Virus record (IMG/VR): IMGVR_UViG_3300043411_001575
Coordinates: 64,001 to 128,000 of that record
Reading direction: 5' to 3' (one strand)
DNA from: a virus
DNA: 64,000 nucleotides
Both the position numbers and the translations under genes were made by a program. Below the pieces are notes generated by a model. That model was not told the origin of the DNA, did not search any database, and worked only from the letters and a program-made list of their open reading frames with translations. Shown here piece by piece: positions 1-64,000 of the stretch. How positions within the stretch are numbered: the first letter of the stretch is position 1; the number at the start of each line of letters is the position of its first letter.

Positions 1-44
1 TTCAATTCTATAAGTTCTATTGGAACTCTTTTTAGCGTTTTCAT

Positions 45-713
45 TTACACGATTTCGTTTTTAAATTTATCGAAGAAATATTTTGGAATTTCAGAATGTC
101 TTAACTTAACTTTTTCAGCTACTCCTCCTGATGATTCAATCTTCGAATCAAGTTTCGGTAATGCTGATTTTATTGCAGGGTATCCTCCCCAATTCGAATC
201 ATTATAAACCATTTTTGTTTTTGAATTAAATGGTAAAGACAAGTACCTTTCGTTTGTAGAAGGGTCTATTAAACCAACGAATTTAAAATTATTGTTATAA
301 GCCTTTTGTACGTTTGTTCCTCCTGCTGAATATCCTATAAGAGATGACGAACTTGTTTTATAATTATTATCAGAAAGATATTTTAAAGCTTCTGATTTTA
401 CTGATTCAAAAGATGATGTGTATGGAGCGAAAACAACAATTGCTTTAGATAATACTTCAATAGGAACTTGTTGCAACATCCAATCAGGAGTAGCAAAATC
501 AATACCTCCAAAAACATATATAAGTGGATAAGATTCTTTTTTTGATTTAGGAATTGAGATTAAAAGTTTACCGATTTTTTTTGTAGTATTACCTAATTCC
601 TGATTTTCTAAGTTGGAGTCATCTGATTTTTTTCTGAAAAATATTTTGTAAATACCATAGATACTAGCAAATGCAAAAGAACCAATTAATATATTTTTAC
701 CTGTCTTATTCAT
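45..713 (-). CDS. Membrane-anchored alpha/beta-hydrolase-like protein
   Basis: N-terminal hydrophobic segment; nucleophile-elbow motif GYSAG; later D and H residues. Confidence 0.5.
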   Translation of the reverse strand: MNKTGKNILIGSFAFASIYGIYKIFFRKKSDDSNLENQELGNTTKKIGKLLISIPKSKKESYPLIYVFGGIDFATPDWMLQQVPIEVLSKAIVVFAPYTSSFESVKSEALKYLSDNNYKTSSSSLIGYSAGGTNVQKAYNNNFKFVGLIDPSTNERYLSLPFNSKTKMVYNDSNWGGYPAIKSALPKLDSKIESSGGVAEKVKLRHSEIPKYFFDKFKNEIV

Positions 714-730
714 GCATCAAATATAAACAA

Positions 731-762
731 AAAACCTGAAACAATTAAGCTTCAGGTTTCTT
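731..762. terminator. Intrinsic terminator closing the tmRNA transcript
   Basis: Stem AAACCTGAA/TTCAGGTTT with a T-run on the minus strand. Confidence 0.7.
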
Positions 763-984
763 TTGAACCTCTTTCGAGGGCTGAGAATGTTCCCCACTAG
801 GGAAGATTAAGCAGCTAATTTTACTTCGCCATTTAAGACTTGTGAGTTTCTAATTTAGTTTTCCTTACGCTGTCAAAACCGTGCGCACCCATGTGTAATA
901 CTCATCATTGGTGGAAGCGGAGAGATTCGAACTCTCGTCCAAACATAACTATTAAAAAATTTCATGTATAAATACAAACGAAAC
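760..984 (-). ncRNA. ssrA: tmRNA, circularly permuted (two-piece) gene; outer ends approximate
   Basis: Minus strand reads GGACGAGAGTTCGAATCTCTCCGCTTCCACCA (940-909), an 18-nt spacer, then GGGTGCGCACGGTTTTGACAGC (from 890). Acceptor stem has G3-U70. Tag frame 830-807 = GEVKLAA*. Confidence 0.85.
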
Positions 985-990
985 TCGATG

Positions 991-998
991 CAAATATA
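991..998 (-). promoter_or_regulatory. Bacteroidota-type -7 element for tmRNA
   Basis: TATATTTG on the minus strand just upstream of the acceptor piece. Confidence 0.6.
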
Positions 999-1014
999 CA
1001 AAATTATTTGATTA

Positions 1015-1110
1015 GTAAAAAAAGAAAACCCCGCAATGGAGTGAGCGGGGCTTTCAAAGGCAAACCATCTAATTTTATACGGTCAAATACTAGAGAAGAT
1101 GATGTGGTTG
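1015..1110 (-). ncRNA. Candidate small RNA
   Basis: Minus-strand TACATTTG (1123-1116), ~95 nt without an ORF, then a GC hairpin (CCCCGC/GCGGGG) and T-run. Confidence 0.4.
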
Positions 1111-1297
1111 CGGTACAAATGTAGTAACATGATTCTAATCATTAAAAAATAAAATCAGTGCTTTATCAACATGGTTTTTAACATTCGTATTTATTGAATG
1201 CTTTTGTAAATGTTAATAATTATTTTTAAGTTCTATTTGAATATTAAAACTAACAACTTATTTTTGTTTTTCGGTCATATACAATTACAAAAAAAAC

Positions 1298-1780
1298 ATG
1301 GTGAAGAACAAAAATATTTATATGAATAAGCTGACCGCTATTGACAAGTCATTATTATACGGAAAGCCCGCTACAGTAAGAGAACTACTTGAAGGATTAC
1401 AAAGTAAAGTTTTTTCTAAATCTAGTAAAGAAGCTCCTATTACTATTTCAACAACAGGAGAAGTTACAGAATTATTAACAGTAGTATACAAGTGTACAGA
1501 CTGCGAATGCCTTCACTTAGATAGTGGATACAACATAAGTAATCATTATAGTGCGGGAGATGTTGTTTACATTGATAAATCAGATGAAGAAGATTGTGTA
1601 TCGATTGGAGAAATGATTTCTCTTATTGAAGAAGGAGATATTGATTTAGATAGCCCAATTATCATTTCATGCTCTATTGATAATAACAGCTTTCCAATGA
1701 CTATGCTTATTAAGTGTAGTGAATCGTGTCCATCTGCACATATAACATTTCATGTTAGTAACGAAATCATAATGAATTAA
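1298..1780 (+). CDS. Hypothetical protein, Cys/His-containing internal duplication
   Basis: ORF after TAnnTTTG at 1259-1266; two similar halves ending KCTDC..H and KCSESC...H. Confidence 0.65.
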   Translation: MVKNKNIYMNKLTAIDKSLLYGKPATVRELLEGLQSKVFSKSSKEAPITISTTGEVTELLTVVYKCTDCECLHLDSGYNISNHYSAGDVVYIDKSDEEDCVSIGEMISLIEEGDIDLDSPIIISCSIDNNSFPMTMLIKCSESCPSAHITFHVSNEIIMN

Positions 1781-1781
1781 A

Positions 1782-1973
1782 ATGAAAGAAATTAAAGAAG
1801 TCCTTCAACTCGAATCAATAGAAGAGTTGGAAAGTCAAATTAAAGAAAGACGAGAGCTTGGCACTAAGACACCAAGCTTTATACACACCTGTATTTTAAT
1901 GAATGAAATAATTAAAATAGAGCAAAGAGTTTTAGAAGTTAAAAGCAAATTAAACATCAAAAAAACAACATAA
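1782..1973 (+). CDS. Hypothetical protein
   Basis: Operon-packed ORF. Confidence 0.6.
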   Translation: MKEIKEVLQLESIEELESQIKERRELGTKTPSFIHTCILMNEIIKIEQRVLEVKSKLNIKKTT

Positions 1974-2386
1974 TGGAGAGTAGAGAAATTTTACCTGCAC
2001 AAAGAAGATTAAGTATTGAGAAAGCAGTTGAGCTTTACGGCACATTTGGAGATGGAGACCAATTTGAATCATTGGTAAATATTATTACAAATTATGAAAG
2101 AGCATTAAAGTCAGTTGAGGACAACTTCTACAAATGGAGGCTAGATAATACTAAATACTTTACAACTTACTTTAAATGGAATAGAGTAAAAGATGGAGAA
2201 TATGTTTCATTTGGTAAGTTTACTCATTTCAGTTTTTATGATAGACTGAAAAAGTATATCGATATACTACCAAAGGCAGAAGCGTTCTATGAAGAAAACA
2301 GAATAAGTAAGATTGAAGACATGAAAAAGCGAAACGAAAGAAGTGCTGACAATGGACAAAAAAATGAATTAGAAAAAAAAGATTAG
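1973..2386 (+). CDS. Hypothetical protein
   Basis: Operon-packed ORF. Confidence 0.65.
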   Translation: MESREILPAQRRLSIEKAVELYGTFGDGDQFESLVNIITNYERALKSVEDNFYKWRLDNTKYFTTYFKWNRVKDGEYVSFGKFTHFSFYDRLKKYIDILPKAEAFYEENRISKIEDMKKRNERSADNGQKNELEKKD

Positions 2387-2406
2387 TTTTACCAAAAATT
2401 AAAAAC

Positions 2407-2691
2407 ATGTTTATAGTAGAAGAAAAAGTTTATTTTAAGGGTACTGAAGATTACATAGTACCATTCGTTCAGGAAGAAAACTCAGAAGAACTAAAAAAAG
2501 TTCATTTCAAACCACAAACAACAAACATCCTTGCATTAGTTCAAGAAGATATAAAAATGGCTTTGATAAAGCATGAAGGAGGTTACGATATAAATACTTT
2601 CGTAGATTTAGAAATAGTTCCTGAGAGCTATCGTGATAGCGGATTAACTGCCATTTTAGTTGAAGAAGCTTTTTTAGAGAAAATAATGTAG
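2407..2691 (+). CDS. Hypothetical protein
   Basis: Operon-packed ORF. Confidence 0.65.
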   Translation: MFIVEEKVYFKGTEDYIVPFVQEENSEELKKVHFKPQTTNILALVQEDIKMALIKHEGGYDINTFVDLEIVPESYRDSGLTAILVEEAFLEKIM

Positions 2692-2709
2692 AAAAAAATA
2701 ATGGAGTAA

Positions 2710-3180
2710 ATGAAAAAAGAACAACAAGAAAAATTTGAACTGATTGCTAAAGAAGCTTTCAAAACATTTGGAGTTAAGTTTCAAAGAAACATGCTCGTAG
2801 AAGAATGTAGTGAACTTATAATGGCTATTCAAAAACTAAAAAGAGCTGAATATACAAATTGCAGTCCTATTGCATCTCAAAGAAAAAACAATCAAGCTAA
2901 TCTTATATCAAGAAAAGATAATCTAGTTGAAGAAATGGTAGATGTTTCAATCATCATTATGCAGTTTCATCTCTGTTCTTCTGACGCAGTAAAAAAGCGA
3001 TTCGATGATATTTTCGCTAGTAAAATGGAGCGATTAGATAAACGAACTAAAGAACATAAAAAGACTTTAACTTCAACAGTTAAATCAAAGAAAAAGAAGT
3101 CTCCCGCTAAAAAAGTCGCTTTAAAACCAAAGGACAAATTACCTAGAACTAAATTCAAAAAGGTAGCAATCAAAAAATAA
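2710..3180 (+). CDS. MazG-like nucleotide pyrophosphohydrolase with basic tail
   Basis: EECSELIMAIQK ... EEMVDV acidic motif pattern. Confidence 0.65.
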   Translation: MKKEQQEKFELIAKEAFKTFGVKFQRNMLVEECSELIMAIQKLKRAEYTNCSPIASQRKNNQANLISRKDNLVEEMVDVSIIIMQFHLCSSDAVKKRFDDIFASKMERLDKRTKEHKKTLTSTVKSKKKKSPAKKVALKPKDKLPRTKFKKVAIKK

Positions 3181-3251
3181 TAAAAACTGTTAATAACTTA
3201 TTTTTGTTATTAGTTGCATTATAACTATATTTGCATTTCATTAGCGGTCAA

Positions 3252-4307
3252 ATGAATCAAACTTTTAATAGTATTACATCAGAGGAACTTTGTAAAAAGC
3301 TTAGTATTAAAGATACTAGGTCTCTATTAACTACAGAAGGATTTCCTAAACCTTTATTCAATGAAGGCGAAATGCTATTTAGTAAAGAAGAAGTTTCGAA
3401 ATATTTTAACATTGAAAATATTGATGAGGCTTTTATAACTACTAAAGAAGCTGCTAAATATGTTAACTTAGGGACAGAACACCTTAAAAATTTAGCTTCT
3501 CAAAATAAAGTTCCTAGTTATAGGATGAAATCTGTAAAAGGGAGCGGTTATTTATTTAGAAAATCAGAACTAGACATTTTTTTGAAAACTGATGTTAAAG
3601 GTAATACCGAGTTCGTAAATTATTTTGTTGGCAATGAAATAATGAAAAACATTTTTTTAAATTACATTGAACTATACAGAAACGTAGTGACAATAAGGGA
3701 ACACGAGGTCGTTTATGAATATTTTTTTAACAGAAAAACATTTGTTGAAATAGGGAAACATTTTGATTTAACTCCAATTAGAGTACGTTCAATTTTTTAT
3801 AAAGCCATGAATAGGTTTAATAGAAAATTAACTACTCAAAACATGCTCGATATAGGTGAATTAGAAAGAAAAATAATTCAAAAGGACATTGAAATAAAAT
3901 ATTTGAGAGAATTGATATACGAAAAAAAATTGGCAAGTTCAGATGCCAAGCAGACTGAATTTAACGAGTATCAAAAAACGAAAACATGTGTTGATTTCCT
4001 ATCTAGGAATATTTTAGATGAAGACATAAGTGTTAGAGCATTAAACATATTAAGAGGTATTGACAAAATTAATATTTATGATATATTGGTCAACTTCAAT
4101 ACATTTAATAAAACAGCTAGACACCTTATTAAATTAAGAAATATGGGTAAAAGAACATGTAACGAATTAACTGAATTTATTATAGATAAAGAAAAAGAGT
4201 TTGAAATAGTAACAGGAGTGAGTTCTGAAGAGTTTTTTTCAGATAGACCAAAAACTCCTGAAAATCTATCTTTATTTTCAAAAATACACGCAAATTTTAA
4301 AAATTAA
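3252..4307 (+). CDS. Multidomain transcription regulator (HTH_17-like + sigma-70 region 4-like + RNAP alpha-CTD-like)
   Basis: ITTKEAAKYV..FRKSELD; KTFVEIGKHFDLTPIRVRSIFYKA; ISVRALNIL..LIKLRNMGKRTCNEL. ATG 3252 preferred because it follows the promoter at 3226. Confidence 0.6.
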   Translation: MNQTFNSITSEELCKKLSIKDTRSLLTTEGFPKPLFNEGEMLFSKEEVSKYFNIENIDEAFITTKEAAKYVNLGTEHLKNLASQNKVPSYRMKSVKGSGYLFRKSELDIFLKTDVKGNTEFVNYFVGNEIMKNIFLNYIELYRNVVTIREHEVVYEYFFNRKTFVEIGKHFDLTPIRVRSIFYKAMNRFNRKLTTQNMLDIGELERKIIQKDIEIKYLRELIYEKKLASSDAKQTEFNEYQKTKTCVDFLSRNILDEDISVRALNILRGIDKINIYDILVNFNTFNKTARHLIKLRNMGKRTCNELTEFIIDKEKEFEIVTGVSSEEFFSDRPKTPENLSLFSKIHANFKN

Positions 4308-4310
4308 TTT

Positions 4311-4589
4311 ATGACTGAAGAAGAAAAAACAATTTTATTTAATTTATTAGGGATAATTATTGTATTCGTAATATTAGGCTATTTTGCATTATGGATGGCA
4401 CGGAAGTCTTGGGACATATACGAGAATTTAGATAAATTAGAAAAAAGAGTATCTGTAGCGAAAAGCATTATAGAACTTGAAGAGTGTATTTCAGATATAG
4501 AAAAACTTAACTTGTTTCATCCTTCACATCACCAAGAGGTTCAAAAAATAAAGGATATGATAAAAGTTAAAATGCAATACTTAAATTAG
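4311..4589 (+). CDS. Hypothetical membrane protein
   Basis: N-terminal transmembrane helix. Confidence 0.6.
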   Translation: MTEEEKTILFNLLGIIIVFVILGYFALWMARKSWDIYENLDKLEKRVSVAKSIIELEECISDIEKLNLFHPSHHQEVQKIKDMIKVKMQYLN

Positions 4590-4592
4590 AAT

Positions 4593-5225
4593 ATGAAAGA
4601 AATCATTTACTACATCGTGATATTTGGAGTGTTCGCAGTAAATATTGCTGAACTTTATTTATCAAGAAAAGAAGATAATAATTGCTACAAATTAGTTTAT
4701 TTAAGAAGACCATTAGATTGGCTTTTAGCATTACTAGTTATCATTTGCCTTATTACATCTGTTGGATTATTATACCCATACATCCCTGAATTTCTTAAAT
4801 TCAGTTTATTTTCACTATTAGATAAAGATGGTACAAATGCAAATATTGAAATCATTAATAAATCAAATGATATATCGGTATATTTGACTATAATTATTTT
4901 CTTATTTTTCGCTTTACTATTACCTAAAGCAGCTTATTGGGAAGAACAAAAATTCAGGCAAGGTGATGAGAAATTCAGTCAATCTATTTTATCAAATATT
5001 AAATTTGGAATGATTCATTGCTTAATAGGTATTCCTGTTTACATTGGAATATTTTTGATAATCATTGGGTTTGTTTTAACTCTAAAATATTTAAGTACAT
5101 ACAGAAAAACAAATTCACACAAACTAGCTGTTGAATCAAGCACTAGTCTTCATGGAAAGTATAATATAATTCTAGTTTCAATATTAGCACTATCACTTAT
5201 ACTCAAAGAAGTTTATTCAAAATAA
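4593..5225 (+). CDS. CPBP (Abi/CAAX) family intramembrane metalloprotease-like protein
   Basis: Several TM segments; WEEQKFR, FGMIH and HGKYN motifs. Confidence 0.65.
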   Translation: MKEIIYYIVIFGVFAVNIAELYLSRKEDNNCYKLVYLRRPLDWLLALLVIICLITSVGLLYPYIPEFLKFSLFSLLDKDGTNANIEIINKSNDISVYLTIIIFLFFALLLPKAAYWEEQKFRQGDEKFSQSILSNIKFGMIHCLIGIPVYIGIFLIIIGFVLTLKYLSTYRKTNSHKLAVESSTSLHGKYNIILVSILALSLILKEVYSK

Positions 5226-5231
5226 AAAAAT

Positions 5232-5435
5232 ATGGAATACGAGAAAGTTAAATTTAAAGAGTTAAAAATTGGAGATAAATTTGAGTGCTATGGTGATTCA
5301 TTAATAAATTATGATTACCCTAAGATTTGTAAATGTATAAAAACAGGATTAGATACAGCAGAAGAAATAAATGGCGTTTCATTTTATGTAGATGATTCAT
5401 CAGAAGTTTTTACACCGTCAAAAGACAAAAAATAA
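5232..5435 (+). CDS. Hypothetical protein
   Basis: Operon-packed ORF. Confidence 0.6.
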   Translation: MEYEKVKFKELKIGDKFECYGDSLINYDYPKICKCIKTGLDTAEEINGVSFYVDDSSEVFTPSKDKK

Positions 5436-5449
5436 TTAAAAAAAATATA

Positions 5450-6202
5450 ATGGAGCAGTTTAAATTAAAATTAGAAAGACCAATTTGCTTTTATGATTTG
5501 GAAACCACAGGAATTAAACCGAGTGATAGAATAGTTTCTATAACGGTACTTAAAGTTTTTCCAAGCGGTGAAAAAGAAGTAAAATCTGCATTAGTTAATC
5601 CTGAGATGCCAATTCCGAAAGAAGCTAGTGATGTACATGGGATTCATGATGCAGACGTGGCAGATAAACCTACGTTTTCGAAAATATCAAAAAACTTAAA
5701 TAAGTTTATTGAAGGATGTGATATTGGAGGTTTCAATAACCGACAATTTGATGATATTATTCTTTGTGAAGAATTTGGTAGAGCTAATATTGTTTTTCCT
5801 GCTGTAGATGTGAGAAGTGTTGATGCTTGTACCATATTTAAAAAAATGGAACAAAGAACTCTTACCGCTGCTTACAAATTTTACTGTGATAAAACACTTG
5901 AAGATGCTCATAGTAGTGAAGCAGATACATTAGCTACATACGAAGTGTTCTTAGCTCAATTACAAAAGTATGAAGAGCTACAAGGTAAAACTATTGATGA
6001 AATTTCTAACTTCTGCAAACTTGATAATAGAGTTGATTTAGCAGGTAAAATAATCAAAAATGAAAATGGAGATTACCTGTATAACTTTGGGAAACACCAA
6101 AACCAAAAAGTTTTAGAAAATACTAGTTATGCAAATTGGATGCTAGACAACGACTTTTCAGGGAACACAAAAGCAGTTTTAAGAATGATTTTAAATAAAT
6201 AA
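5450..6202 (+). CDS. DEDDh 3'-5' exonuclease, DNA polymerase III epsilon-like
   Basis: YDLETTG, FNNRQFD, AHSSEADT; C-terminal FGKH motif. Confidence 0.9.
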   Translation: MEQFKLKLERPICFYDLETTGIKPSDRIVSITVLKVFPSGEKEVKSALVNPEMPIPKEASDVHGIHDADVADKPTFSKISKNLNKFIEGCDIGGFNNRQFDDIILCEEFGRANIVFPAVDVRSVDACTIFKKMEQRTLTAAYKFYCDKTLEDAHSSEADTLATYEVFLAQLQKYEELQGKTIDEISNFCKLDNRVDLAGKIIKNENGDYLYNFGKHQNQKVLENTSYANWMLDNDFSGNTKAVLRMILNK

Positions 6203-6205
6203 AAA

Positions 6206-6547
6206 ATGACAAAAACAAAAATTATAGCACTCCTTGACGAAAGAGATGCTTTATACAAAAAAGATAGTAATAGTAAACGAGTAGATGAAATACAAAAAGA
6301 AATTTCAAATGCTATTAAAAAGAATTTCGATAAATATGAAGTTGATTTCATTTTGGAAACGTGGACACGATTTGGTTCAGCCCCTTGTTTGATTTACGAT
6401 GACAATGGGATGTTTGCTGTTACAGGAGAGGGATACCAACCAATAGTGACAGGTAAAGAAAGAATTGAAGGTAATTTTACTGTTTTTGTAGAAAAAAAGC
6501 AATGGAAGAAAACAATAAGACAAGCACTTAAACACTTTATAAATTAA
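6206..6547 (+). CDS. Hypothetical protein
   Basis: Operon-packed ORF. Confidence 0.65.
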   Translation: MTKTKIIALLDERDALYKKDSNSKRVDEIQKEISNAIKKNFDKYEVDFILETWTRFGSAPCLIYDDNGMFAVTGEGYQPIVTGKERIEGNFTVFVEKKQWKKTIRQALKHFIN

Positions 6548-6557
6548 AAACAGAAAA

Positions 6558-7526
6558 ATGGAGAAAATAGATTTTACAAAAGAAGAGAGAACGATTATTG
6601 CTGATTTCATTCATGCAGTTAGTTCTGACACGTTAATTAAAACAGAAGCAATTGACTTAATCAATATTTTACATGCTCATGATTTAATTGAAGATAAATC
6701 AGATTTAGTTAAAAAAGTTGAAGCTCAAGATGATGGTATTGTTTCTGAATTAAAAACAATATTAACTACAAAGGTATCTAGCGAACAGGGTGGAGCTATT
6801 ATGGATGAATACTATGGTAGAGAGCCAAGACCTAATCAGGAAGAGTCTAAAGAAAAAGAACCTAAAAAACCACAACACTATAATTGGGGAGTGGGAAAAG
6901 AAGCGAACTCAAAAGCATGGAGAGACGTTAAAGTTCGTGGCGAAGATTACGAGTTGATTCATGGTGAGTTTCCGCACTCAAGACAGGATAATAATACTTA
7001 CGCAAGGAGCAAGGAAAATCCTGAAGAAATTTATGAATTTGATGGGCATAGACTTCCTTTTAAAATTGAAATAGAAGAAAGTAATTATATCAAACGCTCT
7101 GACCTAAGTGGAAATGAAATCAGAAAAGCTTGTAAAGGAAAATTATTTTTAAATGGAGTTCAAATTTATGAGTGTGGCGGACGTACATATGAATATACAT
7201 TCAAAAATATCGATAGATTCATTAATAGTATGGAAGAACAATGGTCTTGGTTTCCAAATAATTTGAATGAATACTTGGGTAAGTTAATTAAATATGAAGG
7301 TCAAATTTTTAAGATAGAAAGTTTCGTTGTCTCTCAAGCCTGTATGATTCTAGTTACTCCTGATGGAAAAGAAAGACAACCATTCGCTTCAGAAGTAGAA
7401 GATTTAGAAAATGGTAATTTTGACGGAGTAGATACATTGAAAGTGGAGATTAATAGCCCACATATTTGGTGGTTTTTAACCGAAAAAGAACTTGCGCAGT
7501 TTGAAGTTGGAGAGAAAGCGAATTAA
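6558..7526 (+). CDS. Hypothetical protein
   Basis: 322 aa ORF. Confidence 0.75.
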   Translation: MEKIDFTKEERTIIADFIHAVSSDTLIKTEAIDLINILHAHDLIEDKSDLVKKVEAQDDGIVSELKTILTTKVSSEQGGAIMDEYYGREPRPNQEESKEKEPKKPQHYNWGVGKEANSKAWRDVKVRGEDYELIHGEFPHSRQDNNTYARSKENPEEIYEFDGHRLPFKIEIEESNYIKRSDLSGNEIRKACKGKLFLNGVQIYECGGRTYEYTFKNIDRFINSMEEQWSWFPNNLNEYLGKLIKYEGQIFKIESFVVSQACMILVTPDGKERQPFASEVEDLENGNFDGVDTLKVEINSPHIWWFLTEKELAQFEVGEKAN

Positions 7527-7598
7527 TTATGTTTTGTAAAAAATAATCACTAAATTTAATGATGTTTTTTTCATTTTTATAATCTTAAAAAAATAAAC

Positions 7599-8045
7599 AT
7601 GTTATCTAAAATATTTAAGTCAGAAAAGTCCAAAGAAGATATAGTTCAAGAACATTATATCAACAAGATAAAGACTATCACAGAGCATTACAATGGGGTT
7701 AGAATAAATGAGACTCTAGTTGGTAAAATAAGTGTCATGAAAAAGATGAGTGATATATTTGAAAGTAACAAAGATTACTTAATGATTTCAAAATCTCTTC
7801 CAAGACCTAAAATATACACAACAGATGAGAATGGTGTTAAAAAGGAATTCTTTTTTAATAACCCATCTGAATGGCTAATTTATATCCATAAGGAGTACAA
7901 AGATGTTATTGAAAAGTTAAAAAAATATGAAGACGAAGAAAAAGAAAGGTATGAATATCTAAAAAACAAAATGAACGAAGATGCACTAGGAAAAAAACGT
8001 GAGTTTTTAATGGAATATGGTCTTTTACCTAAAAATACAAATTAG
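7599..8045 (+). CDS. Hypothetical protein
   Basis: 148 aa ORF. Confidence 0.65.
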   Translation: MLSKIFKSEKSKEDIVQEHYINKIKTITEHYNGVRINETLVGKISVMKKMSDIFESNKDYLMISKSLPRPKIYTTDENGVKKEFFFNNPSEWLIYIHKEYKDVIEKLKKYEDEEKERYEYLKNKMNEDALGKKREFLMEYGLLPKNTN

Positions 8046-8078
8046 AAATTATTATTAAAAAGCAATAAAAAAATAATT

Positions 8079-9056
8079 ATGAATAACGCTACAAAGATTG
8101 AAATAATCATGGATAAGCTTTCGAAAGAAAGACAAAACCACATTAACGCCTTAATAGAGGGAGCTATTAACAAAATTAAAAATAATTCTAATCAAAATAC
8201 GACTTATAATTTAGAAATAACAGAACGATTTGATAAAGAAGAACCTTTTCAATTTGTTTGGTTATCACTAAGTTTTTCAATTCAAAATTTGGGGTTTGCA
8301 ATACCTACTCCTAATGGAATGGCTAATGCAATAGGTACTAATTTAGTAATAACAGATATTGAAATATATCCTCAATCAGATATTGATGGATGGCTAGACC
8401 ACGTTAAAAGAATTAAAGAACAAGAAGCAACTAATCTACTGAAAGAAGCTGAAGTTAAAAATAACGCTTCTAATAATAAAAACATAGATAACAAAGTAGA
8501 AGTTGACACGGATGACGAAGATGATAGAATGGATGAACAAAAAGCTGTTGAAGAATTAGAATGGCTATTCACTCCTCTTTTTTCTTCTCCATTCCCTAAA
8601 GAATATTCTACTGACGAATACATTAAAATATTCCAAAGATATTCCTCTATTTTTGCTAATAGAATTATAAGTGGATTCATAAATATTCAAGACGAACCAA
8701 TTCAATCGATAAAAAATAAAATTGATGAAGCCTTAATTATGCTCACTTCTGAATTCGACAAATGCGACTTTACTAAATTCAGTAAAGAACAATTAGAGCA
8801 ATTAGGTTTTGTTAATTGGAGAAATAAAACTTTAATGATTCCTATTTGGGCTTATCCAATAATTCTAAAAAACAATAATGGTTTAATTGTAATAGATGTG
8901 CAAGGAGAAGAATGGGTAATTGGTAAGGAATATATTTTCACTGAAGACAAGAATGGAGCTATGATGGTGGGAATTCCTTTCAAAAAAGTTAAATCAGAAG
9001 TTTTTGATTCTACAATTGATACTTACGAAATTATCGCTGAATATAAAAGGAATTAA
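8079..9056 (+). CDS. Hypothetical protein
   Basis: 325 aa ORF. Confidence 0.75.
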   Translation: MNNATKIEIIMDKLSKERQNHINALIEGAINKIKNNSNQNTTYNLEITERFDKEEPFQFVWLSLSFSIQNLGFAIPTPNGMANAIGTNLVITDIEIYPQSDIDGWLDHVKRIKEQEATNLLKEAEVKNNASNNKNIDNKVEVDTDDEDDRMDEQKAVEELEWLFTPLFSSPFPKEYSTDEYIKIFQRYSSIFANRIISGFINIQDEPIQSIKNKIDEALIMLTSEFDKCDFTKFSKEQLEQLGFVNWRNKTLMIPIWAYPIILKNNNGLIVIDVQGEEWVIGKEYIFTEDKNGAMMVGIPFKKVKSEVFDSTIDTYEIIAEYKRN

Positions 9057-9137
9057 TTTAATTGTTAAAATTATACTTATTATTGATATTAATCTCAATT
9101 TTATTGTTATATTTGTAGTTCAAAATACGGTCAAATT

Positions 9138-9599
9138 ATGCAGGGTGAAATAGAAGATTCTGAAAAAGAAAGAGGAATTACGATTACAACTAAGGAAAAG
9201 CAGTACGCATTAGAGAAAGCCGCTAAAAATTACGCTAAGGAATTGATTCAAAGTGGTGCAATTAAAAGCTTTGATTCATCTTGGATGGAGTCCGTTTTCA
9301 TGTATGTTGTAAAATCAGATGCCTCCAAAGAATACCATTCTAAACCTAAAATTGAAAATCCATCAGGAACAGAAAGACTGAAGGTAGCATACAGATATTT
9401 AAACAAGTTTATTATTGAAAATGATTTAGATGGAGCTATTGAGTTTTTAAAAGTATTTATGTTTCCTGAGTATGATTTTGGTGTATTAAGAATGCTTTTA
9501 GATTGTATAGGTAAGGTTGCTGATGAAGAAAAAATAATTCCGATTAGAAAAGAATTAATAAAATTGTGTGAACAAAAATTAGGTGAAAAATTATACTAA
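9138..9599 (+). CDS. Hypothetical protein with N-terminal EKERGITI
   Basis: ORF after TATATTTG at 9108-9115. Confidence 0.65.
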   Translation: MQGEIEDSEKERGITITTKEKQYALEKAAKNYAKELIQSGAIKSFDSSWMESVFMYVVKSDASKEYHSKPKIENPSGTERLKVAYRYLNKFIIENDLDGAIEFLKVFMFPEYDFGVLRMLLDCIGKVADEEKIIPIRKELIKLCEQKLGEKLY

Positions 9600-9608
9600 A
9601 AAAACAAT

Positions 9609-10484
9609 ATGAGCCAAGAAGGATTACAAGAACAAAAAATAATTTTAGTACCTGTTACTGAAGTTAGAGAGATTGAAGATACAATCGAAATTGATGGTAA
9701 AGAATTCTCCAAGAACGTTAGAACTGATATGGGGGATATTCCATTGTTAGCAAAACAAATCCAAGAGAATGGAGTTTTAATGCCTTGTAAGGGTTTAAAA
9801 AAGGACGGGATAGTTTATCTTACTGATGGACACAGAAGATTTCAAGCTTGTAGTCTGATATTAGAAGAAACAGGTGATGTTACTTTTATGCCATTCATAT
9901 TAGAAAATGGAATTACAGAAGAAAAAAGAATTATGGAAATGATTCTTTGTAACGAAGGTAAGCCTCTTAATCCTGTTGAACAAGCAGAAGCCGTATTCAG
10001 ATTAGTAGATTGCGGAATGAATGAAGAAGAAATTAGAAATAAGACAGGTTTTAGTCACACATACATGTCTAACCTGAAAATGCTATACAATGCTCCTACC
10101 AAAATAAAAAATATGGTTAGAGACAATGTTATAACAGGAACACTTGCAATGGATGTCATGAGAAAAGAAAAAAACTATGATAAAGCCATCGAAACAATAG
10201 AGCAAACAATAGCTTTCAAAAAAGCAAATTCATCAGGGACATCAGAAGCACCTAAAATTACACTAAGGGATATTGGAAAGGCAAAAGACAAAGTTAATTC
10301 CTTCTCCGCTGTAAAAAAAGCTTACAGGCACTACGAAAAAGAAGGTCTCGTTATTCGTCAAGATAAACTAGAACTATTCACATTCATATCTAGTTTAATT
10401 GAAGGAGATTATTCTTATGATGAATTAATGGCTATCCTGTATGAACCAAAAATAAAAATTGACGGAAGAAGAAAGACTAACTAA
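9609..10484 (+). CDS. ParB/RepB/Spo0J-like protein
   Basis: NVR..LAKQIQENGV, DGHRR, LNPVEQAEAV followed by HTH. Confidence 0.8.
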   Translation: MSQEGLQEQKIILVPVTEVREIEDTIEIDGKEFSKNVRTDMGDIPLLAKQIQENGVLMPCKGLKKDGIVYLTDGHRRFQACSLILEETGDVTFMPFILENGITEEKRIMEMILCNEGKPLNPVEQAEAVFRLVDCGMNEEEIRNKTGFSHTYMSNLKMLYNAPTKIKNMVRDNVITGTLAMDVMRKEKNYDKAIETIEQTIAFKKANSSGTSEAPKITLRDIGKAKDKVNSFSAVKKAYRHYEKEGLVIRQDKLELFTFISSLIEGDYSYDELMAILYEPKIKIDGRRKTN

Positions 10485-10501
10485 AATTTTAAATAAACGT
10501 A

Positions 10502-10753
10502 ATGGCAGCAGCAGAAACAGAAAAAAAAGAAAATAATATTATTACATTATTTAATGTTGGAACTAAGTTTGGACATTTAACAAATGGAGTAATTAAACCA
10601 TATTATCAAGCAGAAGTTTTTAAACCTTTCACTCCTTCTGATATTCAAAATTTATCAGACAAAGGATTTGAAATCCAAATTAGACCTGCAACTAAACAGG
10701 AAATGAATTGGACTTACATGGAACTAGGAAAATATCACTTTAATAATTCATAA
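10502..10753 (+). CDS. Hypothetical protein
   Basis: Operon-packed ORF. Confidence 0.6.
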   Translation: MAAAETEKKENNIITLFNVGTKFGHLTNGVIKPYYQAEVFKPFTPSDIQNLSDKGFEIQIRPATKQEMNWTYMELGKYHFNNS

Positions 10754-10757
10754 AAAA

Positions 10758-10970
10758 ATGAACTCAAAAATAATAACAGCAGTTTTCAAAGGACAAAATG
10801 GTTCTTGTCGTTATAATACAAATAAAAGATACGCTTTAAAAGTATATCGTAATTCAATAAATGGTAACATACGAATAGAACTCGCAGGAAAAGATGATGG
10901 AATTGTAGAATATGGAGACATTACTAATTTTCTTAGCAATTGGGATAGTATTAGAGTAATGAATCAATAA
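10758..10970 (+). CDS. Hypothetical protein
   Basis: Operon-packed ORF. Confidence 0.6.
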   Translation: MNSKIITAVFKGQNGSCRYNTNKRYALKVYRNSINGNIRIELAGKDDGIVEYGDITNFLSNWDSIRVMNQ

Positions 10971-10997
10971 TTAATTGTTTAACTAAAATAACGAAAA

Positions 10998-11369
10998 GTG
11001 GATTGGAGCAGAATATTTTACAACTACAAATTAGCATCTTACGAGATGTACATGTGGATAATTGGAAGCAAATCAGTTAATTACAAGTTTTTTACCGAAG
11101 AATTATTCAAAGAATCCTTGAAAGAAAAGGGATATTTTGAAAATGAAGAAAAAGCTTTGGAGTTTTTTGATGCTGCCTTCATTTGGTGTCATATAATGCC
11201 AATGGGAATCAGTAAGTTTAAATCTGTTGCAGAAAGCGAGTATAGACAGATTTTAAGCTCAGATTGGACATCAAGGAGGGAAACTAGCTTGAAGACGCTA
11301 GAAAGTGCTTTTGAACTCCTAGAAGAGCGAAAAATCAAAGAAACACAGTGGCACAATGTAACAAAGTAA
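10998..11369 (+). CDS. Hypothetical protein
   Basis: GTG-start ORF. Confidence 0.55.
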   Translation: MDWSRIFYNYKLASYEMYMWIIGSKSVNYKFFTEELFKESLKEKGYFENEEKALEFFDAAFIWCHIMPMGISKFKSVAESEYRQILSSDWTSRRETSLKTLESAFELLEERKIKETQWHNVTK

Positions 11370-11460
11370 CATCAAAAACAGGTTAATAAAACAGAACAAT
11401 TTTTTAAACAAAAAACCAAAGTAAGGACTATATTTGTAGTCCCTACCTAAATTCAAACAA

Positions 11461-11763
11461 ATGGCAAAAAAAGTAACAGCAAAAAAAGCAAAGAAGACTG
11501 TTTCAGTAGAAACAGAAGTGAAAAAGAAAAAAGAGATTCAGGGGGTAACTAAATTCAAAATTTGGTGCATTAAACAGAATCTTACACAAAGACAAATTAG
11601 AAAAGATACTGAACTTTCAATCGGTACAATTCATTCTACTTGGTACAAAGGAACAGCTAATGCTAGTGTAGTTAAATTGCTATCATTAGTGTACAAAATA
11701 GATGAAAAAAAGGTTGAGAAGATGATTCAAACTTTTGACAACTCTAATCCAATTGAGGATTAA
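11461..11763 (+). CDS. Putative HTH (XRE-like) DNA-binding protein
   Basis: NLTQRQIRKDTELSIGTIH; promoter TATATTTG at 11429-11436. Confidence 0.5.
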   Translation: MAKKVTAKKAKKTVSVETEVKKKKEIQGVTKFKIWCIKQNLTQRQIRKDTELSIGTIHSTWYKGTANASVVKLLSLVYKIDEKKVEKMIQTFDNSNPIED

Positions 11764-11786
11764 TATTATTGGATTGAGCATGTTCA

Positions 11787-12956
11787 ATGGCAAAGAAAAA
11801 AGGAAAAATACTACCGAAAAATAGTACGGATGATAATTCAAAAAAGTCAGCCAAAAAAAGTCCTATTTCTAAAAACGCCAAAGAGAAAACTAAATCTACT
11901 TCTTCAAGTAAAGTAAAAAAAAAACCGACAACTAAATCGGTAGGAAAATCCTCTAAAAAAAGTAAGGAAAAACCTAAAGTTGGCGGGTTTTCAAAAAACA
12001 ATTTCAATTTCATAAGGTCACTTCTTTGGAAAAACAATAGAAGTGACTTTATTTCTTATTTCGACCCTTCATTCATAAGGTTAGTACGAGAGATTTTCAA
12101 TGACTGCAAGGCAGCAGGTGTAAATTGTACTGAAGAAATAATACAAAAAAAGTATGAGCAGCTAAAGTCTGATGACAAAAGACCCAAACCATACATACTT
12201 CCTAAGTTCCAAAACCCAAATGTTTATTACGAAATAAAGGATGTTCCATTTGAAACATTATCACCATACCTATACGTAATAAGCCCAATGATAATTCCTT
12301 ATCCTCATGAATTTAGGATAACTGAGTATTTCAAAAAAACCATCCGTGATACCCCAACGGGGATAGTAGAATCAATCGAATCAAAAGGATACGACAAGTT
12401 CTTTGCTAAATGGGTTAATTGGTGTAATGCCTCTATGAGAAGCGAATACGGTAGCACTATAGGCTCTGAAGACTTAGACATCTATTTTAAAATGACAGAT
12501 GCAGAGTACAATGAATCCAAAAAAAGATGGGAAACATATATTTACACCTGTACTTCTATGGGGAAAGTATATGACTTTGGATTCAAACCTGAAGGAGAAT
12601 TAGAACGAGATGAAGAACCCGAATATAGACTTCCAACTGAATCTCAGGCATCAGAAAAACCAATTTCTGAAAAAGAAAAAAGCAAAATTAAGAGGATTAT
12701 CAAAAAACAAAAAATAAATGACTCCCTAAACTCTTGGAACAACTTCTTCTCATCAGTAAAAAAATCTTCCGAAAAAGAAGAAATGGAGAAATATGCCCAA
12801 GAACTATCCGATTTACAAAGCTTAAGAAAGGAACTAGAAAAGCTTATCCGTAAATATAAAAAAGAAAAAAACACTAAGAAATTAAAGCAAGTTAACAAGG
12901 AATACGACTTATTGACTGATAAATATTTAAAATTAGTTAAGAGGAAATTAAAATAA
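11787..12956 (+). CDS. Hypothetical protein, Lys/Ser-rich N-terminus and coiled-coil C-terminus
   Basis: 389 aa ORF. Confidence 0.75.
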   Translation: MAKKKGKILPKNSTDDNSKKSAKKSPISKNAKEKTKSTSSSKVKKKPTTKSVGKSSKKSKEKPKVGGFSKNNFNFIRSLLWKNNRSDFISYFDPSFIRLVREIFNDCKAAGVNCTEEIIQKKYEQLKSDDKRPKPYILPKFQNPNVYYEIKDVPFETLSPYLYVISPMIIPYPHEFRITEYFKKTIRDTPTGIVESIESKGYDKFFAKWVNWCNASMRSEYGSTIGSEDLDIYFKMTDAEYNESKKRWETYIYTCTSMGKVYDFGFKPEGELERDEEPEYRLPTESQASEKPISEKEKSKIKRIIKKQKINDSLNSWNNFFSSVKKSSEKEEMEKYAQELSDLQSLRKELEKLIRKYKKEKNTKKLKQVNKEYDLLTDKYLKLVKRKLK

Positions 12957-13043
12957 TCATCCTGTTAGTAACTTTTATGTAATTAGTATTAAATTTGTTA
13001 TTATATTTGCAATGGTCAAGTACTAATAATAAATTTTTTAACA

Positions 13044-13253
13044 ATGGAAAGCAAAATAGTTATTGAAATTACAAATGAATATGAGGCATCAAGACTTTTG
13101 AATCTCATAGAGGATGGTATGAAGATACTTAACAAACAAGGTCGTTCACAAAGAGGTATTGATGGATATACATATTCAGAATTACAAAAATGGCATGATA
13201 AGCTATCTAAATTTACAACTGTGAAATGCAATTTTGCAGATGGGGAAATCTAA
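13044..13253 (+). CDS. Hypothetical protein at the distal edge of the array
   Basis: ORF after TATATTTG at 13002-13009. Confidence 0.55.
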   Translation: MESKIVIEITNEYEASRLLNLIEDGMKILNKQGRSQRGIDGYTYSELQKWHDKLSKFTTVKCNFADGEI

Positions 13254-13383
13254 GCGATGGTAGGTAAATCGAAGCCGAAATTTGAATTTATTACAAATGT
13301 TTAATCAAGGCACTAATATTGAATTTTGCACGTCAGCCCCACTATTGCAAAACCGATGTTATAAGCCGTTTTTATTTTAAATT

Positions 13384-13758
13384 ATGGAAGTTACATATTA
13401 TCAATTCTGTAAAACAATAGCTGATGATTTAAAAATTGAGTTAAATCAAAAGCATAAAACTAAATTAAGTCAATTTCCAATAAAAAATGGAAAAAGAAAA
13501 ATCAATTCTTTTCACGATGCTATAATTGTAGATTCTAATGGAAATGAATATCCATATATGCTGGGGCAAACAATTAGGAACGAAGAAAAATTAATTGATT
13601 TTGATTACATATACATTACACTACCAAAAGGATTAGAACAAATATTAAAAGAAACTGGAATTAATTTAAAGTCAGAAAAATGCAAAATTTGTGAAGGTGG
13701 TGGATGGTACAGTCAAGGAACAAGGTATTTTTATAAAGATATTTCTTGTGAAGTGTAG
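13384..13758 (+). CDS. Cassette hypothetical protein
   Basis: Fills unit 13358-13780. Confidence 0.65.
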   Translation: MEVTYYQFCKTIADDLKIELNQKHKTKLSQFPIKNGKRKINSFHDAIIVDSNGNEYPYMLGQTIRNEEKLIDFDYIYITLPKGLEQILKETGINLKSEKCKICEGGGWYSQGTRYFYKDISCEV

Positions 13759-13817
13759 TCGTTCTAAAATGGCTTATAACGTATGGTGCTATACTTAGTG
13801 CCGATTTATGAAAACGA

Positions 13818-14882
13818 ATGTTAATTATTAAAAACAAAAAGATGTTAAAAAACGAAATAACCGAGAATGAGGCATTGAGTATAGCACGTGTTAGTGGCAG
13901 TACTTTTGTGAATGCTGATTGCTTCGATGTTTTTCCTTTTATTGAGGATAAATCAATTGATGCTATTATTTGCGATTTACCTTATGGAACTACTGCTTGT
14001 GCTTGGGATATAATAATACCTTTTGAGAAATTATGGAAAGAATATGATAGAGTTTTAAAAGACAAAGGAAGTATTATTTTGACAGCATCACAACCATTTA
14101 CAAGTATTTTACTTATGAGTAATTTAAAATGGTTTTCTCACGAATGGATTTGGGAAAAAGAAATGGGTAGCAATTTTATGTTAGCAAACAAGCAACCACT
14201 AAAAATACACGAAAGTATATTGGTTTTTAATAGACCAATAAATGAAGTGAAAAATGATTTTGGCAAATACTCGGATATTAGGGATTATTTTCAAGAAGAA
14301 AGAAAAAAAACAAATTTATCGTATAAAGAAATAAACGAAAAATGTTTTGGTAGTGCTTCAAATGGTGGTGGTATGGCTTCAAATATTTTAACGAGTTATA
14401 AGAAAGGTTGGAGTTTTCCAAGTAAAGAAAAATATGAAGCATTGCAAAAAATAGGTATTTGTAAAACTCCTTATAATGAATTGAAAAATGAATATTTAAA
14501 AGCATTTGAGATTGATAGAACATACAACCCTATAAAAACCGATGGTAAACCTTATGTAATTAAACAAGGTGGCGTTTCTGATGTTTACGGAAATAAAGAA
14601 AACAATATCACAACTGAAAATAACGGAGATAGATTTCCAACTTCAATTTTAAAAATCAAACGTGATAAAGAAAAAATACACCCAACAGCTAAACCGCTTG
14701 AACTTATGGAATACCTTGTTAAAACATATACCAACGAGGGCGACACGGTTTTAGATAATACAATGGGTTCAGGTACAACAAACTTAGCCTGTATCAAATT
14801 AAATCGCAAATCAATTGGAATAGAAAAGGAAAAACAATATTACGATGTGGCTGTTCGGAGGGCTTCGGAGTATTGCCACTAA
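13818..14882 (+). CDS. DNA methyltransferase, N6/N4 beta class, with ~100 aa insertion
   Basis: CDLPY, HPTAKP, LDNTMGSGTT; start lies in the hairpin (13818 or 13842). Confidence 0.9.
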   Translation: MLIIKNKKMLKNEITENEALSIARVSGSTFVNADCFDVFPFIEDKSIDAIICDLPYGTTACAWDIIIPFEKLWKEYDRVLKDKGSIILTASQPFTSILLMSNLKWFSHEWIWEKEMGSNFMLANKQPLKIHESILVFNRPINEVKNDFGKYSDIRDYFQEERKKTNLSYKEINEKCFGSASNGGGMASNILTSYKKGWSFPSKEKYEALQKIGICKTPYNELKNEYLKAFEIDRTYNPIKTDGKPYVIKQGGVSDVYGNKENNITTENNGDRFPTSILKIKRDKEKIHPTAKPLELMEYLVKTYTNEGDTVLDNTMGSGTTNLACIKLNRKSIGIEKEKQYYDVAVRRASEYCH

Positions 14883-15073
14883 CGTATGGTGCTATACGAA
14901 GGAGGCGATTATTAGCACTAAAGTTGATGCGGAGTACAAATGTTTGTTTAACCACAAATGTTTCTACGGAGTACCAAACCGCCTCTTTTGTATAGCACGT
15001 GTTACCTGCTGGTGTGGTTTATTTAGCAGGATTTTGATTTGAAAACGAATAGAAAATTTAAAAAGTTTTAGAA

Positions 15074-15319
15074 ATGGGAACACAAAAAATGTATGCAGTA
15101 GAATATAAAACGGATAGTAGTTCTACTTATGAAATATTTGAAAATTATGATGATGCCTTAGCGTTTGCTAATAGTAATGAAAATGCTATGTTTTTATTTA
15201 CGGCAGACTTTAATAAGGATAGAATTTATTTAGATGGCGAAACTTGGAATTATGATGATTTTGCCGACACTTTTATTAACCAAGAAACAATTGAAACTTA
15301 TGAAATATATGGGAAGTAA
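15074..15319 (+). CDS. Cassette hypothetical acidic protein
   Basis: ORF in unit 15001-16095. Confidence 0.6.
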   Translation: MGTQKMYAVEYKTDSSSTYEIFENYDDALAFANSNENAMFLFTADFNKDRIYLDGETWNYDDFADTFINQETIETYEIYGK

Positions 15320-16067
15320 GGCAAGATTTAGTAAAGATATTTTGCCGATAATATTAAAAGATAGAACAGTCGAACAATGGTATGTTGAACCATTTGCAGG
15401 AGGAATGAACGCTATTTGCGAAGTAGGTGGTAATAGACTTGCTAACGATAAAAACTATCACTTAATTGAAATGTGGAAAGGATTAGCAAACGGAATTAAA
15501 TATCCAACGGACATACCAAAAGAATTGTATAACCTTGCAAGAGATGTGTATAATGGCAGAGAAACAAGGTTTGAACATAAAATGAATATGGCTGACGATA
15601 TGGTAGGATGGATTGGTTGGATGGGTTCTGCAAATGGAAGATTTTTTGATGGTGGATATAGTGGGAAATCAAACACAAAAATTGGAACTGTCCGTGATTA
15701 CATTAAGGAAGCAATAAGTAATATTGAAAAGCAATTACCAAAGATGGCAGGTGTTAAATTTGAAAATAAAGATTATACCAAATTGGAAATTCCTAATTGC
15801 AGTATTATTTATTGCGACATTCCATATCAAGGAACAAAACAATATTCAACATCAAAAGATTTTAACCATTCTAATTTTTGGAATTGGTGTAGAGAAAAAG
15901 CAAAGCAAGGACATACGATTTTTGTAAGTGAATACAATGCACCTGATGACTTTGAATGTGTTTGGCAAAAAGAGGCAAAATCTTCTTTATCGGCAAACGG
16001 CAAAATCGGTGGCAATAAGTTGAGCGTGGAAAAACTTTTTAAATTTTCTCCCACAAATGTTCAATAG
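15300..16067 (+). CDS. DNA adenine methylase, D12/Dam-like alpha class
   Basis: MKYMGSK, YVEPFAGG, YCDIPY, FVSEY. Confidence 0.9.
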   Translation: MKYMGSKARFSKDILPIILKDRTVEQWYVEPFAGGMNAICEVGGNRLANDKNYHLIEMWKGLANGIKYPTDIPKELYNLARDVYNGRETRFEHKMNMADDMVGWIGWMGSANGRFFDGGYSGKSNTKIGTVRDYIKEAISNIEKQLPKMAGVKFENKDYTKLEIPNCSIIYCDIPYQGTKQYSTSKDFNHSNFWNWCREKAKQGHTIFVSEYNAPDDFECVWQKEAKSSLSANGKIGGNKLSVEKLFKFSPTNVQ

Positions 16068-16236
16068 TAGCACTATCGTAGCACTTGCAGGTAACAGACA
16101 AGGCTATATTCTCGTGCCGTTTTTCACGGCATGGAATTATAGCCGATGTTATGCAAGTGGGTTGGGTTGTGGGTGGCTCGTTTCAAAACTCTTTTTCTTA
16201 TTTTTTTAGGGAGGGATTTTTTATTTTCTTTTTTAC

Positions 16237-16266
16237 TTGCCAATTGACAATTTATGTTTATCTTTG
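16237..16266 (+). promoter_or_regulatory. Cassette-internal promoter with palindromic operator; copies at 19774, 24834, 29532, 30492, 39123, 46858
   Basis: TTGCCAATTGACAA followed by the -7 element TATCTTTG; perfect palindrome TTGCTAATTAGCAA at 39123-39136. Confidence 0.65.
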
Positions 16267-16308
16267 TAGCAGATAATTTAATACTAACAATTTAAAAACA
16301 AAAACAAA

Positions 16309-16524
16309 ATGAGCAAAATCACAGACTTTTGGGTGGTTACTAAACCAACGAAAAATTCAACATTGGCAGATATTCTGTTTAGTGCAGATATGAAACGAAT
16401 GGAATTGCAGTTCAAAGGAGGATTGACTGGAAAGGAAATTGTTGGAACATTTACCACAAAAGACCAAGCTACAAAGGTTGCTAAAATGGCACTTTTAAAA
16501 GCTGGTGCAAATGTAAAATTTTAA
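16309..16524 (+). CDS. Small cassette protein
   Basis: First ORF after the cassette promoter. Confidence 0.65.
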   Translation: MSKITDFWVVTKPTKNSTLADILFSADMKRMELQFKGGLTGKEIVGTFTTKDQATKVAKMALLKAGANVKF

Positions 16525-16542
16525 CATCTAAAACGAAACAAA

Positions 16543-16734
16543 ATGGGAATTTCAAAAACACTTGACCAAAGCAGAACCATTGTTTACGAAAACAAACTCG
16601 TTACTTGGGTTGATTGGGCATCTAAGGATGTTCACAAAGGAACAATTAAAATAAAAATACTCGGCAGGAAAACTTACATAACTGTTGATTACAACGACTT
16701 GAAAAATGTAAGTGTTACTAAAATTAAAAAATAA
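16543..16734 (+). CDS. Small cassette protein
   Basis: Operon-packed ORF. Confidence 0.6.
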   Translation: MGISKTLDQSRTIVYENKLVTWVDWASKDVHKGTIKIKILGRKTYITVDYNDLKNVSVTKIKK

Positions 16735-16739
16735 AAACT

Positions 16740-16907
16740 ATGGCAACTAAACCTAAAGCACCGTTTCAGGTAGGCGGTTACAAAGTAAAATGGTCTACAT
16801 CAAATAAAACTTGGCAGATTTGGAAAGGCAGTAAATTGATTGACGATTTTACAACTAAAGAAAGTGCAAGAACAAAAGCCGAAAGACTAACAAGAGGCTC
16901 TTACTAA
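16740..16907 (+). CDS. Small cassette protein (55 aa, not in ORF track)
   Basis: MATKPKAPFQVGGYKVKW...RGSY*. Confidence 0.6.
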   Translation: MATKPKAPFQVGGYKVKWSTSNKTWQIWKGSKLIDDFTTKESARTKAERLTRGSY

Positions 16908-16917
16908 AAACAAAACA

Positions 16918-17070
16918 ATGAAACTATCTGTAACAGAATATGCAAAACAGCTTGGTGTAACTCGTCAGGCTGTTTTGTTACAGATTAAAGAAAAAAGGCT
17001 ACCAAAAAATGTTATAGTTGAAAAAATTGGTAATACTTATCTCTTATCTGTGCGTGGGCAAAAAAAATAA
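16918..17070 (+). CDS. Small HTH regulator, family copy 1 of 7
   Basis: MKLSVTEYAKQLGVTRQAVLLQIKEKRLP. Confidence 0.8.
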   Translation: MKLSVTEYAKQLGVTRQAVLLQIKEKRLPKNVIVEKIGNTYLLSVRGQKK

Positions 17071-17161
17071 GAAAAAGAGTTTTGAAATGTTGCATAACGT
17101 TATCTCGCTTGGCGAGGTTTGGGGTTGAAACCCTATAATTTCTAATTTAAAACAAAATATA

Positions 17162-17998
17162 ATGAACACCGATATAAACGAAAATCCCAAATCTTGCCAA
17201 ACGAGTGTTATGGTTAGTGCGGATTTGATTAACAAAATTCATAATGAAAACTGCCTTGAAACAATGGCGAAAATGCCTGATAATTTTATTGATTTAACTG
17301 TTACCTCACCGCCTTATGATGGATTAAGAACGTACAACGGTTATAGTTTTGATTTTGAAAGTGTCGCAAAAGAATTATACCGAGTTACTAAAGAGGGTGG
17401 TGTTGTAGTGTGGGTTGTGGGCGATGCAACAGTAAAAGGCAGTGAAAGTTTAACATCATTTAAACAAGCTATTTATTTCAAAGATATTGGGTTTTCTGTA
17501 GAAACTATGATTTATGAAAAGGCGCAATCTTGCTTTGGTAGTAACACCTATTATTTGCAGGCGTTTGAATATATGTTTGTTTTAACTAAAGGCACTAAAC
17601 CAAAAGCAATTAATCATTTACGTGACCGCAGAAATGAGCGTAGTGGCGTTGAGAGTATGGGAAAAGGAGGCTTAAATAAAAACGGCACTAAAACAGACAG
17701 GCATAAAAAAGAAATGCTCGAATATGGTAAGCGAAAAAATATATGGAAATACGGAGTGGGTGGAGGCAAGACGGGACATCCTGCGGTATTTCCTGAACAG
17801 CTCGCAAACGACCATATAATTTCGTGGAGCAATGAAAACGATATTGTTTACGATTGCTTTAGCGGAAGCGGAACAACTGCTAAAATGAGTATAATTAATA
17901 GCAGGCGATGGATAGCGTCTGAAATGAGTGCTGAATATTGCGATATTATAAAAGAACGTATTAAAGTAGATAAAGGTCTTTTTGAAAACGTATCGTAG
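17162..17998 (+). CDS. DNA methyltransferase, beta class (SPPY, N4-cytosine-like)
   Basis: TSPPY, HPAVFP, YDCFSGSGTT. Confidence 0.9.
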   Translation: MNTDINENPKSCQTSVMVSADLINKIHNENCLETMAKMPDNFIDLTVTSPPYDGLRTYNGYSFDFESVAKELYRVTKEGGVVVWVVGDATVKGSESLTSFKQAIYFKDIGFSVETMIYEKAQSCFGSNTYYLQAFEYMFVLTKGTKPKAINHLRDRRNERSGVESMGKGGLNKNGTKTDRHKKEMLEYGKRKNIWKYGVGGGKTGHPAVFPEQLANDHIISWSNENDIVYDCFSGSGTTAKMSIINSRRWIASEMSAEYCDIIKERIKVDKGLFENVS

Positions 17999-18156
17999 CA
18001 TTAACCATAACGGATGGTGCTATGAGCAGGTTTGCCTTGTAGAAATGTTCAAGTTACCGAAAATGTTATTGGCAAACTTGCTTATAGCACGTGTTATACG
18101 CTGGCACGGTAAATTCAGCAGAAACTTAATTTGAAAAACTAAAAGAAAAAATAAAA

Positions 18157-18735
18157 ATGAGCAAAGGAGATTTTACAACATTAGGAGCATCAGCACACTC
18201 AAAAGAAGAGCGTGAAGAAAATGACTTTTATGCAACAGACCCAAAAGCATTAGAGATATTCCTTGAACAAACAGGGATTGAATTGCGAAACGTATGGGAA
18301 TGTGCTTGTGGAGAAGGGCATTTGGCAAAAGTATTAGATGCAAGAGGATTGCTTGGAAGAGCAAGTGATTTGATTGATAGAGGTTATGGAATAACGGAGA
18401 GTAATTTCTACTACTTTTCTGAAATATGGGAAGGAGATATATTAACAAATCCACCATACGGAGATGCTATGAAATTTTGCCAACACGCTCTTGATTGTGT
18501 GGATGAAGGAAGTAAAGTAGTGATGCTTATGCGTATTCAATTCTTAGAAGGGCAAAGACGTAAACCTTTTCTTTTGAAAAACCCGCCAAAGTATGTTTAT
18601 GTTAGCAGTAGCCGATTGTTACTCGCTAAAAACGCAGACTTTGTAAAGTACAACACACCTTCCGCTAATTGCTATGCGTGGTATGTTTGGGAAAAAGGAT
18701 TTAAAGGCGAAACTACTTTACGTTGGTTTAATTAA
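18157..18735 (+). CDS. Short phage-type N6-adenine DNA methyltransferase
   Basis: DFYAT, WECACGEG, TNPPY. Confidence 0.8.
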   Translation: MSKGDFTTLGASAHSKEEREENDFYATDPKALEIFLEQTGIELRNVWECACGEGHLAKVLDARGLLGRASDLIDRGYGITESNFYYFSEIWEGDILTNPPYGDAMKFCQHALDCVDEGSKVVMLMRIQFLEGQRRKPFLLKNPPKYVYVSSSRLLLAKNADFVKYNTPSANCYAWYVWEKGFKGETTLRWFN

Positions 18736-18877
18736 AAAGTGCGTGGGAAGATTTTTATTTTTTCTCTCACAAATGTTGAATCGAAGAACGAATGTAGTGC
18801 TTGCGTATAACGGCATCGGGCTTTGTGTCCGTTGGCGACTTAACCCACCAATGTTAAATTAAAAAACGAAACTTGAT

Positions 18878-19150
18878 ATGAGTACAAATGATGAATTGAA
18901 AAACGAAACCGCCAATGGCACAAAACCCGTGTTATCGGCTGGTTGGATTTCTGTAAAAGAGCAATTACCTGAATATTGGAGTCAACACCGAAATGATTAT
19001 GGAAGTGGTTACGTTCTTGGTTATACTAAATATGGTGAATGGGAAATAACTCAACTTTGGAATAATAAAGATTGGGAAGGTGATGATGACAATGAAGGTG
19101 ATTATATTACTCATTGGATGCCGTTGACCGTTCCACCAACTTGCCGATAA
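18878..19150 (+). CDS. DUF551-like phage protein
   Basis: WISVKEQLPE ... ITHWMPL. Confidence 0.7.
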   Translation: MSTNDELKNETANGTKPVLSAGWISVKEQLPEYWSQHRNDYGSGYVLGYTKYGEWEITQLWNNKDWEGDDDNEGDYITHWMPLTVPPTCR

Positions 19151-19222
19151 CGTATCGTGGCTTTGTTGTCGTTGTGGCTATTTAAGACCAAACTTAACAA
19201 ATAATAACTAAAAATTAAATTT

Positions 19223-19621
19223 ATGACTGAACTTTCAAAAAATGCCCAAGTGCCACAATGCGACAAAACCGCTGTTAGTGGCTGTGTTTTAGGATTACCT
19301 GAAATTGGAAAAACATATAATTGCTTTGATGATGGGAAAATAAGTAAAAGTAGAATGTATCAAGTTACAATAAGTGAAATAATCCCATTTGAAAAAGCCG
19401 ATAATGAATTGTTAGAATTATGGGAAGAAGAAGGATTACCGAGTTATTGGTTGTTTGAAAAAACAGATTATTTCATAAAATTTAAAAGTACAGAATTTAA
19501 AGACGAACCAAACGGAGTTTTTGCAAGAACTAAAAACGGTGGTTGGTTTGGTTTAGGGAACTATTGGAATAGTGGTAGATTAGATGTTGACGGCTCTTTA
19601 ACGCAAAGCTTGTCAACATAG
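19223..19621 (+). CDS. Cassette hypothetical protein
   Basis: Starts in the hairpin loop and fills unit 19274-19629. Confidence 0.65.
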   Translation: MTELSKNAQVPQCDKTAVSGCVLGLPEIGKTYNCFDDGKISKSRMYQVTISEIIPFEKADNELLELWEEEGLPSYWLFEKTDYFIKFKSTEFKDEPNGVFARTKNGGWFGLGNYWNSGRLDVDGSLTQSLST

Positions 19622-19850
19622 CCACTAACGGCATCCGTATAAGGGAAGTGCGAGGAACGAGCATTTACTTTATACGGTGTTAGCAAAGTGCGTTGGGCTG
19701 TGTGTTGGCTCGTTCCAAAACCATTTATTTTCTTTTTTTTGGGGAGGTTTTGAAAACTTTTTTACTAAAATACTTGCTAAATGACAATTTATATTTATCT
19801 TTGAACCATATTAACAATTAAAAAATAAAAACAATTAAAAAATAAAAACA

Positions 19851-20036
19851 ATGACAAAATTCGGAACAACAACTTGCCAATTTTACAACGGAACAGATTC
19901 AGTAACCGTAAATTCATCACTATTCAGAACCATTAGAGGTTGGGCTTCTACTGGTATTCCAAAAGATGCTATTAAAGGGGGAAGAAAGGTTTACGTTGCT
20001 AAAACAACTCTTGAACGCATTAAAAAAATTGCTTAA
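19851..20036 (+). CDS. Small cassette protein
   Basis: Lies between promoter and HTH gene. Confidence 0.6.
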   Translation: MTKFGTTTCQFYNGTDSVTVNSSLFRTIRGWASTGIPKDAIKGGRKVYVAKTTLERIKKIA

Positions 20037-20221
20037 TGAGAATTTCTGTAACTGATTATGCAAAACAGCTTGGTGTAACTCGTCAAGCTGTTTTGTTACA
20101 GATTAAAGAAAAAAGGTTGCCTAATAATGTTAAGTCTGAAAAAATTGGCAACACTTACTCTTTAACTGTGGGTGGGCAAAAAAAGAATAAAAATGCTTCC
20201 AATAAACTACAATCGAAGTAG
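20036..20221 (+). CDS. Small HTH regulator, copy 2
   Basis: SVTDYAKQLGVTRQAVLLQIKEKRLP. Confidence 0.8.
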   Translation: MRISVTDYAKQLGVTRQAVLLQIKEKRLPNNVKSEKIGNTYSLTVGGQKKNKNASNKLQSK

Positions 20222-20313
20222 TATCGTAGCAATGGGGCATAACGGTTTCGGGCTTGGCGAAGTGGCTGAACTCGAAGCTAAATAGGATTACTAAACTTTA
20301 AAATTAAAAACGA

Positions 20314-21135
20314 ATGTTAGATAGAATTACTGAACAGCCATTTTGCCAAACCCGTGTTATGTGCAGGGCGGTTGATAATCTTGAACTCCTTTTGTCGCAG
20401 CCTGATGAAAGTGTAGATTTGATTTATTGCGATATACTTTACGGAACAGGTAGAAATTTCAGTGAATATCAGGACTTGAAACCAATTAGAAGTGAGATTG
20501 AAAGCCACTACCTACCACGTTTTATCGAAATGAAACGAGTCTTAAAACAAAGCGGCACTATATACATTCATACGGGAGTAAACACTTCCCATTGGATTAG
20601 AAGTTTAATGGATGATGTTTTTGGGTATAATAATTTTCAAAATGAAATTATATGGTACTACAAAAATTCCGCATTGAAAGCTAAGTCAAATAAATTTAGG
20701 CAGAATACAGATACTATACTTTACTATGTAAAAGAAAAGGGTAAACATATTTGGAATGATGTTTACGAAAAGTGTAAACCTTATAAAAACTCAAAGCATA
20801 AATTTAATCCAATAACAAAAAAAGCTGAAAGGCAGAGAAATGAAAGTGGTAGAATTGAATACTTTATGGTAGATGAAAGGAAGTGCGATAACCTAATTCA
20901 GATAAATGCTTTAAATAGTAGTGAAAAGGTTGGTTACCCTACTCAAAAACCAAAGGAACTAATAAGCCGTTTTGTTTTAGCTTCTACGAATGAAGGGGAT
21001 GTAGTGGCTGATTATTATTTAGGTAGTGGCACAACCGCAGTAGTTTGTAAAGAACTAAACCGAAATTTTATAGGTTGCGACATTAATCCAAAGGCTATTG
21101 AAATAACAAATGCTCGTTTAGATGCAGTTTCGTAG
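20314..21135 (+). CDS. DNA methyltransferase, beta class, atypical DILY motif IV
   Basis: CDILY, NEIIWYY, YPTQKP, DYYLGSGTT. Confidence 0.85.
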   Translation: MLDRITEQPFCQTRVMCRAVDNLELLLSQPDESVDLIYCDILYGTGRNFSEYQDLKPIRSEIESHYLPRFIEMKRVLKQSGTIYIHTGVNTSHWIRSLMDDVFGYNNFQNEIIWYYKNSALKAKSNKFRQNTDTILYYVKEKGKHIWNDVYEKCKPYKNSKHKFNPITKKAERQRNESGRIEYFMVDERKCDNLIQINALNSSEKVGYPTQKPKELISRFVLASTNEGDVVADYYLGSGTTAVVCKELNRNFIGCDINPKAIEITNARLDAVS

Positions 21136-21412
21136 CCTTGCGCATAACGGTCGAGTATTGGCGAAGAAGCGGATTTATACCACCAAAGCCGATACGAAGC
21201 ACTACACTTGATTGACCTACAAATGTTCATACGAAGCACCGAAACCGCTTTTTTGCCAATACTTTGTTAGTGGCTGATGCGGATTTTTAGCACTCATTTT
21301 TAGTCAGTTAGAAAATATTTTGAAAATAGTTGAAAATAAATTTGGTTTGTATTGTTTTTGTATATACATTTGCATTACAATAATTAAGTAAAACAATTTA
21401 AAAACAAACAAA

Positions 21413-21820
21413 ATGGAAAAGCAAGTAAAAACAAACACATTGATAGCTGAATTTATGGGCTATGAAACTATCCCTTATAATGGAAACAAAAATGTTCCAA
21501 TTTATAATGGCAATAAGTATGCTAAAACAGTAGGTGAACAAAAAGCCTTATGGGGTGGATTAGATTTACAATTCACTGGAAGGTTTACGGAAAGAGTAAA
21601 CTACCCATTTGATACAGACTTTAATTATTTAATACCTGTTATTAAAAGAATAGAAGAGCAAGGGTATGTAGTAGCTATTAAAGGTATAAGCTACCAAGTT
21701 TATAAAGTTATGGATGAACAAAACCCTATTATAAGTTTAGTTTGTGGGGATTTATCTAAAAAAACAGAAATGACTTGTGATTTAGTTACATCGTTTATTG
21801 AACAACTTAATAATAACTAA
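21413..21820 (+). CDS. Cassette hypothetical phage protein
   Basis: NTLIAEFMG; promoter TACATTTG at 21365-21372. Confidence 0.65.
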   Translation: MEKQVKTNTLIAEFMGYETIPYNGNKNVPIYNGNKYAKTVGEQKALWGGLDLQFTGRFTERVNYPFDTDFNYLIPVIKRIEEQGYVVAIKGISYQVYKVMDEQNPIISLVCGDLSKKTEMTCDLVTSFIEQLNNN

Positions 21821-21822
21821 TT

Positions 21823-22038
21823 ATGACTATCAAAAAATTTGACTACTCGAAAAGCACGGAGGATATATTTTACAAAATAATTTATCCTATTTATGCAAAG
21901 GAATTTTTATATGGCAATAGCTATGAAAACTTTGCTTTTACTGTATCAGCCAACTTTATATTAAACGCTCCGCAATGGGAATACATTTTGGAACATTGGG
22001 AACAAAAGGAAAGCATTTTAACATACGAAACCAAGTAA
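21823..22038 (+). CDS. Cassette hypothetical protein
   Basis: Operon-packed ORF. Confidence 0.6.
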   Translation: MTIKKFDYSKSTEDIFYKIIYPIYAKEFLYGNSYENFAFTVSANFILNAPQWEYILEHWEQKESILTYETK

Positions 22039-22039
22039 T

Positions 22040-22207
22040 ATGGAAAAGAAAAAACGAGATATAAGCCTACCTAAAAGGTTTAATTCAGAAGATGTAAAGA
22101 AGTGGCAAGAACAAGCCAATTTAACAACTGGTGGTAATCTTACCCTATGGATGGAAAACGCTTTAAATAACGCTGTAAAGAAGCAGAATGTCAAATCGAA
22201 GCAGTAA
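22040..22207 (+). CDS. Putative ribbon-helix-helix regulator (55 aa, not in ORF track)
   Basis: ISLPKRFNSEDVKKWQEQA..NLTLWMENALN. Confidence 0.5.
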   Translation: MEKKKRDISLPKRFNSEDVKKWQEQANLTTGGNLTLWMENALNNAVKKQNVKSKQ

Positions 22208-22422
22208 TGTAGCATTTGCCACTAACGGTTTGGTGTATGAGAAGGTTTGCTTAACTGAACTTTCAAATTACCACTAAACTTTATAACAAACTTTCTTATA
22301 CACCTTGTTATACACAGTACGGTTTATTAAGGTAAAATGTTAATACGAAGAACAGATAAAAACTTTTTAAAAATGTGCGATGGAAAAATTAATTTCAAAT
22401 ATTTATATATAAAGATAAAACT

Positions 22423-22728
22423 ATGAGCAAAGAAATGAGAAAATACATAGACACATTCAAAGGTAGAATGTTAAAAGAAAATGTTGAAGTTAATCAACAG
22501 AAATCAATTCAACATATCATCAATAATGAAATAGTTGATAGATTTGATACTGGCAATGTTTCAATTACAACTGCTATTGAAGCAGTTAAAATAGCATATC
22601 AAGAAATTATTGATATGATTGAATTGAACTTTGAAACTGCTGGTGAATTAGGTGGTGGAATAACAGAAGCACAATCTATAATTAACAGAATTGAAGAATT
22701 TAAAAAAAGAGCGAAGGAGAATTTTTAA
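22423..22728 (+). CDS. Cassette hypothetical protein
   Basis: Fills unit 22307-22781. Confidence 0.65.
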   Translation: MSKEMRKYIDTFKGRMLKENVEVNQQKSIQHIINNEIVDRFDTGNVSITTAIEAVKIAYQEIIDMIELNFETAGELGGGITEAQSIINRIEEFKKRAKENF

Positions 22729-22851
22729 AAGGTTTTTACACAGAACTATGATTGAAACATGAATGTAGTATTGTGTATAACGGTTTTGGGCTTGGCGAAG
22801 TGGCTGAACCCGATGCTAAATAGAATTACTAAACTTTAAAATTAAAAACGA

Positions 22852-23619
22852 ATGATTGATAGAATTACCGAACAGCCATTTTGCCAAACCCGTGTTAGTG
22901 GCAGTACTTTTGTGAACGCTGATTGCTTTGATGTTTTTCCTTTTATTGAGGATAAATCAATAGATGCTATTATTTGCGACCTGCCTTATGGAACGACTAT
23001 TTTGAATTGGGATAAAATTTTACCTATTACAGAATTATGGAAACATTATAATCGTATTTTAAAAGATAATGGAGTGGTAGTTTTGTTTGGTGCTGAACCA
23101 TTTTCGACTATGTTAAGAAGTAGTAATATTTTGAATTATAAATATGATTGGATTTGGCAAAAAACAAGACCTTCATTATTCCAACACGCAAACAAAAGAC
23201 CAATGAAAGACCACGAAAATATTATGGTATTTTATAAAAAGCAGCCGACTTACAACCAAGAACTAAAAGAACTTGAAAAGCCAAATAAAAGATGGCGAAA
23301 AAATAAAATGGGTGCTTTTTTAGAAAATGGTTGCAATGATATTGAAAGCAAACAAACCAAGACAGGATTTAATAGGCAAATTTTAACCTATGCAATGCAC
23401 AATGTAGGAATGGAACATAAAACACAAAAGCCGATTGAACTTTTGGAATACCTTGTAAAAACATACACCAACGAAAACGATATGGTTTTAGACAATACAA
23501 TGGGTTCTGGAACAACAAATTTGGCTTGTATCAAATTAAATCGCAAGTCAATAGGAATAGAAAAGGAAAAACAATATTACGATGTCGCTGTTCGGCGTGC
23601 TTTGGAGTATTGCCACTAA
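22852..23619 (+). CDS. DNA methyltransferase, beta class
   Basis: CDLPY, HKTQKP, LDNTMGSGTT. Confidence 0.9.
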   Translation: MIDRITEQPFCQTRVSGSTFVNADCFDVFPFIEDKSIDAIICDLPYGTTILNWDKILPITELWKHYNRILKDNGVVVLFGAEPFSTMLRSSNILNYKYDWIWQKTRPSLFQHANKRPMKDHENIMVFYKKQPTYNQELKELEKPNKRWRKNKMGAFLENGCNDIESKQTKTGFNRQILTYAMHNVGMEHKTQKPIELLEYLVKTYTNENDMVLDNTMGSGTTNLACIKLNRKSIGIEKEKQYYDVAVRRALEYCH

Positions 23620-23723
23620 CGGTGTGGGCTATGAGAAGTAAAACCCCTTTTTGTGCGGTGGATTTTGTAAATTTGTAATTATTAACTAAAACCTTTCGGA
23701 GTATAGGCAACCGAGTAAATGTT

Positions 23724-23954
23724 ATGGCAAAAAAATATCTTATCAAATCGTGGAAAACAAATTCTGCATTTACAAAAACAGGAAAGTTTTATCAAAAACC
23801 ATTGGAAACAGATAGTAAATCAGAAGCTAATGAAATAGCCAAAGATTTGATTAAAAAACACAAAGTATATGCTGTTGAAATAGCAGTTTTTGATGAAAAA
23901 GCTAATGGATATACAAGAGCCGAATTGATTGGCAACTTTCCAAACAAAAAGTAG
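23724..23954 (+). CDS. Small protein carried in a hairpin loop
   Basis: Inside hairpin 23621-23998 with its own TAAATTTG element. Confidence 0.65.
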   Translation: MAKKYLIKSWKTNSAFTKTGKFYQKPLETDSKSEANEIAKDLIKKHKVYAVEIAVFDEKANGYTRAELIGNFPNKK

Positions 23955-24129
23955 TTTTTACAGGTGCTGTGGCAGGGGTTTTATTTCTTATAGCCCCTGT
24001 TATGGCATCGTTTTAATGTGCCATAACGGCTCTAATAAACACAGTGCAGCGACCTACTGCACTTTAATAGCAGACGAAACGCCAACTCGCTGCATTGGGT
24101 TTATTTATTGTTGGCAAATTCGTTCATAA

Positions 24130-24312
24130 ATGGAATTAACAGTAAAACAGATTCAAGAAAAGCAAAAGCAGCTTAAACGAGAGCTGCGTGACAAACTCAA
24201 CCAATTTGAGCAAGAAACAGGATTGAAAGTAACGGGCGAAATTCATTATGGATATACAGAAGAAAAAGACCAACATTGGTTGAGTTTAAAGTACTCGAAC
24301 CCATTTATGTAA
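24130..24312 (+). CDS. Small cassette protein
   Basis: Fills unit 24110-24323. Confidence 0.6.
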   Translation: MELTVKQIQEKQKQLKRELRDKLNQFEQETGLKVTGEIHYGYTEEKDQHWLSLKYSNPFM

Positions 24313-24374
24313 TGTTTGCCAACGGTTGAGGCTAACCGCACGTAGCGGAATTTGAAACACTTAATTATCAAAAT

Positions 24375-24677
24375 ATGACAGACTTAAATACAAGCACCGA
24401 AGTAACGCAACCCACTGAACCCGCTATTGCGGTTGAGCCTGTGTTAGCACCAGTATTTGTTTATGAATTTCTTTATAATTCTGATTGTTGCGAAGGTGCA
24501 GCATCAACTGTAAGCATTCACAAAACAAAGAAAGGTGCTGAAATGGCAATGGAGTTTCATAAAAACGAAAAACTAAAAGAGTGGGAAAAAGAATGCAAAG
24601 AATATCCACCTACAAAAGAATATCCGTTTGATTTTGACCAATGGTGGGGAGTTCGTGAATGCGAGTTGCTTCCTTAA
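24375..24677 (+). CDS. Cassette hypothetical protein
   Basis: Starts in the hairpin loop. Confidence 0.65.
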   Translation: MTDLNTSTEVTQPTEPAIAVEPVLAPVFVYEFLYNSDCCEGAASTVSIHKTKKGAEMAMEFHKNEKLKEWEKECKEYPPTKEYPFDFDQWWGVRECELLP

Positions 24678-24903
24678 TATTGGTGCTAACGTTTACGGCT
24701 ATATTCTCGTGCCGTTTTTCACGGCATGGAATTATAGCCGATGTTATGCAAGTGCGTTGGCTTGTGGGTGGCACGTTTCAAAACTCTTTTTCTTATTTTT
24801 TTTAGAGAGGGATTTTTTTATTTTCTTTATTACTTGCTAATTGACAATTTATGTTTATCTTTGTAGCAGATAATTAATACTAACAATTTAAAATCAAAAC
24901 AAA

Positions 24904-25188
24904 ATGAGCAAAGCAGGATTAACAAAATTTTTAGCAAAGTTCCCAGATGACACTAAAAGCTGGGCTAAAGCAACAGATGAAGTTCGTGATATTGCACGAA
25001 CAGCAAAAGAATATTACAATGAAATAGAAGGCAAAGATATTCAACCTTGCGATTTCCGTTCAATGAAAACGCCTTCCGAATGGAACACAAAAGGTAAAAG
25101 CTACATTTTTAAAGTGTATGATAAAATGAGTGCAAAAACAAAAACAGAGTTTAACGGCTATTTGAAAAGCCACTTTAATATTAAATAA
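24904..25188 (+). CDS. Small cassette protein
   Basis: Lies between promoter and HTH gene. Confidence 0.65.
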   Translation: MSKAGLTKFLAKFPDDTKSWAKATDEVRDIARTAKEYYNEIEGKDIQPCDFRSMKTPSEWNTKGKSYIFKVYDKMSAKTKTEFNGYLKSHFNIK

Positions 25189-25189
25189 A

Positions 25190-25348
25190 ATGGAGCAACT
25201 ATCTGTAACCGATTATGCAAAATTGCTTGGCGTAACTCGTCAGGCGATTTTGTTACAGATTAAAGAAAAAAGGTTGCCGAAAAATGTTACAGCAAAAAAA
25301 ATCGGGAACACTTATCTACTATCTGTGCGTAGGCAAAAAAGAAAATAA
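25190..25348 (+). CDS. Small HTH regulator, copy 3
   Basis: MEQLSVTDYAKLLGVTRQAILLQIKEKRLP. Confidence 0.8.
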   Translation: MEQLSVTDYAKLLGVTRQAILLQIKEKRLPKNVTAKKIGNTYLLSVRRQKRK

Positions 25349-25474
25349 ATGGTTTTGGAATGTTTGCTAACGGTGTGGGCTATGAGAAGTAAAACCCCTT
25401 TTTGTGCGGTGGATTTTGTAAATTTGTAATTATTAACTAAAACCTTTCGGAGTATAGGAAACCGAAATAAAGTT

Positions 25475-25720
25475 ATGGCAAAATCAGTAGCAATTTTTCA
25501 AGAAAAATCATCTAAAACAGGAAGTTTTATTGGTGATAAAATTTATTATTACAAAACAAAAAATCCTAATTGGTGGTTTGTTTCAGTTGGCAAAGCATAT
25601 TTAGGGACTGTGCCTGAATACGGAAGCGGAACAGGGCAATTTAAAAACAAGAAACAATACCCGACTATTGCTTCATTGGAAAAATACCACAAAGAAGATA
25701 ATATTCACAGAGTAGATTAA
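25475..25720 (+). CDS. Small cassette protein
   Basis: Same leader as the ORF at 23724. Confidence 0.65.
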   Translation: MAKSVAIFQEKSSKTGSFIGDKIYYYKTKNPNWWFVSVGKAYLGTVPEYGSGTGQFKNKKQYPTIASLEKYHKEDNIHRVD

Positions 25721-25730
25721 TGTTATTTAT

Positions 25731-25765
25731 GTAGTGGCTATGCCTTATTGTAGCCACTACTTTTT
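25731..25765 (+). terminator. Intrinsic terminator
   Basis: GTAGTGGCTA/TAGCCACTAC stem plus TTTTT. Confidence 0.6.
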
Positions 25766-25996
25766 AATCTTTTCACAGTTTTGAAAAAACTGAAAGAGTG
25801 CGTGGGCTTTTTCTTTTTTAATAATTTAATTGCCACTAACGTTGAAGGGCTTGGCGAAGGTGGGCTTGTAGGATGCTCAATTTTAGCAGAATGTTTCTGC
25901 CCACTTTTGCCAAACCCGTGTTATATGAAGTGCCGACTTATTTACGTTGAAGCCAAATTGGAACACTAAACAGAAAAACAAAAAGAAAAAAAAGGG

Positions 25997-26809
25997 ATGG
26001 AATTAAATAAAATACATTTAGGAGATTGTTTAGAAGTAATGAAAACTTTGCCAAATGAAAGCATTGATTGTATTGTTACTTCACCGCCATATTGGTTACA
26101 AAGAGATTACGGATGGGATGGACAATGGGGTATGGAAGAAACGTTTTATGAGTATTTGGATAAATTGTTTTTAATGATGGATGAAGCAAAACGAATATTG
26201 AAAAACGATGGAACTATTTTTGTAAATATTGGCGATGGCTATGCAAGAACAGGTGGAAAATCATTAGGTAAAAAACAACCAAACGCTTTATTGTATGCAA
26301 CACAAGAAGGGATAAGGGGCGGAAATAACAAGGGAGTTGCAGGAATACAAGATAAAACATTACTACAAATACCATATCGTTTTTCTATTGGCTGTATTGA
26401 TAGAGGATGGATTTTGCGAAACAATATAATTTGGTTTAAAAGAAACGCAATGCCCGAAAGTGTAAAGGACAGATTTACAAAATCACACGAAGTAATATTT
26501 ATGTTTTCTAAAAACAAAGAATACTTTTTTGACGAAAAATTTGTAACACAAGATGTTTGGGATATTCCTTTAACTCCTAACGGCACAAAACATATAGCAT
26601 CTTACAATACTGATTTAATTGGCAGACCTATTGTTTGCGGTTGCAGAAAGGGTGGAATAGTATTAGATATGTTTTGCGGAGCAGGAACAACAGGAATAAG
26701 AGCATTAGAACTTGGGAGAAACTTTATAGGGATAGATGGTAAAAAGGAATACGTTGATATGGCACAACAAAGAATTAATGATATTGTATCACAACCACAA
26801 TTATTTTAA
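25997..26809 (+). CDS. DNA methyltransferase, beta class (SPPY)
   Basis: TSPPY, LDMFCGAGTT. Confidence 0.9.
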   Translation: MELNKIHLGDCLEVMKTLPNESIDCIVTSPPYWLQRDYGWDGQWGMEETFYEYLDKLFLMMDEAKRILKNDGTIFVNIGDGYARTGGKSLGKKQPNALLYATQEGIRGGNNKGVAGIQDKTLLQIPYRFSIGCIDRGWILRNNIIWFKRNAMPESVKDRFTKSHEVIFMFSKNKEYFFDEKFVTQDVWDIPLTPNGTKHIASYNTDLIGRPIVCGCRKGGIVLDMFCGAGTTGIRALELGRNFIGIDGKKEYVDMAQQRINDIVSQPQLF

Positions 26810-27059
26810 AAGTGCGGTGGCTTTTTTCTTTTTGTTTTTCCTTCACGGAACTTCAATTGGAAACGGTCAGCAAGGCATTTCATATAACGACCGTGTGTTT
26901 ATGTCAGGTTTTGCTTTTCGCAAAACTTGCATTAAACACAATGTTAGCAAAGTGCGTTGGCTTGTGGGTGGCTCGTTGTATTTAATAAAAAAGAAAAAAA
27001 GGAAGGCGTGTGTTGGCTATTTTAATTTGTAAATTTGTATAAACATAAATCATATAAAA

Positions 27060-27896
27060 ATGAGTAGATATAATAATAGTGGAGATATTGAAGAAGTTTT
27101 ACCGAAAGAGGTATTACAGAAAATAAAAGACAAATTCAAAGCAAAGAGTTTTAAAAAACTTGGTTCAGGTAGATATGGAAGTGCTTTTAAAATAAGTCCA
27201 AAAAAGGTTTTGAAAATCACAAAAGATTTGAAAGAGTATGAATATGCTAAAAAAATTGAAGGACTGAAAAATAAACATATTGCTGATGTTTATGAAACAT
27301 ATCACTTTGAATATGGCGACACAAAGTATGCTGTAATAATTAAAGAATATTGCAATATTGGAGAAGCATATTTTGATAAACTAATAGATAGTTTTGCTGA
27401 ATACACGGGAAACGAAATGTCATTATCATTTGTTTCATCTGAATTTTTGCACGGAGATTTATCAAAGGCGGTTTTTGATAACTACTTTAAAAAGTATAAG
27501 CAAAATCAAGGTTACGCAACAGGATTTGCAGATGATTGGCAAGAAATGATAATGGAATTAAAGAACAAAAAAATCTATGTTAAAGATTTTAACGGTGCTA
27601 ATATTGGAACGAAGCCGAGTAATAATAACATCTGCATCATTGAACTTGGATTAGGTTATTGGGAAACCATAAAATTACCTGATGCAGACAAAATAATATT
27701 AAAGGAAGGTGGAACTATAATTGGAAATTTTGAACCGCTTGGCTCTGCAAAAGAATTAGGAATTAAACCGAAGATTGAGGGACACGATATGATTGCCATT
27801 TGTGATTGTGGAGAAAAATTTAGTTACCAAAACTCAAAGAAGAATATTGTTTGGGAATGTCCTGAATGTAAAAGAAGAAATAAGATTGTAGAATGA
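27060..27896 (+). CDS. Protein-kinase-like protein with C-terminal Zn ribbon
   Basis: LGSGRYGSAF, VLKIT, DFNGANIG; CDCG..CPEC. Confidence 0.65.
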   Translation: MSRYNNSGDIEEVLPKEVLQKIKDKFKAKSFKKLGSGRYGSAFKISPKKVLKITKDLKEYEYAKKIEGLKNKHIADVYETYHFEYGDTKYAVIIKEYCNIGEAYFDKLIDSFAEYTGNEMSLSFVSSEFLHGDLSKAVFDNYFKKYKQNQGYATGFADDWQEMIMELKNKKIYVKDFNGANIGTKPSNNNICIIELGLGYWETIKLPDADKIILKEGGTIIGNFEPLGSAKELGIKPKIEGHDMIAICDCGEKFSYQNSKKNIVWECPECKRRNKIVE

Positions 27897-28063
27897 TTTT
27901 AAACCTTTTCACAATTTTGAAAAAATTGAAGGGAGCGTGGGCTTTTTCTTTTTTATTAAATACAATGTTTGCTAACGCATATCGGCTAAACGCAGTATTT
28001 AAAAACTTTTGCGAGGGAAATTCGTAAATTTGACAATTATAAACAATTAAAAAACAAAACAAA

Positions 28064-28240
28064 ATGGCAACAGAAAAAAAGTATGCGGTTTTCGCTACAT
28101 TCAAAACAACAGGTAGAGAAAGTGAAATGACACTACCTATGACAAAAAAAGAAGCTGAAAAGGCTTTATCTGCTTTAAAGGAAAAATCAGCCGAGTTCAA
28201 AAAATTGAACTTTAAAGGATTTAAGATAAAGGCAGTTTAA
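28064..28240 (+). CDS. Small protein carried in a hairpin loop (58 aa, not in ORF track)
   Basis: MATEKKYAVF...KIKAV* inside 27977-28292. Confidence 0.6.
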   Translation: MATEKKYAVFATFKTTGRESEMTLPMTKKEAEKALSALKEKSAEFKKLNFKGFKIKAV

Positions 28241-28540
28241 TTATCTCATTAGTGCGGTGGGAAAGTTTTTAAATATTGTCGTTTTAGCCGTTGTTATGCG
28301 AAGGTGTGGCAATTCCAAAATTTCAAATTATAGACAAAACTTTCTTGCCACACTTTTGCATAACGTTCCGAGTATTGGAGCAGTGCGGATTTAAACCACA
28401 AATGTTGATATAAAAAATGAAACTTAAATAAACCGATAACCTTTATTAGAAGCACTAAACCCGCATTGCTTACAATACTGTGTTATAGGGAGTGTTTTTA
28501 AAATTTTAGCGGGGATAATTACTAAATTTACAATAAAAAA

Positions 28541-28930
28541 ATGTCAGCAAAATCATATCAAGCACCTGCCAATAAAAAAGTTTATAGAGCAGAAAAAAAA
28601 GGAGTAAAAGGAAACTGGTTTGCATTAAGTAAAGATGATGCAATAGGTTACGGAAATTTTGGTTACAAAATTGTTTCAAAATCAATAGGAGGCAAGAAGT
28701 TTTTATATGCTTCTGAATTAGAAGATGGCGGAACTTATTTTGATACCATAATCAAAAAATTCCCTAAACTTTTCAAAATAAATAAAGGTATTTTATGGAA
28801 TGACTATGAATTGAAAGTATCTCCAAGTGAACTATGGAGAGAGTGTGAAGCATTTTTAAAAAAAGAAGGTTATTCTGGAATATTTACAGGGAAGAAACTT
28901 TCTATTGATTATGAACTTTTTTTGTTTTAG
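28541..28930 (+). CDS. Cassette protein, possible ADP-ribosyltransferase-like fold
   Basis: KVYRA, WFA..DAIGY, LKKEGYSGI. Confidence 0.4.
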   Translation: MSAKSYQAPANKKVYRAEKKGVKGNWFALSKDDAIGYGNFGYKIVSKSIGGKKFLYASELEDGGTYFDTIIKKFPKLFKINKGILWNDYELKVSPSELWRECEAFLKKEGYSGIFTGKKLSIDYELFLF

Positions 28931-29057
28931 GTGCGTGGGAAAAATTTTAAAAACATTTGCTATAACGTATATCGGCTAAATGCAGTATTTAAAAACTTTT
29001 GCGTGGGAATTTAATTCGTAAATTTGATAATTATAAACCAATAAAAAACAAAATAAA

Positions 29058-29249
29058 ATGGCACAAACAAAAAAAGAGAAACGAGTAATTGCAAGAGCAA
29101 GATACATCGTTGAAGTATTCGCAAAAAGTCATTATGATTCAAGAGATTTGTTTAAGAAAATGACTAAAGAAGAAAAGAAAATAACCATTGATTACATCGA
29201 GAGAATTGGCGAAAGTGCCGTTAGTAGGTATTTATATCAATGGTATTAA
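29058..29249 (+). CDS. Small protein carried in a hairpin loop
   Basis: Inside 28967-29299. Confidence 0.6.
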   Translation: MAQTKKEKRVIARARYIVEVFAKSHYDSRDLFKKMTKEEKKITIDYIERIGESAVSRYLYQWY

Positions 29250-29602
29250 TTCTCTCATTAGTGCGGTGGGAAAGTTTTTAAATATTGAGTTTAGCCGTTG
29301 TTATGCGAAGGTGTGGCAACTGCAAAATTTCAAATTATAGACAAAACTTTCTTGCCACACTTTTGCATAACGTTTTGCAGCTAAACGCTGATTTTGTTCT
29401 TCACAAAATTTGCGATTTAGGTGCTGTTACCTGCTGATGCGGTTTCATAGTACAAATGCTGATTTGGAACATAAAACTAAGGGTTTAATTTTTTTCTTTT
29501 TTTTAGTGGAGGAAAACTTTTTCTTTTTTACTTGCTAATTGACAATTTATGTTTATCTTTGTAGCATATAATTTAACAATAACAATTTAAAACAAAAACA
29601 AA

Positions 29603-29896
29603 ATGGCTGACATCGCATTACCAAAATCAAACCTTTACCTTGAAGGTAGCGGACTTGACACAAACGGAAACAAAGTTGTAAAACTTGGAATTTCAAGTTT
29701 ACCGAAAAACTTTAGTATTCAAACTAATGGCAATTTGCCGAAAACTGGAAGTATCCTTCGTGGCTTGAAAACCAAAAAGGATATGGAAAGCGTGAGTAAA
29801 TCCGATTTGCAAATAATTTCAAAAGAAGTTGTTGCATACATTAAGGAGTTTGGCTCAAAACTGCAAAGAGAAAAATTAAGAACTTACAACTCTTAA
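29603..29896 (+). CDS. Small cassette protein
   Basis: Lies between promoter and HTH gene. Confidence 0.65.
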   Translation: MADIALPKSNLYLEGSGLDTNGNKVVKLGISSLPKNFSIQTNGNLPKTGSILRGLKTKKDMESVSKSDLQIISKEVVAYIKEFGSKLQREKLRTYNS

Positions 29897-29898
29897 TT

Positions 29899-30063
29899 AT
29901 GGAGCAACTATCTGTAACCGATTATGCAAAATTGCTTGGTGTAACTCGCCAAGCAATTTTGTTACAGATAAAAGAAAAAAGGTTGCCGAAAAATGTTACA
30001 GTTAAAAAAATTGGTAATACTTACTCCTTATCTGTGCGTGGGCAAAAAAAAGAAAAAAAATAA
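29899..30063 (+). CDS. Small HTH regulator, copy 4
   Basis: MEQLSVTDYAKLLGVTRQAILLQIKEKRLP. Confidence 0.8.
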   Translation: MEQLSVTDYAKLLGVTRQAILLQIKEKRLPKNVTVKKIGNTYSLSVRGQKKEKK

Positions 30064-30277
30064 ACCCGACTTCTACCACAAATGTTCATTCGGAGCAACA
30101 AAGTAGCATTTGCAGGTAACGGACGAGGCTATGAGCAGTTGAGCGTAGCCTGTGCGATGGAAAGAATTGCTTATAGCCTGTGTTATGCAAGTGCGTTGGC
30201 TTGTGGGTGGCTCGTTTCAAAACTCTTTTTCTTATTTTTTAGGGAGGGATTTTTATTTTCTTTTTTAACAACAAAAA

Positions 30278-30484
30278 ATGGCTGATTCAATCGGTGGCTT
30301 AGAAGGCACAAAAACTAAATTTTTCATAGATGTAAAAGTTCCTATCAGAGCAGGGATGGAGTTTGGCACAAAGAATTATAAAATAAGAACAATCGGATAT
30401 GAGGTTTTTCGACAATACTTTGATACTAAAGAAAAGGATATGCAAGTAGGTAGGCAAAGAATTGAAAGAAAAATAAATAACTAA
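30278..30484 (+). CDS. Small cassette protein
   Basis: ORF in unit 30182-30918. Confidence 0.5.
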   Translation: MADSIGGLEGTKTKFFIDVKVPIRAGMEFGTKNYKIRTIGYEVFRQYFDTKEKDMQVGRQRIERKINN

Positions 30485-30562
30485 CTTTTACTTGCTAATT
30501 GACAAATTATGTTTATCTTTGTAGCAGATAATTTAATATTAACAATTTAAAAACAAAACAAA

Positions 30563-30733
30563 ATGGCAAAAAGTAGTTATTACAAGTACGCAGTTGTAGC
30601 GGTAAACACAAAAACAGGTGAAGAAAGTTTAGTATGCAAAGTTCGTGCTGCTGGGGACTTAAACAACATTTTACACGGATTAGAAAAAGCAGTAGGAAGC
30701 TCTCCTATTAAATACAAATCTAAAAAACTGTAA
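30563..30733 (+). CDS. Small cassette protein (56 aa, not in ORF track)
   Basis: MAKSSYYKYAVV...KSKKL* after the promoter. Confidence 0.6.
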   Translation: MAKSSYYKYAVVAVNTKTGEESLVCKVRAAGDLNNILHGLEKAVGSSPIKYKSKKL

Positions 30734-30735
30734 AA

Positions 30736-30957
30736 ATGGAACTATCTGTAACAGAATATGCAAAATCGCTTGGCGTAACTCGTCAGGCGATTTTGTTACA
30801 GATTAAGGAAAAAAGGTTGCCTAAAAATGTTACGGTTAAAAAAATTGGTAATACTTATTCTTTATCTGTGCGAGGGCAAAAAAAAAATAAGAAAAAGAGT
30901 TTTGAAATGTTGCATAACGTTATCAGGCTTGGCGAAGTGCCGCTACTCGAAACTTAA
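30736..30957 (+). CDS. Small HTH regulator, copy 5 (reads through into the next hairpin)
   Basis: MELSVTEYAKSLGVTRQAILLQIKEKRLP. Confidence 0.75.
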   Translation: MELSVTEYAKSLGVTRQAILLQIKEKRLPKNVTVKKIGNTYSLSVRGQKKNKKKSFEMLHNVIRLGEVPLLET

Positions 30958-31051
30958 ATTTTAGCACTAAACTATCCTGCGGCATTTTGCCAAACCCGTG
31001 TTATGGGATAGTTTTAAAAACCTTTTAGGGTGGGCATTAAAAAACGAAATA

Positions 31052-31510
31052 ATGATAATAGCAATTGATTTTGACGGAACTTGCGTAACACACGAATTTC
31101 CCAAAGTGGGCAAAGACATTGGTGCTGTGCCTGTATTGAAAGAGTTGGTTAAAAATAACCACCAATTAGTTTTGTTTACAATGAGAAGTGATATAGTTAA
31201 TCCAACTGGCGAGGATAACGAATTGCACCTTGAAAGTGGGAACTATTTAACTGATGCAATTGAATGGTTTAAACAAAACGAAATACCGCTTTATGGAATA
31301 CAAACCAACCCGACACAGCACACTTGGACTACAAGCCCAAAAGCATACGCACAACTTTACATTGATGATGCTGCTTTAGGTTGCCCACTTTTGGTTGACA
31401 TTGTAAAAGATGGTGACGAAAGCATTAAGCAAGTTGGACGACCTTATGTTAATTGGGAGAAGGTAAAAGAAATGCTAATTGATAAAGGAATTATTGATGA
31501 TGAGGACTAA
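31052..31510 (+). CDS. HAD-superfamily phosphatase-like protein
   Basis: IAIDFDGT, LFTMR, K..A.LYIDD. Confidence 0.8.
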   Translation: MIIAIDFDGTCVTHEFPKVGKDIGAVPVLKELVKNNHQLVLFTMRSDIVNPTGEDNELHLESGNYLTDAIEWFKQNEIPLYGIQTNPTQHTWTTSPKAYAQLYIDDAALGCPLLVDIVKDGDESIKQVGRPYVNWEKVKEMLIDKGIIDDED

Positions 31511-31645
31511 CCCGTGCGGTGGGAAAAGGTTTTTAAAATTTCCCATAACGGTTCGTGGCTATAAGAAGTAAAACCCATTTTTGAGCGGTGGAAAATTTCG
31601 TATCTTTGTAACGCAATATTGCAAATAAATATAATACTTTAAAAA

Positions 31646-31858
31646 ATGGGAAAAAAAATTGCTTACGTTATTATGGGTGGCGATGATTATGTAACAGAAT
31701 CTTCATCATCAAGGAACAATGGATATGCTTTTACGCATAATCTACAAGGTGCAACTTTTTTTGATTCCAAAGAAAAAGCAGATAATTGTATTAAAAACAA
31801 AAATCTCGAATTTCATCTTGGAAGAAAAGTAAAAGCAAAAAAAGTTTCATTGGTTTAA
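31646..31858 (+). CDS. Small protein carried in a hairpin loop
   Basis: Inside 31550-31901 with its own TATCTTTG element. Confidence 0.6.
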   Translation: MGKKIAYVIMGGDDYVTESSSSRNNGYAFTHNLQGATFFDSKEKADNCIKNKNLEFHLGRKVKAKKVSLV

Positions 31859-32084
31859 TCTAAGCGGTGCGTTGGCAGGGGTTTTATTTCTTATAGCCCC
31901 TGTTATAGCATCGTTTTAATGTGCTATAACGGTTTGCGTATATGAGAAGTGGCACTTGCACGAACTTAAAATTTAGCACAAATGTTTCTGTGCCATTTCT
32001 TATATACGCTGTTATAGCCAGTAGGGATTTTTAGCACAAACGTTTAATCGAAGCACTAAAAGAAAAATTAAAAAAAGAGAAGGG

Positions 32085-32840
32085 ATGGAAATAAATAAAA
32101 TATACACAGGAGATAATTTGGAATTGCTTAAAACATTCCCTGATAACACTATTGATTTGATTGTTACCTCACCAAATTATAATAATTGGAGAAACAGAAG
32201 AACACAAGCAAGTAGGAAAGATTTTTGGGAACGAACCAATATAACTTATGATAATTGCACAGACAAAGAAGATGATGAAACATATGAAGCAAGGCAAATA
32301 GAAATAATAAATGAGATGGTAAGAGTTCTAAAACCAACTGGAACAATTTGCTACAACCACAAAGATAGAATATTTGAATTTGAAGTAAAATCACCTTTGG
32401 AATGGATTTTAAAGACAAATGCAAAATACAGACAGAGAATTACATGGGATAGATGTGGTATGCAAGCGTATAATCCTGTTAGATTTTATAGGGTTGATGA
32501 AGATATTTATATACTTGGAAAAGAAGCAAAGGGATTTACTTGGAATAAAGAAGCTGCAAAGTATTTAAGTATTTGGCGAATTGTTCCAAACAAAAATATT
32601 TACGGACATAATGCTACATTTCCAGAAGAACTTGTAAAAAGATGTGTTGAAGCATTTACCAATGAAGGAGATTTGGTTTTAGACCCATACAACGGAACTG
32701 GAACAACAACCAAAGTAGCTTATGAGATGAAAAGAAATTTTATCGGAATTGATAATTCTGAAAAATATAATGAAATAGCTGAAACTCGTATTAAAGAGTG
32801 CGGTGGGTCTTTTTTTAATTTTTCTAACGAAAATGATTAA
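32085..32840 (+). CDS. DNA methyltransferase, beta class (SPNY)
   Basis: TSPNY, HNATFP, LDPYNGTGTT. Confidence 0.9.
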   Translation: MEINKIYTGDNLELLKTFPDNTIDLIVTSPNYNNWRNRRTQASRKDFWERTNITYDNCTDKEDDETYEARQIEIINEMVRVLKPTGTICYNHKDRIFEFEVKSPLEWILKTNAKYRQRITWDRCGMQAYNPVRFYRVDEDIYILGKEAKGFTWNKEAAKYLSIWRIVPNKNIYGHNATFPEELVKRCVEAFTNEGDLVLDPYNGTGTTTKVAYEMKRNFIGIDNSEKYNEIAETRIKECGGSFFNFSNEND

Positions 32841-33079
32841 TCGAAGCACTTCACCCCTATTGGCTATAACGGTGGCGATTGGCGAAGTAAAAGCATTTCA
32901 CTGCTGCTGATGGTTATCACTATGCTCAATGGCTTTTATTTTGCCAATTGCGTGTTAGCTGCTGTTTTTTTTCTCTTTGATTGTCAGTACTTTAGAAAAT
33001 AATTTAAAAATATCTTTGAAAATGTTTGCAGATTCAAAATAATGTTGTATCTTTGTTCTACAATTAAAAACAAAATAAA

Positions 33080-33277
33080 ATGACAAATTTGAATGAAATA
33101 GAAGTAACAGTAAAGGGTAACGATAGTATCACAGGTAGCGAAAGTTGGGTATCTAATTTAGAAAACTTAAAAAGTTGGGAACTCACAAATGATGAGATAA
33201 ACGAAATAATAGAGGGCAAAACAGTTAAATGTATATCTCCAAATGGTAGAAGAATTATATGGATAACAAAAAAGTAA
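33080..33277 (+). CDS. Small cassette protein
   Basis: Follows a TATCTTTG promoter element. Confidence 0.6.
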   Translation: MTNLNEIEVTVKGNDSITGSESWVSNLENLKSWELTNDEINEIIEGKTVKCISPNGRRIIWITKK

Positions 33278-33423
33278 AAAGAGGTGGTAAACGCAAAAAT
33301 GCTGGTGCTAAACCTAAATACTCGGAGCTAACTAAAACGGTTGCCTTTCGCTGTCCATTGTCAAAGGTTGATGAACTGAAAATAGTTGTCAAGTCTAAAC
33401 TTTCGGAGTGGTCGGTAAAATAG
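33259..33423 (+). CDS. RGG-motif / ribbon-helix-helix-like regulator (54 aa, not in ORF track)
   Basis: RGGKRKNAGAKPKY..TKTVAFRCP. Confidence 0.6.
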   Translation: MDNKKVKRGGKRKNAGAKPKYSELTKTVAFRCPLSKVDELKIVVKSKLSEWSVK

Positions 33424-33542
33424 CAGCTAACGGTTTGCAGCTAACAGAAGTGGCTGCTTGTAAGAACTTCTGAATTAAAAACAAATGCTTTGCAGCCATT
33501 TTTGTTAGGTGCTGTTATAAGCTGTAAAATAAAATTTGAGCG

Positions 33543-33716
33543 ATGGACACATACTTAAAATATTTAGATACAGATGAAATGAGGCTCATTATGGATGTGC
33601 AAAAAACACTTCCACAAAAAGGCTTTACTTACATAAGAGATGAAAAGAAAATAGGCAGAAATGAGCCTTGTAAATGCGGAAGCAATAGGAAGTACAAAAA
33701 ATGCTGTGGTGCGTAG
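33543..33716 (+). CDS. SEC-C metal-binding motif mini-protein (57 aa, not in ORF track)
   Basis: [22 protein letters not shown]. Confidence 0.75.
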
Positions 33717-33848
33717 GCAATTTTATTTTATTGCTTATAACGTAGCGGGGCTTTGCGTAGTAGCCCTTAGTAGAAACTTAAAATTAACCACGACACTTGA
33801 TAGGGCTATTACGCAAAACCCTTGTTATGTGCCGTTTTTATTCGGATT

Positions 33849-34403
33849 ATGAAAAAGTATCAAATAATATATTCAGACCCAGCGTGGCGATTTGGTAATT
33901 CTGTTTATCAAGACAACAATAGAGATAACAGACATTTGCAAGACCAATATCAAACAATGACCATAGAACAATTAAAAGAATTACCACTTGCAAATATTTC
34001 TGCTGATGATTGTGCTTTGTTTTTATGGACAACAGACTTTCATTTACCTTTTTGTTTTGAATTATTTAAAGCGTGGGGTTTCAAATATAGAACTATTGCT
34101 TTTGTATGGAAAAAAGTAACTAAAAACGGTAAAACTTGTGCAAACTTGGGAGCGTGGACTATGAAAAATACAGAAATATGTTTATTGGCTACAAAAGGAA
34201 ATATGTTTAATAAAAGGAAAGTGAAGAATATATTTCAATTAGTTGAAGCAGAAAGAACTAAGCATAGTAAAAAACCACAAGAGGTAAGGGATAGGATAGA
34301 AAAACTATTTGGAGAATGTGAAAGACTTGAAATGTTTGCTCGTGAAAAGCACGAAGGCTGGGATGTTTGGGGAAATGAAGTTGAGAGTAGTGTCACTCTT
34401 TAA
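33849..34403 (+). CDS. MT-A70 family adenine methyltransferase
   Basis: YSDPAW, LFLWTT, HSKKP, LEMFAR, WGNE. Confidence 0.9.
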   Translation: MKKYQIIYSDPAWRFGNSVYQDNNRDNRHLQDQYQTMTIEQLKELPLANISADDCALFLWTTDFHLPFCFELFKAWGFKYRTIAFVWKKVTKNGKTCANLGAWTMKNTEICLLATKGNMFNKRKVKNIFQLVEAERTKHSKKPQEVRDRIEKLFGECERLEMFAREKHEGWDVWGNEVESSVTL

Positions 34404-34602
34404 AATGGCACATAACGGTTTGCAGCTAAACGCTGATTTTGTTCTTCACAAAATTTGCGATTTAGGTGCTGTTATGTATCAGTTTATTTTTTACTTTTTT
34501 GCGTTGGCTTTCAATTAGTTACACAATTTAACAAAAATAATCTTGAAATTGTTTGCAGATTCAAAATATAGCCGTATATTTGTATCAACAAAACGAAACA
34601 AC

Positions 34603-35004
34603 ATGGAAACAATTGAAAAAAAAATATTAGGATTCACAGAAGAAATAACAGTTTGTGATTGCTGTGGTAAGGCTGATTTAAAAGGAACTTACGCTATTGA
34701 TTGGGAAGGTACAATTGCATATTACGGAAGCGTTTGTGCTTTTAAAGTGCATGGTGCTACTATTGAAGAGCAAAAGGAAGTGAAGAAAGCATACACTAAA
34801 AGAATGAAAGCGACTGAAAAATTAGCACAAATGGAAGCTGAATACAATGGAACACAATATGCTTTAGTAAAAATGTTTCGTTTTGTTGAAGAGAAGAAAT
34901 TGGATGTAATGGCTTTCATTAATAAATACGGAAAAAAATGTGATGAGAACGATTATTACATTGCTTACGAAATTGGACACGTTGTAAAATGTATAGACAA
35001 ATGA
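34603..35004 (+). CDS. Cassette hypothetical protein with Cys motifs
   Basis: CDCCGK..YGSVCA; own promoter. Confidence 0.65.
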   Translation: METIEKKILGFTEEITVCDCCGKADLKGTYAIDWEGTIAYYGSVCAFKVHGATIEEQKEVKKAYTKRMKATEKLAQMEAEYNGTQYALVKMFRFVEEKKLDVMAFINKYGKKCDENDYYIAYEIGHVVKCIDK

Positions 35005-35297
35005 AAGAATGTACAATGTGCGCTTTAAAAGAGCCTGAATTTAAAAAGTGCATTTTTAGCGATTGCCCTAATGGTGTAAATTTTGTAACCTGCGATTGTG
35101 GAGAGAAAATTTACAACACGGATGGCAAAAAAGCGAAGTGCAAAAAATGCAAACCACATGGAGGTAAAAGGCTAAATGCAGGACGAAAAAGCCAATACAA
35201 AGAAGAAACGCAAACAATTTCTTTCCGTGTACCAAAATCACTAATTGAACCGATTACAAAATACGTCAAACGTGCGCTGGCAAAAAGTAAAAAATAA
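35001..35297 (+). CDS. Zn-finger + GG-motif/RHH-like regulator
   Basis: CxxC pairs; HGGKRLNAGRK..TISFRVP. Confidence 0.6.
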   Translation: MKECTMCALKEPEFKKCIFSDCPNGVNFVTCDCGEKIYNTDGKKAKCKKCKPHGGKRLNAGRKSQYKEETQTISFRVPKSLIEPITKYVKRALAKSKK

Positions 35298-35495
35298 ATT
35301 GTACATAACGTTTTGCGTATATGAGAAGTGGCACTTGCACAAACTTGAAATTTAGCACAAATGTTTCTGTGCCATTTCTTATATACGCTGTTATGTGTAG
35401 TTGCGGTTTAATAGCAGGGAGTTCAATTTGAAATGAGATACTTTTTCTTTTCTTTTTTGAGCGATGGCAAAAATAAATTTGAAAAATTTAAAAAT

Positions 35496-36308
35496 ATGAT
35501 TGATATAAACAAGAATTACAATGAAAGTAATTTAGAAACAATGGCAAAGATGCCTGATTGCTTTGTAGATTTAACAGTAACATCTCCACCTTATGATGGA
35601 TTGCGAACTTATAATGGATATTCATTTCCATTTGAAGATATTGCAAAGGAGTTGTTTAGAATTACAAAAGATGGTGGCGTATTAGTTTGGGTTATTTCAG
35701 ATGCTACCGTTCAAGGAAATGAAAGCGGAACATCATTTAAACAAGCCTTATATTTCAAAGAGATTGGTTTTAATTTGCACGACACAATGATTTGGATTAA
35801 AGACGGTGGTGGTGCAGTAGGAAGCAATAAGTGTTACACACAAAACTTTGAATATATGTTTGTGTTTTCAAAAGGAAAAATAAATACTACAAATCTAATT
35901 TATGATAAACCAAACGCTTCTTTTGGTAAAGATAAAAGCGGAGTAGGTAGAAGATTGGTAACTGGTGAACACAAAATAGAAAAGCGTAAACCAAGTGCCG
36001 AATTTAGTAGAAGAAACAACTATTGGTATATCGCACCACAAAAAGGCGAACACCCTGCGGTATTCCCAGAAGCACTTGCAAATGACCATATTTTAAGTTG
36101 GAGTAATGAGAATGACTTAATTTATGACCCATTTATGGGAAGTGGTACAACCGCTAAAATGAGTATTCTAAATAACAGAAATTGGATAGGCAGTGAATTA
36201 TCCTCTGAATACTGTGATATGATTGTGCAACGAATTAAAAAAGCGTTGGAAGAAAAAAGAAAAGAAAAAGATTTAATAGCAAACTCTTTATTTGGAAACG
36301 ACTTTTAG
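35496..36308 (+). CDS. DNA methyltransferase, beta class (SPPY)
   Basis: TSPPY, HPAVFP, YDPFMGSGTT. Confidence 0.9.
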   Translation: MIDINKNYNESNLETMAKMPDCFVDLTVTSPPYDGLRTYNGYSFPFEDIAKELFRITKDGGVLVWVISDATVQGNESGTSFKQALYFKEIGFNLHDTMIWIKDGGGAVGSNKCYTQNFEYMFVFSKGKINTTNLIYDKPNASFGKDKSGVGRRLVTGEHKIEKRKPSAEFSRRNNYWYIAPQKGEHPAVFPEALANDHILSWSNENDLIYDPFMGSGTTAKMSILNNRNWIGSELSSEYCDMIVQRIKKALEEKRKEKDLIANSLFGNDF

Positions 36309-36489
36309 CAATTACACATAACGTTTTGCGGCTTTGCGTTCGGTTTTTTGCCTTATCCGAATGTCCAAATTTAGCACAATGTTTAAAGGCAAAAACTGAC
36401 GCAAAACCGATGTTATAAGCTGGCTGCGGTTTATTAAACGAAAAGCTAAATACGAAGCACTAAAGAAAAGAATTTAAAAAAAGGAAGGG

Positions 36490-37308
36490 ATGGAAATAAA
36501 TAAAATATACAACGAAAATTGCCTTGAAACGATGGCTAAAATGCCTGACAATTTCATTGACTTAACGGTTACTTCTCCGCCTTATGACGATTTAAGAACA
36601 TACAATGGATATTGTTTTGACTTTGAAAATGTAGCAAAAGAATTGTTTAGAGTAACAAAACAAGGTGGTGTAGTTGTTTGGATTGTAAACGATAGCACAA
36701 AAAACGGTAGTGAAAGTTTAACATCATTTAAACAGGCTATTTATTTTGTTGGTTGTGGGTTTAATTTGCACGATACTATGATTTACAAAAAGAAAAATCC
36801 GATACCACTAAACCATAATAGATATGAGCAAAGTTTTGAATATATGTTTGTTTTTAGCAAGGGGAAACCGAAAACATTTAACCCTATTATGGAAGATTGT
36901 GTATTTGCTGGGAAAGACATAGTTAAGAACAGAACATTTTACCAAACAGATGAAAGTAAAACAAGTAAAGGACATAAGAATAAACCTATAAAAGAGCAAA
37001 AAATAAAACAGAACATTTTTGAATATTCACTATACGGAGGCAAAAAGGATTTTATACAAGGTGCTGTTTTTCCTGAACAACTTGCAACCGACCAAATAAT
37101 AAGTTGGAGCAATGAAAATGATTTGGTTTATGACCCTTTTATGGGAAGTGGTACAACGGCTAAAATGGCAATTTTGAATAATAGAAAATATATTGGCAGT
37201 GAAATTTCAGAAGATTACTGTAAGATTATCGAAACTCGTATTAAAGAGTGCGGTGGGCTTTTTTTTAATTCTTTTCAAACGGAATTGTCAAACGAAGCAG
37301 GAACGTAG
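36490..37308 (+). CDS. DNA methyltransferase, beta class (SPPY)
   Basis: TSPPY, AVFP, YDPFMGSGTT. Confidence 0.9.
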   Translation: MEINKIYNENCLETMAKMPDNFIDLTVTSPPYDDLRTYNGYCFDFENVAKELFRVTKQGGVVVWIVNDSTKNGSESLTSFKQAIYFVGCGFNLHDTMIYKKKNPIPLNHNRYEQSFEYMFVFSKGKPKTFNPIMEDCVFAGKDIVKNRTFYQTDESKTSKGHKNKPIKEQKIKQNIFEYSLYGGKKDFIQGAVFPEQLATDQIISWSNENDLVYDPFMGSGTTAKMAILNNRKYIGSEISEDYCKIIETRIKECGGLFFNSFQTELSNEAGT

Positions 37309-37587
37309 CAGCTTGCTTATAACGGTTTCGGGCTTGGCGAAGAAGCGGACTTATACCACTAAAGTTGATACGAAGAACCAATGTTGATGCTACTACAAAT
37401 GTTCATACGAAGCACTAAACCCGCTTTTTTGCCAATACTTTGTTATGCGTTCGCCTTATTTTTTCGTGTTGATTTTCAGCAAGTTAGAAACTATTTTAAA
37501 AATAAATCAAAAATACTTTGAAAAAAGTTTGCAGTTATCAAAATAGGTTGTATATTTGTACCAGATAACAATTAAAAAATAAACAAA

Positions 37588-37737
37588 ATGACAACAGCAA
37601 CAGTAAAATCAGAAGCAAAATGGAAAACACAATTTCAAATAATGTGGAATAACACACCAAAGAAATTAAGAAGAACCATCTCACAAGTAAACAACATTAA
37701 ATCACAAGCAAAATTATACGCAGCATTATGGATGTAA
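37588..37737 (+). CDS. Small cassette protein (49 aa, not in ORF track)
   Basis: MTTATVKSEAKW... directly after the promoter leader. Confidence 0.55.
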   Translation: MTTATVKSEAKWKTQFQIMWNNTPKKLRRTISQVNNIKSQAKLYAALWM

Positions 37738-37949
37738 CAGCAAAAATGGAGCAGGGCAATATAAAAGCCCTGTTCCCCAACTTAGGAATGGAAGTAATTA
37801 CAAATGGCTGTGTTTGCCAAATTATTCAAATCTCATCTCAACAAATCAAAGTCGAAATAACCGAAGCAATAAACCCGATGTATAAAGTTGGAAATCAAAT
37901 TTGGGTTGATAGCTTTTTAATACCATCCGATGAAAAAGAAAAAAACTAA
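37728..37949 (+). CDS. Small cassette protein
   Basis: Operon-packed ORF. Confidence 0.6.
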   Translation: MDVTAKMEQGNIKALFPNLGMEVITNGCVCQIIQISSQQIKVEITEAINPMYKVGNQIWVDSFLIPSDEKEKN

Positions 37950-38097
37950 TAGAGGTGGAGTTCGGGATGGGGCTGGTAGAAAAAAAGCAGACTACGAAAC
38001 AAAAACTATTTCCTTTCGTGTTCGTCTTGAATTTGTAGAACCGATTAAAAAGATGGTCAAGGATTATGTTTCGGAGCGTCTTAAAGGTGACGCATAA
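37930..38097 (+). CDS. RGG-motif/RHH-like regulator (55 aa, not in ORF track)
   Basis: RGGVRDGAGRKK..TKTISFRVR. Confidence 0.65.
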   Translation: MKKKKTNRGGVRDGAGRKKADYETKTISFRVRLEFVEPIKKMVKDYVSERLKGDA

Positions 38098-38168
38098 CGT
38101 TCGAGGGCTTGGCGAAGTGGCTGAACCTGAAGCTAAATAGAATTACTAAACTTAAAAATTAAGAACGA

Positions 38169-38939
38169 ATGATTGATAGAATTACTGAACAGCCATTTTG
38201 CCAAACCCGTGTTAGTGGCAGTACTTTTGTGAATGCTGATTGCTTTGATGTTTTTCCTTTTATCGAGGATAAATCAATTGATGCTATTATTGCCGATTTG
38301 CCTTATGGAACTACTCAAAATAAATGGGATAGTATTTTGCCACTTAATAAACTTTGGAAAGAATACAAGCGGATTTTAAAAGATAGTGGTTGTGTTGTTC
38401 TTTTTGCTCAAACTCCATTTGACAAAGTACTTGGTTGTTCAAATTTAGATTGGTTAAAATACGAATGGATTTGGGATAAAAAACTTGGAAGTGGTTCTTT
38501 GAATGTAAAAAAAATGCCTTTAAAAAGACACGAAAATATATTAGTATTTAGCAAAGGGAAAACCACATATAATCCACAAATGACAAAAGGTAAATTTAGA
38601 AATAAAAGTACAAGTAAGCCATCATCTAATAAAGGTAATTACGGAGAAATAACACACCAAAAAGATAATTTTAATGATGATTATTATCCAACCACTATTT
38701 TAGAATTTACTAATGCAAATGTAAGAGCAAGGGTTCATCCAACTGAAAAACAATTATCTCTTATGGAATACCTTGTAAAAACATACACAAACGAAGGCGA
38801 TACAGTTTTAGATAATACAATGGGTTCAGGAACAACAAACTTGGCTTGTATCAAATTAAATCGCAAATCAATTGGAATTGAAAAGGAAAAACAATATTAC
38901 GATGTCGCTGTTCGGAGGGCTTCGGAGTATTGCCACTAA
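38169..38939 (+). CDS. DNA methyltransferase, beta class
   Basis: ADLPY, HPTEK, LDNTMGSGTT. Confidence 0.9.
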   Translation: MIDRITEQPFCQTRVSGSTFVNADCFDVFPFIEDKSIDAIIADLPYGTTQNKWDSILPLNKLWKEYKRILKDSGCVVLFAQTPFDKVLGCSNLDWLKYEWIWDKKLGSGSLNVKKMPLKRHENILVFSKGKTTYNPQMTKGKFRNKSTSKPSSNKGNYGEITHQKDNFNDDYYPTTILEFTNANVRARVHPTEKQLSLMEYLVKTYTNEGDTVLDNTMGSGTTNLACIKLNRKSIGIEKEKQYYDVAVRRASEYCH

Positions 38940-39188
38940 CGTTTTGCGTATATGAGAAGTGGCACTTGCACAAACTTGAAATTTAGCACAAATGTTTCTG
39001 TGCCATTTCTTATATACGCTGTTATGCCCTCGTTGCGGTAATTTTAGAACTAACTTCAATCGAAGCACTAAGGCATTTTTATTCTTTTTGTGGGAGGGTT
39101 GAAAACTTTTTTAAAATAACACTTGCTAATTAGCAAAATATAGTTACTTTTGTAACGCAATAATGCAGAAAACTAAAATTTAAAAACA

Positions 39189-39419
39189 ATGTCAAAAGCA
39201 GTTTATCAATTATTATTTGCTAATCAATCTGCCGATTCAAAGGTGCGATATGAATTAGTTAGAGAAACAAAAATGTATGTTTTTTTAAGAGAAATCACAA
39301 AAGAACCTCAATACATTTTTAGAGTTCACAAAAAAACATTAAGCGTTAAGGGTATCAAGGAAGGTAAAAATGGTTATCAATTTGACGTGGCTGACGCAAG
39401 AATTTTAAAAAAAGTATAA
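39189..39419 (+). CDS. Small cassette protein
   Basis: Lies between promoter and HTH gene. Confidence 0.65.
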   Translation: MSKAVYQLLFANQSADSKVRYELVRETKMYVFLREITKEPQYIFRVHKKTLSVKGIKEGKNGYQFDVADARILKKV

Positions 39420-39421
39420 CT

Positions 39422-39607
39422 ATGCGACTATCTGTAACAGAATACGCAAAACAGCTTGGTGTAACTCGTCAAGCTGTTTTGTTACAGATTAAAGAAAAAA
39501 GGTTGCCTAATAATGTTAAGTCTGAAAAAATTGGCAACACTTACTCTTTAACTGTGGGTGGGCAAAAAAAGAATAAAAATGCTTCCAATAAACTACAATC
39601 GAAGTAG
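39422..39607 (+). CDS. Small HTH regulator, copy 6
   Basis: MRLSVTEYAKQLGVTRQAVLLQIKEKRLP. Confidence 0.8.
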   Translation: MRLSVTEYAKQLGVTRQAVLLQIKEKRLPNNVKSEKIGNTYSLTVGGQKKNKNASNKLQSK

Positions 39608-39738
39608 TATCGTAGCAATGGGGCATAACGGTTGAGTGTATGAGTAGTGTGGCTTTGTACATACTCTCGACTTACAGATAAATTTATTTAGCCACATTAC
39701 TTATACACTTTGTTATAGGTATGTAAAATTTACGGATT

Positions 39739-39933
39739 ATGAAACAGAAATATGTAAGATGCTTAGATAAGTTTGAAGTAGAATTAAAAGAAGGTGATAT
39801 TGTTGATGTTCAAATGGATGGTGAACATGAAATATATAAGAAAGAAGGTGGACAACTCTACTTCAAACCTTATGGAAAAGAAGATATGGTAAGTGCTTAC
39901 TTCTCAAATGATATGATTAAGGTAGAACGGTAG
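39739..39933 (+). CDS. Small cassette protein (YopX-like motif)
   Basis: LDKFEVELKEGDIV. Confidence 0.5.
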   Translation: MKQKYVRCLDKFEVELKEGDIVDVQMDGEHEIYKKEGGQLYFKPYGKEDMVSAYFSNDMIKVER

Positions 39934-40217
39934 TAAATTTTATTACCTATAACGGACGAGTATTGGCGAAGAAGCGGACTTTTACCACTAAAGTTGATAC
40001 GAAGAACTAATGTTGATGTTACTACAAACGTTCATACGAAGCACTAAAACCGCTTTTTTGCCAATACTTTGTTATGCGTTCGCCTTATTTTTTCGTGTTG
40101 ATTTTCAGTAAGTTAGAAAATATTTTGAAAATAAATCCAAAATACTTTGAAAAAAGTTTGCAGTTATCAAAATAGGTTGTATATTTGTACTCAGATAACA
40201 ATTAAAAAATAAACAAA

Positions 40218-40463
40218 ATGAGAACATTGATTTTAGAAGCAAACGTAATTGAAACTAAAAACAGTTACACAATAGACACTACTATTGAAAAAGAATGGGG
40301 AATGAAAAAACCTATAATGAAAAAAATTCTTTACGGGATAGAAATTCAAAAGCCAACTGCATATAGAATTTATAATCATGGAAACGGTTCTTCAAGAACT
40401 TGGGTGTTTGGTGATTTGGAAATAAACCCAGATAGTAGAAGTGTTAAAAAATTGGCAAAGTGA
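40218..40463 (+). CDS. Small cassette protein
   Basis: Same promoter scaffold as unit 37442. Confidence 0.65.
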   Translation: MRTLILEANVIETKNSYTIDTTIEKEWGMKKPIMKKILYGIEIQKPTAYRIYNHGNGSSRTWVFGDLEINPDSRSVKKLAK

Positions 40464-40627
40464 AAAAGAAAAAAGAAACGAGAGGGGGCAAACGCTCCTT
40501 CTCTGGTCGCAGAAAAGCATCATACGAAACTAAAACTATTTCCTTTAGAGTTCGTATTGAATTTGTCGAACCGATTAAAAAGATGGTTAAGGATTATGTT
40601 TCGGAGCGTCTTAAAGGTGACGCATAA
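40460..40627 (+). CDS. RGG-motif/RHH-like regulator (GTG start, not in ORF track)
   Basis: Paralog of 37930-38097. Confidence 0.65.
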   Translation: MKKKKETRGGKRSFSGRRKASYETKTISFRVRIEFVEPIKKMVKDYVSERLKGDA

Positions 40628-40750
40628 CGTTTTGCGTGTATGAGCAGTGGCACTTATACAACGCTTGAATTTGACCACAAAACTTCCTGTGCCATTGCTT
40701 ATACACGCTGTTAGCAGTAGTACGGATTATTAACGAATAAATTAAATAGA

Positions 40751-41545
40751 ATGAGTAATAAAATAGATTTAGATAAATATTATACACCATTGGATAAAGC
40801 TAAATATTGTATTGACAAGGTGTATGAAATTATCGGAGAGAATAATATAAGCGAAGCTATTGAACCAAGCGCAGGTAACGGTAGTTTTAGCTTACAAGTG
40901 CCGACTACTTGTTGGGCTTATGATATTGAACCTGAACACGAAAGTATTATAAAGCAAGATTTCTTGACGTTGGATGTTGATTATCTTTATGGTAGGTTAA
41001 TAATTGGAAACCCACCATTCGGCAGTAGAATGAATTTAGCACAAAAATTTTTCAAAAAAAGTATTGAATTAGGTGACTATGTTGCATTTATATTACCAAT
41101 TAGTCAATTGTGGAATACTAACAGTTTATTTGAATTTGATTTGATTCATAGTGAAGATTTAGGTAAAGTAAAATATAGTGATAGAGATTTACATTGTTGC
41201 TTTAACATTTATAAAAGACCTGAAATTGGATTGAATAACAGACCAAAAAACAAACTAAACTCTGTTAGTATAACAAGACAGGATAGCAAAGGATATGATA
41301 CTATCAATGATTTTGATATAAGAATGTGTTATTGGGGAAATGGGAGTGCTGGAAAAATACTAAAAGAAGGTGAAACTTATAGTGCGGAATACAAGATAAA
41401 AGTAAATGATGAATTTAGAAAAGACGTAATAGATGTTCTTTCTAATATTAATTGGTTTGATGAACTGAATTGTATTGCTATGTTAAAAATTCAACAATTT
41501 CACATAATCAATGTACTGAAAAAGTATGTGCCAAACATTGATTAA
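40751..41545 (+). CDS. N6-adenine DNA methyltransferase, gamma-like motif order
   Basis: DKYYTP, IEPSAGNGSF, IGNPPF. Confidence 0.85.
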   Translation: MSNKIDLDKYYTPLDKAKYCIDKVYEIIGENNISEAIEPSAGNGSFSLQVPTTCWAYDIEPEHESIIKQDFLTLDVDYLYGRLIIGNPPFGSRMNLAQKFFKKSIELGDYVAFILPISQLWNTNSLFEFDLIHSEDLGKVKYSDRDLHCCFNIYKRPEIGLNNRPKNKLNSVSITRQDSKGYDTINDFDIRMCYWGNGSAGKILKEGETYSAEYKIKVNDEFRKDVIDVLSNINWFDELNCIAMLKIQQFHIINVLKKYVPNID

Positions 41546-41620
41546 TAGCACTAACGTAGTATTACTGCTAACGGTTACGGCTTTGTGCAGTGTGGGAAAT
41601 TGAAAAACAAAATTTGAATT

Positions 41621-42424
41621 ATGCAGAAAAGTTTATTTGAAAACGAAATGTTGAATATAGTACAAAAGCCCACATTGCACAAAGCCGATGTTAGCCGCAG
41701 TACATTCTATCAGGGTGATTGTCTTGTGGAAATGGATAAGATTTCCGATAAAAGTGTGGATATGATTTTATGTGATTTGCCTTATGGAACAACAGCTTGC
41801 AAATGGGATAGTGTCATTCCTTTTGAGCCACTTTGGAAGCAATATGAAAGGATTATAAAAGATAACGGGGCAATAGTTTTGACAGCTTCGCAACCATTTA
41901 CAACAATATTAATAAGCAGCAATATAAAGTTATTCAGGTATGAATTAATTTGGCAAAAGGATAAGGCAAGTGGGTTTTTAAATGCTAATAAAATACCATT
42001 GAAAGCACACGAAAACGTTTTAGTATTTTACAAAAAGTTACCTACATATAATCCGCAAAAAACCATTGGTGGGCTGCAAAGGAAAAGGACAAGGAAAAAA
42101 CCAACGCATGAGGTTTTAGGTAAAACTGGTGTAAATGAAAAACACGTTATTTGGCAAGATAACACAAGATACCCTATAAGTGTTTTAGAATTTGATGTAG
42201 ATACTATTAACCACAGTTTGCACCCTACTCAAAAACCAATAGCATTAATGGAATATTTAATAAAAACCTACACCAACGAAGGAGAAACAGTTTTAGATAA
42301 CTGTATGGGTTCAGGAACAACTGGTGTGGCTTGTAAAAAAACAGGTAGGCACTTTATCGGAATAGAAAAGGATGAAAAGTATTTTGAAATTGCCGTTAGC
42401 AGGGTGTCTGCGTATTGCGGCTAA
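41621..42424 (+). CDS. DNA methyltransferase, beta class
   Basis: CDLPY, HPTQKP, LDNCMGSGTT. Confidence 0.9.
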   Translation: MQKSLFENEMLNIVQKPTLHKADVSRSTFYQGDCLVEMDKISDKSVDMILCDLPYGTTACKWDSVIPFEPLWKQYERIIKDNGAIVLTASQPFTTILISSNIKLFRYELIWQKDKASGFLNANKIPLKAHENVLVFYKKLPTYNPQKTIGGLQRKRTRKKPTHEVLGKTGVNEKHVIWQDNTRYPISVLEFDVDTINHSLHPTQKPIALMEYLIKTYTNEGETVLDNCMGSGTTGVACKKTGRHFIGIEKDEKYFEIAVSRVSAYCG

Positions 42425-42485
42425 CGTTTTGCAGATAGGCGTTGTTGCCTCACAAATGATTGATTGAAACACTAAATTTAATAAT

Positions 42486-42827
42486 ATGGGAAATGATAAT
42501 TTAAAAACGGAAAGCAATAACGCCAATGTGCTGTTAGGTGCTGGGTTTGTTTACTTGGTAGAATGTTCATCAGGAAGTTGGGATAGTTACCATTGGTGGG
42601 TTGGAGGAATATTTGAAAAGCAAGAAGATGCTGATAAATATGCACAAAGCTTGAATGATGAAAACAAACGATTAAAAGAGGTTGAATGCTCAATAAAAAC
42701 ACCATTTGAAGATATGACTGATGAAGAAGAAACGGAGTATTACAGGTGGTGGAATGGTAACAATGATGCTATGGAATGGAATGGTGCTAAAGTTAAGCAG
42801 TACCCCATAAACAAACCTTGCACCTAA
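42486..42827 (+). CDS. Cassette hypothetical protein
   Basis: Starts in the hairpin; stop codon is in the TAAC core. Confidence 0.65.
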   Translation: MGNDNLKTESNNANVLLGAGFVYLVECSSGSWDSYHWWVGGIFEKQEDADKYAQSLNDENKRLKEVECSIKTPFEDMTDEEETEYYRWWNGNNDAMEWNGAKVKQYPINKPCT

Positions 42828-42975
42828 CGATTGGGTGTATGAGAAGGTTTGCTTAGATGAACTTTTAAATTTACACAGAATTTTATAGCAAACTTTCTTA
42901 TACACCTTGTTATGTACAGGCACGGTAAATTACCGATGAACTTAATTAAATGAACGAAACTAATAATTTTTAAAA

Positions 42976-43716
42976 ATGTGGGATGGCAAATATGCTTTTG
43001 AAAAAAGCAAAATAATACAAGGAGATAGTTTGGATAAAATAAAATATATACCTAATGGCAGTATTGACTTAATTGTAACTGACCCACCGTATAAAATGAC
43101 GAAACAAGGTAATTCTTGCAGACCAAATTATATGAAAAGTGGAATGGGTGAAAACTTATTTGATGGTGAATTACCAAATACAAAAGAATGGATGAAACTT
43201 TGTTTTGATAAACTAAAAGACGATGCCCATTTCTATGTATTTACCAATATAAATAGTTTGCACGAATACCTTGATGTTGCAAAAGAATGTGGATTTAAAC
43301 TACATAATATTATAAGTATGATTAAAGATACCAAAATGCCTAATAGATGGTATTTAAAATACACTGAATTTGTATTGTTTTTTAGAAAAGGTAAAGCGTT
43401 TCCAATAAACGATATGACAAGTAGAGATTATGAATTTGTTGAAACACCAACATTAAAAAATGGCAAAATACATATATCACAAAAACCATTGAATTTTATT
43501 GAAAAACTAATAACAAATTCATCAAATGAAGGTGAAATATGTTTGGATTTATTTAGTGGAAGCGGAACACTTGCAGAAGCCTGTATAAATACAAATAGAG
43601 ATTTCATTATTATAGAGAAAAACCCAAATGACTTTGAAAAAGGCAAAGAAAGGGTGGGAAAAATTTTTAAAAATTATGGAATTAACATACAACCTTTAAT
43701 CGAAGCACAAATGTAG
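42976..43716 (+). CDS. DNA methyltransferase, beta class (DPPY)
   Basis: TDPPY, HISQKP, LDLFSGSGT. Confidence 0.9.
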   Translation: MWDGKYAFEKSKIIQGDSLDKIKYIPNGSIDLIVTDPPYKMTKQGNSCRPNYMKSGMGENLFDGELPNTKEWMKLCFDKLKDDAHFYVFTNINSLHEYLDVAKECGFKLHNIISMIKDTKMPNRWYLKYTEFVLFFRKGKAFPINDMTSRDYEFVETPTLKNGKIHISQKPLNFIEKLITNSSNEGEICLDLFSGSGTLAEACINTNRDFIIIEKNPNDFEKGKERVGKIFKNYGINIQPLIEAQM

Positions 43717-43910
43717 TGCTTGTACATAACGTTTTCGGGCTTGGCGAAGGTGGGCTTGTAGGATGCTCAATTTTAGCACAATGTGTCTGCCCACTTTTGC
43801 CAAACCCGTGTTATATGAAGTGCCGACTTATTAAGCAGAATTTTAAATTGAAACTATAAACAGAAAAACAAAAAAGAAAAAAAGCGTAGGGAATTTTAAA
43901 AACAAACAAT

Positions 43911-44177
43911 ATGGAAAAGAATTTTATTGAAAAAGCAGAAAAAGAAATTGGTAGAAAATTTGGTTTTTTCATCAGATGTGATGATAAAAACAAACCAACA
44001 GAAGTATTAACCGATATGTACTTTGAACTATGGGAAACAGAAAAGATGAACGAGATTTTATCTTTATGCGAAACACATAATCTTAAATACGATTTTGGTT
44101 TAGAAAGTTTTGATACCAAAATAGATGCTATTGAACAAGAAATATGTATTGTTTCAACTAATTGCGAAAATTCATAA
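43911..44177 (+). CDS. Cassette hypothetical protein
   Basis: Operon with the downstream MTase. Confidence 0.6.
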   Translation: MEKNFIEKAEKEIGRKFGFFIRCDDKNKPTEVLTDMYFELWETEKMNEILSLCETHNLKYDFGLESFDTKIDAIEQEICIVSTNCENS

Positions 44178-44178
44178 A

Positions 44179-44922
44179 ATGGAAGCAAATACGATTTACA
44201 AAGGCGATTGCTTTGAACTTATAAAGCAAATAACAAAAGCAGATAACGTCAAACTTATTATTACAGACCCACCATATTTACATAATAAAGGAGGTGGGAA
44301 AACATCGGGAACAGAGGGTAAAAGTTCAATAGCTAATAGCCCTATGTATAAATTCGATTCATTTATGATGGAAGATATGAGTTCTTTTTTAGAGGAAGAT
44401 GTTTATAATCTATTAGATGAATATAAAAGAATAATGACAAAATTAAACTGCTTTATATTTACTAATGACACTTTGATACCGTATTATACAATGTGGGCAG
44501 TTAAAAACAATAAAAAGTTTACAATTTTAACTTGGGAAAAACCATTGTCGATTTTAAACAGAAATAGATTTAGTCAGAATTTAGAATATGTTGTGAGGAT
44601 TTACGACAATGGAACTGCACTTAATTTAATAGATTTAGAAGCATATCCCGAAAAGAAAAACTACTACTCAAAAAACAGAAGGTTAAATTCGCCTACAAAT
44701 AAGATACACCCAACCCAAAAACCATTAGAATATCTACTTGGATTGATTGAGTTAAATACAAATGAAGGCGATTTAGTATTAGATACGTTTTTTGGTAGTG
44801 GACAAACAGGTAAGGCTTGTCAGATTTTAAATAGAAATTATATCGGTTTTGAAAGAGAAGAAAAGTATGTTGAATTATCAAATAAATATTTACAACAAGG
44901 ATTTGAAAAAACACTATTTTAA
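44179..44922 (+). CDS. DNA methyltransferase, beta class (DPPY)
   Basis: TDPPY, HPTQKP, LDTFFGSG. Confidence 0.9.
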   Translation: MEANTIYKGDCFELIKQITKADNVKLIITDPPYLHNKGGGKTSGTEGKSSIANSPMYKFDSFMMEDMSSFLEEDVYNLLDEYKRIMTKLNCFIFTNDTLIPYYTMWAVKNNKKFTILTWEKPLSILNRNRFSQNLEYVVRIYDNGTALNLIDLEAYPEKKNYYSKNRRLNSPTNKIHPTQKPLEYLLGLIELNTNEGDLVLDTFFGSGQTGKACQILNRNYIGFEREEKYVELSNKYLQQGFEKTLF

Positions 44923-45071
44923 AAGTGTGGTGGCTTTTTTCTTTTTGTTTTTCATTAACGGAACTTCAATTGGAAACGGTCAGCAAGGCATTTCATATAA
45001 CGTTCGAGGGCTTGGCGAAGTGGCTGAACCTGAAGCTAAATAGAATTACTAAACTTAAAAATTAAGAACGA

Positions 45072-45881
45072 ATGATTGATATAATTACTGAACAGCCATT
45101 TTGCCAAACCCGTGTTAGTGGCAGTACTTTTGTGAATGCTGATTGCTTTGATGTTTTTCCTTTTATCGAGGATAAATCAATTGATGCTATTATTTGCGAT
45201 TTGCCCTATGGAACAACTCAATGTAAATGGGATAGCATTATTAATTTAGATTTGATGTGGACGCAATACAACAGAATAATAAAAGATAACGGCATTTTTA
45301 TATTATTTGCAGATGAGCCTTTTACAAGCATATTAATAAATAGTAACATTAAAAATTTTAAGCAAAGAATAACTTGGGATAAACAAATAGCAGGAGGTCA
45401 TTTAAACGCTAAAAAAATGCTATTGAAAAGAACTGAGGATATATGCTTATTTTCAAATGTTAAAAATGGAAAATATACATACAATCCTATTTTAAAAGAT
45501 AAGGATTTTAAAAACATAAGAGATAGAAACGGAGAAAACAGAAAAGAGTTTAAAGGCGGTTATGTAGGGAAACACAATAGTACGTTGAGTAAAGAGCATA
45601 ACAATAAAAAAAGTTACCCAGATAATTTAATTTCCTTTTCAGCAAGAAAAGGCGATTGTAACCCTATAAATAGATTACACCCAACACAAAAACCACTTGA
45701 ATTGATGGAATATCTTATAAAAACCTATACTAATGAGGGCGATTTGGTTTTAGATAACACAATGGGTTCTGGAACAACAATTTTAGCTGCTATAAAAAAT
45801 AATAGAATTGGTATAGGAATTGAAAAGGAAAAACAATATTATGATGTCGCTGTTCGTAGGGCTTCGGAGTATTGCCACTAA
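45072..45881 (+). CDS. DNA methyltransferase, beta class
   Basis: CDLPY, HPTQKP, LDNTMGSGTT. Confidence 0.9.
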   Translation: MIDIITEQPFCQTRVSGSTFVNADCFDVFPFIEDKSIDAIICDLPYGTTQCKWDSIINLDLMWTQYNRIIKDNGIFILFADEPFTSILINSNIKNFKQRITWDKQIAGGHLNAKKMLLKRTEDICLFSNVKNGKYTYNPILKDKDFKNIRDRNGENRKEFKGGYVGKHNSTLSKEHNNKKSYPDNLISFSARKGDCNPINRLHPTQKPLELMEYLIKTYTNEGDLVLDNTMGSGTTILAAIKNNRIGIGIEKEKQYYDVAVRRASEYCH

Positions 45882-45952
45882 CGTTATCGGGCTTGGCGAA
45901 GTGGCTGAACCCGAAGCTAAATAGAATTACTAAACTTAAAAATTAAAAACGA

Positions 45953-46711
45953 ATGTCAAATAGAATTACAGAACAGCCATTTTGCCAAACCAGTGTTAGT
46001 GGCAGTACTTTTGTAAATGCTGATTGCTTTGATGTTTTTCCTTTTATTGAGGACAAATCAATTGATGCTATTATTTGCGATTTGCCTTATGGAACTACTG
46101 CTTGTAAGTGGGATACAATTATACCATTTGAGCCGCTATGGGAGCAGTACAAGCGAGTGATTAAACCTAATGGTGCGATAGTGCTGTTTAGCAAAGAGCC
46201 ATTTACGTGCATATTGAGAACAAGTGAAATTAAAATTTTTAAGCAACCTCTTATTTGGGATAAGGTTAATTCAGATAACCCTATGCAGGCAAAAAGAAGA
46301 CATCTAAACACTACGGAGGATATTTCTATCTTTTACAAATCTCAATGTACTTATAACCCACAAGGTCTTATAAAGTCAAATATAAAAAAGGGAGGGAAGC
46401 AAGGGATAATGATTGATAGTAGTGGTAAGGAAAAAGAACAATATATTCAAGAGAATACCAATTATCCGAAAAATATATTAGTGTACCCGATAGAAAGAAA
46501 GGCGGTTCATCCAACTCAAAAACCCGAAGCACTCCTGCAATACTTAGTCAAAACCTACACTAACGAAGGCGATATAGTCTTAGATAACTGTATGGGTTCA
46601 GGTACAACAAATCTTGCTTGTTTAAAATTAAATCGCAAATCAATTGGAATAGAAAAGGAAAAACAATATTACGATGTCGCTGTTCGTAGGGCTTCTGAGT
46701 ATTGCCACTAA
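45953..46711 (+). CDS. DNA methyltransferase, beta class
   Basis: CDLPY, HPTQKP, LDNCMGSGTT. Confidence 0.9.
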   Translation: MSNRITEQPFCQTSVSGSTFVNADCFDVFPFIEDKSIDAIICDLPYGTTACKWDTIIPFEPLWEQYKRVIKPNGAIVLFSKEPFTCILRTSEIKIFKQPLIWDKVNSDNPMQAKRRHLNTTEDISIFYKSQCTYNPQGLIKSNIKKGGKQGIMIDSSGKEKEQYIQENTNYPKNILVYPIERKAVHPTQKPEALLQYLVKTYTNEGDIVLDNCMGSGTTNLACLKLNRKSIGIEKEKQYYDVAVRRASEYCH

Positions 46712-46918
46712 CGGTATCCGTATAAGGGAAGTGCGAGGAACGAGCATTTACTTTATACGGTGTTAGCAAAGTGCGTTGGGATTGTGTGTCGGCTCGTTCC
46801 AAAACCATTTATTTTCTTTTTTTTGGGGAGGTTTTGAAAACTTTTTTACTAAAATACTTGCTAAATGACAATTTATATTTATCTTTGAACCATATTAATA
46901 ATCTAAAAACAAAACAAA

Positions 46919-47230
46919 ATGATTTACAAAAAAACACACTATGATAAAAAGGCTTTAAACAGCCACGTTTCAAAAATAAAAGATGCAGGAGGAAATGCAA
47001 TAGTAGATGGATTATCGGTTAGATATTTCTATCCATCCAATACCATTGGTGAAATTAGATTAAAGCATAAGAGTTGGAAGAAAACAGAAAGACAAGAAGT
47101 TTTGTTTATTGTTTTAGTTTCTGAAAAAGATAAAACGCCATACTATTCAGCAATGTATTTCCCGAAATGGGTTGAAATAGGAGGTGTTTATGGAAACAAA
47201 AATGACATAACAATAATCGAAAAGTTTTAA
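46919..47230 (+). CDS. Small cassette protein
   Basis: Lies between promoter and HTH gene. Confidence 0.65.
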   Translation: MIYKKTHYDKKALNSHVSKIKDAGGNAIVDGLSVRYFYPSNTIGEIRLKHKSWKKTERQEVLFIVLVSEKDKTPYYSAMYFPKWVEIGGVYGNKNDITIIEKF

Positions 47231-47232
47231 CT

Positions 47233-47388
47233 ATGAAACTGTCTGTAACAGAATATGCAAAACAGCTTGGCGTAACTCGTCAAGCCGTTTTGTTACAAAT
47301 TAAAGAAAAAAGGTTGCCTAAAAATGTGAAGGTTGAAAAAATCGGAAATACTTATTCTTTAACTGTGGGTGGGCAAAAAAGAAAATAA
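47233..47388 (+). CDS. Small HTH regulator, copy 7
   Basis: MKLSVTEYAKQLGVTRQAVLLQIKEKRLP. Confidence 0.8.
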   Translation: MKLSVTEYAKQLGVTRQAVLLQIKEKRLPKNVKVEKIGNTYSLTVGGQKRK

Positions 47389-47533
47389 ATGGTTTTGGAA
47401 TGTTTGCTAACGTATGGTGCTATGAGCAGGTTTGCCTTGCAGAAATGTTCAAATTTAGCACTAATGTTATTGGCAAACTTGCTTATAGCACGTGTTAGCG
47501 GTAGTTTATTTTTCAAAAATTAAAATTAAAAAT

Positions 47534-47992
47534 ATGGGAACACAAGTAGTAGGAGAAAGTAACAGCGTTGAGTATAGCACTCCGTTGAAAATAGTACAGC
47601 CATTGATAAACGAATTTGGCTTAACAAGAGATGTTTGTGCAAGTGAATTAAACCACAAACTACCCGATTATTGGACAAAAGAAGATAATTCACTTGCTAT
47701 GAATTGGAAAGGTAATTGTTGGATGAACCCACCATTTAGCAGAGATTTGAATAAGTGGGTAAAGAAAGCGTGTAATGATGCTGAAAGGTTTGGAGGAACG
47801 AAAGTTTGTTTAATACCTGTAAGAAGCAATACAAAATGGTGGGCGGAAGTTTGTGTAAAAGCAGAAATTCGTTTTATCAATGGCGAAGTAAATTTTAATG
47901 ATGAAGAACGTGGACTTTGGTTGCCGATGTGTATTATCATTTTCGGTGAGAAGGCAAAGGTTGGCACGTTCTCTGTCTTAAATTACCGCTAA
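47534..47992 (+). CDS. Phage DNA N6-adenine methyltransferase (small phage Dam family)
   Basis: YSTP, DVCAS, WMNPPF, LIPVRSNTKWW. Confidence 0.85.
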   Translation: MGTQVVGESNSVEYSTPLKIVQPLINEFGLTRDVCASELNHKLPDYWTKEDNSLAMNWKGNCWMNPPFSRDLNKWVKKACNDAERFGGTKVCLIPVRSNTKWWAEVCVKAEIRFINGEVNFNDEERGLWLPMCIIIFGEKAKVGTFSVLNYR

Positions 47993-48120
47993 CGTTTTGC
48001 AGCTAACAGAAGGCGGCTTTTTAGCAAACTTAGTACTTGCCGCTTTTTGTTAGCTGCTGTTAGTGGACTGTTAAATTATTAAAAAAGAAAAAAGGAGGGG
48101 TGCGAGGGCATCTAAACATA

Positions 48121-48957
48121 ATGGACAAGAAGAAACTTTTAATTGCTTTTAGTGGTGGAGAAACATCTGCATTTATGGCTCAATGGTTATGGAAACATAA
48201 ACAAGGTGAATACGAAATGTTATTTGCTTTTGCTAATACTGGGGTTGAGAATGAAGAAACTTTAAACTTTGTGCATAAATGCGAAGTTGAATTTGGTATA
48301 AATGTTAATTGGTTGGAAGCAGTAATAGACCAAGAGAAAGGGAAAGGCACAAGGCATAAGATTGTTGATTACAAAACAGCAAGTAGAAACGGACAACCAT
48401 TTGAGGAACTGATAAAGAAATACGGTTTACCAAACCAACAGCGATTTCACTGCACAAGGGAGTTAAAAAATAATACATTGATTTCATTTGCAAAAAGTAT
48501 TTGGGGAAAGGAAAAGTATTATTTAGCAATAGGAATTAGAGTAGATGAATTTGATAGGATGAATGATAAATTTAAAGAGTTGAGAATTGTTTATCCGTTA
48601 ATTTCAGAAATTCCAATGACAAAGCCAAAGATTAATTTTTGGTGGAAACAACAACCGTTTAGATTAGAATTAAAAGGTTATCAAGGGAATTGTGTTACTT
48701 GCTACAAAAAAAGTGATAAAAAATTGTTTCAGATAGCTAAAGAAAATCCAAGTGCATTTGATTTCTTTGATAGAATGGAAGAACAATATGGAGAAGGTAA
48801 GTATCAATTTTTTAGGCAGAACCGAACAGCTAAACAAATTATGGAACAAGCTAAAGAATGGAATGGCAATGTAACCGATGACGCACAAAATGTTACAATA
48901 CAAACAGATTTATTTAGCGAAAGTTGTGAAGCATTTACAAGCGATTGCGGTGTTTAA
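48121..48957 (+). CDS. PAPS reductase-like (PP-loop) protein
   Basis: FSGGETS, FANTG.E, CTRELK, GIRVDE, GNCVTC. Confidence 0.8.
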   Translation: MDKKKLLIAFSGGETSAFMAQWLWKHKQGEYEMLFAFANTGVENEETLNFVHKCEVEFGINVNWLEAVIDQEKGKGTRHKIVDYKTASRNGQPFEELIKKYGLPNQQRFHCTRELKNNTLISFAKSIWGKEKYYLAIGIRVDEFDRMNDKFKELRIVYPLISEIPMTKPKINFWWKQQPFRLELKGYQGNCVTCYKKSDKKLFQIAKENPSAFDFFDRMEEQYGEGKYQFFRQNRTAKQIMEQAKEWNGNVTDDAQNVTIQTDLFSESCEAFTSDCGV

Positions 48958-49088
48958 CCTTTTCACAGTTTTGAAAAAACTGAAAGAGTGCGTGGGCTTT
49001 TTCTTTTTTAATAATTTAATTGCCACTAACGGTTCGCAGGTATATTTAGTTGCGGACTTAGTAACACAAAACTTTAAATTTAGAAGAA

Positions 49089-49445
49089 ATGAAGAAAGAA
49101 GAACAAAACTCGAATGAACCACAAAAACCGCAATTGAATATACCTGCTGTTAGTTGCAGTGTTGTTCATTGCAAGAAAGCACCTTATGATGTTTATATTG
49201 GAAGACCAAGCAAATGGGGTAATCCATTCACACACATAAAAGACGGTAAAACACTTGCAAAACATATTGTAGGTAGTAGAGATGAAGCAGTCGAAGCATA
49301 TCTTGAATGGATTACCAACGGAGAAGGTAAACATTTGATGAGTGATTTACACGAATTGAAAGATAAGGTGCTTGGTTGTTGGTGTCATCCACAATCTTGT
49401 CACGGAGATGTACTTTCGGAGTTGGTTGCTAAACATTGCAACTAA
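49089..49445 (+). CDS. DUF4326-like protein
   Basis: VYIGRPSKWGNPF, LGCWCHPQSCHGDVL. Confidence 0.8.
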   Translation: MKKEEQNSNEPQKPQLNIPAVSCSVVHCKKAPYDVYIGRPSKWGNPFTHIKDGKTLAKHIVGSRDEAVEAYLEWITNGEGKHLMSDLHELKDKVLGCWCHPQSCHGDVLSELVAKHCN

Positions 49446-49488
49446 CGTTTTGCAGGTATATTTAGTGCCGAATTTAAAAACGAAAAAT

Positions 49489-49791
49489 ATGAATTTTATA
49501 CAAAAGTTATTTAAAAGCAGAAAGGTTAATGAACCGATGAACTCGGCATTGAATATACCTGTTGTTATACCTCGTTTATCTTCTGATTGGATAAAATTTG
49601 AGGATGAAAAACCACCACACGAAGTAGTATTAGCTGCTTGCGATACTTATGATTGTGGATGGACTATGGATACTGTTTGGTGGTATGAAGATAAGCAATG
49701 TTGGATGGTTACTGGTGCAGTTAAAAGTACAGAAGCACATTTACCATACACACATTGGCGTAAATTACCACCATTTCCAAATGAGGTATAA
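49489..49791 (+). CDS. DUF551-like phage protein
   Basis: WIKFEDEKPP ... THWRKLP; ATG in the hairpin loop. Confidence 0.65.
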   Translation: MNFIQKLFKSRKVNEPMNSALNIPVVIPRLSSDWIKFEDEKPPHEVVLAACDTYDCGWTMDTVWWYEDKQCWMVTGAVKSTEAHLPYTHWRKLPPFPNEV

Positions 49792-49978
49792 CGTATTGGT
49801 GCTATACGAAGGAGGCGATTATTAGCACTAAATTTGATGCGGAGTACAAATGTTTGTTTAACCACAAATGTTTCTGCGGAGTACCAAACCGCCTCTTTTG
49901 TATAGCACGTGTTATACGCTGGCACGGTTGATTAAACGAGAAACTTAAATTGAAACACAAAACAAAATTTTTATTAAA

Positions 49979-50764
49979 ATGAGCGAGGGCAAAAAAGAAA
50001 TATTATTAGGAGATTGTTTGGAACTTATGAAGGATATACCAAACGGAAGTATTGATATGATACTTTGTGATTTACCATACGGAACAACTGCTTGTAAATG
50101 GGATAGTGTAATACCTTTTGAACCACTTTGGAAAGAATATGAAAGGATTATAAAGACCAATGGTGCTATTTTATTGTTTGGAACACAACCATTCACAACA
50201 GAACTAATATTGAGCAATAGAAAATTGTTTAAGTATGATATGGTTTGGTGCAAAGACAAACCTGCTGACTTCGGAAATGGCAATATAAAACCATTAAGAT
50301 ACCACGAAACAATTTGTGTATTTTATACCAAAACGCCAACATACAATAAGCAATTTGAAAGCAGAAAAGGAACTGGCTATTCAAGGGCTAAATATCCTGT
50401 AAATTACATAAACAATTCAGAGCATAAATTTGGAATGAAAGATGGTTCTTTTGATTATGCAAATAAAGACAGAATGATTGGAACTGTAATAGATATTACA
50501 ACTGGTGCAAGAGGTAGCATAAAACACCCAACAGTAAAGCCCGTTCCTTTATTTGAACATTTAATCAAAACATATACCAACGAAGGTGAATTGGTTTTAG
50601 ATAATACAGCAGGAAGCGGAACAACTGCAATTGCTTGTTTGAATACTAAAAGGCAATTTATAGTAATGGAAAAAGAACAAAAGTATTACGATATGATTTT
50701 AAAAAGGGTGGGAGATTTTAATAAAAATTTTGAACCGCAAACTCTCTTTGGAAACGAAATGTAG
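49979..50764 (+). CDS. DNA methyltransferase, beta class
   Basis: CDLPY, HPTVKP, LDNTAGSGTT. Confidence 0.9.
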   Translation: MSEGKKEILLGDCLELMKDIPNGSIDMILCDLPYGTTACKWDSVIPFEPLWKEYERIIKTNGAILLFGTQPFTTELILSNRKLFKYDMVWCKDKPADFGNGNIKPLRYHETICVFYTKTPTYNKQFESRKGTGYSRAKYPVNYINNSEHKFGMKDGSFDYANKDRMIGTVIDITTGARGSIKHPTVKPVPLFEHLIKTYTNEGELVLDNTAGSGTTAIACLNTKRQFIVMEKEQKYYDMILKRVGDFNKNFEPQTLFGNEM

Positions 50765-50848
50765 TGCTTGCGTATAACGGTATCGGGCTTGGCGAAGTGG
50801 CTGAACCGAATGTTTGATAGAAGCACAAAACTTAATAATTAAAAACGA

Positions 50849-51643
50849 ATGATTGATAGAATTACTGAACAGCCATTTTGCCAAACCCGTGTTATGTGCA
50901 GGGCGGTTGATAACCTTGAACTCCTTTTGTCGCAACCTGATGAAAGTGTAGATTTGATTTACTGTGATATTCTTTATGGAACGGGTAGGAATTTCGGTGA
51001 TTACCAAGACTTAAAACCAATTAGAAGCGAAATAGAAAGCCACTACCTACCAAGACTTATTGAAATGAAACGAGTTTTAAAAAGTACAGGTAGTATTTAT
51101 TTGCAAATGGATACACGAATAAACCATTGGATGCGCATTTTGATGGATGATGTTTTTGGGTATGAAAATTTCCGCAATGAAATAGTATTTGGATATAATG
51201 GGGGTGGTGTTTCAAAGAATTGTTATCCTAAAAAACACGACATAATCTTGTTTTATTCTGTTAGTGATAAATACTATTTTAATAACGAAAAGAAACCATA
51301 CTCCGCTTTAAGTTCACAAAACTTATTGTGGAAACATAGGAATAAAAAAAGACTTGATGAACTTAATGATGGCACACCTGTAACCGATGTATGGACTGAT
51401 TTGAAGTTTAAAATAAATTACCAAGAGGAAGAATATACAGGATATGCTACCCAAAAAACAAAAGAATTATTGAGCCGTATTGTTTTAGCTTCCACAAATG
51501 AAGGCGATACAGTTGCAGATTATTATTTAGGTAGTGGCACAACGGCAGTAGTTTGTAAGGAACTGAACCGAAATTTTATAGGTTGCGATATTAATCCAAA
51601 AGCTATTGAAATAACAAATGCTCGTTTAGATGCACTTTCGTAG
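50849..51643 (+). CDS. DNA methyltransferase, beta class, atypical DILY motif IV
   Basis: CDILY, YATQK, DYYLGSGTT; paralog of 20314. Confidence 0.85.
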   Translation: MIDRITEQPFCQTRVMCRAVDNLELLLSQPDESVDLIYCDILYGTGRNFGDYQDLKPIRSEIESHYLPRLIEMKRVLKSTGSIYLQMDTRINHWMRILMDDVFGYENFRNEIVFGYNGGGVSKNCYPKKHDIILFYSVSDKYYFNNEKKPYSALSSQNLLWKHRNKKRLDELNDGTPVTDVWTDLKFKINYQEEEYTGYATQKTKELLSRIVLASTNEGDTVADYYLGSGTTAVVCKELNRNFIGCDINPKAIEITNARLDALS

Positions 51644-51649
51644 CTTTGC

Positions 51650-51702
51650 ACATAACGTGTATTTAATGGAATGGAGTGTCAAAATCAATTAGTTACATAA
51701 TA
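51650..51702. other. Putative attI-like site
   Basis: The last TAAC core (51656) is followed by no hairpin; the integrase ATG lies 46 bp downstream. Confidence 0.5.
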
Positions 51703-52572
51703 ATGGAAGATAAAATTAACAAATTAAGGAGGGAGTTATCCATAAGGAAATATGCTCCTAATACAGTTGAAACATATTGTTCATGTCTTAAAGTTATTTT
51801 TAGTAAATGTGGAATTAATCCAAGTATTGATTCTTTAAAGTCATATTTATTAACTATTGAAAATAGAAACTACCATAAACAAATAGTCGCTACATTCAGA
51901 AACTACTCTGAATTTGTATTAGGTATTAAATTATCTTTAAACGATGTTCCTTATCCTAGAAAACAAGAAAGTTTGCCTGAAATATATTCAGTTGAAGAGG
52001 TTTCTAAATTAATTAATATTCCTAAAAATTTAAAACATCAATCTATAATTTTTTTATTGTATGGATGTGGACTTAGAGTTAGTGAATTAATTAATTTAAA
52101 ATTAACTGATATAGATAGTGATAGAATGGTTGTTAACATCCGAAAAGCAAAAGGAAATAAGGACAGGCAAATAATGTTGGATGAATCTTTACTTAAATTA
52201 CTTCGTGATTATTACACTGAATATAAACCAATAAATTATTTATTCAATGGTCAAAAAAAAGACCAATATAGTGACAGGTCTGTAAATGAACTTCTTAAAT
52301 ATTGGTCTAAAAAAGCAGGTATAAAAAAACATATTCATGCTCATTTATTAAGGCATTCATTCGCTACCCATCTTTTAGATGCAGGAATAGACATGGCTAT
52401 AATTCAAAAGTTATTAGGTCATTCAAACATAAAAACAACGCAAATTTATGCAAAAATTTCAACCAAATTAATATCTCAAATTAAATCTCCATTATCAAAC
52501 ATTAAAATCAATTCAAATGAAAAATCTAGTAATATTATTCCTTTGTGGAATTCTGATAGGTTTCCAAACTAA
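51703..52572 (+). CDS. Tyrosine recombinase, integron-integrase-like without the IntI insertion
   Basis: N-terminal SAM-like domain (RKYAPNTVETY); GLRVSE, KAKGNKDR, HLLRHSFATH, LLGH, TQIY. Confidence 0.92.
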   Translation: MEDKINKLRRELSIRKYAPNTVETYCSCLKVIFSKCGINPSIDSLKSYLLTIENRNYHKQIVATFRNYSEFVLGIKLSLNDVPYPRKQESLPEIYSVEEVSKLINIPKNLKHQSIIFLLYGCGLRVSELINLKLTDIDSDRMVVNIRKAKGNKDRQIMLDESLLKLLRDYYTEYKPINYLFNGQKKDQYSDRSVNELLKYWSKKAGIKKHIHAHLLRHSFATHLLDAGIDMAIIQKLLGHSNIKTTQIYAKISTKLISQIKSPLSNIKINSNEKSSNIIPLWNSDRFPN

Positions 52573-52633
52573 GACCAAAAAGCAATTTAACTTTAAATCT
52601 CATTCAAAATTAACTAAAGCTGATTCCTAAAAC

Positions 52634-53395
52634 GTGCTAAAATTAGAAGATAAAGATTTCAATGACTATGTTACCCATCTTAGTGAATCAGGGTCAAGAT
52701 TTATTGTAGACGAAAAAAGGAACACTAAAAGTATAATTATTAGTGGAAAATATTTTGCATTTACAAAAAACAAAAACCATTTAGCTAAAGGTGAAGAAAA
52801 AAAAGAAATGTTATCTCTATTTAGTCAGGTAGGAAAATCTGTTTCAAACTACATAAAACTAAATGAGTTTGATGTAGAAAAAATAAAGCAGATTCATCCG
52901 CAAACTCAAGTTGACAGAAAAAAATATGAGAAGATGAAAGTAGGAGCTGAGTTCTTCTATGTTGATATTTCCCATTGTTTTTGGAGAATTGGTTTTTTAA
53001 AAGGATACATTAATCCAAAGCTATACAACAAAGTATTAAAGAACCCAAGTTTAAAGCAATTCAGGAACATGTCCCTTGCCATAATTAAAGCAGCTCGCTC
53101 TAGGTACTATTTTGATAATGGCAAACTAATAAATAAAGTTACTGAAGAAAGAACCCTGTGGGAGAATGTATATGATAACATCAGGTTCACCTGCTATAAC
53201 TTTTTAGGAGAAACAAAGAGTGTTGCAGGAAATAAATTCGTCGCTTACAAAACAGATGGTATAATGGTCACTAGACCCGCTTTAAAGAAGATTAAAGATG
53301 CTTTCACTGCGGCAGGATTCGAATACAAGGTTATCACCTGCTTTAAAGTTGATGATAAAAACTACTCTTATGGAGGTCTAATTAAGAAGATTTAG
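52634..53395 (+). CDS. Hypothetical protein with family-B DNA polymerase palm-like motifs
   Basis: YVDISHCFW, KQFRNMSL, YKTDG. Confidence 0.4.
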   Translation: MLKLEDKDFNDYVTHLSESGSRFIVDEKRNTKSIIISGKYFAFTKNKNHLAKGEEKKEMLSLFSQVGKSVSNYIKLNEFDVEKIKQIHPQTQVDRKKYEKMKVGAEFFYVDISHCFWRIGFLKGYINPKLYNKVLKNPSLKQFRNMSLAIIKAARSRYYFDNGKLINKVTEERTLWENVYDNIRFTCYNFLGETKSVAGNKFVAYKTDGIMVTRPALKKIKDAFTAAGFEYKVITCFKVDDKNYSYGGLIKKI

Positions 53396-53784
53396 AATCA
53401 ATATCATTGTGCAAAAACTCCAAACAAGGGTATTTTTACCCCTGAAAACAAATTATTTTTACAAGTTATTAACAAATTATGTTAAAATGGTATTTTTACC
53501 ATATTTATCAATAGTTTCATCACCAAATGAAATACTAAAAACACATTAAAAACAGGTAACTTTACCCCTAATTGTTAATATCTTTTAACTCACAATTTTG
53601 GCACTTATCACAAAATACCTACATTTGTATTGTAATTAACGGTCAAAATAAAACATAAGCCACCATGAAAATAACTATTCAACTCTCAGATATGGTAACT
53701 ACCATAGAAAAGATACTAAACTTTGAAGATGTTATGGCAATGGCTCTAATGTACAATCCTAATTAAACAAATAAAAACAATAAT

Positions 53785-54180
53785 ATGGAAATCAAATTAA
53801 CACCCCAAGAGAGCGAAAGCTATTTTTATAACGCTTTATGCAACGGAATTGATTATGTATCGGGATATGGACTAGAGTTCAATTATAAATCAGAAGACTA
53901 CCAAAAAGCTAAAAAAGTTTGGGCTAAGGCTAATCCTGATAGTTCACCATGTAGAGAAGATATATGGCTGCAAATATTAAGAAATGGTGGCGAATTAACG
54001 CTTATTGACCATGAGTGTGAAGGTGAGTACACTAAGTCAATAAACATTAAACATGTACACGAAAGAGTTCAATTAACGGAGGTTCAACATTTATTAGATA
54101 TGCGAAATGAAAATGATGATGCTACTACGGCTGATTGCATACTTCAAACTTGCTTTTACGAAGAGATAATTTTCGGATAA
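53785..54180 (+). CDS. Hypothetical phage protein
   Basis: ORF after promoter TACATTTG at 53620-53627. Confidence 0.7.
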   Translation: MEIKLTPQESESYFYNALCNGIDYVSGYGLEFNYKSEDYQKAKKVWAKANPDSSPCREDIWLQILRNGGELTLIDHECEGEYTKSINIKHVHERVQLTEVQHLLDMRNENDDATTADCILQTCFYEEIIFG

Positions 54181-54199
54181 AATAATCAAATACAAAAAC

Positions 54200-54484
54200 A
54201 TGGAAACCATAATAAATAAATTCGGGGAACAACAGACGAGTTGGACAAGTCACAAGCACCCAAATAATCCTGATTTCATGCAGGTTGTTAAGTACACTCA
54301 TATTGTTAAATCAGATGGCAAAACTTCTTTACATTGGAGCTTATTTAACGCTTCATCTAATGATAATCATGTTATACCAAATATAACATTAGAAGAAGCA
54401 AAAAGTAGATTTACAGATGTAAATGAAAAAGAAATTACTGAGGAGAATTTTCAAAAATGGTTAAATGAAAAAAAACACCAATAA
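54200..54484 (+). CDS. Hypothetical protein
   Basis: Operon-packed ORF. Confidence 0.6.
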   Translation: METIINKFGEQQTSWTSHKHPNNPDFMQVVKYTHIVKSDGKTSLHWSLFNASSNDNHVIPNITLEEAKSRFTDVNEKEITEENFQKWLNEKKHQ

Positions 54485-54495
54485 AACAAGAAATC

Positions 54496-54807
54496 ATGGA
54501 TACAGAAAACGAAATACAAGAAGACATAAAGCATATTTTAATCTTCGATAGCAAAGGTGATTATTATTGTGAAACGAATGGAGTAACAAATGCAGGTAAA
54601 ATAACAGGTGCTAATCCATCAAATATTTTTAGAGTAGCTAATAATGGAGACATAATCAGCACAAGTGATTATTACTTCATTAGCAGGTCAACTACTAGAC
54701 AAACAATTGCAGACTTAGAACTCGCTATAAAACTAATCATTATCTGTAAAGATACAAGGGGGCTTTCAAATAGAATTAGAGAAATTTTAAAAACAATTAA
54801 AAAGTAA
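54496..54807 (+). CDS. Hypothetical protein
   Basis: Operon-packed ORF. Confidence 0.6.
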   Translation: MDTENEIQEDIKHILIFDSKGDYYCETNGVTNAGKITGANPSNIFRVANNGDIISTSDYYFISRSTTRQTIADLELAIKLIIICKDTRGLSNRIREILKTIKK

Positions 54808-54814
54808 AACAGCC

Positions 54815-55300
54815 ATGAAAAAAGAATTAAGCTTAGGTAAAGTAGCCTACGACGGAAAAACAAAGTCAAACGAGGTAAGTCTTGAATTGAGAATAGAAAC
54901 TAAAAAAGAGTGCATCGATTGGGATACATTGAAGCCAATTAAGAATGTAACCGAATTAGCAATCAGTGGGAATATTTGGAACAGCAAAAAAACTGATGTT
55001 TATTGTGGCGGTCAGTGCTTAGATACTATCTCTGAATTCATTAAAACAAAAGAGTTTAATCGTATTAAAGCTATTTGGGAAGAATACCACCTAAACGATA
55101 TGAATGCAGGAACTAAAGCTCAAACTGAGGCTATCAGAAAATGGGAAGCTAAGGGTAACAAATATGATTACACTAATGCTTGTAACCACCTTAAAAAAAT
55201 TGGACTTCTTCACGATAGAGGATACCAATATGGAACAGGATGGTTGTGTCAACAAATACCATCTGAAGTAATTAAGGAAATAGAAACTCTTTTTAGTTAA
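54815..55300 (+). CDS. Hypothetical phage protein
   Basis: Operon-packed ORF. Confidence 0.7.
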   Translation: MKKELSLGKVAYDGKTKSNEVSLELRIETKKECIDWDTLKPIKNVTELAISGNIWNSKKTDVYCGGQCLDTISEFIKTKEFNRIKAIWEEYHLNDMNAGTKAQTEAIRKWEAKGNKYDYTNACNHLKKIGLLHDRGYQYGTGWLCQQIPSEVIKEIETLFS

Positions 55301-55325
55301 TTTTAATCATAAAAAAAATAAAGTT

Positions 55326-55778
55326 ATGAAAGAATTAATAACTAACTCGCTAAATGATGCTTTTATTCTTTTAGAAAAGCAAGTACCGCAAACAAAAAGG
55401 AAAACTGAGAGCATAAGCATTCAAGGTGTAAAGCCATTAGAACTTTCATCATTCATGAAAGATAATAGTGTACCAAATGATGCTTATTTTAGTGGAAGAG
55501 ATAACGGATATGATGCTTGGGACGATATTATTTTAGCTTGGGAAGTAGACGTACCTACAACAGATAAAGATAAATTATTATTCAAAAGAAAAAGATTCTC
55601 AGATATTGCTTTCAGACTCGTATATGATTTGTTAACAAAATGTGGGTACAAAAGAGTTGGATATAACACAGGTTTATTAAAAGAATTTAAAGATACAACA
55701 GTGTACGACATGTATGTTAATAAAGAATTTGATAGACTAGTTAAATACTACTCATTACCATTTATTAAAGAATCATAA
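55326..55778 (+). CDS. Hypothetical protein
   Basis: Operon-packed ORF. Confidence 0.65.
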   Translation: MKELITNSLNDAFILLEKQVPQTKRKTESISIQGVKPLELSSFMKDNSVPNDAYFSGRDNGYDAWDDIILAWEVDVPTTDKDKLLFKRKRFSDIAFRLVYDLLTKCGYKRVGYNTGLLKEFKDTTVYDMYVNKEFDRLVKYYSLPFIKES

Positions 55779-55827
55779 GTAAACCTATACGTATAATTAA
55801 AAGTTAAACAACTAAAAAACAATAACT

Positions 55828-56154
55828 ATGCAACATTTATTTGTAACATACGAAATAGCTAAGAAGCTAAAAGAATTAGGATTTGATAGACTTTGTTTCA
55901 CATATTTTTTTGCAGGTACTAATGATTTATATAATGGTACTGTAAGAATGTACAACTTTAATAAAGGATTAGAAACTTCTGCTCCACTATGGCAACAAGC
56001 TATTGATTGGTTTTACGATAACCACGAGATTTTAATAGTTCAGATTCCATCTTACAGTATGAAAGTTTGGGAAGTAAGTAAAAAAGGGAATAAAGATGTA
56101 ATTTCAGGGCTATCAATTAACAAGGCAATCGAGGAAGCAATTAAATTAATTTAA
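55828..56154 (+). CDS. Hypothetical phage protein
   Basis: Operon-packed ORF. Confidence 0.65.
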   Translation: MQHLFVTYEIAKKLKELGFDRLCFTYFFAGTNDLYNGTVRMYNFNKGLETSAPLWQQAIDWFYDNHEILIVQIPSYSMKVWEVSKKGNKDVISGLSINKAIEEAIKLI

Positions 56155-56166
56155 AAAAAACAAATC

Positions 56167-56394
56167 GTGGAAAATTCAAACATAAATTCAGGTTCAGAAG
56201 TATTTCGCCCAAAGACAAGAGGTGAGCTATATGATAAAATTAAAGAAGGTGTTAAATGTGAAGTAGTAGCTTCAAACAAAGCGTTTACATCACTTGCACT
56301 ACAATCACTAGCAATCATTAAAAAAGAAGGGCTTAAATTCAAAACTAGTCCTTCAAAAAACATAGGGTGGGTAATTTTCGAAAAGTCAGTTTAA
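56167..56394 (+). CDS. Hypothetical protein
   Basis: Operon-packed ORF. Confidence 0.55.
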   Translation: MENSNINSGSEVFRPKTRGELYDKIKEGVKCEVVASNKAFTSLALQSLAIIKKEGLKFKTSPSKNIGWVIFEKSV

Positions 56395-56415
56395 CTAATT
56401 TTAAAAAAAACGATT

Positions 56416-56631
56416 ATGGACGACATAAAAATCGGGGACTTTGTAAAAGGTTCTTATAAGTTCGGGTGTATCTGTGGAGTTGTTGTTGATGTTAAAAAAT
56501 CAATTGTAATAATTAAAAAATGTAATCAACATTACAATGAATATACTCTCACAGAAAAATTAGTAAATGTAACAAAAAGCAGAATTAGAGAAGTAGGTTT
56601 AAATGAAAACGAAACATTAAAATTAAGTTAA
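56416..56631 (+). CDS. Hypothetical protein
   Basis: Operon-packed ORF. Confidence 0.6.
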   Translation: MDDIKIGDFVKGSYKFGCICGVVVDVKKSIVIIKKCNQHYNEYTLTEKLVNVTKSRIREVGLNENETLKLS

Positions 56632-56632
56632 A

Positions 56633-57064
56633 ATGAAAACTAAAGAAGTTGAAACTAAAAACAGATTAATTCTAAGAATAAACCTGTACGTTGATTATAC
56701 AAACGATACTCAACCATTAACTGAAAACCATAAGTTGTTTGAAGTAATAAAAGAAACAGAACACCGATTATACTTCAAGGGTGGCGGCTATACAAACAAA
56801 GAAAATATTGGTGATGTAAAAGGAACAATGAGTGTTATTGAAACAGCAGATAACAACTACAAAACAATATTCAATTCTTCAATCTATTGTAATCCTGAAG
56901 ACGAACAAGAGTACCAAGCATTACTAAGAGCTGACTTCATTAATCAAGTTACAAAGATGAAAAACCAAGTATCTAAGTTCCACAGCCTTTACGCTCATGA
57001 TGATATTCTCCCATCAGATTCAGATTATGTTGTCGTAACTAAAAAATCGGAAGTAGTAATTTAA
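56633..57064 (+). CDS. Hypothetical protein
   Basis: Operon-packed ORF. Confidence 0.65.
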   Translation: MKTKEVETKNRLILRINLYVDYTNDTQPLTENHKLFEVIKETEHRLYFKGGGYTNKENIGDVKGTMSVIETADNNYKTIFNSSIYCNPEDEQEYQALLRADFINQVTKMKNQVSKFHSLYAHDDILPSDSDYVVVTKKSEVVI

Positions 57065-57178
57065 AAAAAACAAAAGCCATGATTTACCTTACAATTTTTA
57101 ATACAATAGCAATCATCGTAATTTTCTTTTTACTAGGTATACACAAAAAGTTTAGCATCGAGGTAAAAACAACTTTTT

Positions 57179-57451
57179 TTGATAAAACAAAAGTTGGCAT
57201 TCAATTTTAACAATAGAGGGTTCATGTATATTCCTTTAAGAAATAGAAGAAAGATTGAACTACACGAAGAAGTTTGTAGATTAATAGCAGGAAGTGAGCA
57301 GAATAGAATATATACTCTAAACGCTAAATTTTCTTGGGTAAAAACAGATAGGGAATTATATGAATTCGAGAAAGAATATTCTACTGTAGATAGAAAGATT
57401 GTTGAAACGCTAGTATCTAATTTCAAAAACAAAAATCATGGAACTCAATAA
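57179..57451 (+). CDS. Hypothetical protein, start uncertain
   Basis: TTG-start ORF. Confidence 0.45.
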   Translation: MIKQKLAFNFNNRGFMYIPLRNRRKIELHEEVCRLIAGSEQNRIYTLNAKFSWVKTDRELYEFEKEYSTVDRKIVETLVSNFKNKNHGTQ

Positions 57452-57698
57452 AATTTTAGAAAACCTTTGTTACTATGACAAGCGCAATCCTAACTGCACA
57501 ATGGATGATAAGGAATTAAAAGAGCATCGTGAAAGCAGAAAACGTAATAATTTAATCGCTTTGAAAAATCTACGAGCAAAAGGTGTGAAAATAACTGAAT
57601 ACGAATCAGGTTGCTCATGTGACAACTGCTTCTACGGGAGAACAGAATTAGCAGAGGAAATTTTAAAACTTAAAAATATTCAAAATGAAACAGTATAA
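57438..57698 (+). CDS. Hypothetical Cys-containing protein
   Basis: LCYYD..C ... CSCDNCFYG. Confidence 0.6.
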   Translation: MELNKILENLCYYDKRNPNCTMDDKELKEHRESRKRNNLIALKNLRAKGVKITEYESGCSCDNCFYGRTELAEEILKLKNIQNETV

Positions 57699-57885
57699 AT
57701 ACAAGGTAATATACCTTAACGGAAACGAAGAAACATTCACCTGTAATGGTTTCAATTCTGCAATTATTTTAGGCATGGCTCATGCTATCCATAAAGCTTG
57801 GGATATGAGAATAAAATACATCACCGATGAAAAAGGTGTACAAATTAAGGATATTGAATCACCTACTTACAATTATTCACATTAA
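57685..57885 (+). CDS. Hypothetical protein
   Basis: Operon-packed ORF. Confidence 0.6.
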   Translation: MKQYKYKVIYLNGNEETFTCNGFNSAIILGMAHAIHKAWDMRIKYITDEKGVQIKDIESPTYNYSH

Positions 57886-57897
57886 AAGCCAAGCTCA

Positions 57898-58293
57898 ATG
57901 AAAAATAAACCTATAAAAATATCAATCCCATTTGGCTTATCTGCAAAAGATGAAGTTAATGCAATATCAGAAATGCTTATTCAAAAAAAATTAAGCGGAA
58001 AAGGGGTAAATGAAAATAAAAAGCAGATTGGCGATAGAGTTGATGTTCATTACTTAGAACAAACAATTATTGTAAAACGTGTTCCAAAAGAAAAAATTAT
58101 CGAACACGTTAAATGTTCTGCGTGTAATTGTGATTATCAGAGTGACTTATTTTTTCCTGTATTTGTTAACTATGGTGGCAAAAACAAAAAATTAAAATTT
58201 TGTTCTGTTATCTGCCAAGAAAATGTAATTGATTTATGTGGAGAAGGCAGAGCGTCAAAGAAAAATAATTTAAAACCACTTTTTAAACACTAA
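57898..58293 (+). CDS. Hypothetical Zn-finger protein
   Basis: CSAC ... FCSVIC. Confidence 0.6.
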   Translation: MKNKPIKISIPFGLSAKDEVNAISEMLIQKKLSGKGVNENKKQIGDRVDVHYLEQTIIVKRVPKEKIIEHVKCSACNCDYQSDLFFPVFVNYGGKNKKLKFCSVICQENVIDLCGEGRASKKNNLKPLFKH

Positions 58294-58481
58294 AAACAAA
58301 ATGAAAACAACAGCAACAGGTTATCGAATTTCTAAAAATGGTAGCATTATACCATCAATAGAAAAAGAAGCAATTAAGAAAACTTCATACGAAGGTAATT
58401 GCATTAAAGAAGAAGGTATTTATTACTTCTTTGACAGAAAACAAGGAAATATTTTCATTTATTTACCCTAACAAAAAAATC

Positions 58482-58832
58482 ATGGAACTAAGTAAAGAAC
58501 AAATCATTGATGATTATAAAAGAAGATTAGAAAATATTTCTGAATTAATCAAAAGTCAAACACATAATGGAAGTGTTTACGACATACAAAAAAGAGAAAG
58601 ACTTGTCACTAAGCAATCTGAATATAGAACTTTTATATCAGATTTATCAAAATTAGCTCCTGCTAAAAATAATACTCAATCTAAAATTGACGAGTATACT
58701 GAAATGTTGAATAACATGAAGGAAAATCAATCTAAAGAAATTGACCATCTAAATGATGAGCAAATTCATTCTTACGAAGAATGTATCAGATTAACAGCAG
58801 GTTTCATTAAAACACTAAAAGAATTACTTTAA
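58482..58832 (+). CDS. Hypothetical protein
   Basis: ATG 58482 preferred over the upstream TTG. Confidence 0.6.
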   Translation: MELSKEQIIDDYKRRLENISELIKSQTHNGSVYDIQKRERLVTKQSEYRTFISDLSKLAPAKNNTQSKIDEYTEMLNNMKENQSKEIDHLNDEQIHSYEECIRLTAGFIKTLKELL

Positions 58833-58893
58833 AAAAATAATCGTTCTTTATAAAAAATCAACCCAATTTAAAAACAAAAAAACAAAAACAGTT

Positions 58894-59589
58894 ATGCAAA
58901 CACAAGCAAACGAAGTTACTTCAAAAAAACAAAACACAGGTAACACAGAAAAAAAAGTAAACAATGGAGAAGGAGTTAAATTAGCATTTGAAAATGCTAT
59001 GAATAAACTACCTGAAAAATTAGATGGTCTTTGGGAAAAAGAAGGCGGAAAAAAATTCCTCAGCCATTTAATGTTCTCCTTCTTGCCAATCAACAGAAAA
59101 GAAGTATTTCAAATCGGAAATTTTGATTTACACAAAAAGTACAATGATGTACCTAAGATTTGTGCGCTTACAGGATTCGCTGTTGCTGATGTTACTTTTT
59201 CAATGGATGAAGTTACAAAAAATCATTTCCAAGAAAAAGGATTGAAAGTTAATAAATTGGTTTTCAACATCCCTTGTGTTGGTAGTACTGAATCAACAAA
59301 AATGGTTTCTACTTTTGCACTAAACATATTTAATGATTGGGTTCTTAAGGCTCTTGGAGAAGGAGAAACTAAAAAGTCCAATGAGATTAATAAAATCATA
59401 ACTGCTGCACGAAGAAAAGCAGACGGAACATTCAAGGTTAAAACAGAAGAAGCTCCTAAGAAGAAAAAAGTAGTATCTGAAAACACTAAGAATTTAGTAG
59501 TAGATAATCAAATTGTTGGTGAGCAAAAACCTCAAACCTATACTATGGGTGACAAATTTGATTTCAGTAAACTAAAATTTAACGATTAA
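58894..59589 (+). CDS. Hypothetical protein
   Basis: 231 aa ORF. Confidence 0.7.
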   Translation: MQTQANEVTSKKQNTGNTEKKVNNGEGVKLAFENAMNKLPEKLDGLWEKEGGKKFLSHLMFSFLPINRKEVFQIGNFDLHKKYNDVPKICALTGFAVADVTFSMDEVTKNHFQEKGLKVNKLVFNIPCVGSTESTKMVSTFALNIFNDWVLKALGEGETKKSNEINKIITAARRKADGTFKVKTEEAPKKKKVVSENTKNLVVDNQIVGEQKPQTYTMGDKFDFSKLKFND

Positions 59590-59600
59590 AAAAAACAATA

Positions 59601-59630
59601 ATCCCCATTTACAAAAGTAGATGGGGATTT
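59601..59630 (+). terminator. Putative intrinsic terminator
   Basis: ATCCCCAT/ATGGGGAT stem after the stop codon. Confidence 0.55.
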
Positions 59631-59668
59631 AATTAAAAAAAGTTGGTAAATAATTTAATATAAATACC

Positions 59669-60325
59669 ATGAAAGAATTTACATTGTTTTGGTTGAATGG
59701 AAAATCCGAATTGATTTCCGCAACTACAATTGAAGAAGCTGTAACATCAATTACTAAAAAAGGAAGAGTTGTTTATTATCATGAAGGTAATTGCCTAGAT
59801 GATTATGAGTTTGATAGAAATGATAAATTTTGGTCTCCAAAAGCTAATGTAGAATTTAATTTAGAATTTTTTCCATTAGAAATGCAGGAAGGAGCAACCG
59901 ATAAAAAAGGAAATACAATCCGCTCATTCTTCATTGATGATACAGGAAAGAATAAGCTTATTGTTAAGCAAAACAATAAACTAATAACACTTACTCTTAA
60001 ATTAGGAGAAACTAAACCACGCCATATAGGTACTGCTACAAAAAGTACAAGAACTATTGCTATGGTAAGAACAAGGGATAAACATTTGTTTCGTAAAGGG
60101 AATGCTTATGGATTCGGATACTACGTACTAAAAAATCAATCTCTTATTGATTGGGTTAGATTATCCGACGACTTAGGTAATCATTGGAAAATACCTGTTA
60201 GATACATAGTTGAAAAAGGTAAGTTTCTATACTTTAAAAATCAAGGTTTCGAGTTGCAACGTTTTGTTTCACTTGAAGCACTTGAACAATTCAGAATTAC
60301 AGAACGAGAAAATAGAAGATTTTAA
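59669..60325 (+). CDS. Hypothetical protein
   Basis: 218 aa ORF. Confidence 0.7.
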   Translation: MKEFTLFWLNGKSELISATTIEEAVTSITKKGRVVYYHEGNCLDDYEFDRNDKFWSPKANVEFNLEFFPLEMQEGATDKKGNTIRSFFIDDTGKNKLIVKQNNKLITLTLKLGETKPRHIGTATKSTRTIAMVRTRDKHLFRKGNAYGFGYYVLKNQSLIDWVRLSDDLGNHWKIPVRYIVEKGKFLYFKNQGFELQRFVSLEALEQFRITERENRRF

Positions 60326-60337
60326 AATCATAATAAA

Positions 60338-60544
60338 ATGGAAAAGACAAACTACGAAGTACTTTGGAGAAACGGAATTGAAAATGATATTTTCGAAACT
60401 GATGAACCTGTAGATAACGAAACTGTTTTCAAAACGTTTGCTCAAGCTAAGAAAAAATTACTCGCTCTACTAAAAAATGAAATCACTGAAGTGAAATTCA
60501 GGATTGAAGAGGTAAAGAAAAAAACTAAGGAAAATAACTTTTAA
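60338..60544 (+). CDS. Hypothetical protein
   Basis: Operon-packed ORF. Confidence 0.6.
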   Translation: MEKTNYEVLWRNGIENDIFETDEPVDNETVFKTFAQAKKKLLALLKNEITEVKFRIEEVKKKTKENNF

Positions 60545-60556
60545 AAAACGGAAATA

Positions 60557-60784
60557 ATGGAAGTAGAATTCACAAAAGAAGAAAACAAAATCATGGCTCT
60601 CATGTGTAAAGAGCTTTCTGATAGAGAAATTGGAATTAAGTTAAAATTAAAAACAAAGCTAGTAAACAAAAGAACTGCTGCTTTGATTATTAAGACTAAT
60701 TCAAAAACACGAGTAGGAGTAGCGTTATATTACTTCAAATCAAAACTTAAAAAAGAAAATCCAAAACCAATTATTAATTTATGA
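60557..60784 (+). CDS. LuxR/GerE-type HTH protein
   Basis: FTKEENKIMALMCKELSDREIGIKL..KTNSKTRVGVA. Confidence 0.7.
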   Translation: MEVEFTKEENKIMALMCKELSDREIGIKLKLKTKLVNKRTAALIIKTNSKTRVGVALYYFKSKLKKENPKPIINL

Positions 60785-61572
60785 TAATCAAAAATAAAAA
60801 TCAGGCAGGATTAAACTTCACTGAGTTTCAAAAACAAAGGTTAATAAAAGAAAGATTTGGTTCTATTGATTCTTTAAATATTGATGAGAATTTAAAAAGA
60901 ACCTCTAAGGATAGACTAATGAAAACAATAGAAGCAGATGGAAGTAAATTCTACCTGCTAACTAAAACTGTTTTAGATTTAGCCTCAAGAGTTAAGATTG
61001 ATTTGAATAATTTTGATTATAAATTTTTGGACACAATCACTGAGAACAAAATAACTTTCCTTTTGGGAGATAGATTCTATCGTTGGACAAAAACGGAAGG
61101 TAAAATAAATGTTCTTTGTGTTGAGCAACAAGAAATACCTGATTACATGAAGGGTGCATATCCAATAGGTACGACTCATGATATTTCTTACGTGTTTTTT
61201 TCTTTTGATACACATTATGGAGCATTATCTTTTCCTAATAATGCAGTAAAACCATTCAGTGAAGAAACAGCACTTGAATTCCTTCAGCTTTTAGTTTTCA
61301 CTGAACTTTCTCCGATTGAAACAAAGTCTATTTTTCCTAATCAAAGTACAGGAACTAGAAGAGCAGGAAAATACACAAATGATAGCAACTCAAAAGTTAT
61401 TATTGTTGATTCCACTTGGAATTTAAACATTGTGATAACAGGAGCATTTATTGTAAGTGGTTTTTTCCGCATGCAGCCATTTGGTGAAAATAATTCAAAA
61501 AGAAAATTAATTTGGATTTCTTCATTTAAAAAGAATGGATACACAAGAGGAGCAAAGAAAATTAATCATTAA
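60781..61572 (+). CDS. Hypothetical phage protein
   Basis: 263 aa ORF. Confidence 0.7.
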   Translation: MIIKNKNQAGLNFTEFQKQRLIKERFGSIDSLNIDENLKRTSKDRLMKTIEADGSKFYLLTKTVLDLASRVKIDLNNFDYKFLDTITENKITFLLGDRFYRWTKTEGKINVLCVEQQEIPDYMKGAYPIGTTHDISYVFFSFDTHYGALSFPNNAVKPFSEETALEFLQLLVFTELSPIETKSIFPNQSTGTRRAGKYTNDSNSKVIIVDSTWNLNIVITGAFIVSGFFRMQPFGENNSKRKLIWISSFKKNGYTRGAKKINH

Positions 61573-61614
61573 AAAAAATGTTCATGGATGTTTTTTTTTA
61601 TTAAAAAAAAATTG

Positions 61615-62972
61615 TATATTTGCAATGCGCAATTAATTTTAGTCCATGAAAACCACAAAAAAATAAATATTTAAAATAAACCTTCAAGCAAGTAGGAATC
61701 TTCTCTATCATGGAGTTTTGATTGCGCAAACCTACTTGTAAGAAGGCTCTTTTGCAATGTTAACCTATAAAAGAAAACTAAAAATAACTAAGGCTCAGGA
61801 GGAAAGAATTTCTTCATGGATTGGTGCGTGTCGTTTGGTTTACAATATGGGCTTAGAAATTAAAAAAGAAACGTGGAAAAATAAACAGCAAAATGTTTCT
61901 GCTTATGATTTATCGAAACAACTTCCCTCAATAAAAGACGTAGAATGGGTAGCTGATGTTCCTGCTCAATGCCTTCAGAATTCATTGGAACGACTTGATA
62001 GGTCATATAAAAACTTCTTCCGTAATTTTAAATCAGGAGGCGGATTTCCAAAATTTAAATCAAAAAGAGATTATAAGTCTATGTTGTTTAAACAAGGTGA
62101 TTTAAATGCAAAGACACCTTTAATAACTCTTAGTAAAAACAAAATAAAACTTCCTAAGCTTGGTGAGGTATCATTTTTCAAAGATAAATCACCGATTATA
62201 GGTAAAATAAAAACAGTAACAATAAAGATAGAACCAACAGGATTTTTCTTGTACATTGTCTGTGACGGAGTTAGTAAAAGCATCTCAAACCCTGACGAAA
62301 GCCAAGTCATAGGGATTGACATGGGAGTAGCTAACTTCTGTTCAGACAGCAACGGAAACTTCATCGAAAACCCAAGACACTTCAATAAATATGAAGATAG
62401 GCTTCGTATTGAAAATAGGAGTTTAGCTAGAAAAAAAAGAGGAAGTAACCGTTGGAAAAAACAAGCGAAAAAGCTATCACTTTTGCATCACAAAATATCT
62501 AATATTAGGAAGGATTTTTTGCATAAAGAATCCACCAAAATGGCTAAAAATTTCCATACTATTTATTTGGAAGATTTGAATATTTCGAATATGTCGAAAC
62601 GTCCAAAACCAAAGCAGGATGAGAATGGTAAGTTTATTCTAAATGGTTCTTCTGCAAAATCAGGATTAAACAAATCAATCCTAGATGCAGGTTGGGGAAT
62701 GTTTAGGGATATGCTCGAATACAAAACAAATGTAGTTCGAGTAGACCCAAAATACACCTCTCAAAAGTGCAACGAATGTGGCGAAAAAGATTCAAAGAAT
62801 AGGTTATCACAAAGCGAATTTGTTTGTTTAAGCTGCGGTCACATCAGTCATGCTGATACAAATGCAGCGAAAAATATTTTGAGCAAGGGCATTGCTCTCA
62901 ATCGTGAACGTAAGGCACTAGTCTAAGCGTTGGTTGAATAACCTCGTTTCCTTTAGGTTCGAGGTAGTTCAC
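61615..62972 (+). mobile_element. IS200/IS605-family non-autonomous element (tnpB only); left end approximate
   Basis: tnpB ORF, structured leader 61626-61746, right-end hairpin ending GGTAGTTCAC at 62972; no tnpA. Confidence 0.65.
61757..62926 (+). CDS. tnpB: RNA-guided endonuclease TnpB
   Basis: N-terminal HTH (CRLVYN), GFPKFK, RuvC GIDMG / LEDL / ADTNAA, Zn finger CNECG..CLSCG. Confidence 0.92.
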   Translation: MLTYKRKLKITKAQEERISSWIGACRLVYNMGLEIKKETWKNKQQNVSAYDLSKQLPSIKDVEWVADVPAQCLQNSLERLDRSYKNFFRNFKSGGGFPKFKSKRDYKSMLFKQGDLNAKTPLITLSKNKIKLPKLGEVSFFKDKSPIIGKIKTVTIKIEPTGFFLYIVCDGVSKSISNPDESQVIGIDMGVANFCSDSNGNFIENPRHFNKYEDRLRIENRSLARKKRGSNRWKKQAKKLSLLHHKISNIRKDFLHKESTKMAKNFHTIYLEDLNISNMSKRPKPKQDENGKFILNGSSAKSGLNKSILDAGWGMFRDMLEYKTNVVRVDPKYTSQKCNECGEKDSKNRLSQSEFVCLSCGHISHADTNAAKNILSKGIALNRERKALV

Positions 62973-63185
62973 AGCCTGTATCCAAGTTGAAATAGGCTCT
63001 GATTTAGTTGTAATGACCAAAGAAGAGCTTGAAAAAAACAGGATGGATTTTCATCTTTCTATGGAAGGAACAGGTGATTGGAATTCTTGGCAATAGCCAA
63101 GCCAATCGCATGAAAAGTTTTAAACAAAATTCTATAATAATAAAATTAGTTGTATTTTTACAACTCATGGTCAAATACTAAAAAA

Positions 63186-63911
63186 ATGGAAAAAGAAAAC
63201 GTAATTATCCCTCAGTTGGATATGCAAAAGCTTCAGGACGAGGCTAACAAATTCGCAATGCAAGGTGCTGTTAAAAGCATAGAAGAGTTCTATAGCGGAT
63301 ATAATTCACCCTACAGAAAAGCATTGGAAGAAAAATTAATCAAAACAGAAATCGGAGCTAATTTTGATTTGCCAAATATTATCGCTGCAATAAATGATTC
63401 TCTTTCAAAAGAAATTGATGCAATTGCAAACACAGCCATCTCGAAAACTTTTATTCCATTAGTACATAAGTTTCTAACTCGTGAGAAAAAAGAAATTAAT
63501 TTTTCTGATGTTCTTAAGGAGTTTATTGAAGCTACTGACTCTAAAGATATGGATGATTGTTCAGTTGAAATCGTAAAAAATGATAGACACGATTGGCTAG
63601 ATTTAACTCTATATGGATGTAAAGAAAAACAGTACCGATTAACATTACACTCTGACTATCGTAGCCGACAAGAGCAAGTTAAAAAATATCAATTTCTTTC
63701 CCTTCCAAATAACTACAATGACTACAAACAAACTATGAAGTTATCAATAGAAGGTGGAACTTTAGAACTTCCTTTCACAAGAGATATTTTGCACGATGAT
63801 TTTGTTTCTTATATAGCTAGATTAATCATGGCAGGCTCATTGATTACTATGGATTGCACTGATTTTAATGAGGATATGTTCCCTAGAGAAGATGAGTGTC
63901 ATTGTAATTAA
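63186..63911 (+). CDS. Hypothetical protein
   Basis: ATG 63186 follows a GGTCAAA leader. Confidence 0.7.
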   Translation: MEKENVIIPQLDMQKLQDEANKFAMQGAVKSIEEFYSGYNSPYRKALEEKLIKTEIGANFDLPNIIAAINDSLSKEIDAIANTAISKTFIPLVHKFLTREKKEINFSDVLKEFIEATDSKDMDDCSVEIVKNDRHDWLDLTLYGCKEKQYRLTLHSDYRSRQEQVKKYQFLSLPNNYNDYKQTMKLSIEGGTLELPFTRDILHDDFVSYIARLIMAGSLITMDCTDFNEDMFPREDECHCN

Positions 63912-64000
63912 AGAAAACAAACATGTATTCACAAAAAACAGTTAAAACATTAAAGCCTGAATGGTACTTGAAACTTTCACAAAAAGAAAAAATGGAAAGC

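Follow-up and report, generated by a model that had tools for sequence, protein, structure and literature searches.

An integron-like cassette array in a Bacteroidota phage whose hairpin recombination sites are likely to supply start codons and N-terminal peptides

Known systems and how the phage locus compares

The textbook integron cassette is a promoterless unit with an attC site at its 3' end. The canonical attC site has 7-bp cores, RYYYAAC and GTTRRRY, and extrahelical bases on its R''-L'' arm set the choice of strand. In T4-type phages promoter-stem-loop "mobile regulatory cassettes" flank small accessory genes and mark the borders of shuffling; these are thought to move by homologous recombination, they carry promoters and not coding leaders, and to our knowledge they have no end-to-end core complementarity. 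In class 1 integrons the attI1 site contains ORF-11, ORF-17 and ORF-18, and short ORFs are also found within attC (PMC8876359). Clusters of attC sites without an integrase (CALINs) occur in phage genomes, for example in Polaribacter phage P12002L, where they are found with methylase genes, and P12002L_attC1 was the sole site that IntI1 failed to recombine (PMC9892861).

The locus described here is an integron-like cassette array of ~38 kb in a 170-kb Bacteroidota phage, lying inside a window of 64,000 nucleotides (the whole stretch of DNA that was analysed). As in integrons, including sedentary chromosomal ones (IntI, attI, attC), compact and mostly single-gene units lie between imperfect palindromes, the outer cores NNNTAAC and GTTANNN are complementary only once the two ends of a cassette join, the structure of the stem is conserved whilst its sequence is not, a lone attI-like half-site sits beside a tyrosine recombinase and stop codons fall within the TAAC core. 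Unlike integrons, the site is at the 5' end of the gene, with the gene-proximal TAAC of the next unit as the probable crossover core; the loop is enlarged and has room for an initiation region with its ATG and leader; the recombinase resembles XerA and does not have the insertion of integron integrases; the unpaired bases appear to be on the other arm and the host is a virus.

With the attI1 ORFs the phage hairpins share a start signal in a recombination site, aiding cassettes without an initiation region, and a 7-bp core that gives stops. The attI1 ORFs belong to the platform and work through translational coupling or, solely at the first array position, through occasional fusion, whereas every long phage hairpin would carry a start, fused in frame and owned by the cassette. 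The short platform ORF ending at or before the gene, with re-initiation, that defines ORF-11-type coupling is not seen, the loop ORFs continuing into the proteins. As in the T4-type cassettes, expression signals and a stem-loop flank small accessory phage genes and lie where shuffling has its borders. The likeness to phage CALINs is that methylase genes of Flavobacteriia phages are separated by attC-like sites; the array, with ~48 sites and no IntI-clade integrase, falls within the definition of a phage CALIN (at least two attC-like sites, no IntI), and P12002L_attC1 is a short member of the window's hairpin family. The site directions reported for the CALINs were divergent, and loop-encoded starts and 5' polarity were not described (PMC9892861).

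The array, its sites and the adjacent recombinase

The array and its ends are as follows.

13336-13353 (+): left end of the array, a lone right half-site (..GCAAAACCGATGTTA followed by TAA), pairing left arm absent; no hairpin (z = 0.44)
13777-51657 (+): whole array, ~48 hairpin sites in a single orientation, all genes on the plus strand
51646-51675 (+): terminal half-site TTGC-ACA-TAAC without a hairpin, then an AT-rich attI-like stretch; its ACA is complementary to the TGT that follows the last GTTA
51676-52572 (+): XerA-like tyrosine recombinase lacking the integron-integrase insertion; ATG 51703 is the probable start

The swappable genes are small and for the most part DNA methylases. Sites that would encode an initiation region and N-terminus in this way number in the hundreds; they are spread over more than 100 viral contigs, and cultured Flavobacterium phages have them too. 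The array is integron-like with a gene direction opposite to that of genes beside the same sites in Bacteroidota contigs: phage genes are sense to the site orientation (174:6) and bacterial-contig genes antisense (104:8), the latter being the canonical integron layout.

The sites have the imperfect inverted repeat of attC, NNNTAAC...GTTANNN, with 7-bp cores that would pair in a circular cassette. The triplet after the GTTA of one site is complementary to the triplet before the TAAC of the next in 43 of the 47 cassettes, whereas the two triplets of a single site are complementary in 5 of 48, and end-to-end complementarity recurs in other viral contigs (142/183 pairs) and in bacterial contigs (59/72). 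At the left end, the TAA of the half-site is complementary to the TTA preceding the TAAC at 13777. The stems co-vary, as own arms pair with a mean of -28.6 kcal/mol compared with -10.2 for arms taken from different sites. After TAACG the 5' arm of the coding strand has a bulge of 3-4 nt, whereas canonical attC, seen from the inferred crossover, has its extrahelical bases on the other arm. At site 37320 the left arm is chimeric, with a change of family after 14 nt.

A putative attI-like half-site adjoins the recombinase at the array end, and the arrangement is a recurrent one: six viral and seven bacterial loci have a lone half-site beside a recombinase of one family. In the window and the five other viral loci TTGC-NNN-TAAC and an AT-rich stretch lie directly upstream of the gene, and in the seven bacterial loci the counterparts lie 100-130 nt beyond its stop. 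The motifs carrying the catalytic R, K, HxxR, H and Y of tyrosine recombinases are visible by eye in the translation. The enzyme is not of the IntI clade and does not have the IntI-specific additional domain: against TIGR02249 it scores 154.8 bits (cut-off 265), with two stretches skipping roughly profile positions 193-238. Its best model is the XerA-type NF040815 (206 bits, cut-off 220) and its best solved relative P. abyssi XerA, matched at full length, IntI4 being matched over residues 204-275 only. This enzyme may well cut TAA/CG of the folded plus strand. No tyrosine recombinase was found in five other cassette-bearing phage records, including two rated complete and a cultured phage, and the link between recombinase and cassette movement is therefore circumstantial.

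Start codons within the hairpin loops

The initial annotation listed 15 ORFs that start inside a hairpin loop and read through the right arm and the GTT core, and all 15 do so, each from an ATG. Their cassettes are listed below.

13777-14882 (+): 117-nt hairpin 13777-13893 and N6/N4 methylase ORF (from ATG 13842 probably, or 13818); its stop is the TAA of TAAC 14880
17095-17998 (+): 116-nt hairpin 17095-17210 and N6/N4 methylase ORF 17162-17998; extra ATG immediately 3' of GTT
18808-19150 (+): 127-nt hairpin 18808-18934 and DUF551 ORF 18878-19150; core-TAA stop; first downstream start not before +187
19148-19621 (+): 130-nt hairpin 19148-19277 and ORF 19223-19621, 132 aa, without a family match
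20240-21135 (+): 120-nt hairpin 20240-20359, leader MLDRITEQPFCQTR, and second methylase type, ORF 20314-21135
22778-23619 (+): 120-nt hairpin 22778-22897, leader MIDRITEQPFCQTR, and first methylase type, ORF 22852-23619; core-TAA stop
24024-24677 (+): site 24024-24446 with a ~420-nt loop (right part 24333-24446) and ORF 24375-24677 starting in the loop
38095-38939 (+): 120-nt hairpin 38095-38214 and first methylase type, ORF 38169-38939; core-TAA stop
41569-42424 (+): 125-nt hairpin 41569-41693 and methylase ORF 41621-42424; core-TAA stop
42422-42827 (+): 115-nt hairpin 42422-42536 and ORF 42486-42827, 113 aa; core-TAA stop
44998-45881 (+): 120-nt hairpin 44998-45117 and first methylase type, ORF 45072-45881; core-TAA stop
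45879-46711 (+): 120-nt hairpin 45879-45998 and first methylase type, ORF 45953-46711; no start codon 3' of GTT before +87
49027-49445 (+): 126-nt hairpin 49027-49152 and DUF4326 ORF 49089-49445; first downstream start not before +186
49443-49791 (+): 125-nt hairpin 49443-49567 and ORF 49489-49791; core-TAA stop
50775-51643 (+): last cassette, 120-nt hairpin 50775-50894 and second methylase type, ORF 50849-51643

These sites share an attC-like layout, TAACG...stem...loop...stem...TGTTA, of 114-130 nt, the 24375 site with its long loop being larger, and the loop ORFs run in frame into proteins of 90-440 aa. GTT is read as valine in 9 of the 15, and in the others the frame is GTG-TTA (VL) or CTG-TTA. 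Within the window all read-through ORFs are at long sites (114-130 nt), and the sites of 57-97 nt have none. The same division holds in a survey of 336 oriented sites from the window and IMG/VR contigs, where a loop ATG that is in frame and open, with 60 aa or more behind it, is present at 121 of 203 long sites and at 1 of 133 short ones. Among dereplicated long hairpins from the same sources an in-frame open loop ATG is found at 86 of the 94 that precede an ORF of at least 100 aa, and the loop ATGs are split 107:15:8 between the frames. The in-frame loop ATGs are not due to chance.

The hairpin carries an A-rich, start-like context and ATG, and across more than 60 different proteins encoded downstream the leader of 14-25 codons stays in frame. 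There are two versions of the leader, differing by a 1-nt indel right after the ATG, and each matches the frame of its downstream gene. In the centroid fold the ATG and its flanks are unpaired, in the loop. The start-context scores of the loop ATGs fall at the 21st-69th percentile of the phage's real starts, 13818 excepted, where a second in-frame ATG at 13842 has the better context. The TAnnTTTG promoter motif was found in none of the 15 loops. An excess of variation at third positions was looked for in the leader codons and not found, so it is the conservation of frame that argues for the leader being coding. The hairpin would be present in the mRNA, and from these features it would seem that ribosomes start at the loop ATG.

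Cassette borders and the ownership of the hairpin

Hairpin identity tracks the downstream sequence (median 0.92) and not the upstream sequence (0.56). Where pairs of loci are similar upstream and different downstream, homology ends at TAAC+4..8 in 40 of 55 and at TAAC+10..27 in the rest, and at GTT in none. Furthermore a comparison of the Flavobacterium phages tooticki6-1 and mumin6-1 reveals the gain of a cassette and a replacement, both bounded by TAACG, the hairpin being 5'-terminal in the unit. The hairpin is thus inherited with the downstream gene rather than donated by the neighbouring cassette, and since it moves with that gene, with borders at TAACG, the start codon would be the cassette's own. 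The bond between hairpin and gene is not absolute, as ~30% of pairs that are similar downstream and different upstream break near GTT instead of TAAC. The integron arrangement, an ORF followed by attC with crossover at G/TT at the 3' end of the site, is not found in the phages.

Gene bodies, leaders and stop codons

One hairpin leader family had been noted with two methylase types, and this is borne out: MIDRITEQPFCQTR and its variants precede the first type at 22852, 38169, 45072 and 45953 and the second at 20314 and 50849, the two types being unrelated, both N6/N4. Conversely the first type also follows a different hairpin, at 13777, as had been observed. More widely, near-identical leaders precede unrelated genes and a single gene family may be found behind several different hairpins, hence the hairpin behaves like a portable 5' module whose junction with the gene is at or near GTTA.

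It had been proposed that homology should begin after GTT, and the family profiles do start 3-13 residues past the GTT codon (DUF551, DUF4326, C5 methylase, MT-A70, class I tRNA synthetase and PAPS reductase); in ORF 18878-19150 position 1 of the DUF551 profile aligns at residue 22. Free-standing homologues, with which comparison was also suggested, agree, those of DUF4326 beginning M-x-K-VVHCKK where the cassette copy reads leader-VSCS-VVHCKK. In several ORFs the stretch from GTT to the conserved domain is free of ATG, GTG and TTG, and at least some cassette genes have no Met of their own. The initial view of the sites as expression modules for start-less captured genes can thus be kept as regards a portable in-frame start and leader and some bodies without a Met, but not in the sense of a start handed over by the preceding cassette, the hairpin going with the downstream gene.

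Exactly 13 ORFs stop at the TAA of the TAAC core, the number first annotated (14882, 19150, 23619, 38097, 38939, 40627, 42424, 42827, 45881, 46711, 47992, 49445 and 49791). A frame open for at least 60 codons ends at the core TAA at 25% of sites and at 4% of other TAAs, the former being about the ~1/3 to be expected if compact ORFs merely ran to the cassette end; most of the others stop 7-13 nt sooner. The effect on stops is real and weaker than that on starts; the TAA sits at the crossover core, which is the cassette's own 3' end.

Proposed mechanism and alternatives

We think it likely that this is an integron-like array in which a start codon and N-terminal peptide are built into the 5' hairpin of the cassette and move with it; the anatomy of the cassettes, the conservation of frame, the linkage and the borders are all directly observed. 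The mobile unit would run from the CG of one TAA/CG core to the TAA of the next and would consist of a 5' attC-like hairpin and then one or a few same-strand genes. Where a gene has no leader of its own the loop would be ~40 nt longer, with room for an A-rich initiation region free of structure, then the ATG and the first ~14-25 codons; the codons after these would come from the right arm, from the GTTA core and from a conserved GC(A/T)G(T) box, with an in-frame fusion to a gene body whose own Met is missing or no longer in use. The TAA of the crossover core would terminate those ORFs that reach it in frame, and over a longer time scale many unrelated genes would have acquired the same hairpin-leader module, with the joint at or near GTTA.

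The alternative nearest to known integrons is canonical polarity, the hairpin belonging to the upstream cassette and giving a start and leader to a start-less newcomer, with the fusion remade at each G/TT crossover. It would account for the same leader before unrelated genes, for one methylase type behind different hairpins, for the pairs that break near GTT and for the 13890 copy, whose homology to its paralogues begins 2-3 nt before GTT. It is nevertheless highly improbable, being largely refuted by the linkage, the breakpoints and the TAACG-bounded natural indels that bring the hairpin at the 5' end of the unit; furthermore the array terminus is a lone TAAC and not a full hairpin, and long ATG-bearing loops lie almost only ahead of ORFs that use them, which a neighbour-owned site does not predict. 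It also seems unlikely that translation begins 3' of GTT, at GTTATG, at GTG +18 or at another codon, with the loop ATG opening a chance short frame or an ORF-11-like coupling ORF. Possible alternative starts do exist, an ATG immediately 3' of GTT in three cassettes (17207, 20356 and 50891) and a GTG at +18 in four methylase copies, and in copies with these candidates a promoter-like match, TTTG-N21-TAnnTTTG, spans the right arm and GTT. However, these codons lie inside the stem in very poor start context (at or below the 2nd percentile), the copies at 45995, 18931, 49149 and 41690 have no usable start ahead of the conserved domain, and both the frame bias and the frame-matching indel require read-through translation.

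That the hairpins are regulatory RNA or DNA stem-loops (terminators or processing sites), with genes shuffled by ordinary homologous recombination much as proposed for the T4-type phages, we regard as scarcely credible. It would fit the absence of the recombinase from most phage records with these hairpins, the probable transcription of hairpins together with genes and the chimeric arm of site 37320, but the end-to-end triplet complementarity fits a circular intermediate with a 7-bp core and not homologous exchange, the borders fall inside a 5-7-nt TAACG(TT) core common to both partners, and one recombinase family recurs beside the lone half-site.

With only middling confidence, the portable 5' hairpin can be extended to a widespread integron variant of Bacteroidota phages, in which genes are reversed relative to the hairpin and an A-rich, Shine-Dalgarno-free start is kept open in the loop, so that any body behind GTTA would be expressed regardless of its neighbours, and which would swap anti-restriction methylases and other small genes between phages via an Xer-like, not an IntI, recombinase.

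Implications

Unlike in the textbook cassette, the recombination site itself would here encode the initiation region and the N-terminus. A loop-encoded start is a testable answer to the question of how cassettes beyond the first array position are translated where Shine-Dalgarno pairing is unused, and one module joined at a fixed point to many start-less genes provides a natural data set on the genesis of cassettes. Integron finders in current use overlook integron-like systems whose recombinase is of the Xer type. Finally, the array bears on how phages shuffle anti-restriction methylases; in cultured Muminvirus phages plating efficiency tracks methylase content (PMC7077304).

The cassette array

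The array lies on a single viral contig of 169,658 bp, of which the window covers 64001-128000; in the window the G+C content is ~31% with almost all genes on the + strand. Scanning for TAAC...GTTA pairs with complementary flanks gave ~48 hairpin sites in the stretch 13777-50894, which share one orientation, and only one weak candidate in the rest of the genome. In each site, TAACG and 3-5 unpaired bases are followed by a stem-loop with ~20 bp of pairing and then by TGTTA, with a conserved stretch beyond the core, GTTA-NNN-GC(A/T)-G(T), that is mirrored on the left by TTGC-NNN-TAAC. The stem sequences are widely divergent, yet every stem pairs with its own partner; own-arm pairing has a mean of -28.6 kcal/mol over 19.5 bp, which falls to -10.2 kcal/mol when arms of different sites are combined (245 distinct left arms). 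Site length is bimodal, with classes of 75-95 and 115-130 nt in 336 oriented sites from the window and viral contigs. Among the matches listed, one hairpin family is represented by its left-arm pattern on >116 IMG/VR contigs and on >120 Bacteroidota genome contigs, and Rfam holds no family for these hairpin sites.

A candidate hairpin at the left array end (13244-13358) does not fold and is a right half-site only. The main features beyond the last cassette are:

directly past the last cassette: lone TTGC-ACA-TAAC, without a hairpin
51676-52572: tyrosine recombinase, past the lone TTGC-ACA-TAAC
61757-62926, + strand: TnpB/IS605 OrfB-type gene with OrfB_IS605 and Cas12f-like TNB domains, 9 kb downstream of the array

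The last of these is a 389-aa ORF, as is 11787-12956 on the other flank, and the two are not homologous to each other. The sole Rfam match in the window is a permuted tmRNA (RF04321) at 807-961 on the - strand, with 51.9 bits against a gathering score of 47.

Hairpin loops as probable translation starts

The initial annotation listed 15 ORFs that begin in a hairpin loop and 13 that end at the TAA of the TAAC core, and proposed that the sites supply starts, N-terminal peptides and stops to captured genes that lack a start. All 15 ORFs are there, each running from its loop ATG through the right arm and GTT, and the number ending at the core TAA is exactly 13. All read-through ORFs are at long sites (114-130 nt), with none at the window sites of 57-97 nt, and over the 336 oriented sites 121 of 203 long ones, versus 1 of 133 short ones, have in the loop an in-frame ATG with 60 aa or more of open frame behind it. 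After dereplication, 86 of the 94 long sites with an ORF of at least 100 aa behind them have an in-frame open loop ATG, and loop ATGs number 107 in frame versus 15 and 8 in the other frames, with >60 different N-termini behind them; on these frame statistics, together with the linkage and unit borders given below, chance ORF extension is rejected as the source of the read-through. The observation on stop codons also stands, though it says less: a long frame terminates at the core TAA in 25% of sites, versus 4% for TAAs elsewhere. The other ORFs mostly stop 7-13 nt before the core, so it seems that the core TAA serves as the stop wherever it lies in frame.

The two commonest leaders, the peptides coded from loop ATG to GTT, are MIDRITEQPFCQTR-V and MLIEELNSHFAKP-VL, which are separated by a 1-nt indel directly past the ATG and are each found only ahead of genes in the matching frame; a third leader frame (..CY..) is also in use, and when leader copies are compared by codon position there are few variants. 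Profile matches of the cassette ORFs show that the family profiles start a few residues past the GTT codon:

DUF551: profile position 1 at residue 22
DUF4326: profile position 3 at residue 25
C5 methylase: profile position 2 at residue 22
class I tRNA synthetase: profile position 2 at residue 21
MT-A70: profile position 1 at residue 25
PAPS reductase: profile position 2 at residue 28

Comparison with free-standing homologues, the check suggested at the outset, favours the loop start in the case of DUF4326: free-standing proteins of 95-105 aa (67-79% identity) have the N-terminus M-x-K-VVHCKK, whereas in the cassette copy VVHCKK is preceded by a 20-residue leader and VSCS. No ATG, GTG or TTG lies between GTT and domain at 18931, 45995 or 49149. 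Start contexts of 98 long ORFs that this phage has outside the array gave a matrix that is A-rich with no Shine-Dalgarno signal; by this matrix the loop ATGs fall at the 21st-69th percentile of real starts and the 87th-99th of internal ATGs, and GTTATG and a GTG at +18 no higher than the 2nd percentile of real starts. ORF 13818 is the exception among the loop ATGs, and its second in-frame ATG, at 13842, seems a more probable start. In the centroid of the RNA fold the stem is long and the loop essentially open, including the ATG and ~20 nt on each side.

The promoter motif TAnnTTTG is absent from all 15 loops, and the transcript therefore probably starts upstream and contains the hairpin. The full Bacteroidota promoter consensus, TTTG-N21-TAnnTTTG, does have matches:

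22880-22915
13876-13911
38197-38232
45100-45135
45981-46016

They cover the right arm, GTT and first codons of one N6/N4 methylase type (ORFs 22852, 13818, 38169, 45072 and 45953), and may be chance or an internal promoter.

Ownership of the hairpin

Between paralogous units homology runs from the T of TAAC through the hairpin and GTT into the gene, and on to TAAC+4..7 of the next site. Across all sites, where the downstream sequence is similar and the upstream different the hairpin is kept (median identity 0.92, 116 pairs), and where the upstream is similar and the downstream different it is not (0.56, 55 pairs); in 40 of these 55 the upstream homology ends at TAAC+4..8, in the rest deeper in the left arm, and never at GTT. 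Cultured phages have the same borders. Both Muminvirus phages of Flavobacterium, tooticki6-1 and mumin6-1, have the 120-nt hairpin and methylase seen in the window. Their sequences share 99.8-100% identity to either side of their differences, one of which is an extra unit in mumin6-1 with TAACGTT at both borders and its own left arm first; the other is a replaced unit, a 127-nt hairpin with a C5 methylase versus a 93-nt hairpin with other genes, where the sequences diverge right past TAACGTT and rejoin right past a lone TAAC. The GenBank annotation of the Muminvirus methylase at that locus starts at the loop ATG.

The triplet after GTTA of one site is perfectly complementary to the triplet before TAAC of the next in 43 of 47 cassettes, versus 5 of 48 when both are taken from the same site, and the rule also holds for the last cassette with the lone half-site, for the left-end half-site, and for adjacent pairs on other viral (142/183) and bacterial (59/72) contigs. 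Such end-to-end complementarity would be expected of a circular intermediate with a 7-bp core and shows that the units are true cassettes; by itself it does not fix their polarity. In the window and five other viral loci the array finishes with a lone TAAC and a similar AT-rich stretch just ahead of the recombinase gene, and in Muminvirus phages, which have no recombinase, it likewise finishes with a lone TAAC and AT-rich stretch.

Breakpoints, linkage, the cultured-phage differences, triplets and array ends all assign the hairpin to the gene downstream of it, so that the unit is CG-hairpin-gene(s)-TAA and the start codon is the cassette's own. The canonical integron polarity is rejected on the linkage and breakpoints together with the tooticki6-1/mumin6-1 unit borders. 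Published experiments on Polaribacter phage P12002L do not serve as a polarity test, since its attC1 gave no recombinants and its attC2 is not a hairpin of this family (PMC9892861).

The proposal that sites act as expression modules can be kept in part: the leader-hairpin is portable between gene bodies, but the start it brings is the cassette's own and not a neighbour's. Near-identical leader hairpins do stand ahead of two N6/N4 methylase types, as the initial annotation had noted, and also ahead of C5 methylases, MT-A70, a tRNA-synthetase-like protein and several small uncharacterised proteins. The converse observation, one gene type with different leaders, extends to individual families that each occur with three to five distinct ATG-carrying hairpins, the breakpoint lying at GTT-15..-1. 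Together these make the hairpin-leader a portable module joined at a fixed point. Such joining is less frequent than whole-cassette movement, and occasional other-strand exchange at G|TTA or conversion between hairpins are possible routes.

Recombinase and proposed mechanism

The enzyme at 51676-52572 is the genome's only tyrosine recombinase; it has the usual active-site motifs of such enzymes, matches archaeal XerA over its full length and does not have the stretch that defines integron integrases. Within the phage collection its only relatives are integrases from Polaribacter and Cellulophaga phages, all of them distant (<40% identity). The closest relative, at 79% identity, is on another contig, L001, whose end (1-95) lies ~30 nt upstream of its own lone TAAC half-site, the assembly having probably broken in the repeated array.

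By analogy with integrons, the + strand would fold and the recombinase cut at TAA|CG, units would be excised as circles, restoring the 7-bp core where their ends join, and circles would enter at the half-site adjoining the recombinase, so that new units would arrive at the 3' end of the array. In read-through transcripts the same hairpin would form, its ~65-70-nt loop presenting an unstructured A-rich region with the ATG, the kind of signal that Bacteroidota appear to use instead of Shine-Dalgarno pairing; the right arm would then be melted by elongating ribosomes, and the stem might tune or insulate translation.

Bacterial counterparts and known integrons

Bacteroidota genome contigs carry the same sites in arrays, mostly in an ATG-less 126-nt form, and obey the triplet rule. 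On these contigs genes are antisense to the site (104:8 downstream, 88:10 upstream), whereas on viral contigs they are sense (174:6 and 156:5), giving the bacterial arrays the textbook integron order of gene then attC. The recombinases adjoining bacterial arrays are 35-48% identical to the phage enzyme and also do not have the IntI insertion, and the predicted lone N'N'N'TAAC half-site with its AT-rich stretch was found 100-130 nt past the recombinase stop at 7 of 7 loci checked. The geometry of array and half-site is thus constant between phage and bacteria with all coding flipped, although the bacterial crossover point, where informative linkage pairs are few, is inferred. That the phage site lies ahead of its gene accounts for the initiation signals which its loop had to gain.

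Short ORFs in attC and stop codons in the core are known in integrons, and TIR-deficient cassettes are helped by ORF-11/17/18 of attI1 (PMC8876359). Clusters of attC with methylase genes are known in phages (PMC9892861), and in surveys based on IntegronFinder integrons are nearly absent from Bacteroidetes (PMC9024848). The published P12002L_attC1 (2873-2921 of our P12002L locus, L242) is a 49-nt member of the present hairpin family, oriented sense to methylase genes, and was the only one of six phage sites without IntI1 recombination (PMC9892861). Our literature search found no description of loop-encoded in-frame starts, of a 5' polarity of the site, of the flip in gene orientation between phage and bacterium, or of a Xer-type recombinase in such a role.

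Variant sites and small cassettes

Several sites and cassettes depart from the common form:

14880-15004, 21145-21269, 37320-37445, 39950-40074, 49789-49914: ATG-less hairpins of 125-126 nt, present also at many loci outside the window (L122-L201)
23617-24002, 24024-24446, 27973-29303, 31546-31905: sites with large loops, 360-1331 nt
16224-16308, 19761-19845, 24821-24905, 29519-29603, 30479-30563, 46845-46929: promoter-like block TTGACAATTTATGTTTATCTTTG...

The loop of the ATG-less hairpins has two copies of a CCACAAATGT..GCGGAG-like motif, and a near-identical 126-nt form recurs on numerous Bacteroidota genome contigs that are unrelated, which suggests that the loop binds a protein or is functional in some other way. 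Two units that are 96% identical, compared at 37320-37345 and 39950-39975, differ in the left arm alone, over its first 14 nt; the arm of 37320 begins like another hairpin family and has lost pairing with the right arm, making it a chimeric site. The large loops enclose whole small genes and TAnnTTTG promoter motifs, and between site 23617-24002 and the next site the cassette body measures just ~20 nt (GTTA-TGG...CCA-TAAC). The TTGACAATTTATGTTTATCTTTG block forms the head of small-ORF cassettes with two genes, which could be toxin-antitoxin-like or regulatory; the second gene (50-61 aa) occurs 7 times, with identity up to 97%.

Follow-up and report, generated by a model that had tools for sequence, protein, structure and literature searches.

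In integron biology the gene is assumed to lie between the recombination hairpins, and the hairpin loop is regarded as dispensable spacer. The locus described here raises the question of whether a mobile cassette can also carry its gene inside the hairpin. The window, i.e. the whole analysed stretch of 64,000 nucleotides, corresponds to positions 64,001–128,000 of the 170-kb viral record IMGVR_UViG_3300043411_001575. A first-pass annotation had described attC-like stems enclosing a promoter and an open reading frame (ORF) at four places of the window, and every coordinate and sequence quoted there is present to the base, with a TAnnTTTG word and an ATG-initiated ORF in each of the four loops. 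All four belong to a single array, whose parts relevant to the argument are as follows.

13778–51655, + strand: complete array of about 50 gene cassettes, in which 51 attC-like hairpins (I-modules) take turns with gene bodies closed by GTTA and TAAC (O-modules); every gene lies on this strand
23618–24027, + strand: unit 1, family a, with TAAC at 23617–23620
23626–23648 and 23974–23996, + strand: arms of unit 1, 23 nt, 91% complementary
23668–23675 and 23724–23954, + strand: loop of unit 1, with TAAATTTG and an ORF of 76 aa, respectively
23999–24027, + strand: O hairpin of unit 1, 29 bp
24025–24112, + strand: ordinary I-module directly behind unit 1, which starts the next cassette
25367–25840, + strand: half unit, consisting of TAAC, a family-a 5' arm, a promoter leader and an 81-aa ORF, without 3' arm and without GTTA
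27974–28364, + strand: unit 2, family b, with AAC at 27974–27976 and arms at 27983–28010 and 28261–28290
28025–28032 and 28064–28240, + strand: loop of unit 2, with TAAATTTG and an ORF of 58 aa
28293–28364, + strand: O hairpin of unit 2, 72 bp, 20-bp stem (90%)
28482–28966, + strand: normal body preceding unit 3, with a 129-aa ORF and a 26-bp outer stem
28964–29371, + strand: unit 3, family b, with AAC at 28964–28966
28973–29000 and 29270–29297, + strand: arms of unit 3, 27–28 nt, 89% complementary
29019–29026 and 29058–29249, + strand: loop of unit 3, with TAAATTTG and an ORF of 63 aa
29300–29371, + strand: O hairpin of unit 3, 72 bp, 20-bp stem (90%)
31000–31549, + strand: normal body preceding unit 4, with a 170-aa ORF and a 26–27-bp outer stem
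31547–31930, + strand: unit 4, family a, with AAC at 31547–31549
31557–31576 and 31879–31898, + strand: arms of unit 4, 20 nt, 95% complementary
31601–31608 and 31646–31858, + strand: loop of unit 4, with TATCTTTG and an ORF of 70 aa
31902–31930, + strand: O hairpin of unit 4, 29 bp

The I-modules follow one layout in 51 of 51 sites: TAAC, 4–7 nt, a 15–28-bp stem, loop, stem, 1–4 nt and GTT(A/G), the commonest form having 5–6 nt after TAAC, a stem of about 20 bp and 1–2 nt before GTTA. Thus, the integron arrangement R''(..AAC)-spacer-L''...L'-spacer-R'(GTT..) is found in all 51 array sites. A surplus of 3–5 unpaired bases directly follows the AAC on the same arm, and the stems are mostly ungapped. 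Stems were located with a gapped arm search, as bulges hid two of the four units from an ungapped scan; searching the whole genome simply for GTT..AAC stems gave too much noise to be useful, and a site proposed by the automatic parse (36731–37105) was left out as a false positive lacking TAAC. The O-modules are closed by pairing of GTTA and the next 11 bp or so with TAAC and the roughly 11 bp before it. The resulting outer stems have a median of 15 bp, compared with 5 bp when the partner is the site's own or a random one. Positions 5–9 of the outer stem differ between cassettes, yet they are Watson-Crick paired in 233 of 250 cells, i.e. they covary. In ordinary cassettes the gene fills the O loop, and the I-module measures 55–128 nt overall, often with promoter and start codon inside its loop. 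In phage cassette systems of this type, many orphan DNA methyltransferases, likely anti-restriction genes, are among the cargo.

The four units depart from this scheme in that their I-modules span 322–384 nt, each holding a TAnnTTTG promoter element and an ORF of 58–76 aa in the loop, where integron criteria expect a non-coding terminal loop; about 40 units elsewhere share this property. Their stems begin 5–7 nt after TAAC and end 2–3 nt before GTTA, which is the spacing of the 47 ordinary sites, and their arms have the words TATGAGAAG / TTCTTATA in common with ordinary I stems. Behind each long hairpin follows a tiny O-module of 29 or 72 bp which is itself a hairpin, as the first-pass annotation had stated. 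Among 50 curated pairs of a hairpin and the next body, exactly four O-modules are shorter than 100 bp and each stands behind a long hairpin; arithmetically, the chance of such a coincidence is 1 in 230,300, and in the automatic parse, which mis-registered one unit, the coupling was 3 of 3 (Fisher p = 9e-5).

Within families a and b the conserved frame ends at the ATG and picks up again at the stop codon, and the family-b frames hold four different ORFs. The cargo of unit 1 (ORF76) has a homologue in a plain operon elsewhere, and the dN/dS of 0.27 between the two indicates that the cargo is a real gene. A tblastn search of five loop ORFs against all fetched loci returned no matches except the ORFs themselves. 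A MITE or small transposon with terminal inverted repeats was considered for the units and rejected, there being no duplication at the arms, which differ between units and always sit at a fixed spacing inside TAAC..GTTA.

Dozens of other phage contigs show the gene-in-hairpin layout as well, which argues for a real, mobile cassette design. The 29-bp body was found in 46 viral contigs and is in most of them preceded by a hairpin spanning 200–850 nt with varied stems, giving about 40 distinct units with loop ORFs of 37–220 aa. Outside the seeded elements, a long I-module was followed by a tiny O-module in 6 of 6 cases versus 3 of 65 for short I-modules (p = 6e-7), and the same comparison revealed no link between a long I-module and the preceding O-module. 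The earlier proposal that either loop can take cargo is borne out by the comparison of I and O sizes, with the addition that cargo occupies one loop or the other, never both. A fully empty two-hairpin cassette, as the dumbbell idea had suggested looking for in other genomes, was found (contig L045, about 3101–3176, 74 nt), its I and O both being capped by the same CGTTTTAATG loop. For hairpins with this cap, examples read by eye were relied on, the counts of an automatic classifier being set aside as it mis-registered the stems. Among 185,579 species genomes the 29-bp unit was found in three short MAG contigs only, and no bacterial reservoir was found.

A recombinase gene borders the array at its end:

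51656–51703, + strand: stretch from the last array TAAC to the recombinase start, candidate attI-like site
51676–52572, + strand: tyrosine recombinase, Xer-like, without the extra domain that IntI integrases carry between patches II and III

The second ATG (51704) is the likelier start of this gene, and the distance from the last TAAC to the recombinase ATG is 49 nt in the window, 67 nt in L005 and 36 nt in L017, so that the array adjoins a tyrosine recombinase gene in three lineages. In two of them, represented by L005, L006, L007, L008 and L010 on the one hand and L017 on the other, an inside-out unit is the last cassette before this gene; the arrays of L005 and L017 close with the 29-bp body, with no hairpin after it. 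The recombinase scores 155 bits against the IntI model TIGR02249 (cut-off 265), in two pieces which skip model positions 182–238, and VchIntIA matches it in a C-terminal stretch only. The best family is XerA (206 bits, cut-off 220) and the closest solved relative is an archaeal XerC-like/XerA protein. The L005 recombinase is 44% identical to that of the window; among viral contigs one close relative was found, on contig L003, which breaks off on the array side.

Against 50 other viral contigs, 1 of 132 homology blocks crosses an AAC and 39 cross a GTT. In a self-BLAST of the array, 29 left ends fall at AAC and 6 at GTT, 14 blocks cross GTT, and 5 cross AAC by about 20 nt only. Six copies of one I-module share homology from TAACG through GTTA into the next gene. 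As homology blocks break at AAC, the mobile unit is the hairpin plus the body that follows it. Accordingly for unit 1 (23618–24027), homology with contig L058 (about 95% identity) extends from the left TAAC to the right TAAC and no further, with unrelated flanks, which agrees with the unit boundaries first proposed. One unit recurs in a short second contig, where no additional hairpin is recognised behind it.

On a classical reading with crossover at G|TT, the long hairpin would serve the upstream gene as an oversized attC in a two-gene cassette, and the 29- or 72-bp piece would start an empty cassette with the next ordinary hairpin as its attC. Pairing of GTT..AAC across the body is expected either way, and GTT does coincide with block ends in some cases (6 left and 18 right in the self-BLAST, 17 left and 28 right against other contigs). 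The crossing counts, the homology with L058 ending at TAAC and the tie of the long I to the next rather than the previous O all oppose this reading, as do the L005-type contigs and L017, where the recombinase gene instead of a hairpin comes next after the 29-bp piece. Furthermore, this piece stands twice in the window, and the hairpins behind the two copies are unrelated. On these sequence comparisons crossover at G|TT appears largely refuted and is in our view highly improbable; on the same evidence we rejected the idea that the 29-bp unit opens an empty classical cassette. GTT nevertheless is also some kind of breakpoint, as the identical I-modules 35306–35395 and 38937–39026 precede different bodies. 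Homologous recombination, too, shuffles these parts, as chimeric units reveal: the half unit 25367–25840 has a leader 96% identical to 23616–23732, and its last 79 nt are the end of another body (48953–49031, 99%).

Returning to the unit bounded by TAAC, the predicted circles fold at −44 to −49 kcal/mol compared with −21 to −25 kcal/mol for mononucleotide shuffles, a check that the first-pass annotation had suggested, and a linear 515-nt stretch gives a fold z of −3.9. The + strand forms the more stable hairpin at 44 of 47 sites (p = 5e-9), and on this strand G.T outnumbers A.C both in I stems (75 vs 14) and in O stems (53 vs 11). The recombined bottom strand of attC sites has the same G.T bias (Nivina 2016, PMC5027507). 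Folding of the + strand is therefore the favoured case, and the breakpoints would lie at the AAC of this G.T-rich, more stable strand. The 29-bp O hairpins of units 1 and 4 differ by a compensatory G/C to A/T change, just as had been noted, and the L058 copy of unit 1 carries the G-C/A-T change as well. In 47 copies from other contigs this pair is A-T in 22, G-C in 20, G.T in 4 and A.C in 1. Covariation across the compared sequences shows pairing of both stems.

The G.T bias lies on the coding strand and would also fit RNA structure. The hairpins could then be transcript-level or regulatory elements, such as terminators or processing or stabilising stems, with units shuffled by homologous recombination via conserved regulatory sequence and no site-specific recombination. 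Conserved promoter-leader modules preceding different ORFs, the chimeric units and the frames of families a and b breaking at ATG and stop codon would all suit this explanation. A proposed precedent is that of the T4-type promoter-stem-loop cassettes, reportedly described by Arbiol et al. in 2010 as small genes with own promoters between conserved stem-loops, which are said to be shuffled in hyperplastic regions by homologous recombination at repeated elements, with mini-circles proposed; an AAC/GTT core, an adjacent recombinase and paired gene-enclosing stems are not known there. In the four units, however, the promoter element lies between the arms, so the transcript carries the 3' arm only and the stem cannot form in that RNA. 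Breakpoints at one 4-nt word irrespective of flanking homology, the tyrosine recombinase abutting the array in three lineages and the covarying 5-nt core of the outer stem argue in the same direction, and we consider a purely regulatory origin unlikely.

A long I stem in the linear array pairs across 250–330 nt and should fold less readily than ordinary sites. Such poor folding would be expected if the long hairpins were damaged or disabled sites, in which gene and promoter had entered an ordinary hairpin loop by another route and left the unit immobile; the resemblance of the arms to ordinary I stems and the operon-borne homologue of ORF76 are compatible with this. Against it stand the diversity of about 40 units in 46 contigs, the same unit in different neighbourhoods (L058), the position beside the recombinase gene in two lineages, arms that are still 89–95% complementary and the strict coupling of tiny bodies to long hairpins. 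Disablement seems to us very doubtful.

We conclude that the four units are probably intact cassettes of a phage-borne, integron-like system, each with one I, whose loop holds the gene, and one O. Unit boundaries, changes of neighbourhood and exclusion of cargo from the second loop follow from sequence comparison. The recombination core would be the TAAC/GTTA box between the inner hairpin (I), with an attC-like stem of 17–28 bp, and the outer hairpin (O), and on the + strand a cassette would begin with the C of one TAAC and end with the AA of the following one, first I and then O. In the four units the I loop would carry a whole gene with its promoter, and little would remain of O except a conserved minimal hairpin (29 or 72 bp). 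The + strand would fold as single-stranded DNA, the adjacent Xer-like recombinase, whose action on hairpins is assumed, would cut after AA in TAAC, and the excised form would be a two-loop circle that integrates at the site beside the recombinase gene and, as in integrons, becomes fixed through replication. Since only the core with its two flanking stems would be visible to the enzyme, either loop could be the large one.

Xer recombinases, to which the present enzyme is closest by sequence (XerA), resolve dimers at dif, a 28-bp double-stranded site with two 11-bp arms present once per replicon. During integration of the CTX phage at dif, XerCD uses a hairpin of one DNA strand, and a single strand exchange is resolved by replication; there, one site serves a whole phage genome and no cassette array is formed. 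With integrons (Bouvier 2009, PMC2727003; Nivina 2016, PMC5027507) the system shares a promiscuous cassette array beside a tyrosine recombinase, imperfect hairpin sites with AAC...GTT core, unpaired spacer, second stem and variable terminal loop, a breakpoint that, judged from homology, falls on the AAC of the G.T-richer, better-folding strand, and a body start that pairs with the body end as in a circular cassette. The first-pass verdict that this is not the classical cassette model was consequently overstated: the folded site layout is classical (cf. PMC5027507), and GTT..AAC pairing is expected of a classical circle. What stands of it are the gene in the terminal loop with a body of 29 or 72 bp, outer stems of about 15 bp rather than 7 bp, genes all on the folding strand and hence antisense to the classical layout, and an Xer-like recombinase without the IntI insert. 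Furthermore, the unpaired surplus lies on the AAC arm, whereas attC sites have extrahelical bases on the opposite arm (PMC5027507); own promoters are present in the cassettes inspected for them, namely the four units and a few others, and the replicon is a phage. The CALINs of virulent phages (Qi et al. 2023, PMC9892861) are likewise phage-borne attC-like sites, some in Bacteroidota phages (Polaribacter), with DNA methyltransferase cassettes; by description they are clusters of at least two sites from integron software, and neither a neighbouring recombinase nor a large array nor a gene-in-loop cassette is mentioned. The literature searched yielded no description of a gene carried within an attC loop, and the gene-in-hairpin design thus appears to be undescribed for integrons.

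In the system described here the core is flanked by two stems, and cassettes occur in nature with the gene in either loop, or in neither. Cassette genesis is the main unsolved question about integrons, and the natural series of empty, I-loaded, O-loaded and straddling cassettes bears on cassette origin. An empty two-hairpin element of the L045 type might have served as acceptor, with a gene loaded into either loop; we regard this as decidedly unlikely, but if true it would expose the mechanism of cassette genesis and explain conserved frames with precisely swapped ORFs. With respect to substrate geometry the recombinase may need the core and two stems, and the 74-nt empty cassette offers a minimal substrate for biochemistry. 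Cassette systems of this kind would run outside the IntI clade and in phages.

The record from which the window was taken (bases 64001-128000 of a 169,658-bp IMG/VR virus record) has a completeness estimate of 82%, and its remainder encodes a tail-fibre-like protein, RtcB, an HNH endonuclease and proteins from phage-only families. The G+C content is ~31%, the + strand holds nearly all long ORFs, and a tmRNA gene was identified:

807-961, - strand, permuted tmRNA gene (Rfam RF04321, 51.9 bits)

A gapped inverted-repeat search in the AAC and GTT frame located 51 sites of an attC-like hairpin (I-module) between 13778 and 50893. The order is TAAC, 4-7 unpaired bases of which the first is nearly always G, a 15-28-bp stem, a loop, the return stem, 1-4 bases and GTT(A/G). 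The body from GTTA to the next TAAC (O-module) pairs in each case its own start with its own end, the stem having a median of 15 bp vs 5 bp for the two flanks of one site or for random partners. Positions 1-4 of this outer stem are invariant, while positions 5-9 vary among cassettes and are yet Watson-Crick in 233 of 250 cells. Own-end pairing together with these covarying positions therefore indicates that the array is a strict alternation of two hairpin kinds. All 50 of 50 cassettes have T at position 11 of the 3' arm, 11 nt before the C of TAAC; it mostly faces G and is thus a wobble or mismatch that never varies in the outer stem. The array ends with TAAC at 51652-51655, and the ATG of the recombinase follows 49 nt further.

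Four units, which the first-pass annotation had described as inside-out cassettes, depart from this pattern:

23618-24027, + strand, unit 1, family a (29-bp O hairpin)
27974-28364, + strand, unit 2, family b (72-bp O hairpin)
28964-29371, + strand, unit 3, family b
31547-31930, + strand, unit 4, family a

The coordinates and stems claimed for them are all present in the window sequence, as are the short hairpins of 29 and 72 bp and the compensatory change between the two 29-bp copies. The I-modules of these units measure 322-384 nt vs 55-128 nt in all others, and the only four O-modules below 100 bp in the array each stand directly after a long I-module, all others having at least 214 nt. Parsed as an I-module plus the O-module behind it, each unit is a single cassette whose I loop carries the cargo and whose O-module is nearly empty. 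Each loop contains a TAnnTTTG word, the -7 element of Bacteroidota promoters, 30-55 nt upstream of an ATG ORF of 58-76 aa. Relatives of ORF76, the 76-aa cargo ORF of unit 1 (23724-23954), share 82-99% identity with it, and dN/dS is 0.27 against the homologue in the phage-like contig L056. The loop cargo is accordingly a real gene. The L056 homologue (82% aa identity, 2550-2783) belongs to an ordinary operon, next to a NinG-family gene and without the hairpin frame, and the similarity extends ~20 nt beyond the stop codon and enters the next gene's ribosome-binding site.

As linear DNA, 23606-24120 is predicted to fold into a series of three hairpins (long I, 29-nt O, following I), with a predicted energy of -72.1 kcal/mol on the + strand (z = -3.9) and -61.6 on the - strand. 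Folded as circles, all four cassettes are predicted to form two stems abutting the core. For the + strand circles the energies were -44 to -49 kcal/mol, those of the - strand being weaker by 7-10 kcal/mol; mononucleotide shuffles of the circles gave -21 to -25 kcal/mol.

The boundary of the mobile unit was derived from homology. For one I-module in six copies, homology runs from TAACG through GTTA into the next gene, and the upstream flanks all differ. In the array self-BLAST, homology begins on its left side at AAC in 29 cases and at GTT in 6; 14 blocks pass a GTT and only 5 an AAC, by ~20 nt. Compared with 50 other viral contigs, AAC was crossed by 1 of 132 blocks and GTT by 39. Since homology ends at AAC and crosses GTT, the cassette consists of an I-module and the following O-module, AAC-bounded on the + strand, in line with the earlier proposal that hairpin and following short body move together. 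Such a unit fits the position of the recombinase beyond the last TAAC as well as the strand asymmetry: the + strand hairpin is stabler at 44/47 sites (p = 5e-9), and G.T pairs outnumber A.C mismatches by 75 vs 14 in I stems and 53 vs 11 in O stems. For integrons, cleavage falls within the AAC of the recombined bottom strand, which also holds the G.T excess (PMC5027507). If the AAC strand is read as the folding strand, the array polarity toward the recombinase is classical; unlike in integrons, however, every array gene lies on the folding strand, antisense to the classical layout, and own promoters would therefore be needed. Such elements could be confirmed for the four units and for a few cassettes besides.

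Several array genes start inside the I loop. For the methyltransferase ORF 22852-23619 the frame continues from its ATG in the loop across the 3' arm and GTTA, so that the recombination core would be translated. The same in-loop start is found in the GenBank annotation of Flavobacterium phage tooticki6-1 (L063).

Window 22852-22896, methyltransferase ORF starting inside the I loop
Window 13818-13892, the same
Window 50849-50893, the same
L063 2769, the same

The tyrosine recombinase beyond the last TAAC, at 51704-52572, matches Phage_integrase, and its top NCBIfam family is archaeal XerA (206 bits, slightly below cut-off). The integron-integrase model reached 155 bits, with 265 needed, and aligned as two segments with the IntI-specific insert left unmatched between them. 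The nearest solved structures are XerA-type, the alignment to VchIntIA being restricted to the C-terminus. The recombinase is not an IntI. Taking IntI, and XerCD acting on CTX phage DNA, as models, we assume that this Xer-like recombinase would act on folded DNA, with the cut expected behind the AA of TAAC and 51656-51703 as a candidate target region.

Unit 1 recurs in the ENA contig L058 with ~95% identity from TAAC to TAAC and unrelated sequence on both flanks, the 29-bp stem carrying A-T in L058 at the G-C pair of the window. Exact copies of the 29-bp unit were found in 46 viral contigs, and bacterial genomes have almost none (3 short MAG contigs). Where the upstream sequence is long enough, a 3' arm always ends 1-3 nt before the unit, and in most contigs the partner arm lies 200-850 nt upstream behind TAAC, many of the stems being unrelated. 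The 72-bp unit was found in four more contigs, behind family-b arms enclosing other ORFs (65, 107 aa). Some 40 distinct inside-out units were recorded, with loop ORFs of 37-220 aa. In the contigs L005/6/7/8/10 and L017 the last element of the array is the 29-bp hairpin, with a recombinase gene 36-67 nt on; the L005 recombinase is 44% identical to that of the window. That the 29-bp hairpin starts a cassette with a downstream hairpin was ruled out, because in L017 and the L005-type contigs the recombinase gene comes next.

With the elements used as search seeds left out, an O-module of at most 130 nt followed the long I-modules in 6/6 cases and the short ones in 3/65 (p = 6e-7); the same comparison gave no link between a long I-module and the preceding O-module. 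The fully empty dumbbells that the first-pass annotation suggested seeking in other genomes do exist, namely the three short-I exceptions and L045 3101-3176, the L045 cassette being 74 nt long. Empty hairpins of either kind, I or O, share a constant CGTTTTAATG loop on many different stems:

L045 3101-3176, CGTTTTAATG-capped empty hairpin
L028 ~1186 and ~1487, the same
L021 ~11619, the same
L018 ~5658, the same
L019 ~3830, the same

Cultured Flavobacterium phages (Muminvirus) share the I-module and methyltransferase cassettes. L063, the cultured 37-kb siphovirus vB_FspS_tooticki6-1 (MN812240.1), has at 150-3650 four methyltransferase genes with a short run of the same TAAC..GTTA hairpins between them; among these is the I-module present six times in the window.

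Furthermore, the I-modules 35306-35395 and 38937-39026 are 100% identical over 90 nt with both flanks unrelated; either GTT is also a breakpoint or the hairpins are homogenised. A half unit at 25367-25840, without 3' arm and GTTA, is chimeric: on the left it matches unit 1 (96%), and over the final 79 nt it matches the end of another body (48953-49031, 99%). The unit frames are conserved up to the ATG and again from the stop codon onward. Identical I-modules before different bodies, the chimeric half unit and the frames conserved around the ORF show a second layer of shuffling.

Two further repeated features were observed. A G-rich word, GTGCGKTGG (variants GCGTGGG, GCGAGGG), forms a direct repeat on both sides of the cargo, just inside the arms, and also occurs at starts and ends of normal bodies; 31/33 of its + strand copies in the genome lie inside the array. 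A small helix-turn-helix gene, excisionase-like by sequence, is present in at least seven copies and is always the last ORF in multi-gene cassettes; chimeric bodies change partner inside it.

23655, 25406, 28011, 28254, 29001, 29263, 31585, 31869 and ~20 more, G-rich word
16919-17070, 20035-20190, 25190-25348, 29899-30063, 30736-30957, 39417-39580, 47228-47390, helix-turn-helix gene

Clusters of attC sites on phages, in part Bacteroidota phages, have been reported, and methyltransferase cassettes occur in some of them (PMC9892861); these differ in being described without a large array plus recombinase and without a gene-in-loop cassette. No attC site that carries a gene within the terminal loop was found in the literature searched. 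The observation itself is confirmed. Its interpretation stands for the larger part as regards architecture and mobile unit, the single-stranded dumbbell being a putative physical form; the four units are placed with integron cassettes, as a new variant.

Follow-up and report, generated by a model that had tools for sequence, protein, structure and literature searches.

Reused cassette frames with inner inverted repeats and paired G-rich words in an integron-like array of a phage-like Bacteroidota replicon

Organization of the cassette array

The window analyzed here, a 64,000-nt stretch of viral DNA, belongs to a 170-kb, phage-like Bacteroidota replicon, and the part under study is held by an integron-like cassette array of about 38 kb. 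The window contains 44 hairpin-delimited cassettes and 44 hairpins of the form TAACG...GTTA (box logo ATTGCNNNTAAC|G and GTTANNNGCAGT). As in attC sites, the hairpins are imperfect palindromes with ...AAC and GTT... boxes, and the cassette start is complementary to its own end box; in 29 candidate GTTA+8 / 8+TAAC pairs at least 7 of 8 bases are complementary, and several of these pairs extend over two or more cassettes. Judged by eye only, the core hairpins have spacers of unequal length (5 nt vs 1-2 nt) together with G.T wobbles, and no bulged bases stand out clearly. The T(-7).G(+7) wobble is conserved in 30 of the 44 boxes. All genes and all G.T (G.U) wobbles lie on the sense strand, and GC skew is positive across the whole window. 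A search of the window against Rfam, which has no attC family, returned no match.

A Xer-like tyrosine recombinase of 298 aa is encoded at the downstream end of the array (51676-52572, + strand). It scored 154.8 bits against TIGR02249, for a cut-off of 265, with the match split into two stretches, and its best match, XerA-like, was below the cut-off too (206 vs 220); by TIGR02249 and the IntI-specific extra domain it is not an IntI-type integrase. Natural indels bounded by the left box (TAAC|G...TAAC) were found between the Flavobacterium phages mumin6-1 and tooticki6-1 (one insertion, one replacement), and a 1048-nt skip in run X3 is likewise bounded. Thus, the moving unit is a hairpin plus its downstream ORF. 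Breaks at GTTA occur too, and the pattern found was not that of a right-box crossover (G|TT) in which the upstream ORF owns the attC.

All units described below lie on the + strand. Frame A follows an attC-like core hairpin (TAACG...GTTA, 25837-25923), the same type that precedes its second copy at 43810. Its outer left arm, GTTATATGAAGTGCCGAC (25920-25937), pairs with the outer right arm (26865-26888), which ends in a TAAC box, and its A-rich inner left arm (25973-25993) pairs with a T-rich inner right arm (26821-26841). Between the inner arms, the left G-word GGGATGG (25994-26000) contains the start codon (25997-25999) of a 270-aa N6_N4 DNA methyltransferase (25997-26809), and the right G-word GTGCGGTGG (26812-26820) begins 2 nt past its stop TAA (26807-26809). 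In the second copy (43810-45001), the left word GCGTAGGG (43884-43891) has TAG in place of ATG; with an ATG of its own at 43911, the cargo comprises an 88-aa ORF and, from 44179, a methyltransferase, and the right word GTGTGGTGG (44925-44933) follows. A 228-nt unit at 33514-33741 places a 57-aa SEC-C ORF between words, with the ATG (33543-33545) inside GAGCGATGG (33538-33546), the stop TAG (33714-33716) inside GTGCGTAGG (33709-33717) and complementary arms (33514-33537 and 33718-33741) around both; the positions of ATG and stop within words are as had been read from the sequence.

Three further units have the same build. The frame at 26943-27976 has the words GTGTGTTGG (27008-27016) and GAGCGTGGG (27933-27941), and the other two carry a gene inside the loop of a TAAC...GTTA hairpin: the unit at 27973-28299, with the left word GCGAGGG (28011-28017), a promoter, a 58-aa ORF and the right word GTGCGGTGGG (28252-28261), and its twin at about 28963-29307, with words at 29001-29007 and 29261-29270. 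The P-type frame at 16148-17098 consists of a T-rich 5' arm, the word AGGGAGGGA (16208-16216), a Bacteroidota-type promoter, ORFs, the word GTGCGTGGG (17050-17058) and an A-rich 3' arm; this right word and arm code for the C-terminus of a repeated small HTH-like ORF. Word pairs were also located in frames 22307-22781 (GTGCGATGG, 22375-22383; GAGCGAAGG, 22709-22717), 29426-30120 (AGTGGAGGA, 29505-29513; GTGCGTGGG, 30034-30042), 34471-35309 (GCGTTGG, 34501-34507; GTGCGCTGG, 35272-35280), 39021-39629 (GTGGGAGGG, 39090-39098; GTGGGTGGG, 39554-39562) and 48059-49030 (GTGCGAGGG, 48100-48108; GTGCGTGGG, 48988-48996), the last with a PAPS-reductase-domain protein as cargo. Methyltransferases are carried by frames 32011-32870 (GGGATGG with the ATG, 32082-32088; GTGCGGTGGG, 32798-32807), 35390-36322 (GAGCGATGG with the ATG, 35459-35467; GCGTTGG, 36243-36249) and 42909-43730 (GTGGGATGG, 42978-42986; GGGTGGG, 43652-43658). 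The cargo families (N6_N4 methyltransferase, MT-A70, Mom, PAPS reductase, GNAT, SEC-C) are unrelated to each other. A cargo-less core hairpin at 30117-30185 has a loop of two tandem words, one beginning GAGCGTAG and the other GTGCGATGG (30152-30160).

Words, arms and junctions within the window

The sequence-only reading had described many units with a second inverted repeat inside their ends. These A/T-rich repeats are real, and a long one reaching the cargo was found in 15 units of the 44 cassettes, which puts the "many" at about a third. Arm length is 15-30 bp, the two arms being complementary, and the words, about 9 nt, lie on the same strand, left and right not being complementary to each other. 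A G-word stands directly at both inner arm ends, in 15 of 15 long-repeat units. The suggested enrichment check gave 20 GWGCGNTGG sites, all of them on the + strand and between 19.6 and 46.8 kb, with none on the - strand; 0.63 +/- 0.79 were expected, and the largest shuffle had 3. A looser right-word pattern occurs 32 times in the array and 3 times in the remaining 131 kb of the replicon, and none of 234 genes outside the array has such a word at its start or stop. Co-folding of the 5' and 3' flanks of 12 cassettes gave 24-56 inter-flank pairs (z -5.6 to -14.9 vs shuffles), the + strand folding slightly better than the - strand in 11 of 12 frames.

In cargo-less hairpins of at least five core-stem families, two tandem words 3-4 nt apart fill the entire loop, and the words thus seem integral to the hairpin rather than a footprint. 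Between the left word and the ORF, the P-type and 27977-type frames have a Bacteroidota-type promoter (TTG-N20-TAnnTTTG), and the cassette's own transcript would therefore lack the 5' arm. Promoter-like sites in the window as a whole were at shuffle level (40 vs 39.0). Five terminator-like sites were detected, of which only one (25731-25760) resembles a terminator by eye; none is at a word, and no terminator-like hairpin was found in the window at a word plus T-arm.

Three pairs of units had been named as shared scaffolds with different genes. For 25920/43810, the left flanks (25837-26004 vs 43727-43895) match at 88% and the right flanks (26802-26889 vs 44915-45002) at 97%, while the two N6_N4 methyltransferases are only 22% identical and the second unit has the extra 88-aa ORF; this pair is as described. 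The pair 27977/28967 has both flanks in common around unrelated proteins, and its homology passes the left word by 45 nt to the ATG and resumes 13 nt before the right word. The pair 18093/49911, also with unrelated proteins, shares the left flank and the last ~25 nt alone, with a word at neither junction. The expectation that homology stops at the word therefore fails in two of the three pairs, which break at ATG or stop. Across the window, words coincide with only 3 of 188 homology break-point pairs, most pairs being at TAAC or GTTA boxes, plain ATG or stop. ORF-precise swaps with plain A-rich leaders, and mosaic junctions inside cargo, occur without any word; such swaps show that words are not required for swapping.

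Reuse of frame A and possible explanations

The public contigs with frame A number more than 175 (more than 55 viral and more than 120 metagenome), and 1.4 Mb of fetched public loci held about 80 distinct 3' and about 87 distinct 5' cargo ends. The cargo of a frame is one to four ORFs, start codon to stop codon, mostly DNA-modification genes. The left word contains the ATG, which occupies the same fixed base in about 63% of the ~87 distinct cargos, and the stop codon is 0-3 nt ahead of the right word in 74 of 80 cargo ends. Conservation on the left is at least 88% up to ATGG (80-82% at the A and T of ATG); on the right it is 65-75% at -7 to -5 and reaches 82-95% in the final four bases. Cargo-side similarity fades gradually over 5-8 nt, without a one-bond stop. 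The ~35-nt middle of the frame is non-complementary and without covariation, and no internal promoter was seen in frame A itself.

In four independent metagenomes, frame A was 30-100 times deeper than its cargo (summed depth 207-838 vs 0-13 in three runs, and 47-208 vs 0-2 in run X9). Contigs with other cargo exit the window at 25988-26002 and rejoin it at 26806-26811, and in the community data a replaced cargo joins at 25992/25994 to 26807. The frame at 26943-27976 is alike, an alternative cargo in run X12 joining 27006/27933. One cargo (88% identical) is attached, precisely at G(C/G)GATGG, to left frames of two kinds, and one break falls inside the right word, at GTGCG|. In the fetched loci, 153 pairs of the form arm-word...word-arm were counted, and none in a shifted control (73 vs 0 in a separate count). 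They are distributed over 41 arm families with one word consensus (left AAGCGATGG, right GTGCGGTGG). The break-point figure of 30% vs 0.08% is ascertainment-biased, since these loci were fetched by frame-A motifs. The observation holds in the window and well beyond it.

The proposed capture into pre-formed scaffolds is only partly supported. Reuse around about 80 cargos bears out the scaffold, but 2.9 million viral contigs and 241 million metagenome records contained not one empty frame A, compared with more than 175 loaded ones, and no stem family was seen both with and without cargo. Borders do coincide with words in the public frame A loci; as a footprint of capture they fare worse, the words filling cargo-less loops and bearing no likeness to a duplication. 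Left and right consensus differ consistently, and words within a unit agree at 5.90 of 9 positions vs 5.86 when permuted (p=0.42); being no more alike within units than between them, they are not a duplication scar.

Beyond the observed anatomy, strand bias, frame reuse and junction position, we propose as the likeliest reading, at about even odds, that words and arms form the functional stem-loop-junction module of a foldable recombination frame, with cargo swapped at its edges. The + strand of the non-coding cassette DNA can fold in two ways. One is the attC-like core hairpin (TAACG...GTTA); in the other, a cassette stem, the 5' flank that follows GTTA is paired with the 3' flank leading up to the next TAAC. 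The series arm, G-word, cargo, G-word, arm closes this stem beside the genes in about a third of cassettes. On the folded + strand, the word module is probably a site of recognition or clamping, a protein-binding role being putative, and it would mark where the constrained frame ends and free cargo starts. In the commonest frame, the start codon (GCG-ATG-G) also comes from it, as does the stop context (TAAAA-GTGCGGTGG). Cargo may be exchanged between the two words via recombination in the words and the few conserved bases adjoining them. The stem would act as DNA, since in P-type and 27977-type frames the promoter inside leaves the transcript without the 5' arm.

A dedicated capture step, in which the two-word hairpin loop is an attachment site that a site-specific reaction loads with start-to-stop cargo to make new cassettes, is unlikely. 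Cargo-less loops in several stem families are exactly word-NTT-word and loaded units word-cargo-word, one identical junction is common to about 80 unrelated cargos, and the cargo joined to two frames at the word and the GTGCG| break fit as well. However, the missing empty frame A, the lack of any stem family seen both empty and loaded, the gradual loss of conservation on the cargo side, the chance-level likeness of a unit's words and the failure to identify a candidate enzyme all count against it. The broader idea that paired G-words are attachment points of a second-tier system, loading start-to-stop gene blocks into ready-made recombination hairpin loops, is likewise rather improbable. If true, second-tier loading would be a natural "cloning site" making integron-type cassettes, and Bacteroidota phages could format counter-defence genes for exchange. 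Frame reuse around many unrelated genes makes cassette formatting testable.

It is quite doubtful that the frames are an RNA-level device, with A-rich and U-rich arms pairing around each cistron in read-through transcripts to allow RNase III-type processing or to control translation, the words as unpaired determinants beside AUG and stop, and reuse as a by-product of cassette mobility. The sense-strand location of all genes and wobbles agrees with this, as does the A-rich arm of frame A, an ideal Bacteroidota leader with the ATG within the word; given that no internal promoter was seen there, frame A may have an RNA role. The internal promoters of the other frames contradict it, the same words occupy loops of attC-like DNA hairpins, and RNA runs contained at most 8% of the sampled words.

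Phage mosaicism with concerted evolution, whereby gene conversion homogenizes flanks, tracts end at the ORF and words are conserved for an unrelated reason, is very unlikely. It would account for the word-free, ORF-precise junctions at ATG and stop in the window, for those inside cargo and for the gradual cargo-side fading, and the extremely abundant frame copies could serve as conversion donors. Yet it leaves unexplained the same word on both sides in 41 unrelated arm families and the fixed ATG base.

Even less credible is a mobile frame, in which, on the circular cassette, a MITE-like module (word, T-arm, box, core, box, A-arm, word) inserts at stop/start gene junctions and turns resident genes into cassettes. 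Cargo always running from start to stop codon (1-4 ORFs) suits this, and the arms would be terminal inverted repeats of a non-coding module. The flanking words are not duplicates, though; cores and flanks re-assort independently of each other; and no gene junction was found to be polymorphic for the presence of a module, indels being whole TAAC-to-TAAC units.

Chance or composition of AT-rich, G-skewed sequence, for which only the window-wide positive GC skew speaks, is refuted by the word counts (20 vs 0.63 expected, largest shuffle 3), the 153 inverted-repeat-flanked pairs vs 0 in the control and the 0 of 234 genes outside the array, and has practically no probability left.

Comparison with known systems

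The PeSLs of T4-type phages are conserved short non-coding motifs made up of a sigma-70 promoter and a local terminator stem-loop. They lie on either side of non-essential ORFs in hyperplastic regions, where recombination between copies inserts, deletes and replaces modules (Arbiol et al. 2010, PMC2839356; Comeau et al. 2014, PMC4122927). The frames resemble them in that short conserved non-coding motifs flank ORFs and mediate modular exchange. However, the arms here pair across the whole gene, the words are without terminator-like structure, and the frames sit within an attC-like site-specific system; a sigma-70 promoter followed by a terminator stem-loop flanking an ORF was not found in the window. 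In MITE and foldback elements, as here, inverted repeats adjoin short direct repeats, but the direct repeats here are not duplicates, identical target-site duplications being absent by the permutation test above, and the inverted repeats lie outside the variable segment rather than inside it. No transposase link was found in this comparison. Long-range stems around rRNA genes, which are RNase III substrates, bracket one unit with complementary sequences hundreds of bases apart. This likeness concerns a possible way of working only; here, the stem of several frames encloses the promoter.

There is also a close resemblance to integron cassettes and to CALINs, which are attC clusters without an integrase and occur in virulent phages; Polaribacter phage P12002L has two methyltransferase cassettes (Qi et al. 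2023, PMC9892861). Shared features are the imperfect hairpin sites with ...AAC / GTT... boxes, complementarity between the start of a cassette and its end, arrays of short genes with few promoters, Flavobacteriia phages with methyltransferase cargo, and near-identical recombination-site DNA around many different genes. The last is also the case for the VCRs of Vibrio. In contrast to integrons, the recombinase here is Xer-like, scores under the IntI cut-offs and is encoded at the downstream end of the array, and indels are bounded by TAAC|G, so that the unit is a hairpin plus the downstream ORF. Furthermore, conservation here extends beyond the hairpin to the start and stop codons, and a further difference from integrons is this two-sided, foldable frame of ~160 nt with its inner inverted repeat and G-words.

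Architecture of the cassette array

The window covers bases 64001-128000 of a single contig of 169,658 bp; it has a GC content of about 30%, and its genes lie almost all on the + strand. Repeats occur only at ~13.3-51.7 kb of the window, where short cassettes are set apart by 44 attC-like hairpins (TAACG...GTTA). Their boxes read ATTGCNNNTAAC|G on the left, which may resemble the XerC arm of dif, and GTTANNNGCAGT on the right. A T at -7 before TAAC is present in 44/44 boxes (13777-50894) and the opposite G at +7 after GTTA in 30/44; this conserved T.G wobble is found exclusively on the + strand. Bacteroidota-type promoters (TTG-N20-TAnnTTTG) could be read from the sequence in several cassettes.

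About a third of the cassettes have the architecture box, arm, word, cargo, word, arm, box, since their arms co-fold and the words adjoin the inner ends of the arms. The 5' and 3' flanks of 12 cassettes co-fold with 24-56 inter-flank pairs (z -5.6 to -14.9; of a separate stem-extension script, which over-extends in AT-rich DNA, only the z-scores were used, alongside this co-folding). In 12/12 of these cassettes, each arm borders directly, at its inner end, on a same-strand G-rich word of ~9 nt (about GWGCGNTGG; hereafter G-word). Three further units share this build, and in two of them the TAAC...GTTA hairpin itself holds the gene in its loop. These cassettes and units bear out the inner inverted repeats with bordering words proposed in the sequence-only reading, and the same-strand words that it described were confirmed by motif statistics: GWGCGNTGG occurs 20 times on the + strand and 0 times on the - strand, with 0.63 expected. 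A looser same-strand pattern gave 32 occurrences in the 38-kb array versus 3 in the remaining 131 kb, and no gene outside the array has a G-word at its start or stop. The unit at 33514-33741 was also described correctly, with its ATG inside GAGCGATGG and its stop inside GTGCGTAGG. A Chi-like hotspot was considered, as the words resemble known Chi sequences; within this replicon they are confined to the array. Two pairing schemes were tried and dropped, namely word-word pairing (5/7 positions in frame A, absent in other families) and a G-quadruplex between words, for which the G-run content was inconsistent.

The module extends beyond this array. Among 1.4 Mb of fetched public loci, 153 word pairs, in 41 arm families, are directly flanked by complementary arms, versus 0 when arms were sought 40 nt away (73 versus 0 in an earlier run). 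The arms vary among families and the words are constant, with the consensus AAGCGATGG on the left and GTGCGGTGG on the right. Moreover, in at least five stem families, hairpins without cargo have a loop of exactly two tandem words with a spacer of CTT, ATT or similar, and the same element makes up a bulge within the 5' arm of P-type frames (the type of unit 16148-17098, with a T-rich 5' arm and an A-rich 3' arm); this makes the words a part of the hairpins. One compensatory G-C to A-T change was noticed by eye in the inner arm of one fetched locus (L027) and is anecdotal.

Reuse of one frame around different cargos

Frame A comprises the non-coding flanks of the unit at 25920-26888, with a second copy at 43810-45001 (unit B). 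The sequence-only reading held that the two units share a scaffold and carry different genes, and this was upheld: 25837-26004 matches 43727-43895 at 88% and 26802-26889 matches 44915-45002 at 97%, and the two N6_N4 methyltransferases are only 22% identical, with an extra 88-aa ORF in the second unit. The pair 27977/28967 likewise has both flanks in common around unrelated proteins of 58 and 63 aa. For 18093/49911 the claim stood in part, the left flank being common and the proteins unrelated, but the right side common only over the last ~25 nt.

The exact left end of frame A was found in 70 IMG/VR contigs and the right word with its T-arm in 55; the frame also occurs in >120 metagenome contigs and in 10 Bacteroidota MAG contigs, from freshwater, groundwater, wastewater and estuary communities. 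Neither flank matched cultured phage records, to which a low-complexity filter may have contributed. Units with both ends measure 449-1362 nt, with one to four ORFs in each, and dereplication left 80 distinct cargo ends at the 3' side and about 87 at the 5' side, the latter after subtraction of the reverse-complement right-arm matches included in a raw left count of 164. The cargo families include N6_N4 and MT-A70 methyltransferases, Mom, PAPS-reductase-domain proteins, a GNAT protein, a SEC-C peptide and unknowns. In four metagenomes from four studies, contigs with other cargos diverge from the window at 25988-26002 and rejoin it at 26806-26811, and a second frame shows the same exchange pattern at 27006/27933. 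Across these metagenomes, the summed depth of frame A was 207-838 versus 0-13 for the cargo in three runs, and 47-208 versus 0-2 in the other (X9).

At the left boundary, positions up to and including the G that follows ATG are at least 88% conserved, apart from the A and T of ATG itself (80-82%), and conservation then falls off over five to eight bases on the cargo side; a G at +4 is found in only 34% of control genes of the same replicon. At the right boundary, the stop codon ends 0-3 nt ahead of the word in 74/80 cases, with T-richness from -7. Variants of the left word go with changes of the start codon: GCGTGGG gives GTG, GCGTAGG is followed by a cargo that brings its own ATG ~20 nt downstream (as in unit B), and GGGAGGG has a new ATG upstream, within the frame. 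The junction of one cargo (88% identical) with two distinct left frames lies precisely at G(C/G)GATGG, and one break point falls within the right word. The enrichment of break points at words over all loci (30% versus 0.08%) is real for frame A and biased by locus fetching. On one MAG contig (L106:1168-1260), the left end of frame A runs into other sequence after CACTAAAC, ahead of the A-rich arm; not all junctions are at the word.

The middle of frame A varies on the left and is conserved on the right, the common part being only CAATTG, and no covariation was found there. The right-flank middle (26840-26870 and all frame-A copies, ..CACGGAACTTCAATTGGAAACGGTCAG..) is far better conserved than its left counterpart, with which it does not pair, and may be a separate functional element.

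Mobile unit, recombinase and overlapping genes

A methyltransferase cassette of the window shares 85% identity with genes in cultured Flavobacterium phages (genus Muminvirus), which carry the same hairpins as the array; all their cassettes are tight and lack the words. The cultured Flavobacterium phages mumin6-1 (MN812220; L001:600-3200) and tooticki6-1 (MN812240; L002:440-3630), of 37-38 kb, have a three-cassette methyltransferase array with TAACG...GTTA hairpins and TAAC|TACAAT after the last unit. They are 99.8% identical around the site; an insertion of one unit and a replacement of another distinguish them, each event with the exact limits TAAC|G ... TAAC|. The frame-A cassette shows the same limits in the metagenome run X3, in a skip from 25836 to 26885 with 5 shared letters; this groundwater population includes a variant without exactly the hairpin and the frame-A cassette, and contigs having both coexist with it. 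Since the phage-pair events and the X3 skip are bounded at TAAC|G, what moves is the hairpin together with the ORF 3' of it, with crossover at the left box. One identical frame has differing upstream cores among contigs, so the right box is a break point too. In the self-comparison, homology blocks ended at TAAC (36), ORF starts (31), GTTA (21) and ORF stops (15).

Downstream, the array is bounded by a tyrosine recombinase gene (51676-52572; 298 aa) whose best score is XerA/XerD-like and which falls under the integron-integrase cut-offs; the contig with a relative of this recombinase (L003) stops at that gene. The array ends in CATAAC|GTGTATTTAATGG (51644-51703), 20-45 nt ahead of where the recombinase begins; this would place the primary site at the array's downstream end, the recombinase being in the same orientation as the cassettes. 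Farther downstream is an IS605 OrfB/TnpB-like gene (61757-62926, +) with OrfB_IS605, Cas12f1-like TNB and HTH domains. The Rfam scan returned nothing but a permuted tmRNA gene outside the cassette region (807-961, -; RF04321, 51.9 bits), just upstream of a phage-like gene block.

Some genes overlap the recombination sites. Six methyltransferase ORFs of ~260 aa have their start inside a preceding hairpin loop (20240-20359, 22778-22897, 38095-38214, 44998-45117, 45879-45998 and 50775-50894), run through the 3' arm and GTTA box of that hairpin, and end with a stop codon supplied by the TAA of the following TAAC box; recombination-site DNA thus encodes the two ends of each protein. A small HTH-like ORF of 50-73 aa is present in at least seven copies (16918-17070, 20036-20221, 25190-25348, 29899-30063, 30736-30957, 39422-39607 and 47233-47388), each time as the last gene of its cassette, and the right G-word together with the A-rich arm codes for its C-terminal end (..SVRGQKK). 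It had no match in Pfam or NCBIfam, and its product is a candidate accessory protein.

Role of the words and comparison with known systems

The reading that we favour, with the chances evenly balanced for and against it, is that arms and words would close a foldable DNA frame of a recombination system on its inner side. The words would be recognised as a stem-loop-junction element on the + strand, and cargo would be swapped between them by recombination in the words and the adjoining conserved bases.

According to the sequence-only reading, the G-rich borders might be footprints of gene capture into pre-formed scaffolds. Dedicated capture between words is unlikely, as empty copies of frame A were absent from the fetched loci, 2.9 million viral contigs and 241 million metagenome records, and no stem family was found in both empty and loaded states. 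Nor do the junctions follow the words as proposed: in two of the three named pairs homology breaks off at the ATG and at the stop codon instead, ORF-boundary swaps occur inside cargo without words, and words lie at only 3/188 homology break-point pairs within the window. Furthermore, words within a unit are no more alike than between units (left-right permutation, p=0.42), which argues against capture and also excludes a target-site duplication or duplication scar.

An RNA-level role, for frame A itself, seems less probable still. The promoter lies inside the frame in several families, attC-like loops are filled by the same words, and an intrinsic terminator, looked for at the word and T-arm, was absent; these observations point to a role at the DNA level. 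RNA runs contain at most 8% of the words. Plain mosaicism with concerted evolution is improbable, and a mobile hairpin module is the least credible of these rivals.

Returning to a recombination frame closed by arms and words, these results bear on the origin of integron-type cassettes, in which near-identical recombination-site DNA accompanies many unrelated genes; "cassette genesis" has been named with its mechanism left undescribed (PMC8352920; bioRxiv 10.1101/2024.07.02.601686). The case is informative because the conserved part extends as far as the start codon on the left and the stop codon on the right and ends in a defined 9-nt word. A frame around at least 80 different cargos offers exact junctions, abundant natural variants and few mechanisms for bench assays to separate. 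DNA methyltransferases and other genes for DNA modification make up most of the cargos, so these phages probably use the frames to trade anti-restriction functions.

The array as such is of a known kind, because attC clusters with methyltransferase cassettes have been published for Flavobacteriia phages (Qi et al. 2023, PMC9892861). For the cassette fine structure (two-sided frame, inner arms and G-words), a full-text literature search found no description, and as read from sequence it appears to be new to the literature searched. The likeness to integron cassettes lies in how the system works and that to the PeSL cassettes of T4-type phages in modular shuffling, not all of the defining features of either being found here. 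Unlike classical integrons, the array described here has as its unit a hairpin with the ORF downstream of it, exchanged by crossover at the left box.

What the first reader, a model, noticed from the sequence alone, without database searches (positions are those of the whole stretch)
51703..52572. Array-associated integrase lacks the IntI-specific insertion
Seen: intact R-K-H-R-H-Y catalytic residues and IntI-like KGNKDR and HxLRHSFATHLL, but only ~7 residues between LLRDY and YLF. Known: integron integrases carry an insertion of roughly 30 aa here (alpha-I2) that is needed for folded single-stranded attC synapsis and is used by HMMs to call intI. Inference: a distinct recombinase clade handling a different hairpin geometry, so standard tools would report only XerC/D-like and miss the system.
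Basis: partly seen in the sequence, partly recalled or inferred. Interest (0 to 1): 0.85.

Follow-up and report, generated by a model that had tools for sequence, protein, structure and literature searches.

The report
Xer-like integrase of a phage integron
A 170-kb phage stores over 40 swappable gene cassettes beside a small Xer-like recombinase that lacks the extra domain thought essential for integron integrases. Related phages and one plasmid show cassettes swapped in exactly next to this enzyme, so it looks like a second kind of integron that standard tools would not call.

Summary
The ORF at 51703-52572 is an intact tyrosine recombinase. It has 58 residues between KGNKDR and HxLRH, where every canonical IntI I collected has 100. 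It scores below the cut-offs of all the IntI, XerC, XerD and XerA models.

Its start codon lies 46 nt from the end of a 38-kb array of at least 42 TAAC-hairpin-GTTA sites. These sites follow integron cassette logic.

The link to the array is not a coincidence:
- Among 81 IMG/VR relatives, such sites are 14 times denser upstream of the gene than downstream, and about 30 times denser than beside housekeeping Xer genes.
- Ten near-identical cultured Polaribacter Freya phages differ only by cassettes inserted at one AAC 47 nt before their integrase gene.
- Nine contigs with 99.9-100% identical integrase genes carry four unrelated sequences at that junction.
- A Flagellimonas plasmid homologue has erm(F) and a DHFR-family gene as cassettes.

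On the tree, the phage enzymes form their own clade outside a monophyletic IntI.

Activity and single-strand folding are inferred, not shown. I found no paper describing the system. Other agents of this scan noted the same array, and a similar Xer-plus-array pairing in an archaeal genome.

The parts
51703..52572 (+). Gene for a 289-aa simple (CB + CAT) tyrosine recombinase without the IntI insertion. It is the proposed cassette integrase.
   Evidence: Pfam PF00589 at 1.9e-43. Below all NCBIfam cut-offs, best XerA_Arch at 206 bits against 220. Catalytic residues are invariant. 58 aa between KGNKDR and HxLRH, against 100 in IntI. Structural model.
51657..51702 (+). attI-like block between the last cassette end and the integrase ATG. 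It is conserved in the closest relatives, while the sequence to its left varies.
   Evidence: the window and L003, L004 and L005 share this block, and each has a different cassette head before the AAC. The equivalent conserved blocks in Freya, Leef, Ingeline and the IMG/VR groups appear.
51644..51656 (+). End ('head', CTTTGCACATAAC) of the integrase-proximal cassette. Its AAC (51654-51656) is the proposed crossover point.
   Evidence: The head is the reverse complement of the tail GTTATGTGCAGG that follows the hairpin at 50775-50894. In Freya_9 versus Freya_10 a 307-bp cassette is inserted exactly at the equivalent AAC.
13217..51656 (+). Cassette array of at least 42 TAAC-hairpin-GTTA sites (57-386 nt) in one register. 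The cargo is mostly DNA methyltransferase genes, and all genes point toward the integrase.
   Evidence: 38 sites and four long-loop sites. Only two stray hits occur in the rest of the 170-kb genome; shuffled genomes give 3-11. The tail of site n is the reverse complement of the head of site n+1 in 10-11 of 12 positions for most neighbours. The left end has a degenerate 5' arm.
50775..50894 (+). Last complete hairpin site. It holds the ribosome-binding site and start codon of the last methyltransferase cassette (50849-51643).
   Evidence: arms GGGCTTGGCGAAGTGGCTG / CAGCCATTTTGCCAAACCC, with two G.T pairs and 4 extra bases on the 5' side.
49789..49914 (+). Example of a hairpin site from a different stem family. 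The stem sequence differs but the anatomy is the same.
   Evidence: a site's own arms pair at 17.2 of 18 positions on average, against 11.1 of 18 with the arms of unrelated sites.

Best explanation
The gene encodes the dedicated recombinase of an integron-like cassette platform carried by phages of Bacteroidota-type hosts. The layout mirrors a classical integron. The integrase is transcribed away from the array, and a conserved attI-like block lies between its start codon and the newest cassette.

Each cassette has four parts in order: a hairpin, a tail beginning GTTA, the cassette body, and a head ending TAAC. The head pairs with the tail once the cassette is circular.

Proposed mechanism:
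- The + strand, which is also the coding strand, folds.
- One integrase monomer binds the outer helix, made of head-TAAC paired with GTTA-tail. A second monomer binds the inner stem. The two are separated by an asymmetric unpaired spacer of about 6 nt on the cleaved side and about 2 nt opposite, which plays the part of the central region.
- Cleavage falls in or at the AAC, which reads G|TT on the other strand.
- A single strand exchange with the attI-like site, or with another hairpin, is then resolved by replication. This is how XerCD handles the folded single strand of CTX phage.

On this reading, strand choice and the block to second-strand exchange come from the site itself: two conserved G.T pairs and the lopsided spacer. 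In IntI these roles are played by the I2 helix docking extrahelical bases.

Shown here: the anatomy, the clade, the statistical link between gene and array, and natural cassette gain and replacement at the AAC next to the gene.

Inferred: that this enzyme catalyses the exchange (about 0.8), that the substrate is folded single-stranded + strand DNA (about 0.6), and how the site replaces I2 (speculative).
For: - Position: the integrase ATG lies 46 nt after the AAC that ends a 38-kb array.
- No other recombinase: this is the only tyrosine recombinase in the 170-kb record, and nothing there passes the IntI cut-off.
- Relatives: 533 IMG/VR contigs encode one. In the 81 examined, sites are 109 in 393 kb upstream against 13 in 645 kb downstream, with 4 and 7 in shuffles. 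38 of 46 loci with at least 3 kb upstream have a site, and density peaks 0-3 kb upstream.
- Control: 43 housekeeping Xer-like genes have 3 sites in 344 kb upstream.
- Cultured phages: Freya_1 to Freya_10 share AAC|ACCCCTATAAC... 47 nt before the integrase ATG and differ by 0-10 small genes just before it. Freya_9 and Freya_10 are identical for 3793 nt, then Freya_10 has an exact 307-bp unit of hairpin, tail, body and head. That is the expected attI x attC product.
- Two further phage families: Leef_1 and Ingeline_1 have the same layout.
- Recent turnover: nine contigs with 99.9-100% identical integrase genes and identical attI blocks carry four unrelated sequences upstream of the AAC.
- Plasmid: the Flagellimonas plasmid homologue (43% identity) has DHFR-family and erm(F) cassettes bounded the same way.
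- Folding: arm sequences differ but pairing is kept, 17.2 of 18 against 11.1 of 18. The + strand is more stable in 36 of 38 sites, mean 2.2 kcal/mol, p 1e-7. G.T outnumbers A.C 89 to 26.
- Published hint: P12002L_attC1 has this geometry and was the one phage site of six that IntI1 did not recombine (PMC9892861).
Against: - No experiment shows activity, binding or circular cassettes.
- The read-level test could not be run.
- Canonical IntI genes are common in the likely host phylum, 113 of 401 sampled genomes. A host enzyme could therefore contribute. P12002L keeps sites of this type with no integrase at all.
- Hairpin covariation and G.T pairs would also fit a structure in the mRNA, because the folding strand is the sense strand.
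- The Freya integrase sits on a long branch (1.88) and is not placed securely with the window's clade. Treating the distant relatives as one family rests on shared layout more than on the tree.
- The contrast with canonical attC geometry comes from the literature, not from a measurement here (searches were uninformative).
Confidence: 0.78

Rival explanations
1. The gene is an ordinary lysogeny integrase, or an integrase of an unrelated mobile element. The array would then be a CALIN maintained by a canonical IntI supplied by the host.
For: The paper on Freya, Leef and Ingeline reads the gene as a marker of a temperate lifestyle (PMC8776804). Canonical IntI passes the cut-off in 113 of 401 genomes of the likely host phylum. 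IntI1 recombined five of six phage attC sites in PMC9892861. P12002L keeps such sites without any integrase.
Against: - The protein has no arm-binding domain, which PMC8138268 reports as the strong predictor of phage or ICE integrases.
- The gene's position, orientation and distance to the variable AAC junction are kept across three phage families, many IMG/VR lineages and a plasmid.
- Sequences left of the junction are cassettes with hairpins, inside virion-derived circular genomes, not host flanks.
- The one P12002L site with this geometry was not recombined by IntI1.
Confidence: 0.1
2. The same enzyme does run the array, but on double-stranded DNA by conventional two-strand exchange. The hairpins would then be RNA-level or incidental structures.
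For: The enzyme is Xer-like and lacks I2, the element held to have enabled single-strand recombination (PMC7790495). The folding strand is the mRNA strand, and many loops hold ribosome-binding sites and start codons, so selection on RNA structure is plausible.
Against: The only conserved sequence cores, TAAC and GTTA, lie 57-386 bp apart in duplex DNA. That is far beyond a 6-8 bp central region, and they come together only in the folded form. Stem sequences vary while pairing is kept. XerCD already recombines a folded single strand without I2; this is established knowledge on CTX phage, referred to in PMC7790495.
Confidence: 0.1
3. The enzyme is a phage genome multimer resolvase (Xer/dif-like) that merely sits next to a recombination-prone repeat region. 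The cassettes would then turn over by homologous or illegitimate recombination.
For: Best matches are to XerA, XerD and XerC models and structures. The hairpin repeats share stretches that could support homologous exchange.
Against: Insertions end precisely at one AAC beside a conserved block, and the inserted units are complete cassettes. Each cassette's own ends pair, which is the signature of a circular intermediate. Housekeeping Xer-like genes show no such neighbourhood.
Confidence: 0.03

Closest known systems
Classical integrons: IntI integrases with attI and attC cassette arrays (class 1, Vibrio chromosomal integrons)
   Same: - A tyrosine recombinase gene is transcribed away from an adjacent cassette array, with a conserved site between the gene and the newest cassette.
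- Cassettes are bounded by imperfect palindromes with AAC/GTT cores.
- The start of each cassette pairs with its own end.
- New cassettes appear at the integrase-proximal position.
- The strand predicted to fold corresponds to the integron 'bottom strand'.
   Different: - There is no IntI insertion: 58 against 100 aa, with no I2 helix.
- The protein lies outside the IntI clade.
- Cassette genes lie on the folding strand and point toward the integrase. The hairpin sits at the 5' end of each gene and often holds its start codon.
- The outer helix is about 12-15 bp. The spacer is lopsided, with 3-4 extra bases on the cleaved arm. Two fixed G.T pairs stand where canonical attC has single extrahelical bases.
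- The carriers are phages and a Flavobacteriaceae plasmid.
XerC/XerD acting on the folded single-stranded attP of CTX phage and other IMEX elements
   Same: A Xer-type recombinase without I2 recombines a folded single strand whose central region is unpaired. One strand exchange is finished by replication. This is established knowledge, referred to in PMC7790495. It is the best precedent for the chemistry proposed here.
   Different: In CTX phage the host's housekeeping pair integrates a whole phage genome at dif. Here a single element-encoded enzyme of a different clade serves arrays of many small cassettes.
Archaeal XerA (Pyrococcus abyssi 4a8e, Thermoplasma 5hxy; NCBIfam NF040815)
   Same: It is the best sequence and fold match: 4a8e at E 1.4e-44 in one stretch, NF040815 at 206 bits, and Foldseek 5hxy at 2.7e-15. 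It has the same short CB + CAT architecture.
   Different: The score falls below the model's cut-off of 220. XerA resolves chromosome dimers at dif. The window's protein belongs to a phage clade with arrays.
Clusters of attC sites lacking an integrase (CALINs) reported in phage genomes (Qi et al. 2023, PMC9892861)
   Same: That paper reported attC-like sites and methyltransferase cassettes in virulent phages, including Polaribacter phage P12002L. The sites in that phage are of the same type as here.
   Different: It reports small clusters (a minimum of two sites) with no integrase. It does not link them to a Xer-type recombinase or an attI-like site, and it describes nothing of this size.

Membership tests
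Integron integrase (IntI) | Tyrosine recombinase fold with the catalytic R-K-H-R-H-Y residues | tested here: met
   PF00589 at 1.9e-43. R125, K150, H214, R217, H240 and Y249 are invariant in 21 relatives.
Integron integrase (IntI) | IntI-specific additional domain (I2 helix) around patch III (Messier and Roy 2001, as cited in PMC9668308; PMC7790495) | tested here: not met
   TIGR02249 model positions 182-238 are unmatched. 58 aa against 100 aa in 19 canonical IntI. The 31-aa and 11-aa blocks are missing. The model has no extra helix.
Integron integrase (IntI) | Score above the curated cut-off of the IntI models | tested here: not met
   TIGR02249 scores 154.8 against 265. PRK15417 scores 107.8 against 435. 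IntegronFinder's intI_Cterm profile was not available.
Integron integrase (IntI) | Falls within the IntI clade | tested here: not met
   Canonical IntI is monophyletic (support 100) and excludes the window's clade (support 98).
Integron (the system) | Integrase gene next to an attI site and an array of cassettes bounded by folded attC-type sites, with insertion at attI | tested here: met
   Array and cassette end-pairing rule. attI-like block. Insertion at the integrase-proximal AAC in natural variants. Catalysis itself was not tested.
Integron (the system) | Cassette genes read away from attI, driven by a promoter (Pc) at the integrase end | tested here: not met
   All cassette genes are on the integrase strand and point toward it. 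Promoters were not examined.
XerC/XerD chromosome dimer resolvases | Score above the XerC or XerD equivalog cut-offs, and grouping with housekeeping Xer proteins | tested here: not met
   XerD scores 170.9 against 329.6. XerC scores 163.3 against 335.15. A 98-supported split separates the protein from 43 housekeeping Xer-like rows.
Archaeal XerA (NF040815) | Score above the equivalog cut-off | tested here: not met
   206 bits against 220. The Flagellimonas plasmid homologue is named xerA by PGAP.
Phage or ICE integrases with an arm-binding domain | N-terminal arm-binding (AB) domain in front of the CB and CAT domains (PMC8138268) | tested here: not met
   The 289 aa hold only a weak SAM-like CB match and the catalytic domain. 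In the model the helical CB domain starts at residue 2.

The most novel reading that the evidence does not exclude
A family of I2-less, Xer-like recombinases runs true single-strand, hairpin-based cassette capture in Bacteroidota phages and plasmids. If so, the integron way of life either arose twice or existed before the I2 helix. The strand-selection and one-strand-exchange functions ascribed to I2 would then be written into the DNA site instead.
Probability: 0.55. Interest if true: 0.9.

Novelty: new variant of a known kind. Interest (0 to 1): 0.82.

Why it matters
The field holds that gaining the I2 helix was the innovation that let integron integrases recombine folded single strands, and it notes a 'lack of intermediates' (PMC7790495). 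A natural, widespread cassette platform served by an enzyme without I2 makes that question testable with living systems, because three cultured phage genera have the layout.

It would also change what genome surveys see. Tools that require the IntI domain would, at best, call these arrays integrase-less clusters and the gene a 'XerD' or a lysogeny marker.

The cargo matters as well. This phage carries a store of DNA methyltransferases that probably blunt host restriction. A Flavobacteriaceae plasmid carries erm(F) and a DHFR-family gene, so this is an unrecognised route for moving resistance genes in Bacteroidota.

Tried and rejected
I used the search for related loci instead.
- Measuring canonical attC geometry directly did not work. 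In ten Bacteroidota and four gammaproteobacterial regions beside canonical IntI genes, my detector, which is tuned to this window's sites, found only scattered hits and no clear arrays. The geometric contrast therefore rests on the published description of attC.
- The 253-aa ORF just downstream (52634-53395) is not a conserved partner. tblastn found it in none of 85 related loci, and Pfam finds nothing.
- Group-B bacterial relatives (Acidobacteriota and others, and Flavobacteriaceae proteins of about 400 aa) showed no arrays with this detector. I do not extend the claim to them.
- Exact matching of the published P12002L primer sequences failed because of cloning ends. I located the sites by reading the region.
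- The cassette end-pairing rule cannot give cassette orientation, because it is symmetric. Orientation was settled from the Freya_9/Freya_10 insertion.

Full report
**The gene.** Window 51676-52572 is an open frame whose relatives align from the ATG at 51703, giving 289 aa. It is a tyrosine recombinase: Pfam PF00589 matches at E 1.9e-43. The catalytic R125, K150, H214, R217, H240 and Y249 are invariant in 21 aligned relatives.

No curated family claims it. XerA_Arch scores 206 bits against a cut-off of 220. XerD scores 171 against 330, XerC 163 against 335, integron integrase TIGR02249 154.8 against 265, and PRK15417 107.8 against 435. Among solved structures the best sequence match is Pyrococcus XerA in one stretch (E 1.4e-44). 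VchIntIA matches in two stretches, and 25 query residues stand where the chain has 68.

**The missing insertion.** I measured the distance from the KGxKxR motif to HxLRH in three groups:
- It is 58 aa here and 58-61 aa in 77 phage relatives.
- It is 57-68 aa in 70 bacterial and archaeal Xer-like hits.
- It is exactly 100 aa in all 19 canonical IntI that pass the TIGR02249 cut-off and carry both motifs. These are IntI1 from a plasmid plus proteins from gammaproteobacterial and Bacteroidota genomes.

An alignment shows a 31-aa block and an 11-aa block in IntI that are absent here. The AlphaFold model (pLDDT 85.9) has a plain loop at 175-190. By fold it matches XerA and VchIntIA about equally well. 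The published definition of IntI requires this domain (PMC9668308, PMC7790495).

**What lies beside the gene.** The window belongs to a 169,658-bp IMG/VR virus record that holds no other tyrosine recombinase. From about 13.2 kb to 51.66 kb I count at least 42 sites of the form TAAC, hairpin, GTTA, all in one register. Only two stray hits occur in the rest of the genome, and shuffled genomes give 3-11.

The bases after each GTTA are the reverse complement of the bases before the next TAAC, in 10-11 of 12 positions for most neighbours. A site's own two ends match much less well. This is what is expected if each unit once existed as a circle. The cargo is mostly DNA methyltransferases.

The last cassette ends CTTTGCACATAAC at 51644-51656. 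After it come 46 nt that are conserved in the closest relatives, then the integrase ATG.

**Is the link between gene and array real?** 533 IMG/VR contigs encode a relative. I examined 81 loci:
- Sites occur at 109 in 393 kb upstream of the gene and 13 in 645 kb downstream. Shuffles give 4 and 7.
- 38 of 46 loci with at least 3 kb of upstream sequence have a site, and density is highest in the first 3 kb.
- Fourteen loci end within 250 nt upstream of the match, against one within 250 nt downstream. That is the pattern expected if assemblies break in a variable repeat array.
- Forty-three housekeeping Xer-like genes from many phyla serve as a control. They have 3 sites in 344 kb upstream.

**Natural experiments.** Ten Polaribacter Freya phages are near-identical circular genomes from one host. 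All carry AAC|ACCCCTATAAC... 47 nt before the integrase ATG, and they differ by 0-10 small genes just before that AAC.

Freya_9 and Freya_10 are identical for 3793 nt. Freya_10 then has an exact 307-bp insertion made of a hairpin, a GTTAGCAAC tail, a body and a TTGTTGCTAAC head. This is the product expected from attI x attC recombination with crossover in the AAC. It also shows that the hairpin travels at the 5' end of its gene.

Three more lines of evidence agree:
- Nine IMG/VR contigs with 99.9-100% identical integrase genes and identical attI-like blocks carry four unrelated sequences upstream of the AAC.
- Leef_1 and Ingeline_1, from two other phage families, have the same layout.
- A Flagellimonas marinaquae plasmid encodes a 43%-identical enzyme. 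Before it lie a DHFR-family cassette and an erm(F) cassette, bounded by the same kind of sites.

**Phylogeny.** I built a maximum-likelihood tree of 104 non-redundant proteins (281 columns, SH-aLRT support):
- Canonical IntI is monophyletic (100).
- The window plus 27 IMG/VR proteins form a separate clade (98), with the plasmid enzyme beside it (88).
- A 98-supported split sets both apart from 43 housekeeping Xer-like proteins.
- The root is unknown, and the Freya protein sits on a long branch that is not securely placed.

In species-representative genomes the best relative is only 49% identical, so above about 45% identity the family is essentially viral. One genome flagged as unpublished (G043) counts in the tally. 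Its protein was left out of the tree, and no other claim rests on it.

**Site anatomy and the strand that folds.** On the + strand the sites read as follows:
- a head, aTTgNNNN-TAAC-G;
- 3-4 bases with no partner;
- an inner stem of about 20 bp with two G.T pairs at fixed places;
- a loop of tens to hundreds of bases;
- the 3' arm;
- T-GTTA-NNNNcaGT.

Stem sequences differ between sites, yet a site's own arms pair at 17.2 of 18 positions, against 11.1 of 18 with the arms of unrelated sites. With DNA parameters the + strand hairpin is the more stable one in 36 of 38 sites, by a mean of 2.2 kcal/mol (p 1e-7).

Read from cassette through AAC and attI to the integrase sense strand, the + strand corresponds to the 'bottom strand' of a classical integron. 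Here, however, it is also the coding strand. The genes therefore point toward the integrase, and many start codons lie in the hairpin loops.

The published attC has single extrahelical bases that the I2 helix docks (PMC7790495). I see a lopsided spacer and G.T pairs instead, which would fit an enzyme without I2. I could not measure canonical sites myself.

**Literature.**
- Qi et al. (PMC9892861) reported integrase-less attC clusters with methyltransferase cassettes in phages, including Polaribacter phage P12002L. That phage has sites of this type and no integrase homologue. Its attC1 has this geometry and was the only one of six phage sites that IntI1 failed to recombine. This is a single case.
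- Smyshlyaev et al. (PMC8138268) noted that the insertion is 'not fully conserved' in their integron-like subgroup.
- The paper on Freya, Leef and Ingeline treats the gene as a sign of a temperate lifestyle (PMC8776804).
- Seven full-text searches found no account of a Xer-type integrase running phage cassette arrays.

**Earlier notes of this scan.** Other agents described the same array in this genome. One note describes a Xer-plus-array pairing in an archaeal genome. I re-derived the points I use.

**Verdict.** The main rival is that a host IntI does the work while this gene is a lysogeny integrase. It is weakened by four points:
- The junction has a fixed geometry.
- The protein has no arm-binding domain.
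- The cassette-level differences occur in virion-derived genomes.
- The association is specific to this clade.

Canonical IntI is common in the likely host phylum, in 113 of 401 sampled genomes, so a host contribution is not excluded. Catalysis and single-strand folding remain to be shown.

Noticed in passing
L173:7883-10792 (Flagellimonas marinaquae plasmid NZ_CP092416): A mobilizable Flavobacteriaceae plasmid carries a DHFR-family gene (reverse strand) and erm(F) as two cassettes. They are bounded by hairpin sites and paired head/tail ends, directly upstream of a 43%-identical Xer-like integrase that PGAP names xerA. Resistance genes therefore travel in this kind of array.
   Followed up: partly
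L207:29100-32925 and 39122-39245 (Polaribacter phage P12002L, NC_028924): The published 'CALIN' of this virulent phage has sites of the same type, read on the gene-sense strand and with paired cassette ends. The genome has no integrase homologue. The published attC1, which has this geometry, was the one site that IntI1 did not recombine.
   Followed up: partly
The genome search, phylum of G002 (genome of L104, Jejudonia): Canonical IntI (TIGR02249 above its cut-off) was found in 113 of 401 sampled genomes of this phylum. That is more than I expected, and it matters for a possible host contribution to cassette turnover.
   Followed up: no
window 52634-53395 (+): A 253-aa ORF starts 62 nt after the integrase stop. 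It has no Pfam match and no homologue in any of 85 related loci, so it is not a conserved partner of the integrase.
   Followed up: partly
window 46797-46822 and 47375-47400: A perfect 26-nt inverted repeat brackets two small ORFs (46919-47230 and 47233-47388) inside one cassette of the array. Its meaning is unknown.
   Followed up: no
window 52513-52572 (last ~20 codons of the integrase): The window's integrase has a C-terminal tail of about 20 residues that is absent from nearly all relatives (about 268 aa) and is modelled with pLDDT under 50.
   Followed up: no
L108:1-908 and L117:1-1721 (Nanoarchaeota and Pacearchaeota MAG contigs): Two DPANN archaeal Xer-like proteins fall on the same side of the tree as IntI and the phage clade. 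Their contigs end 107 and 947 nt upstream of the gene.
   Followed up: no
window 23617-24113, 28963-29303, 31546-31905: Some sites have loops of 340-390 nt that contain a whole small gene, followed by a very short cassette body (22 nt between 24002 and 24024).
   Followed up: partly
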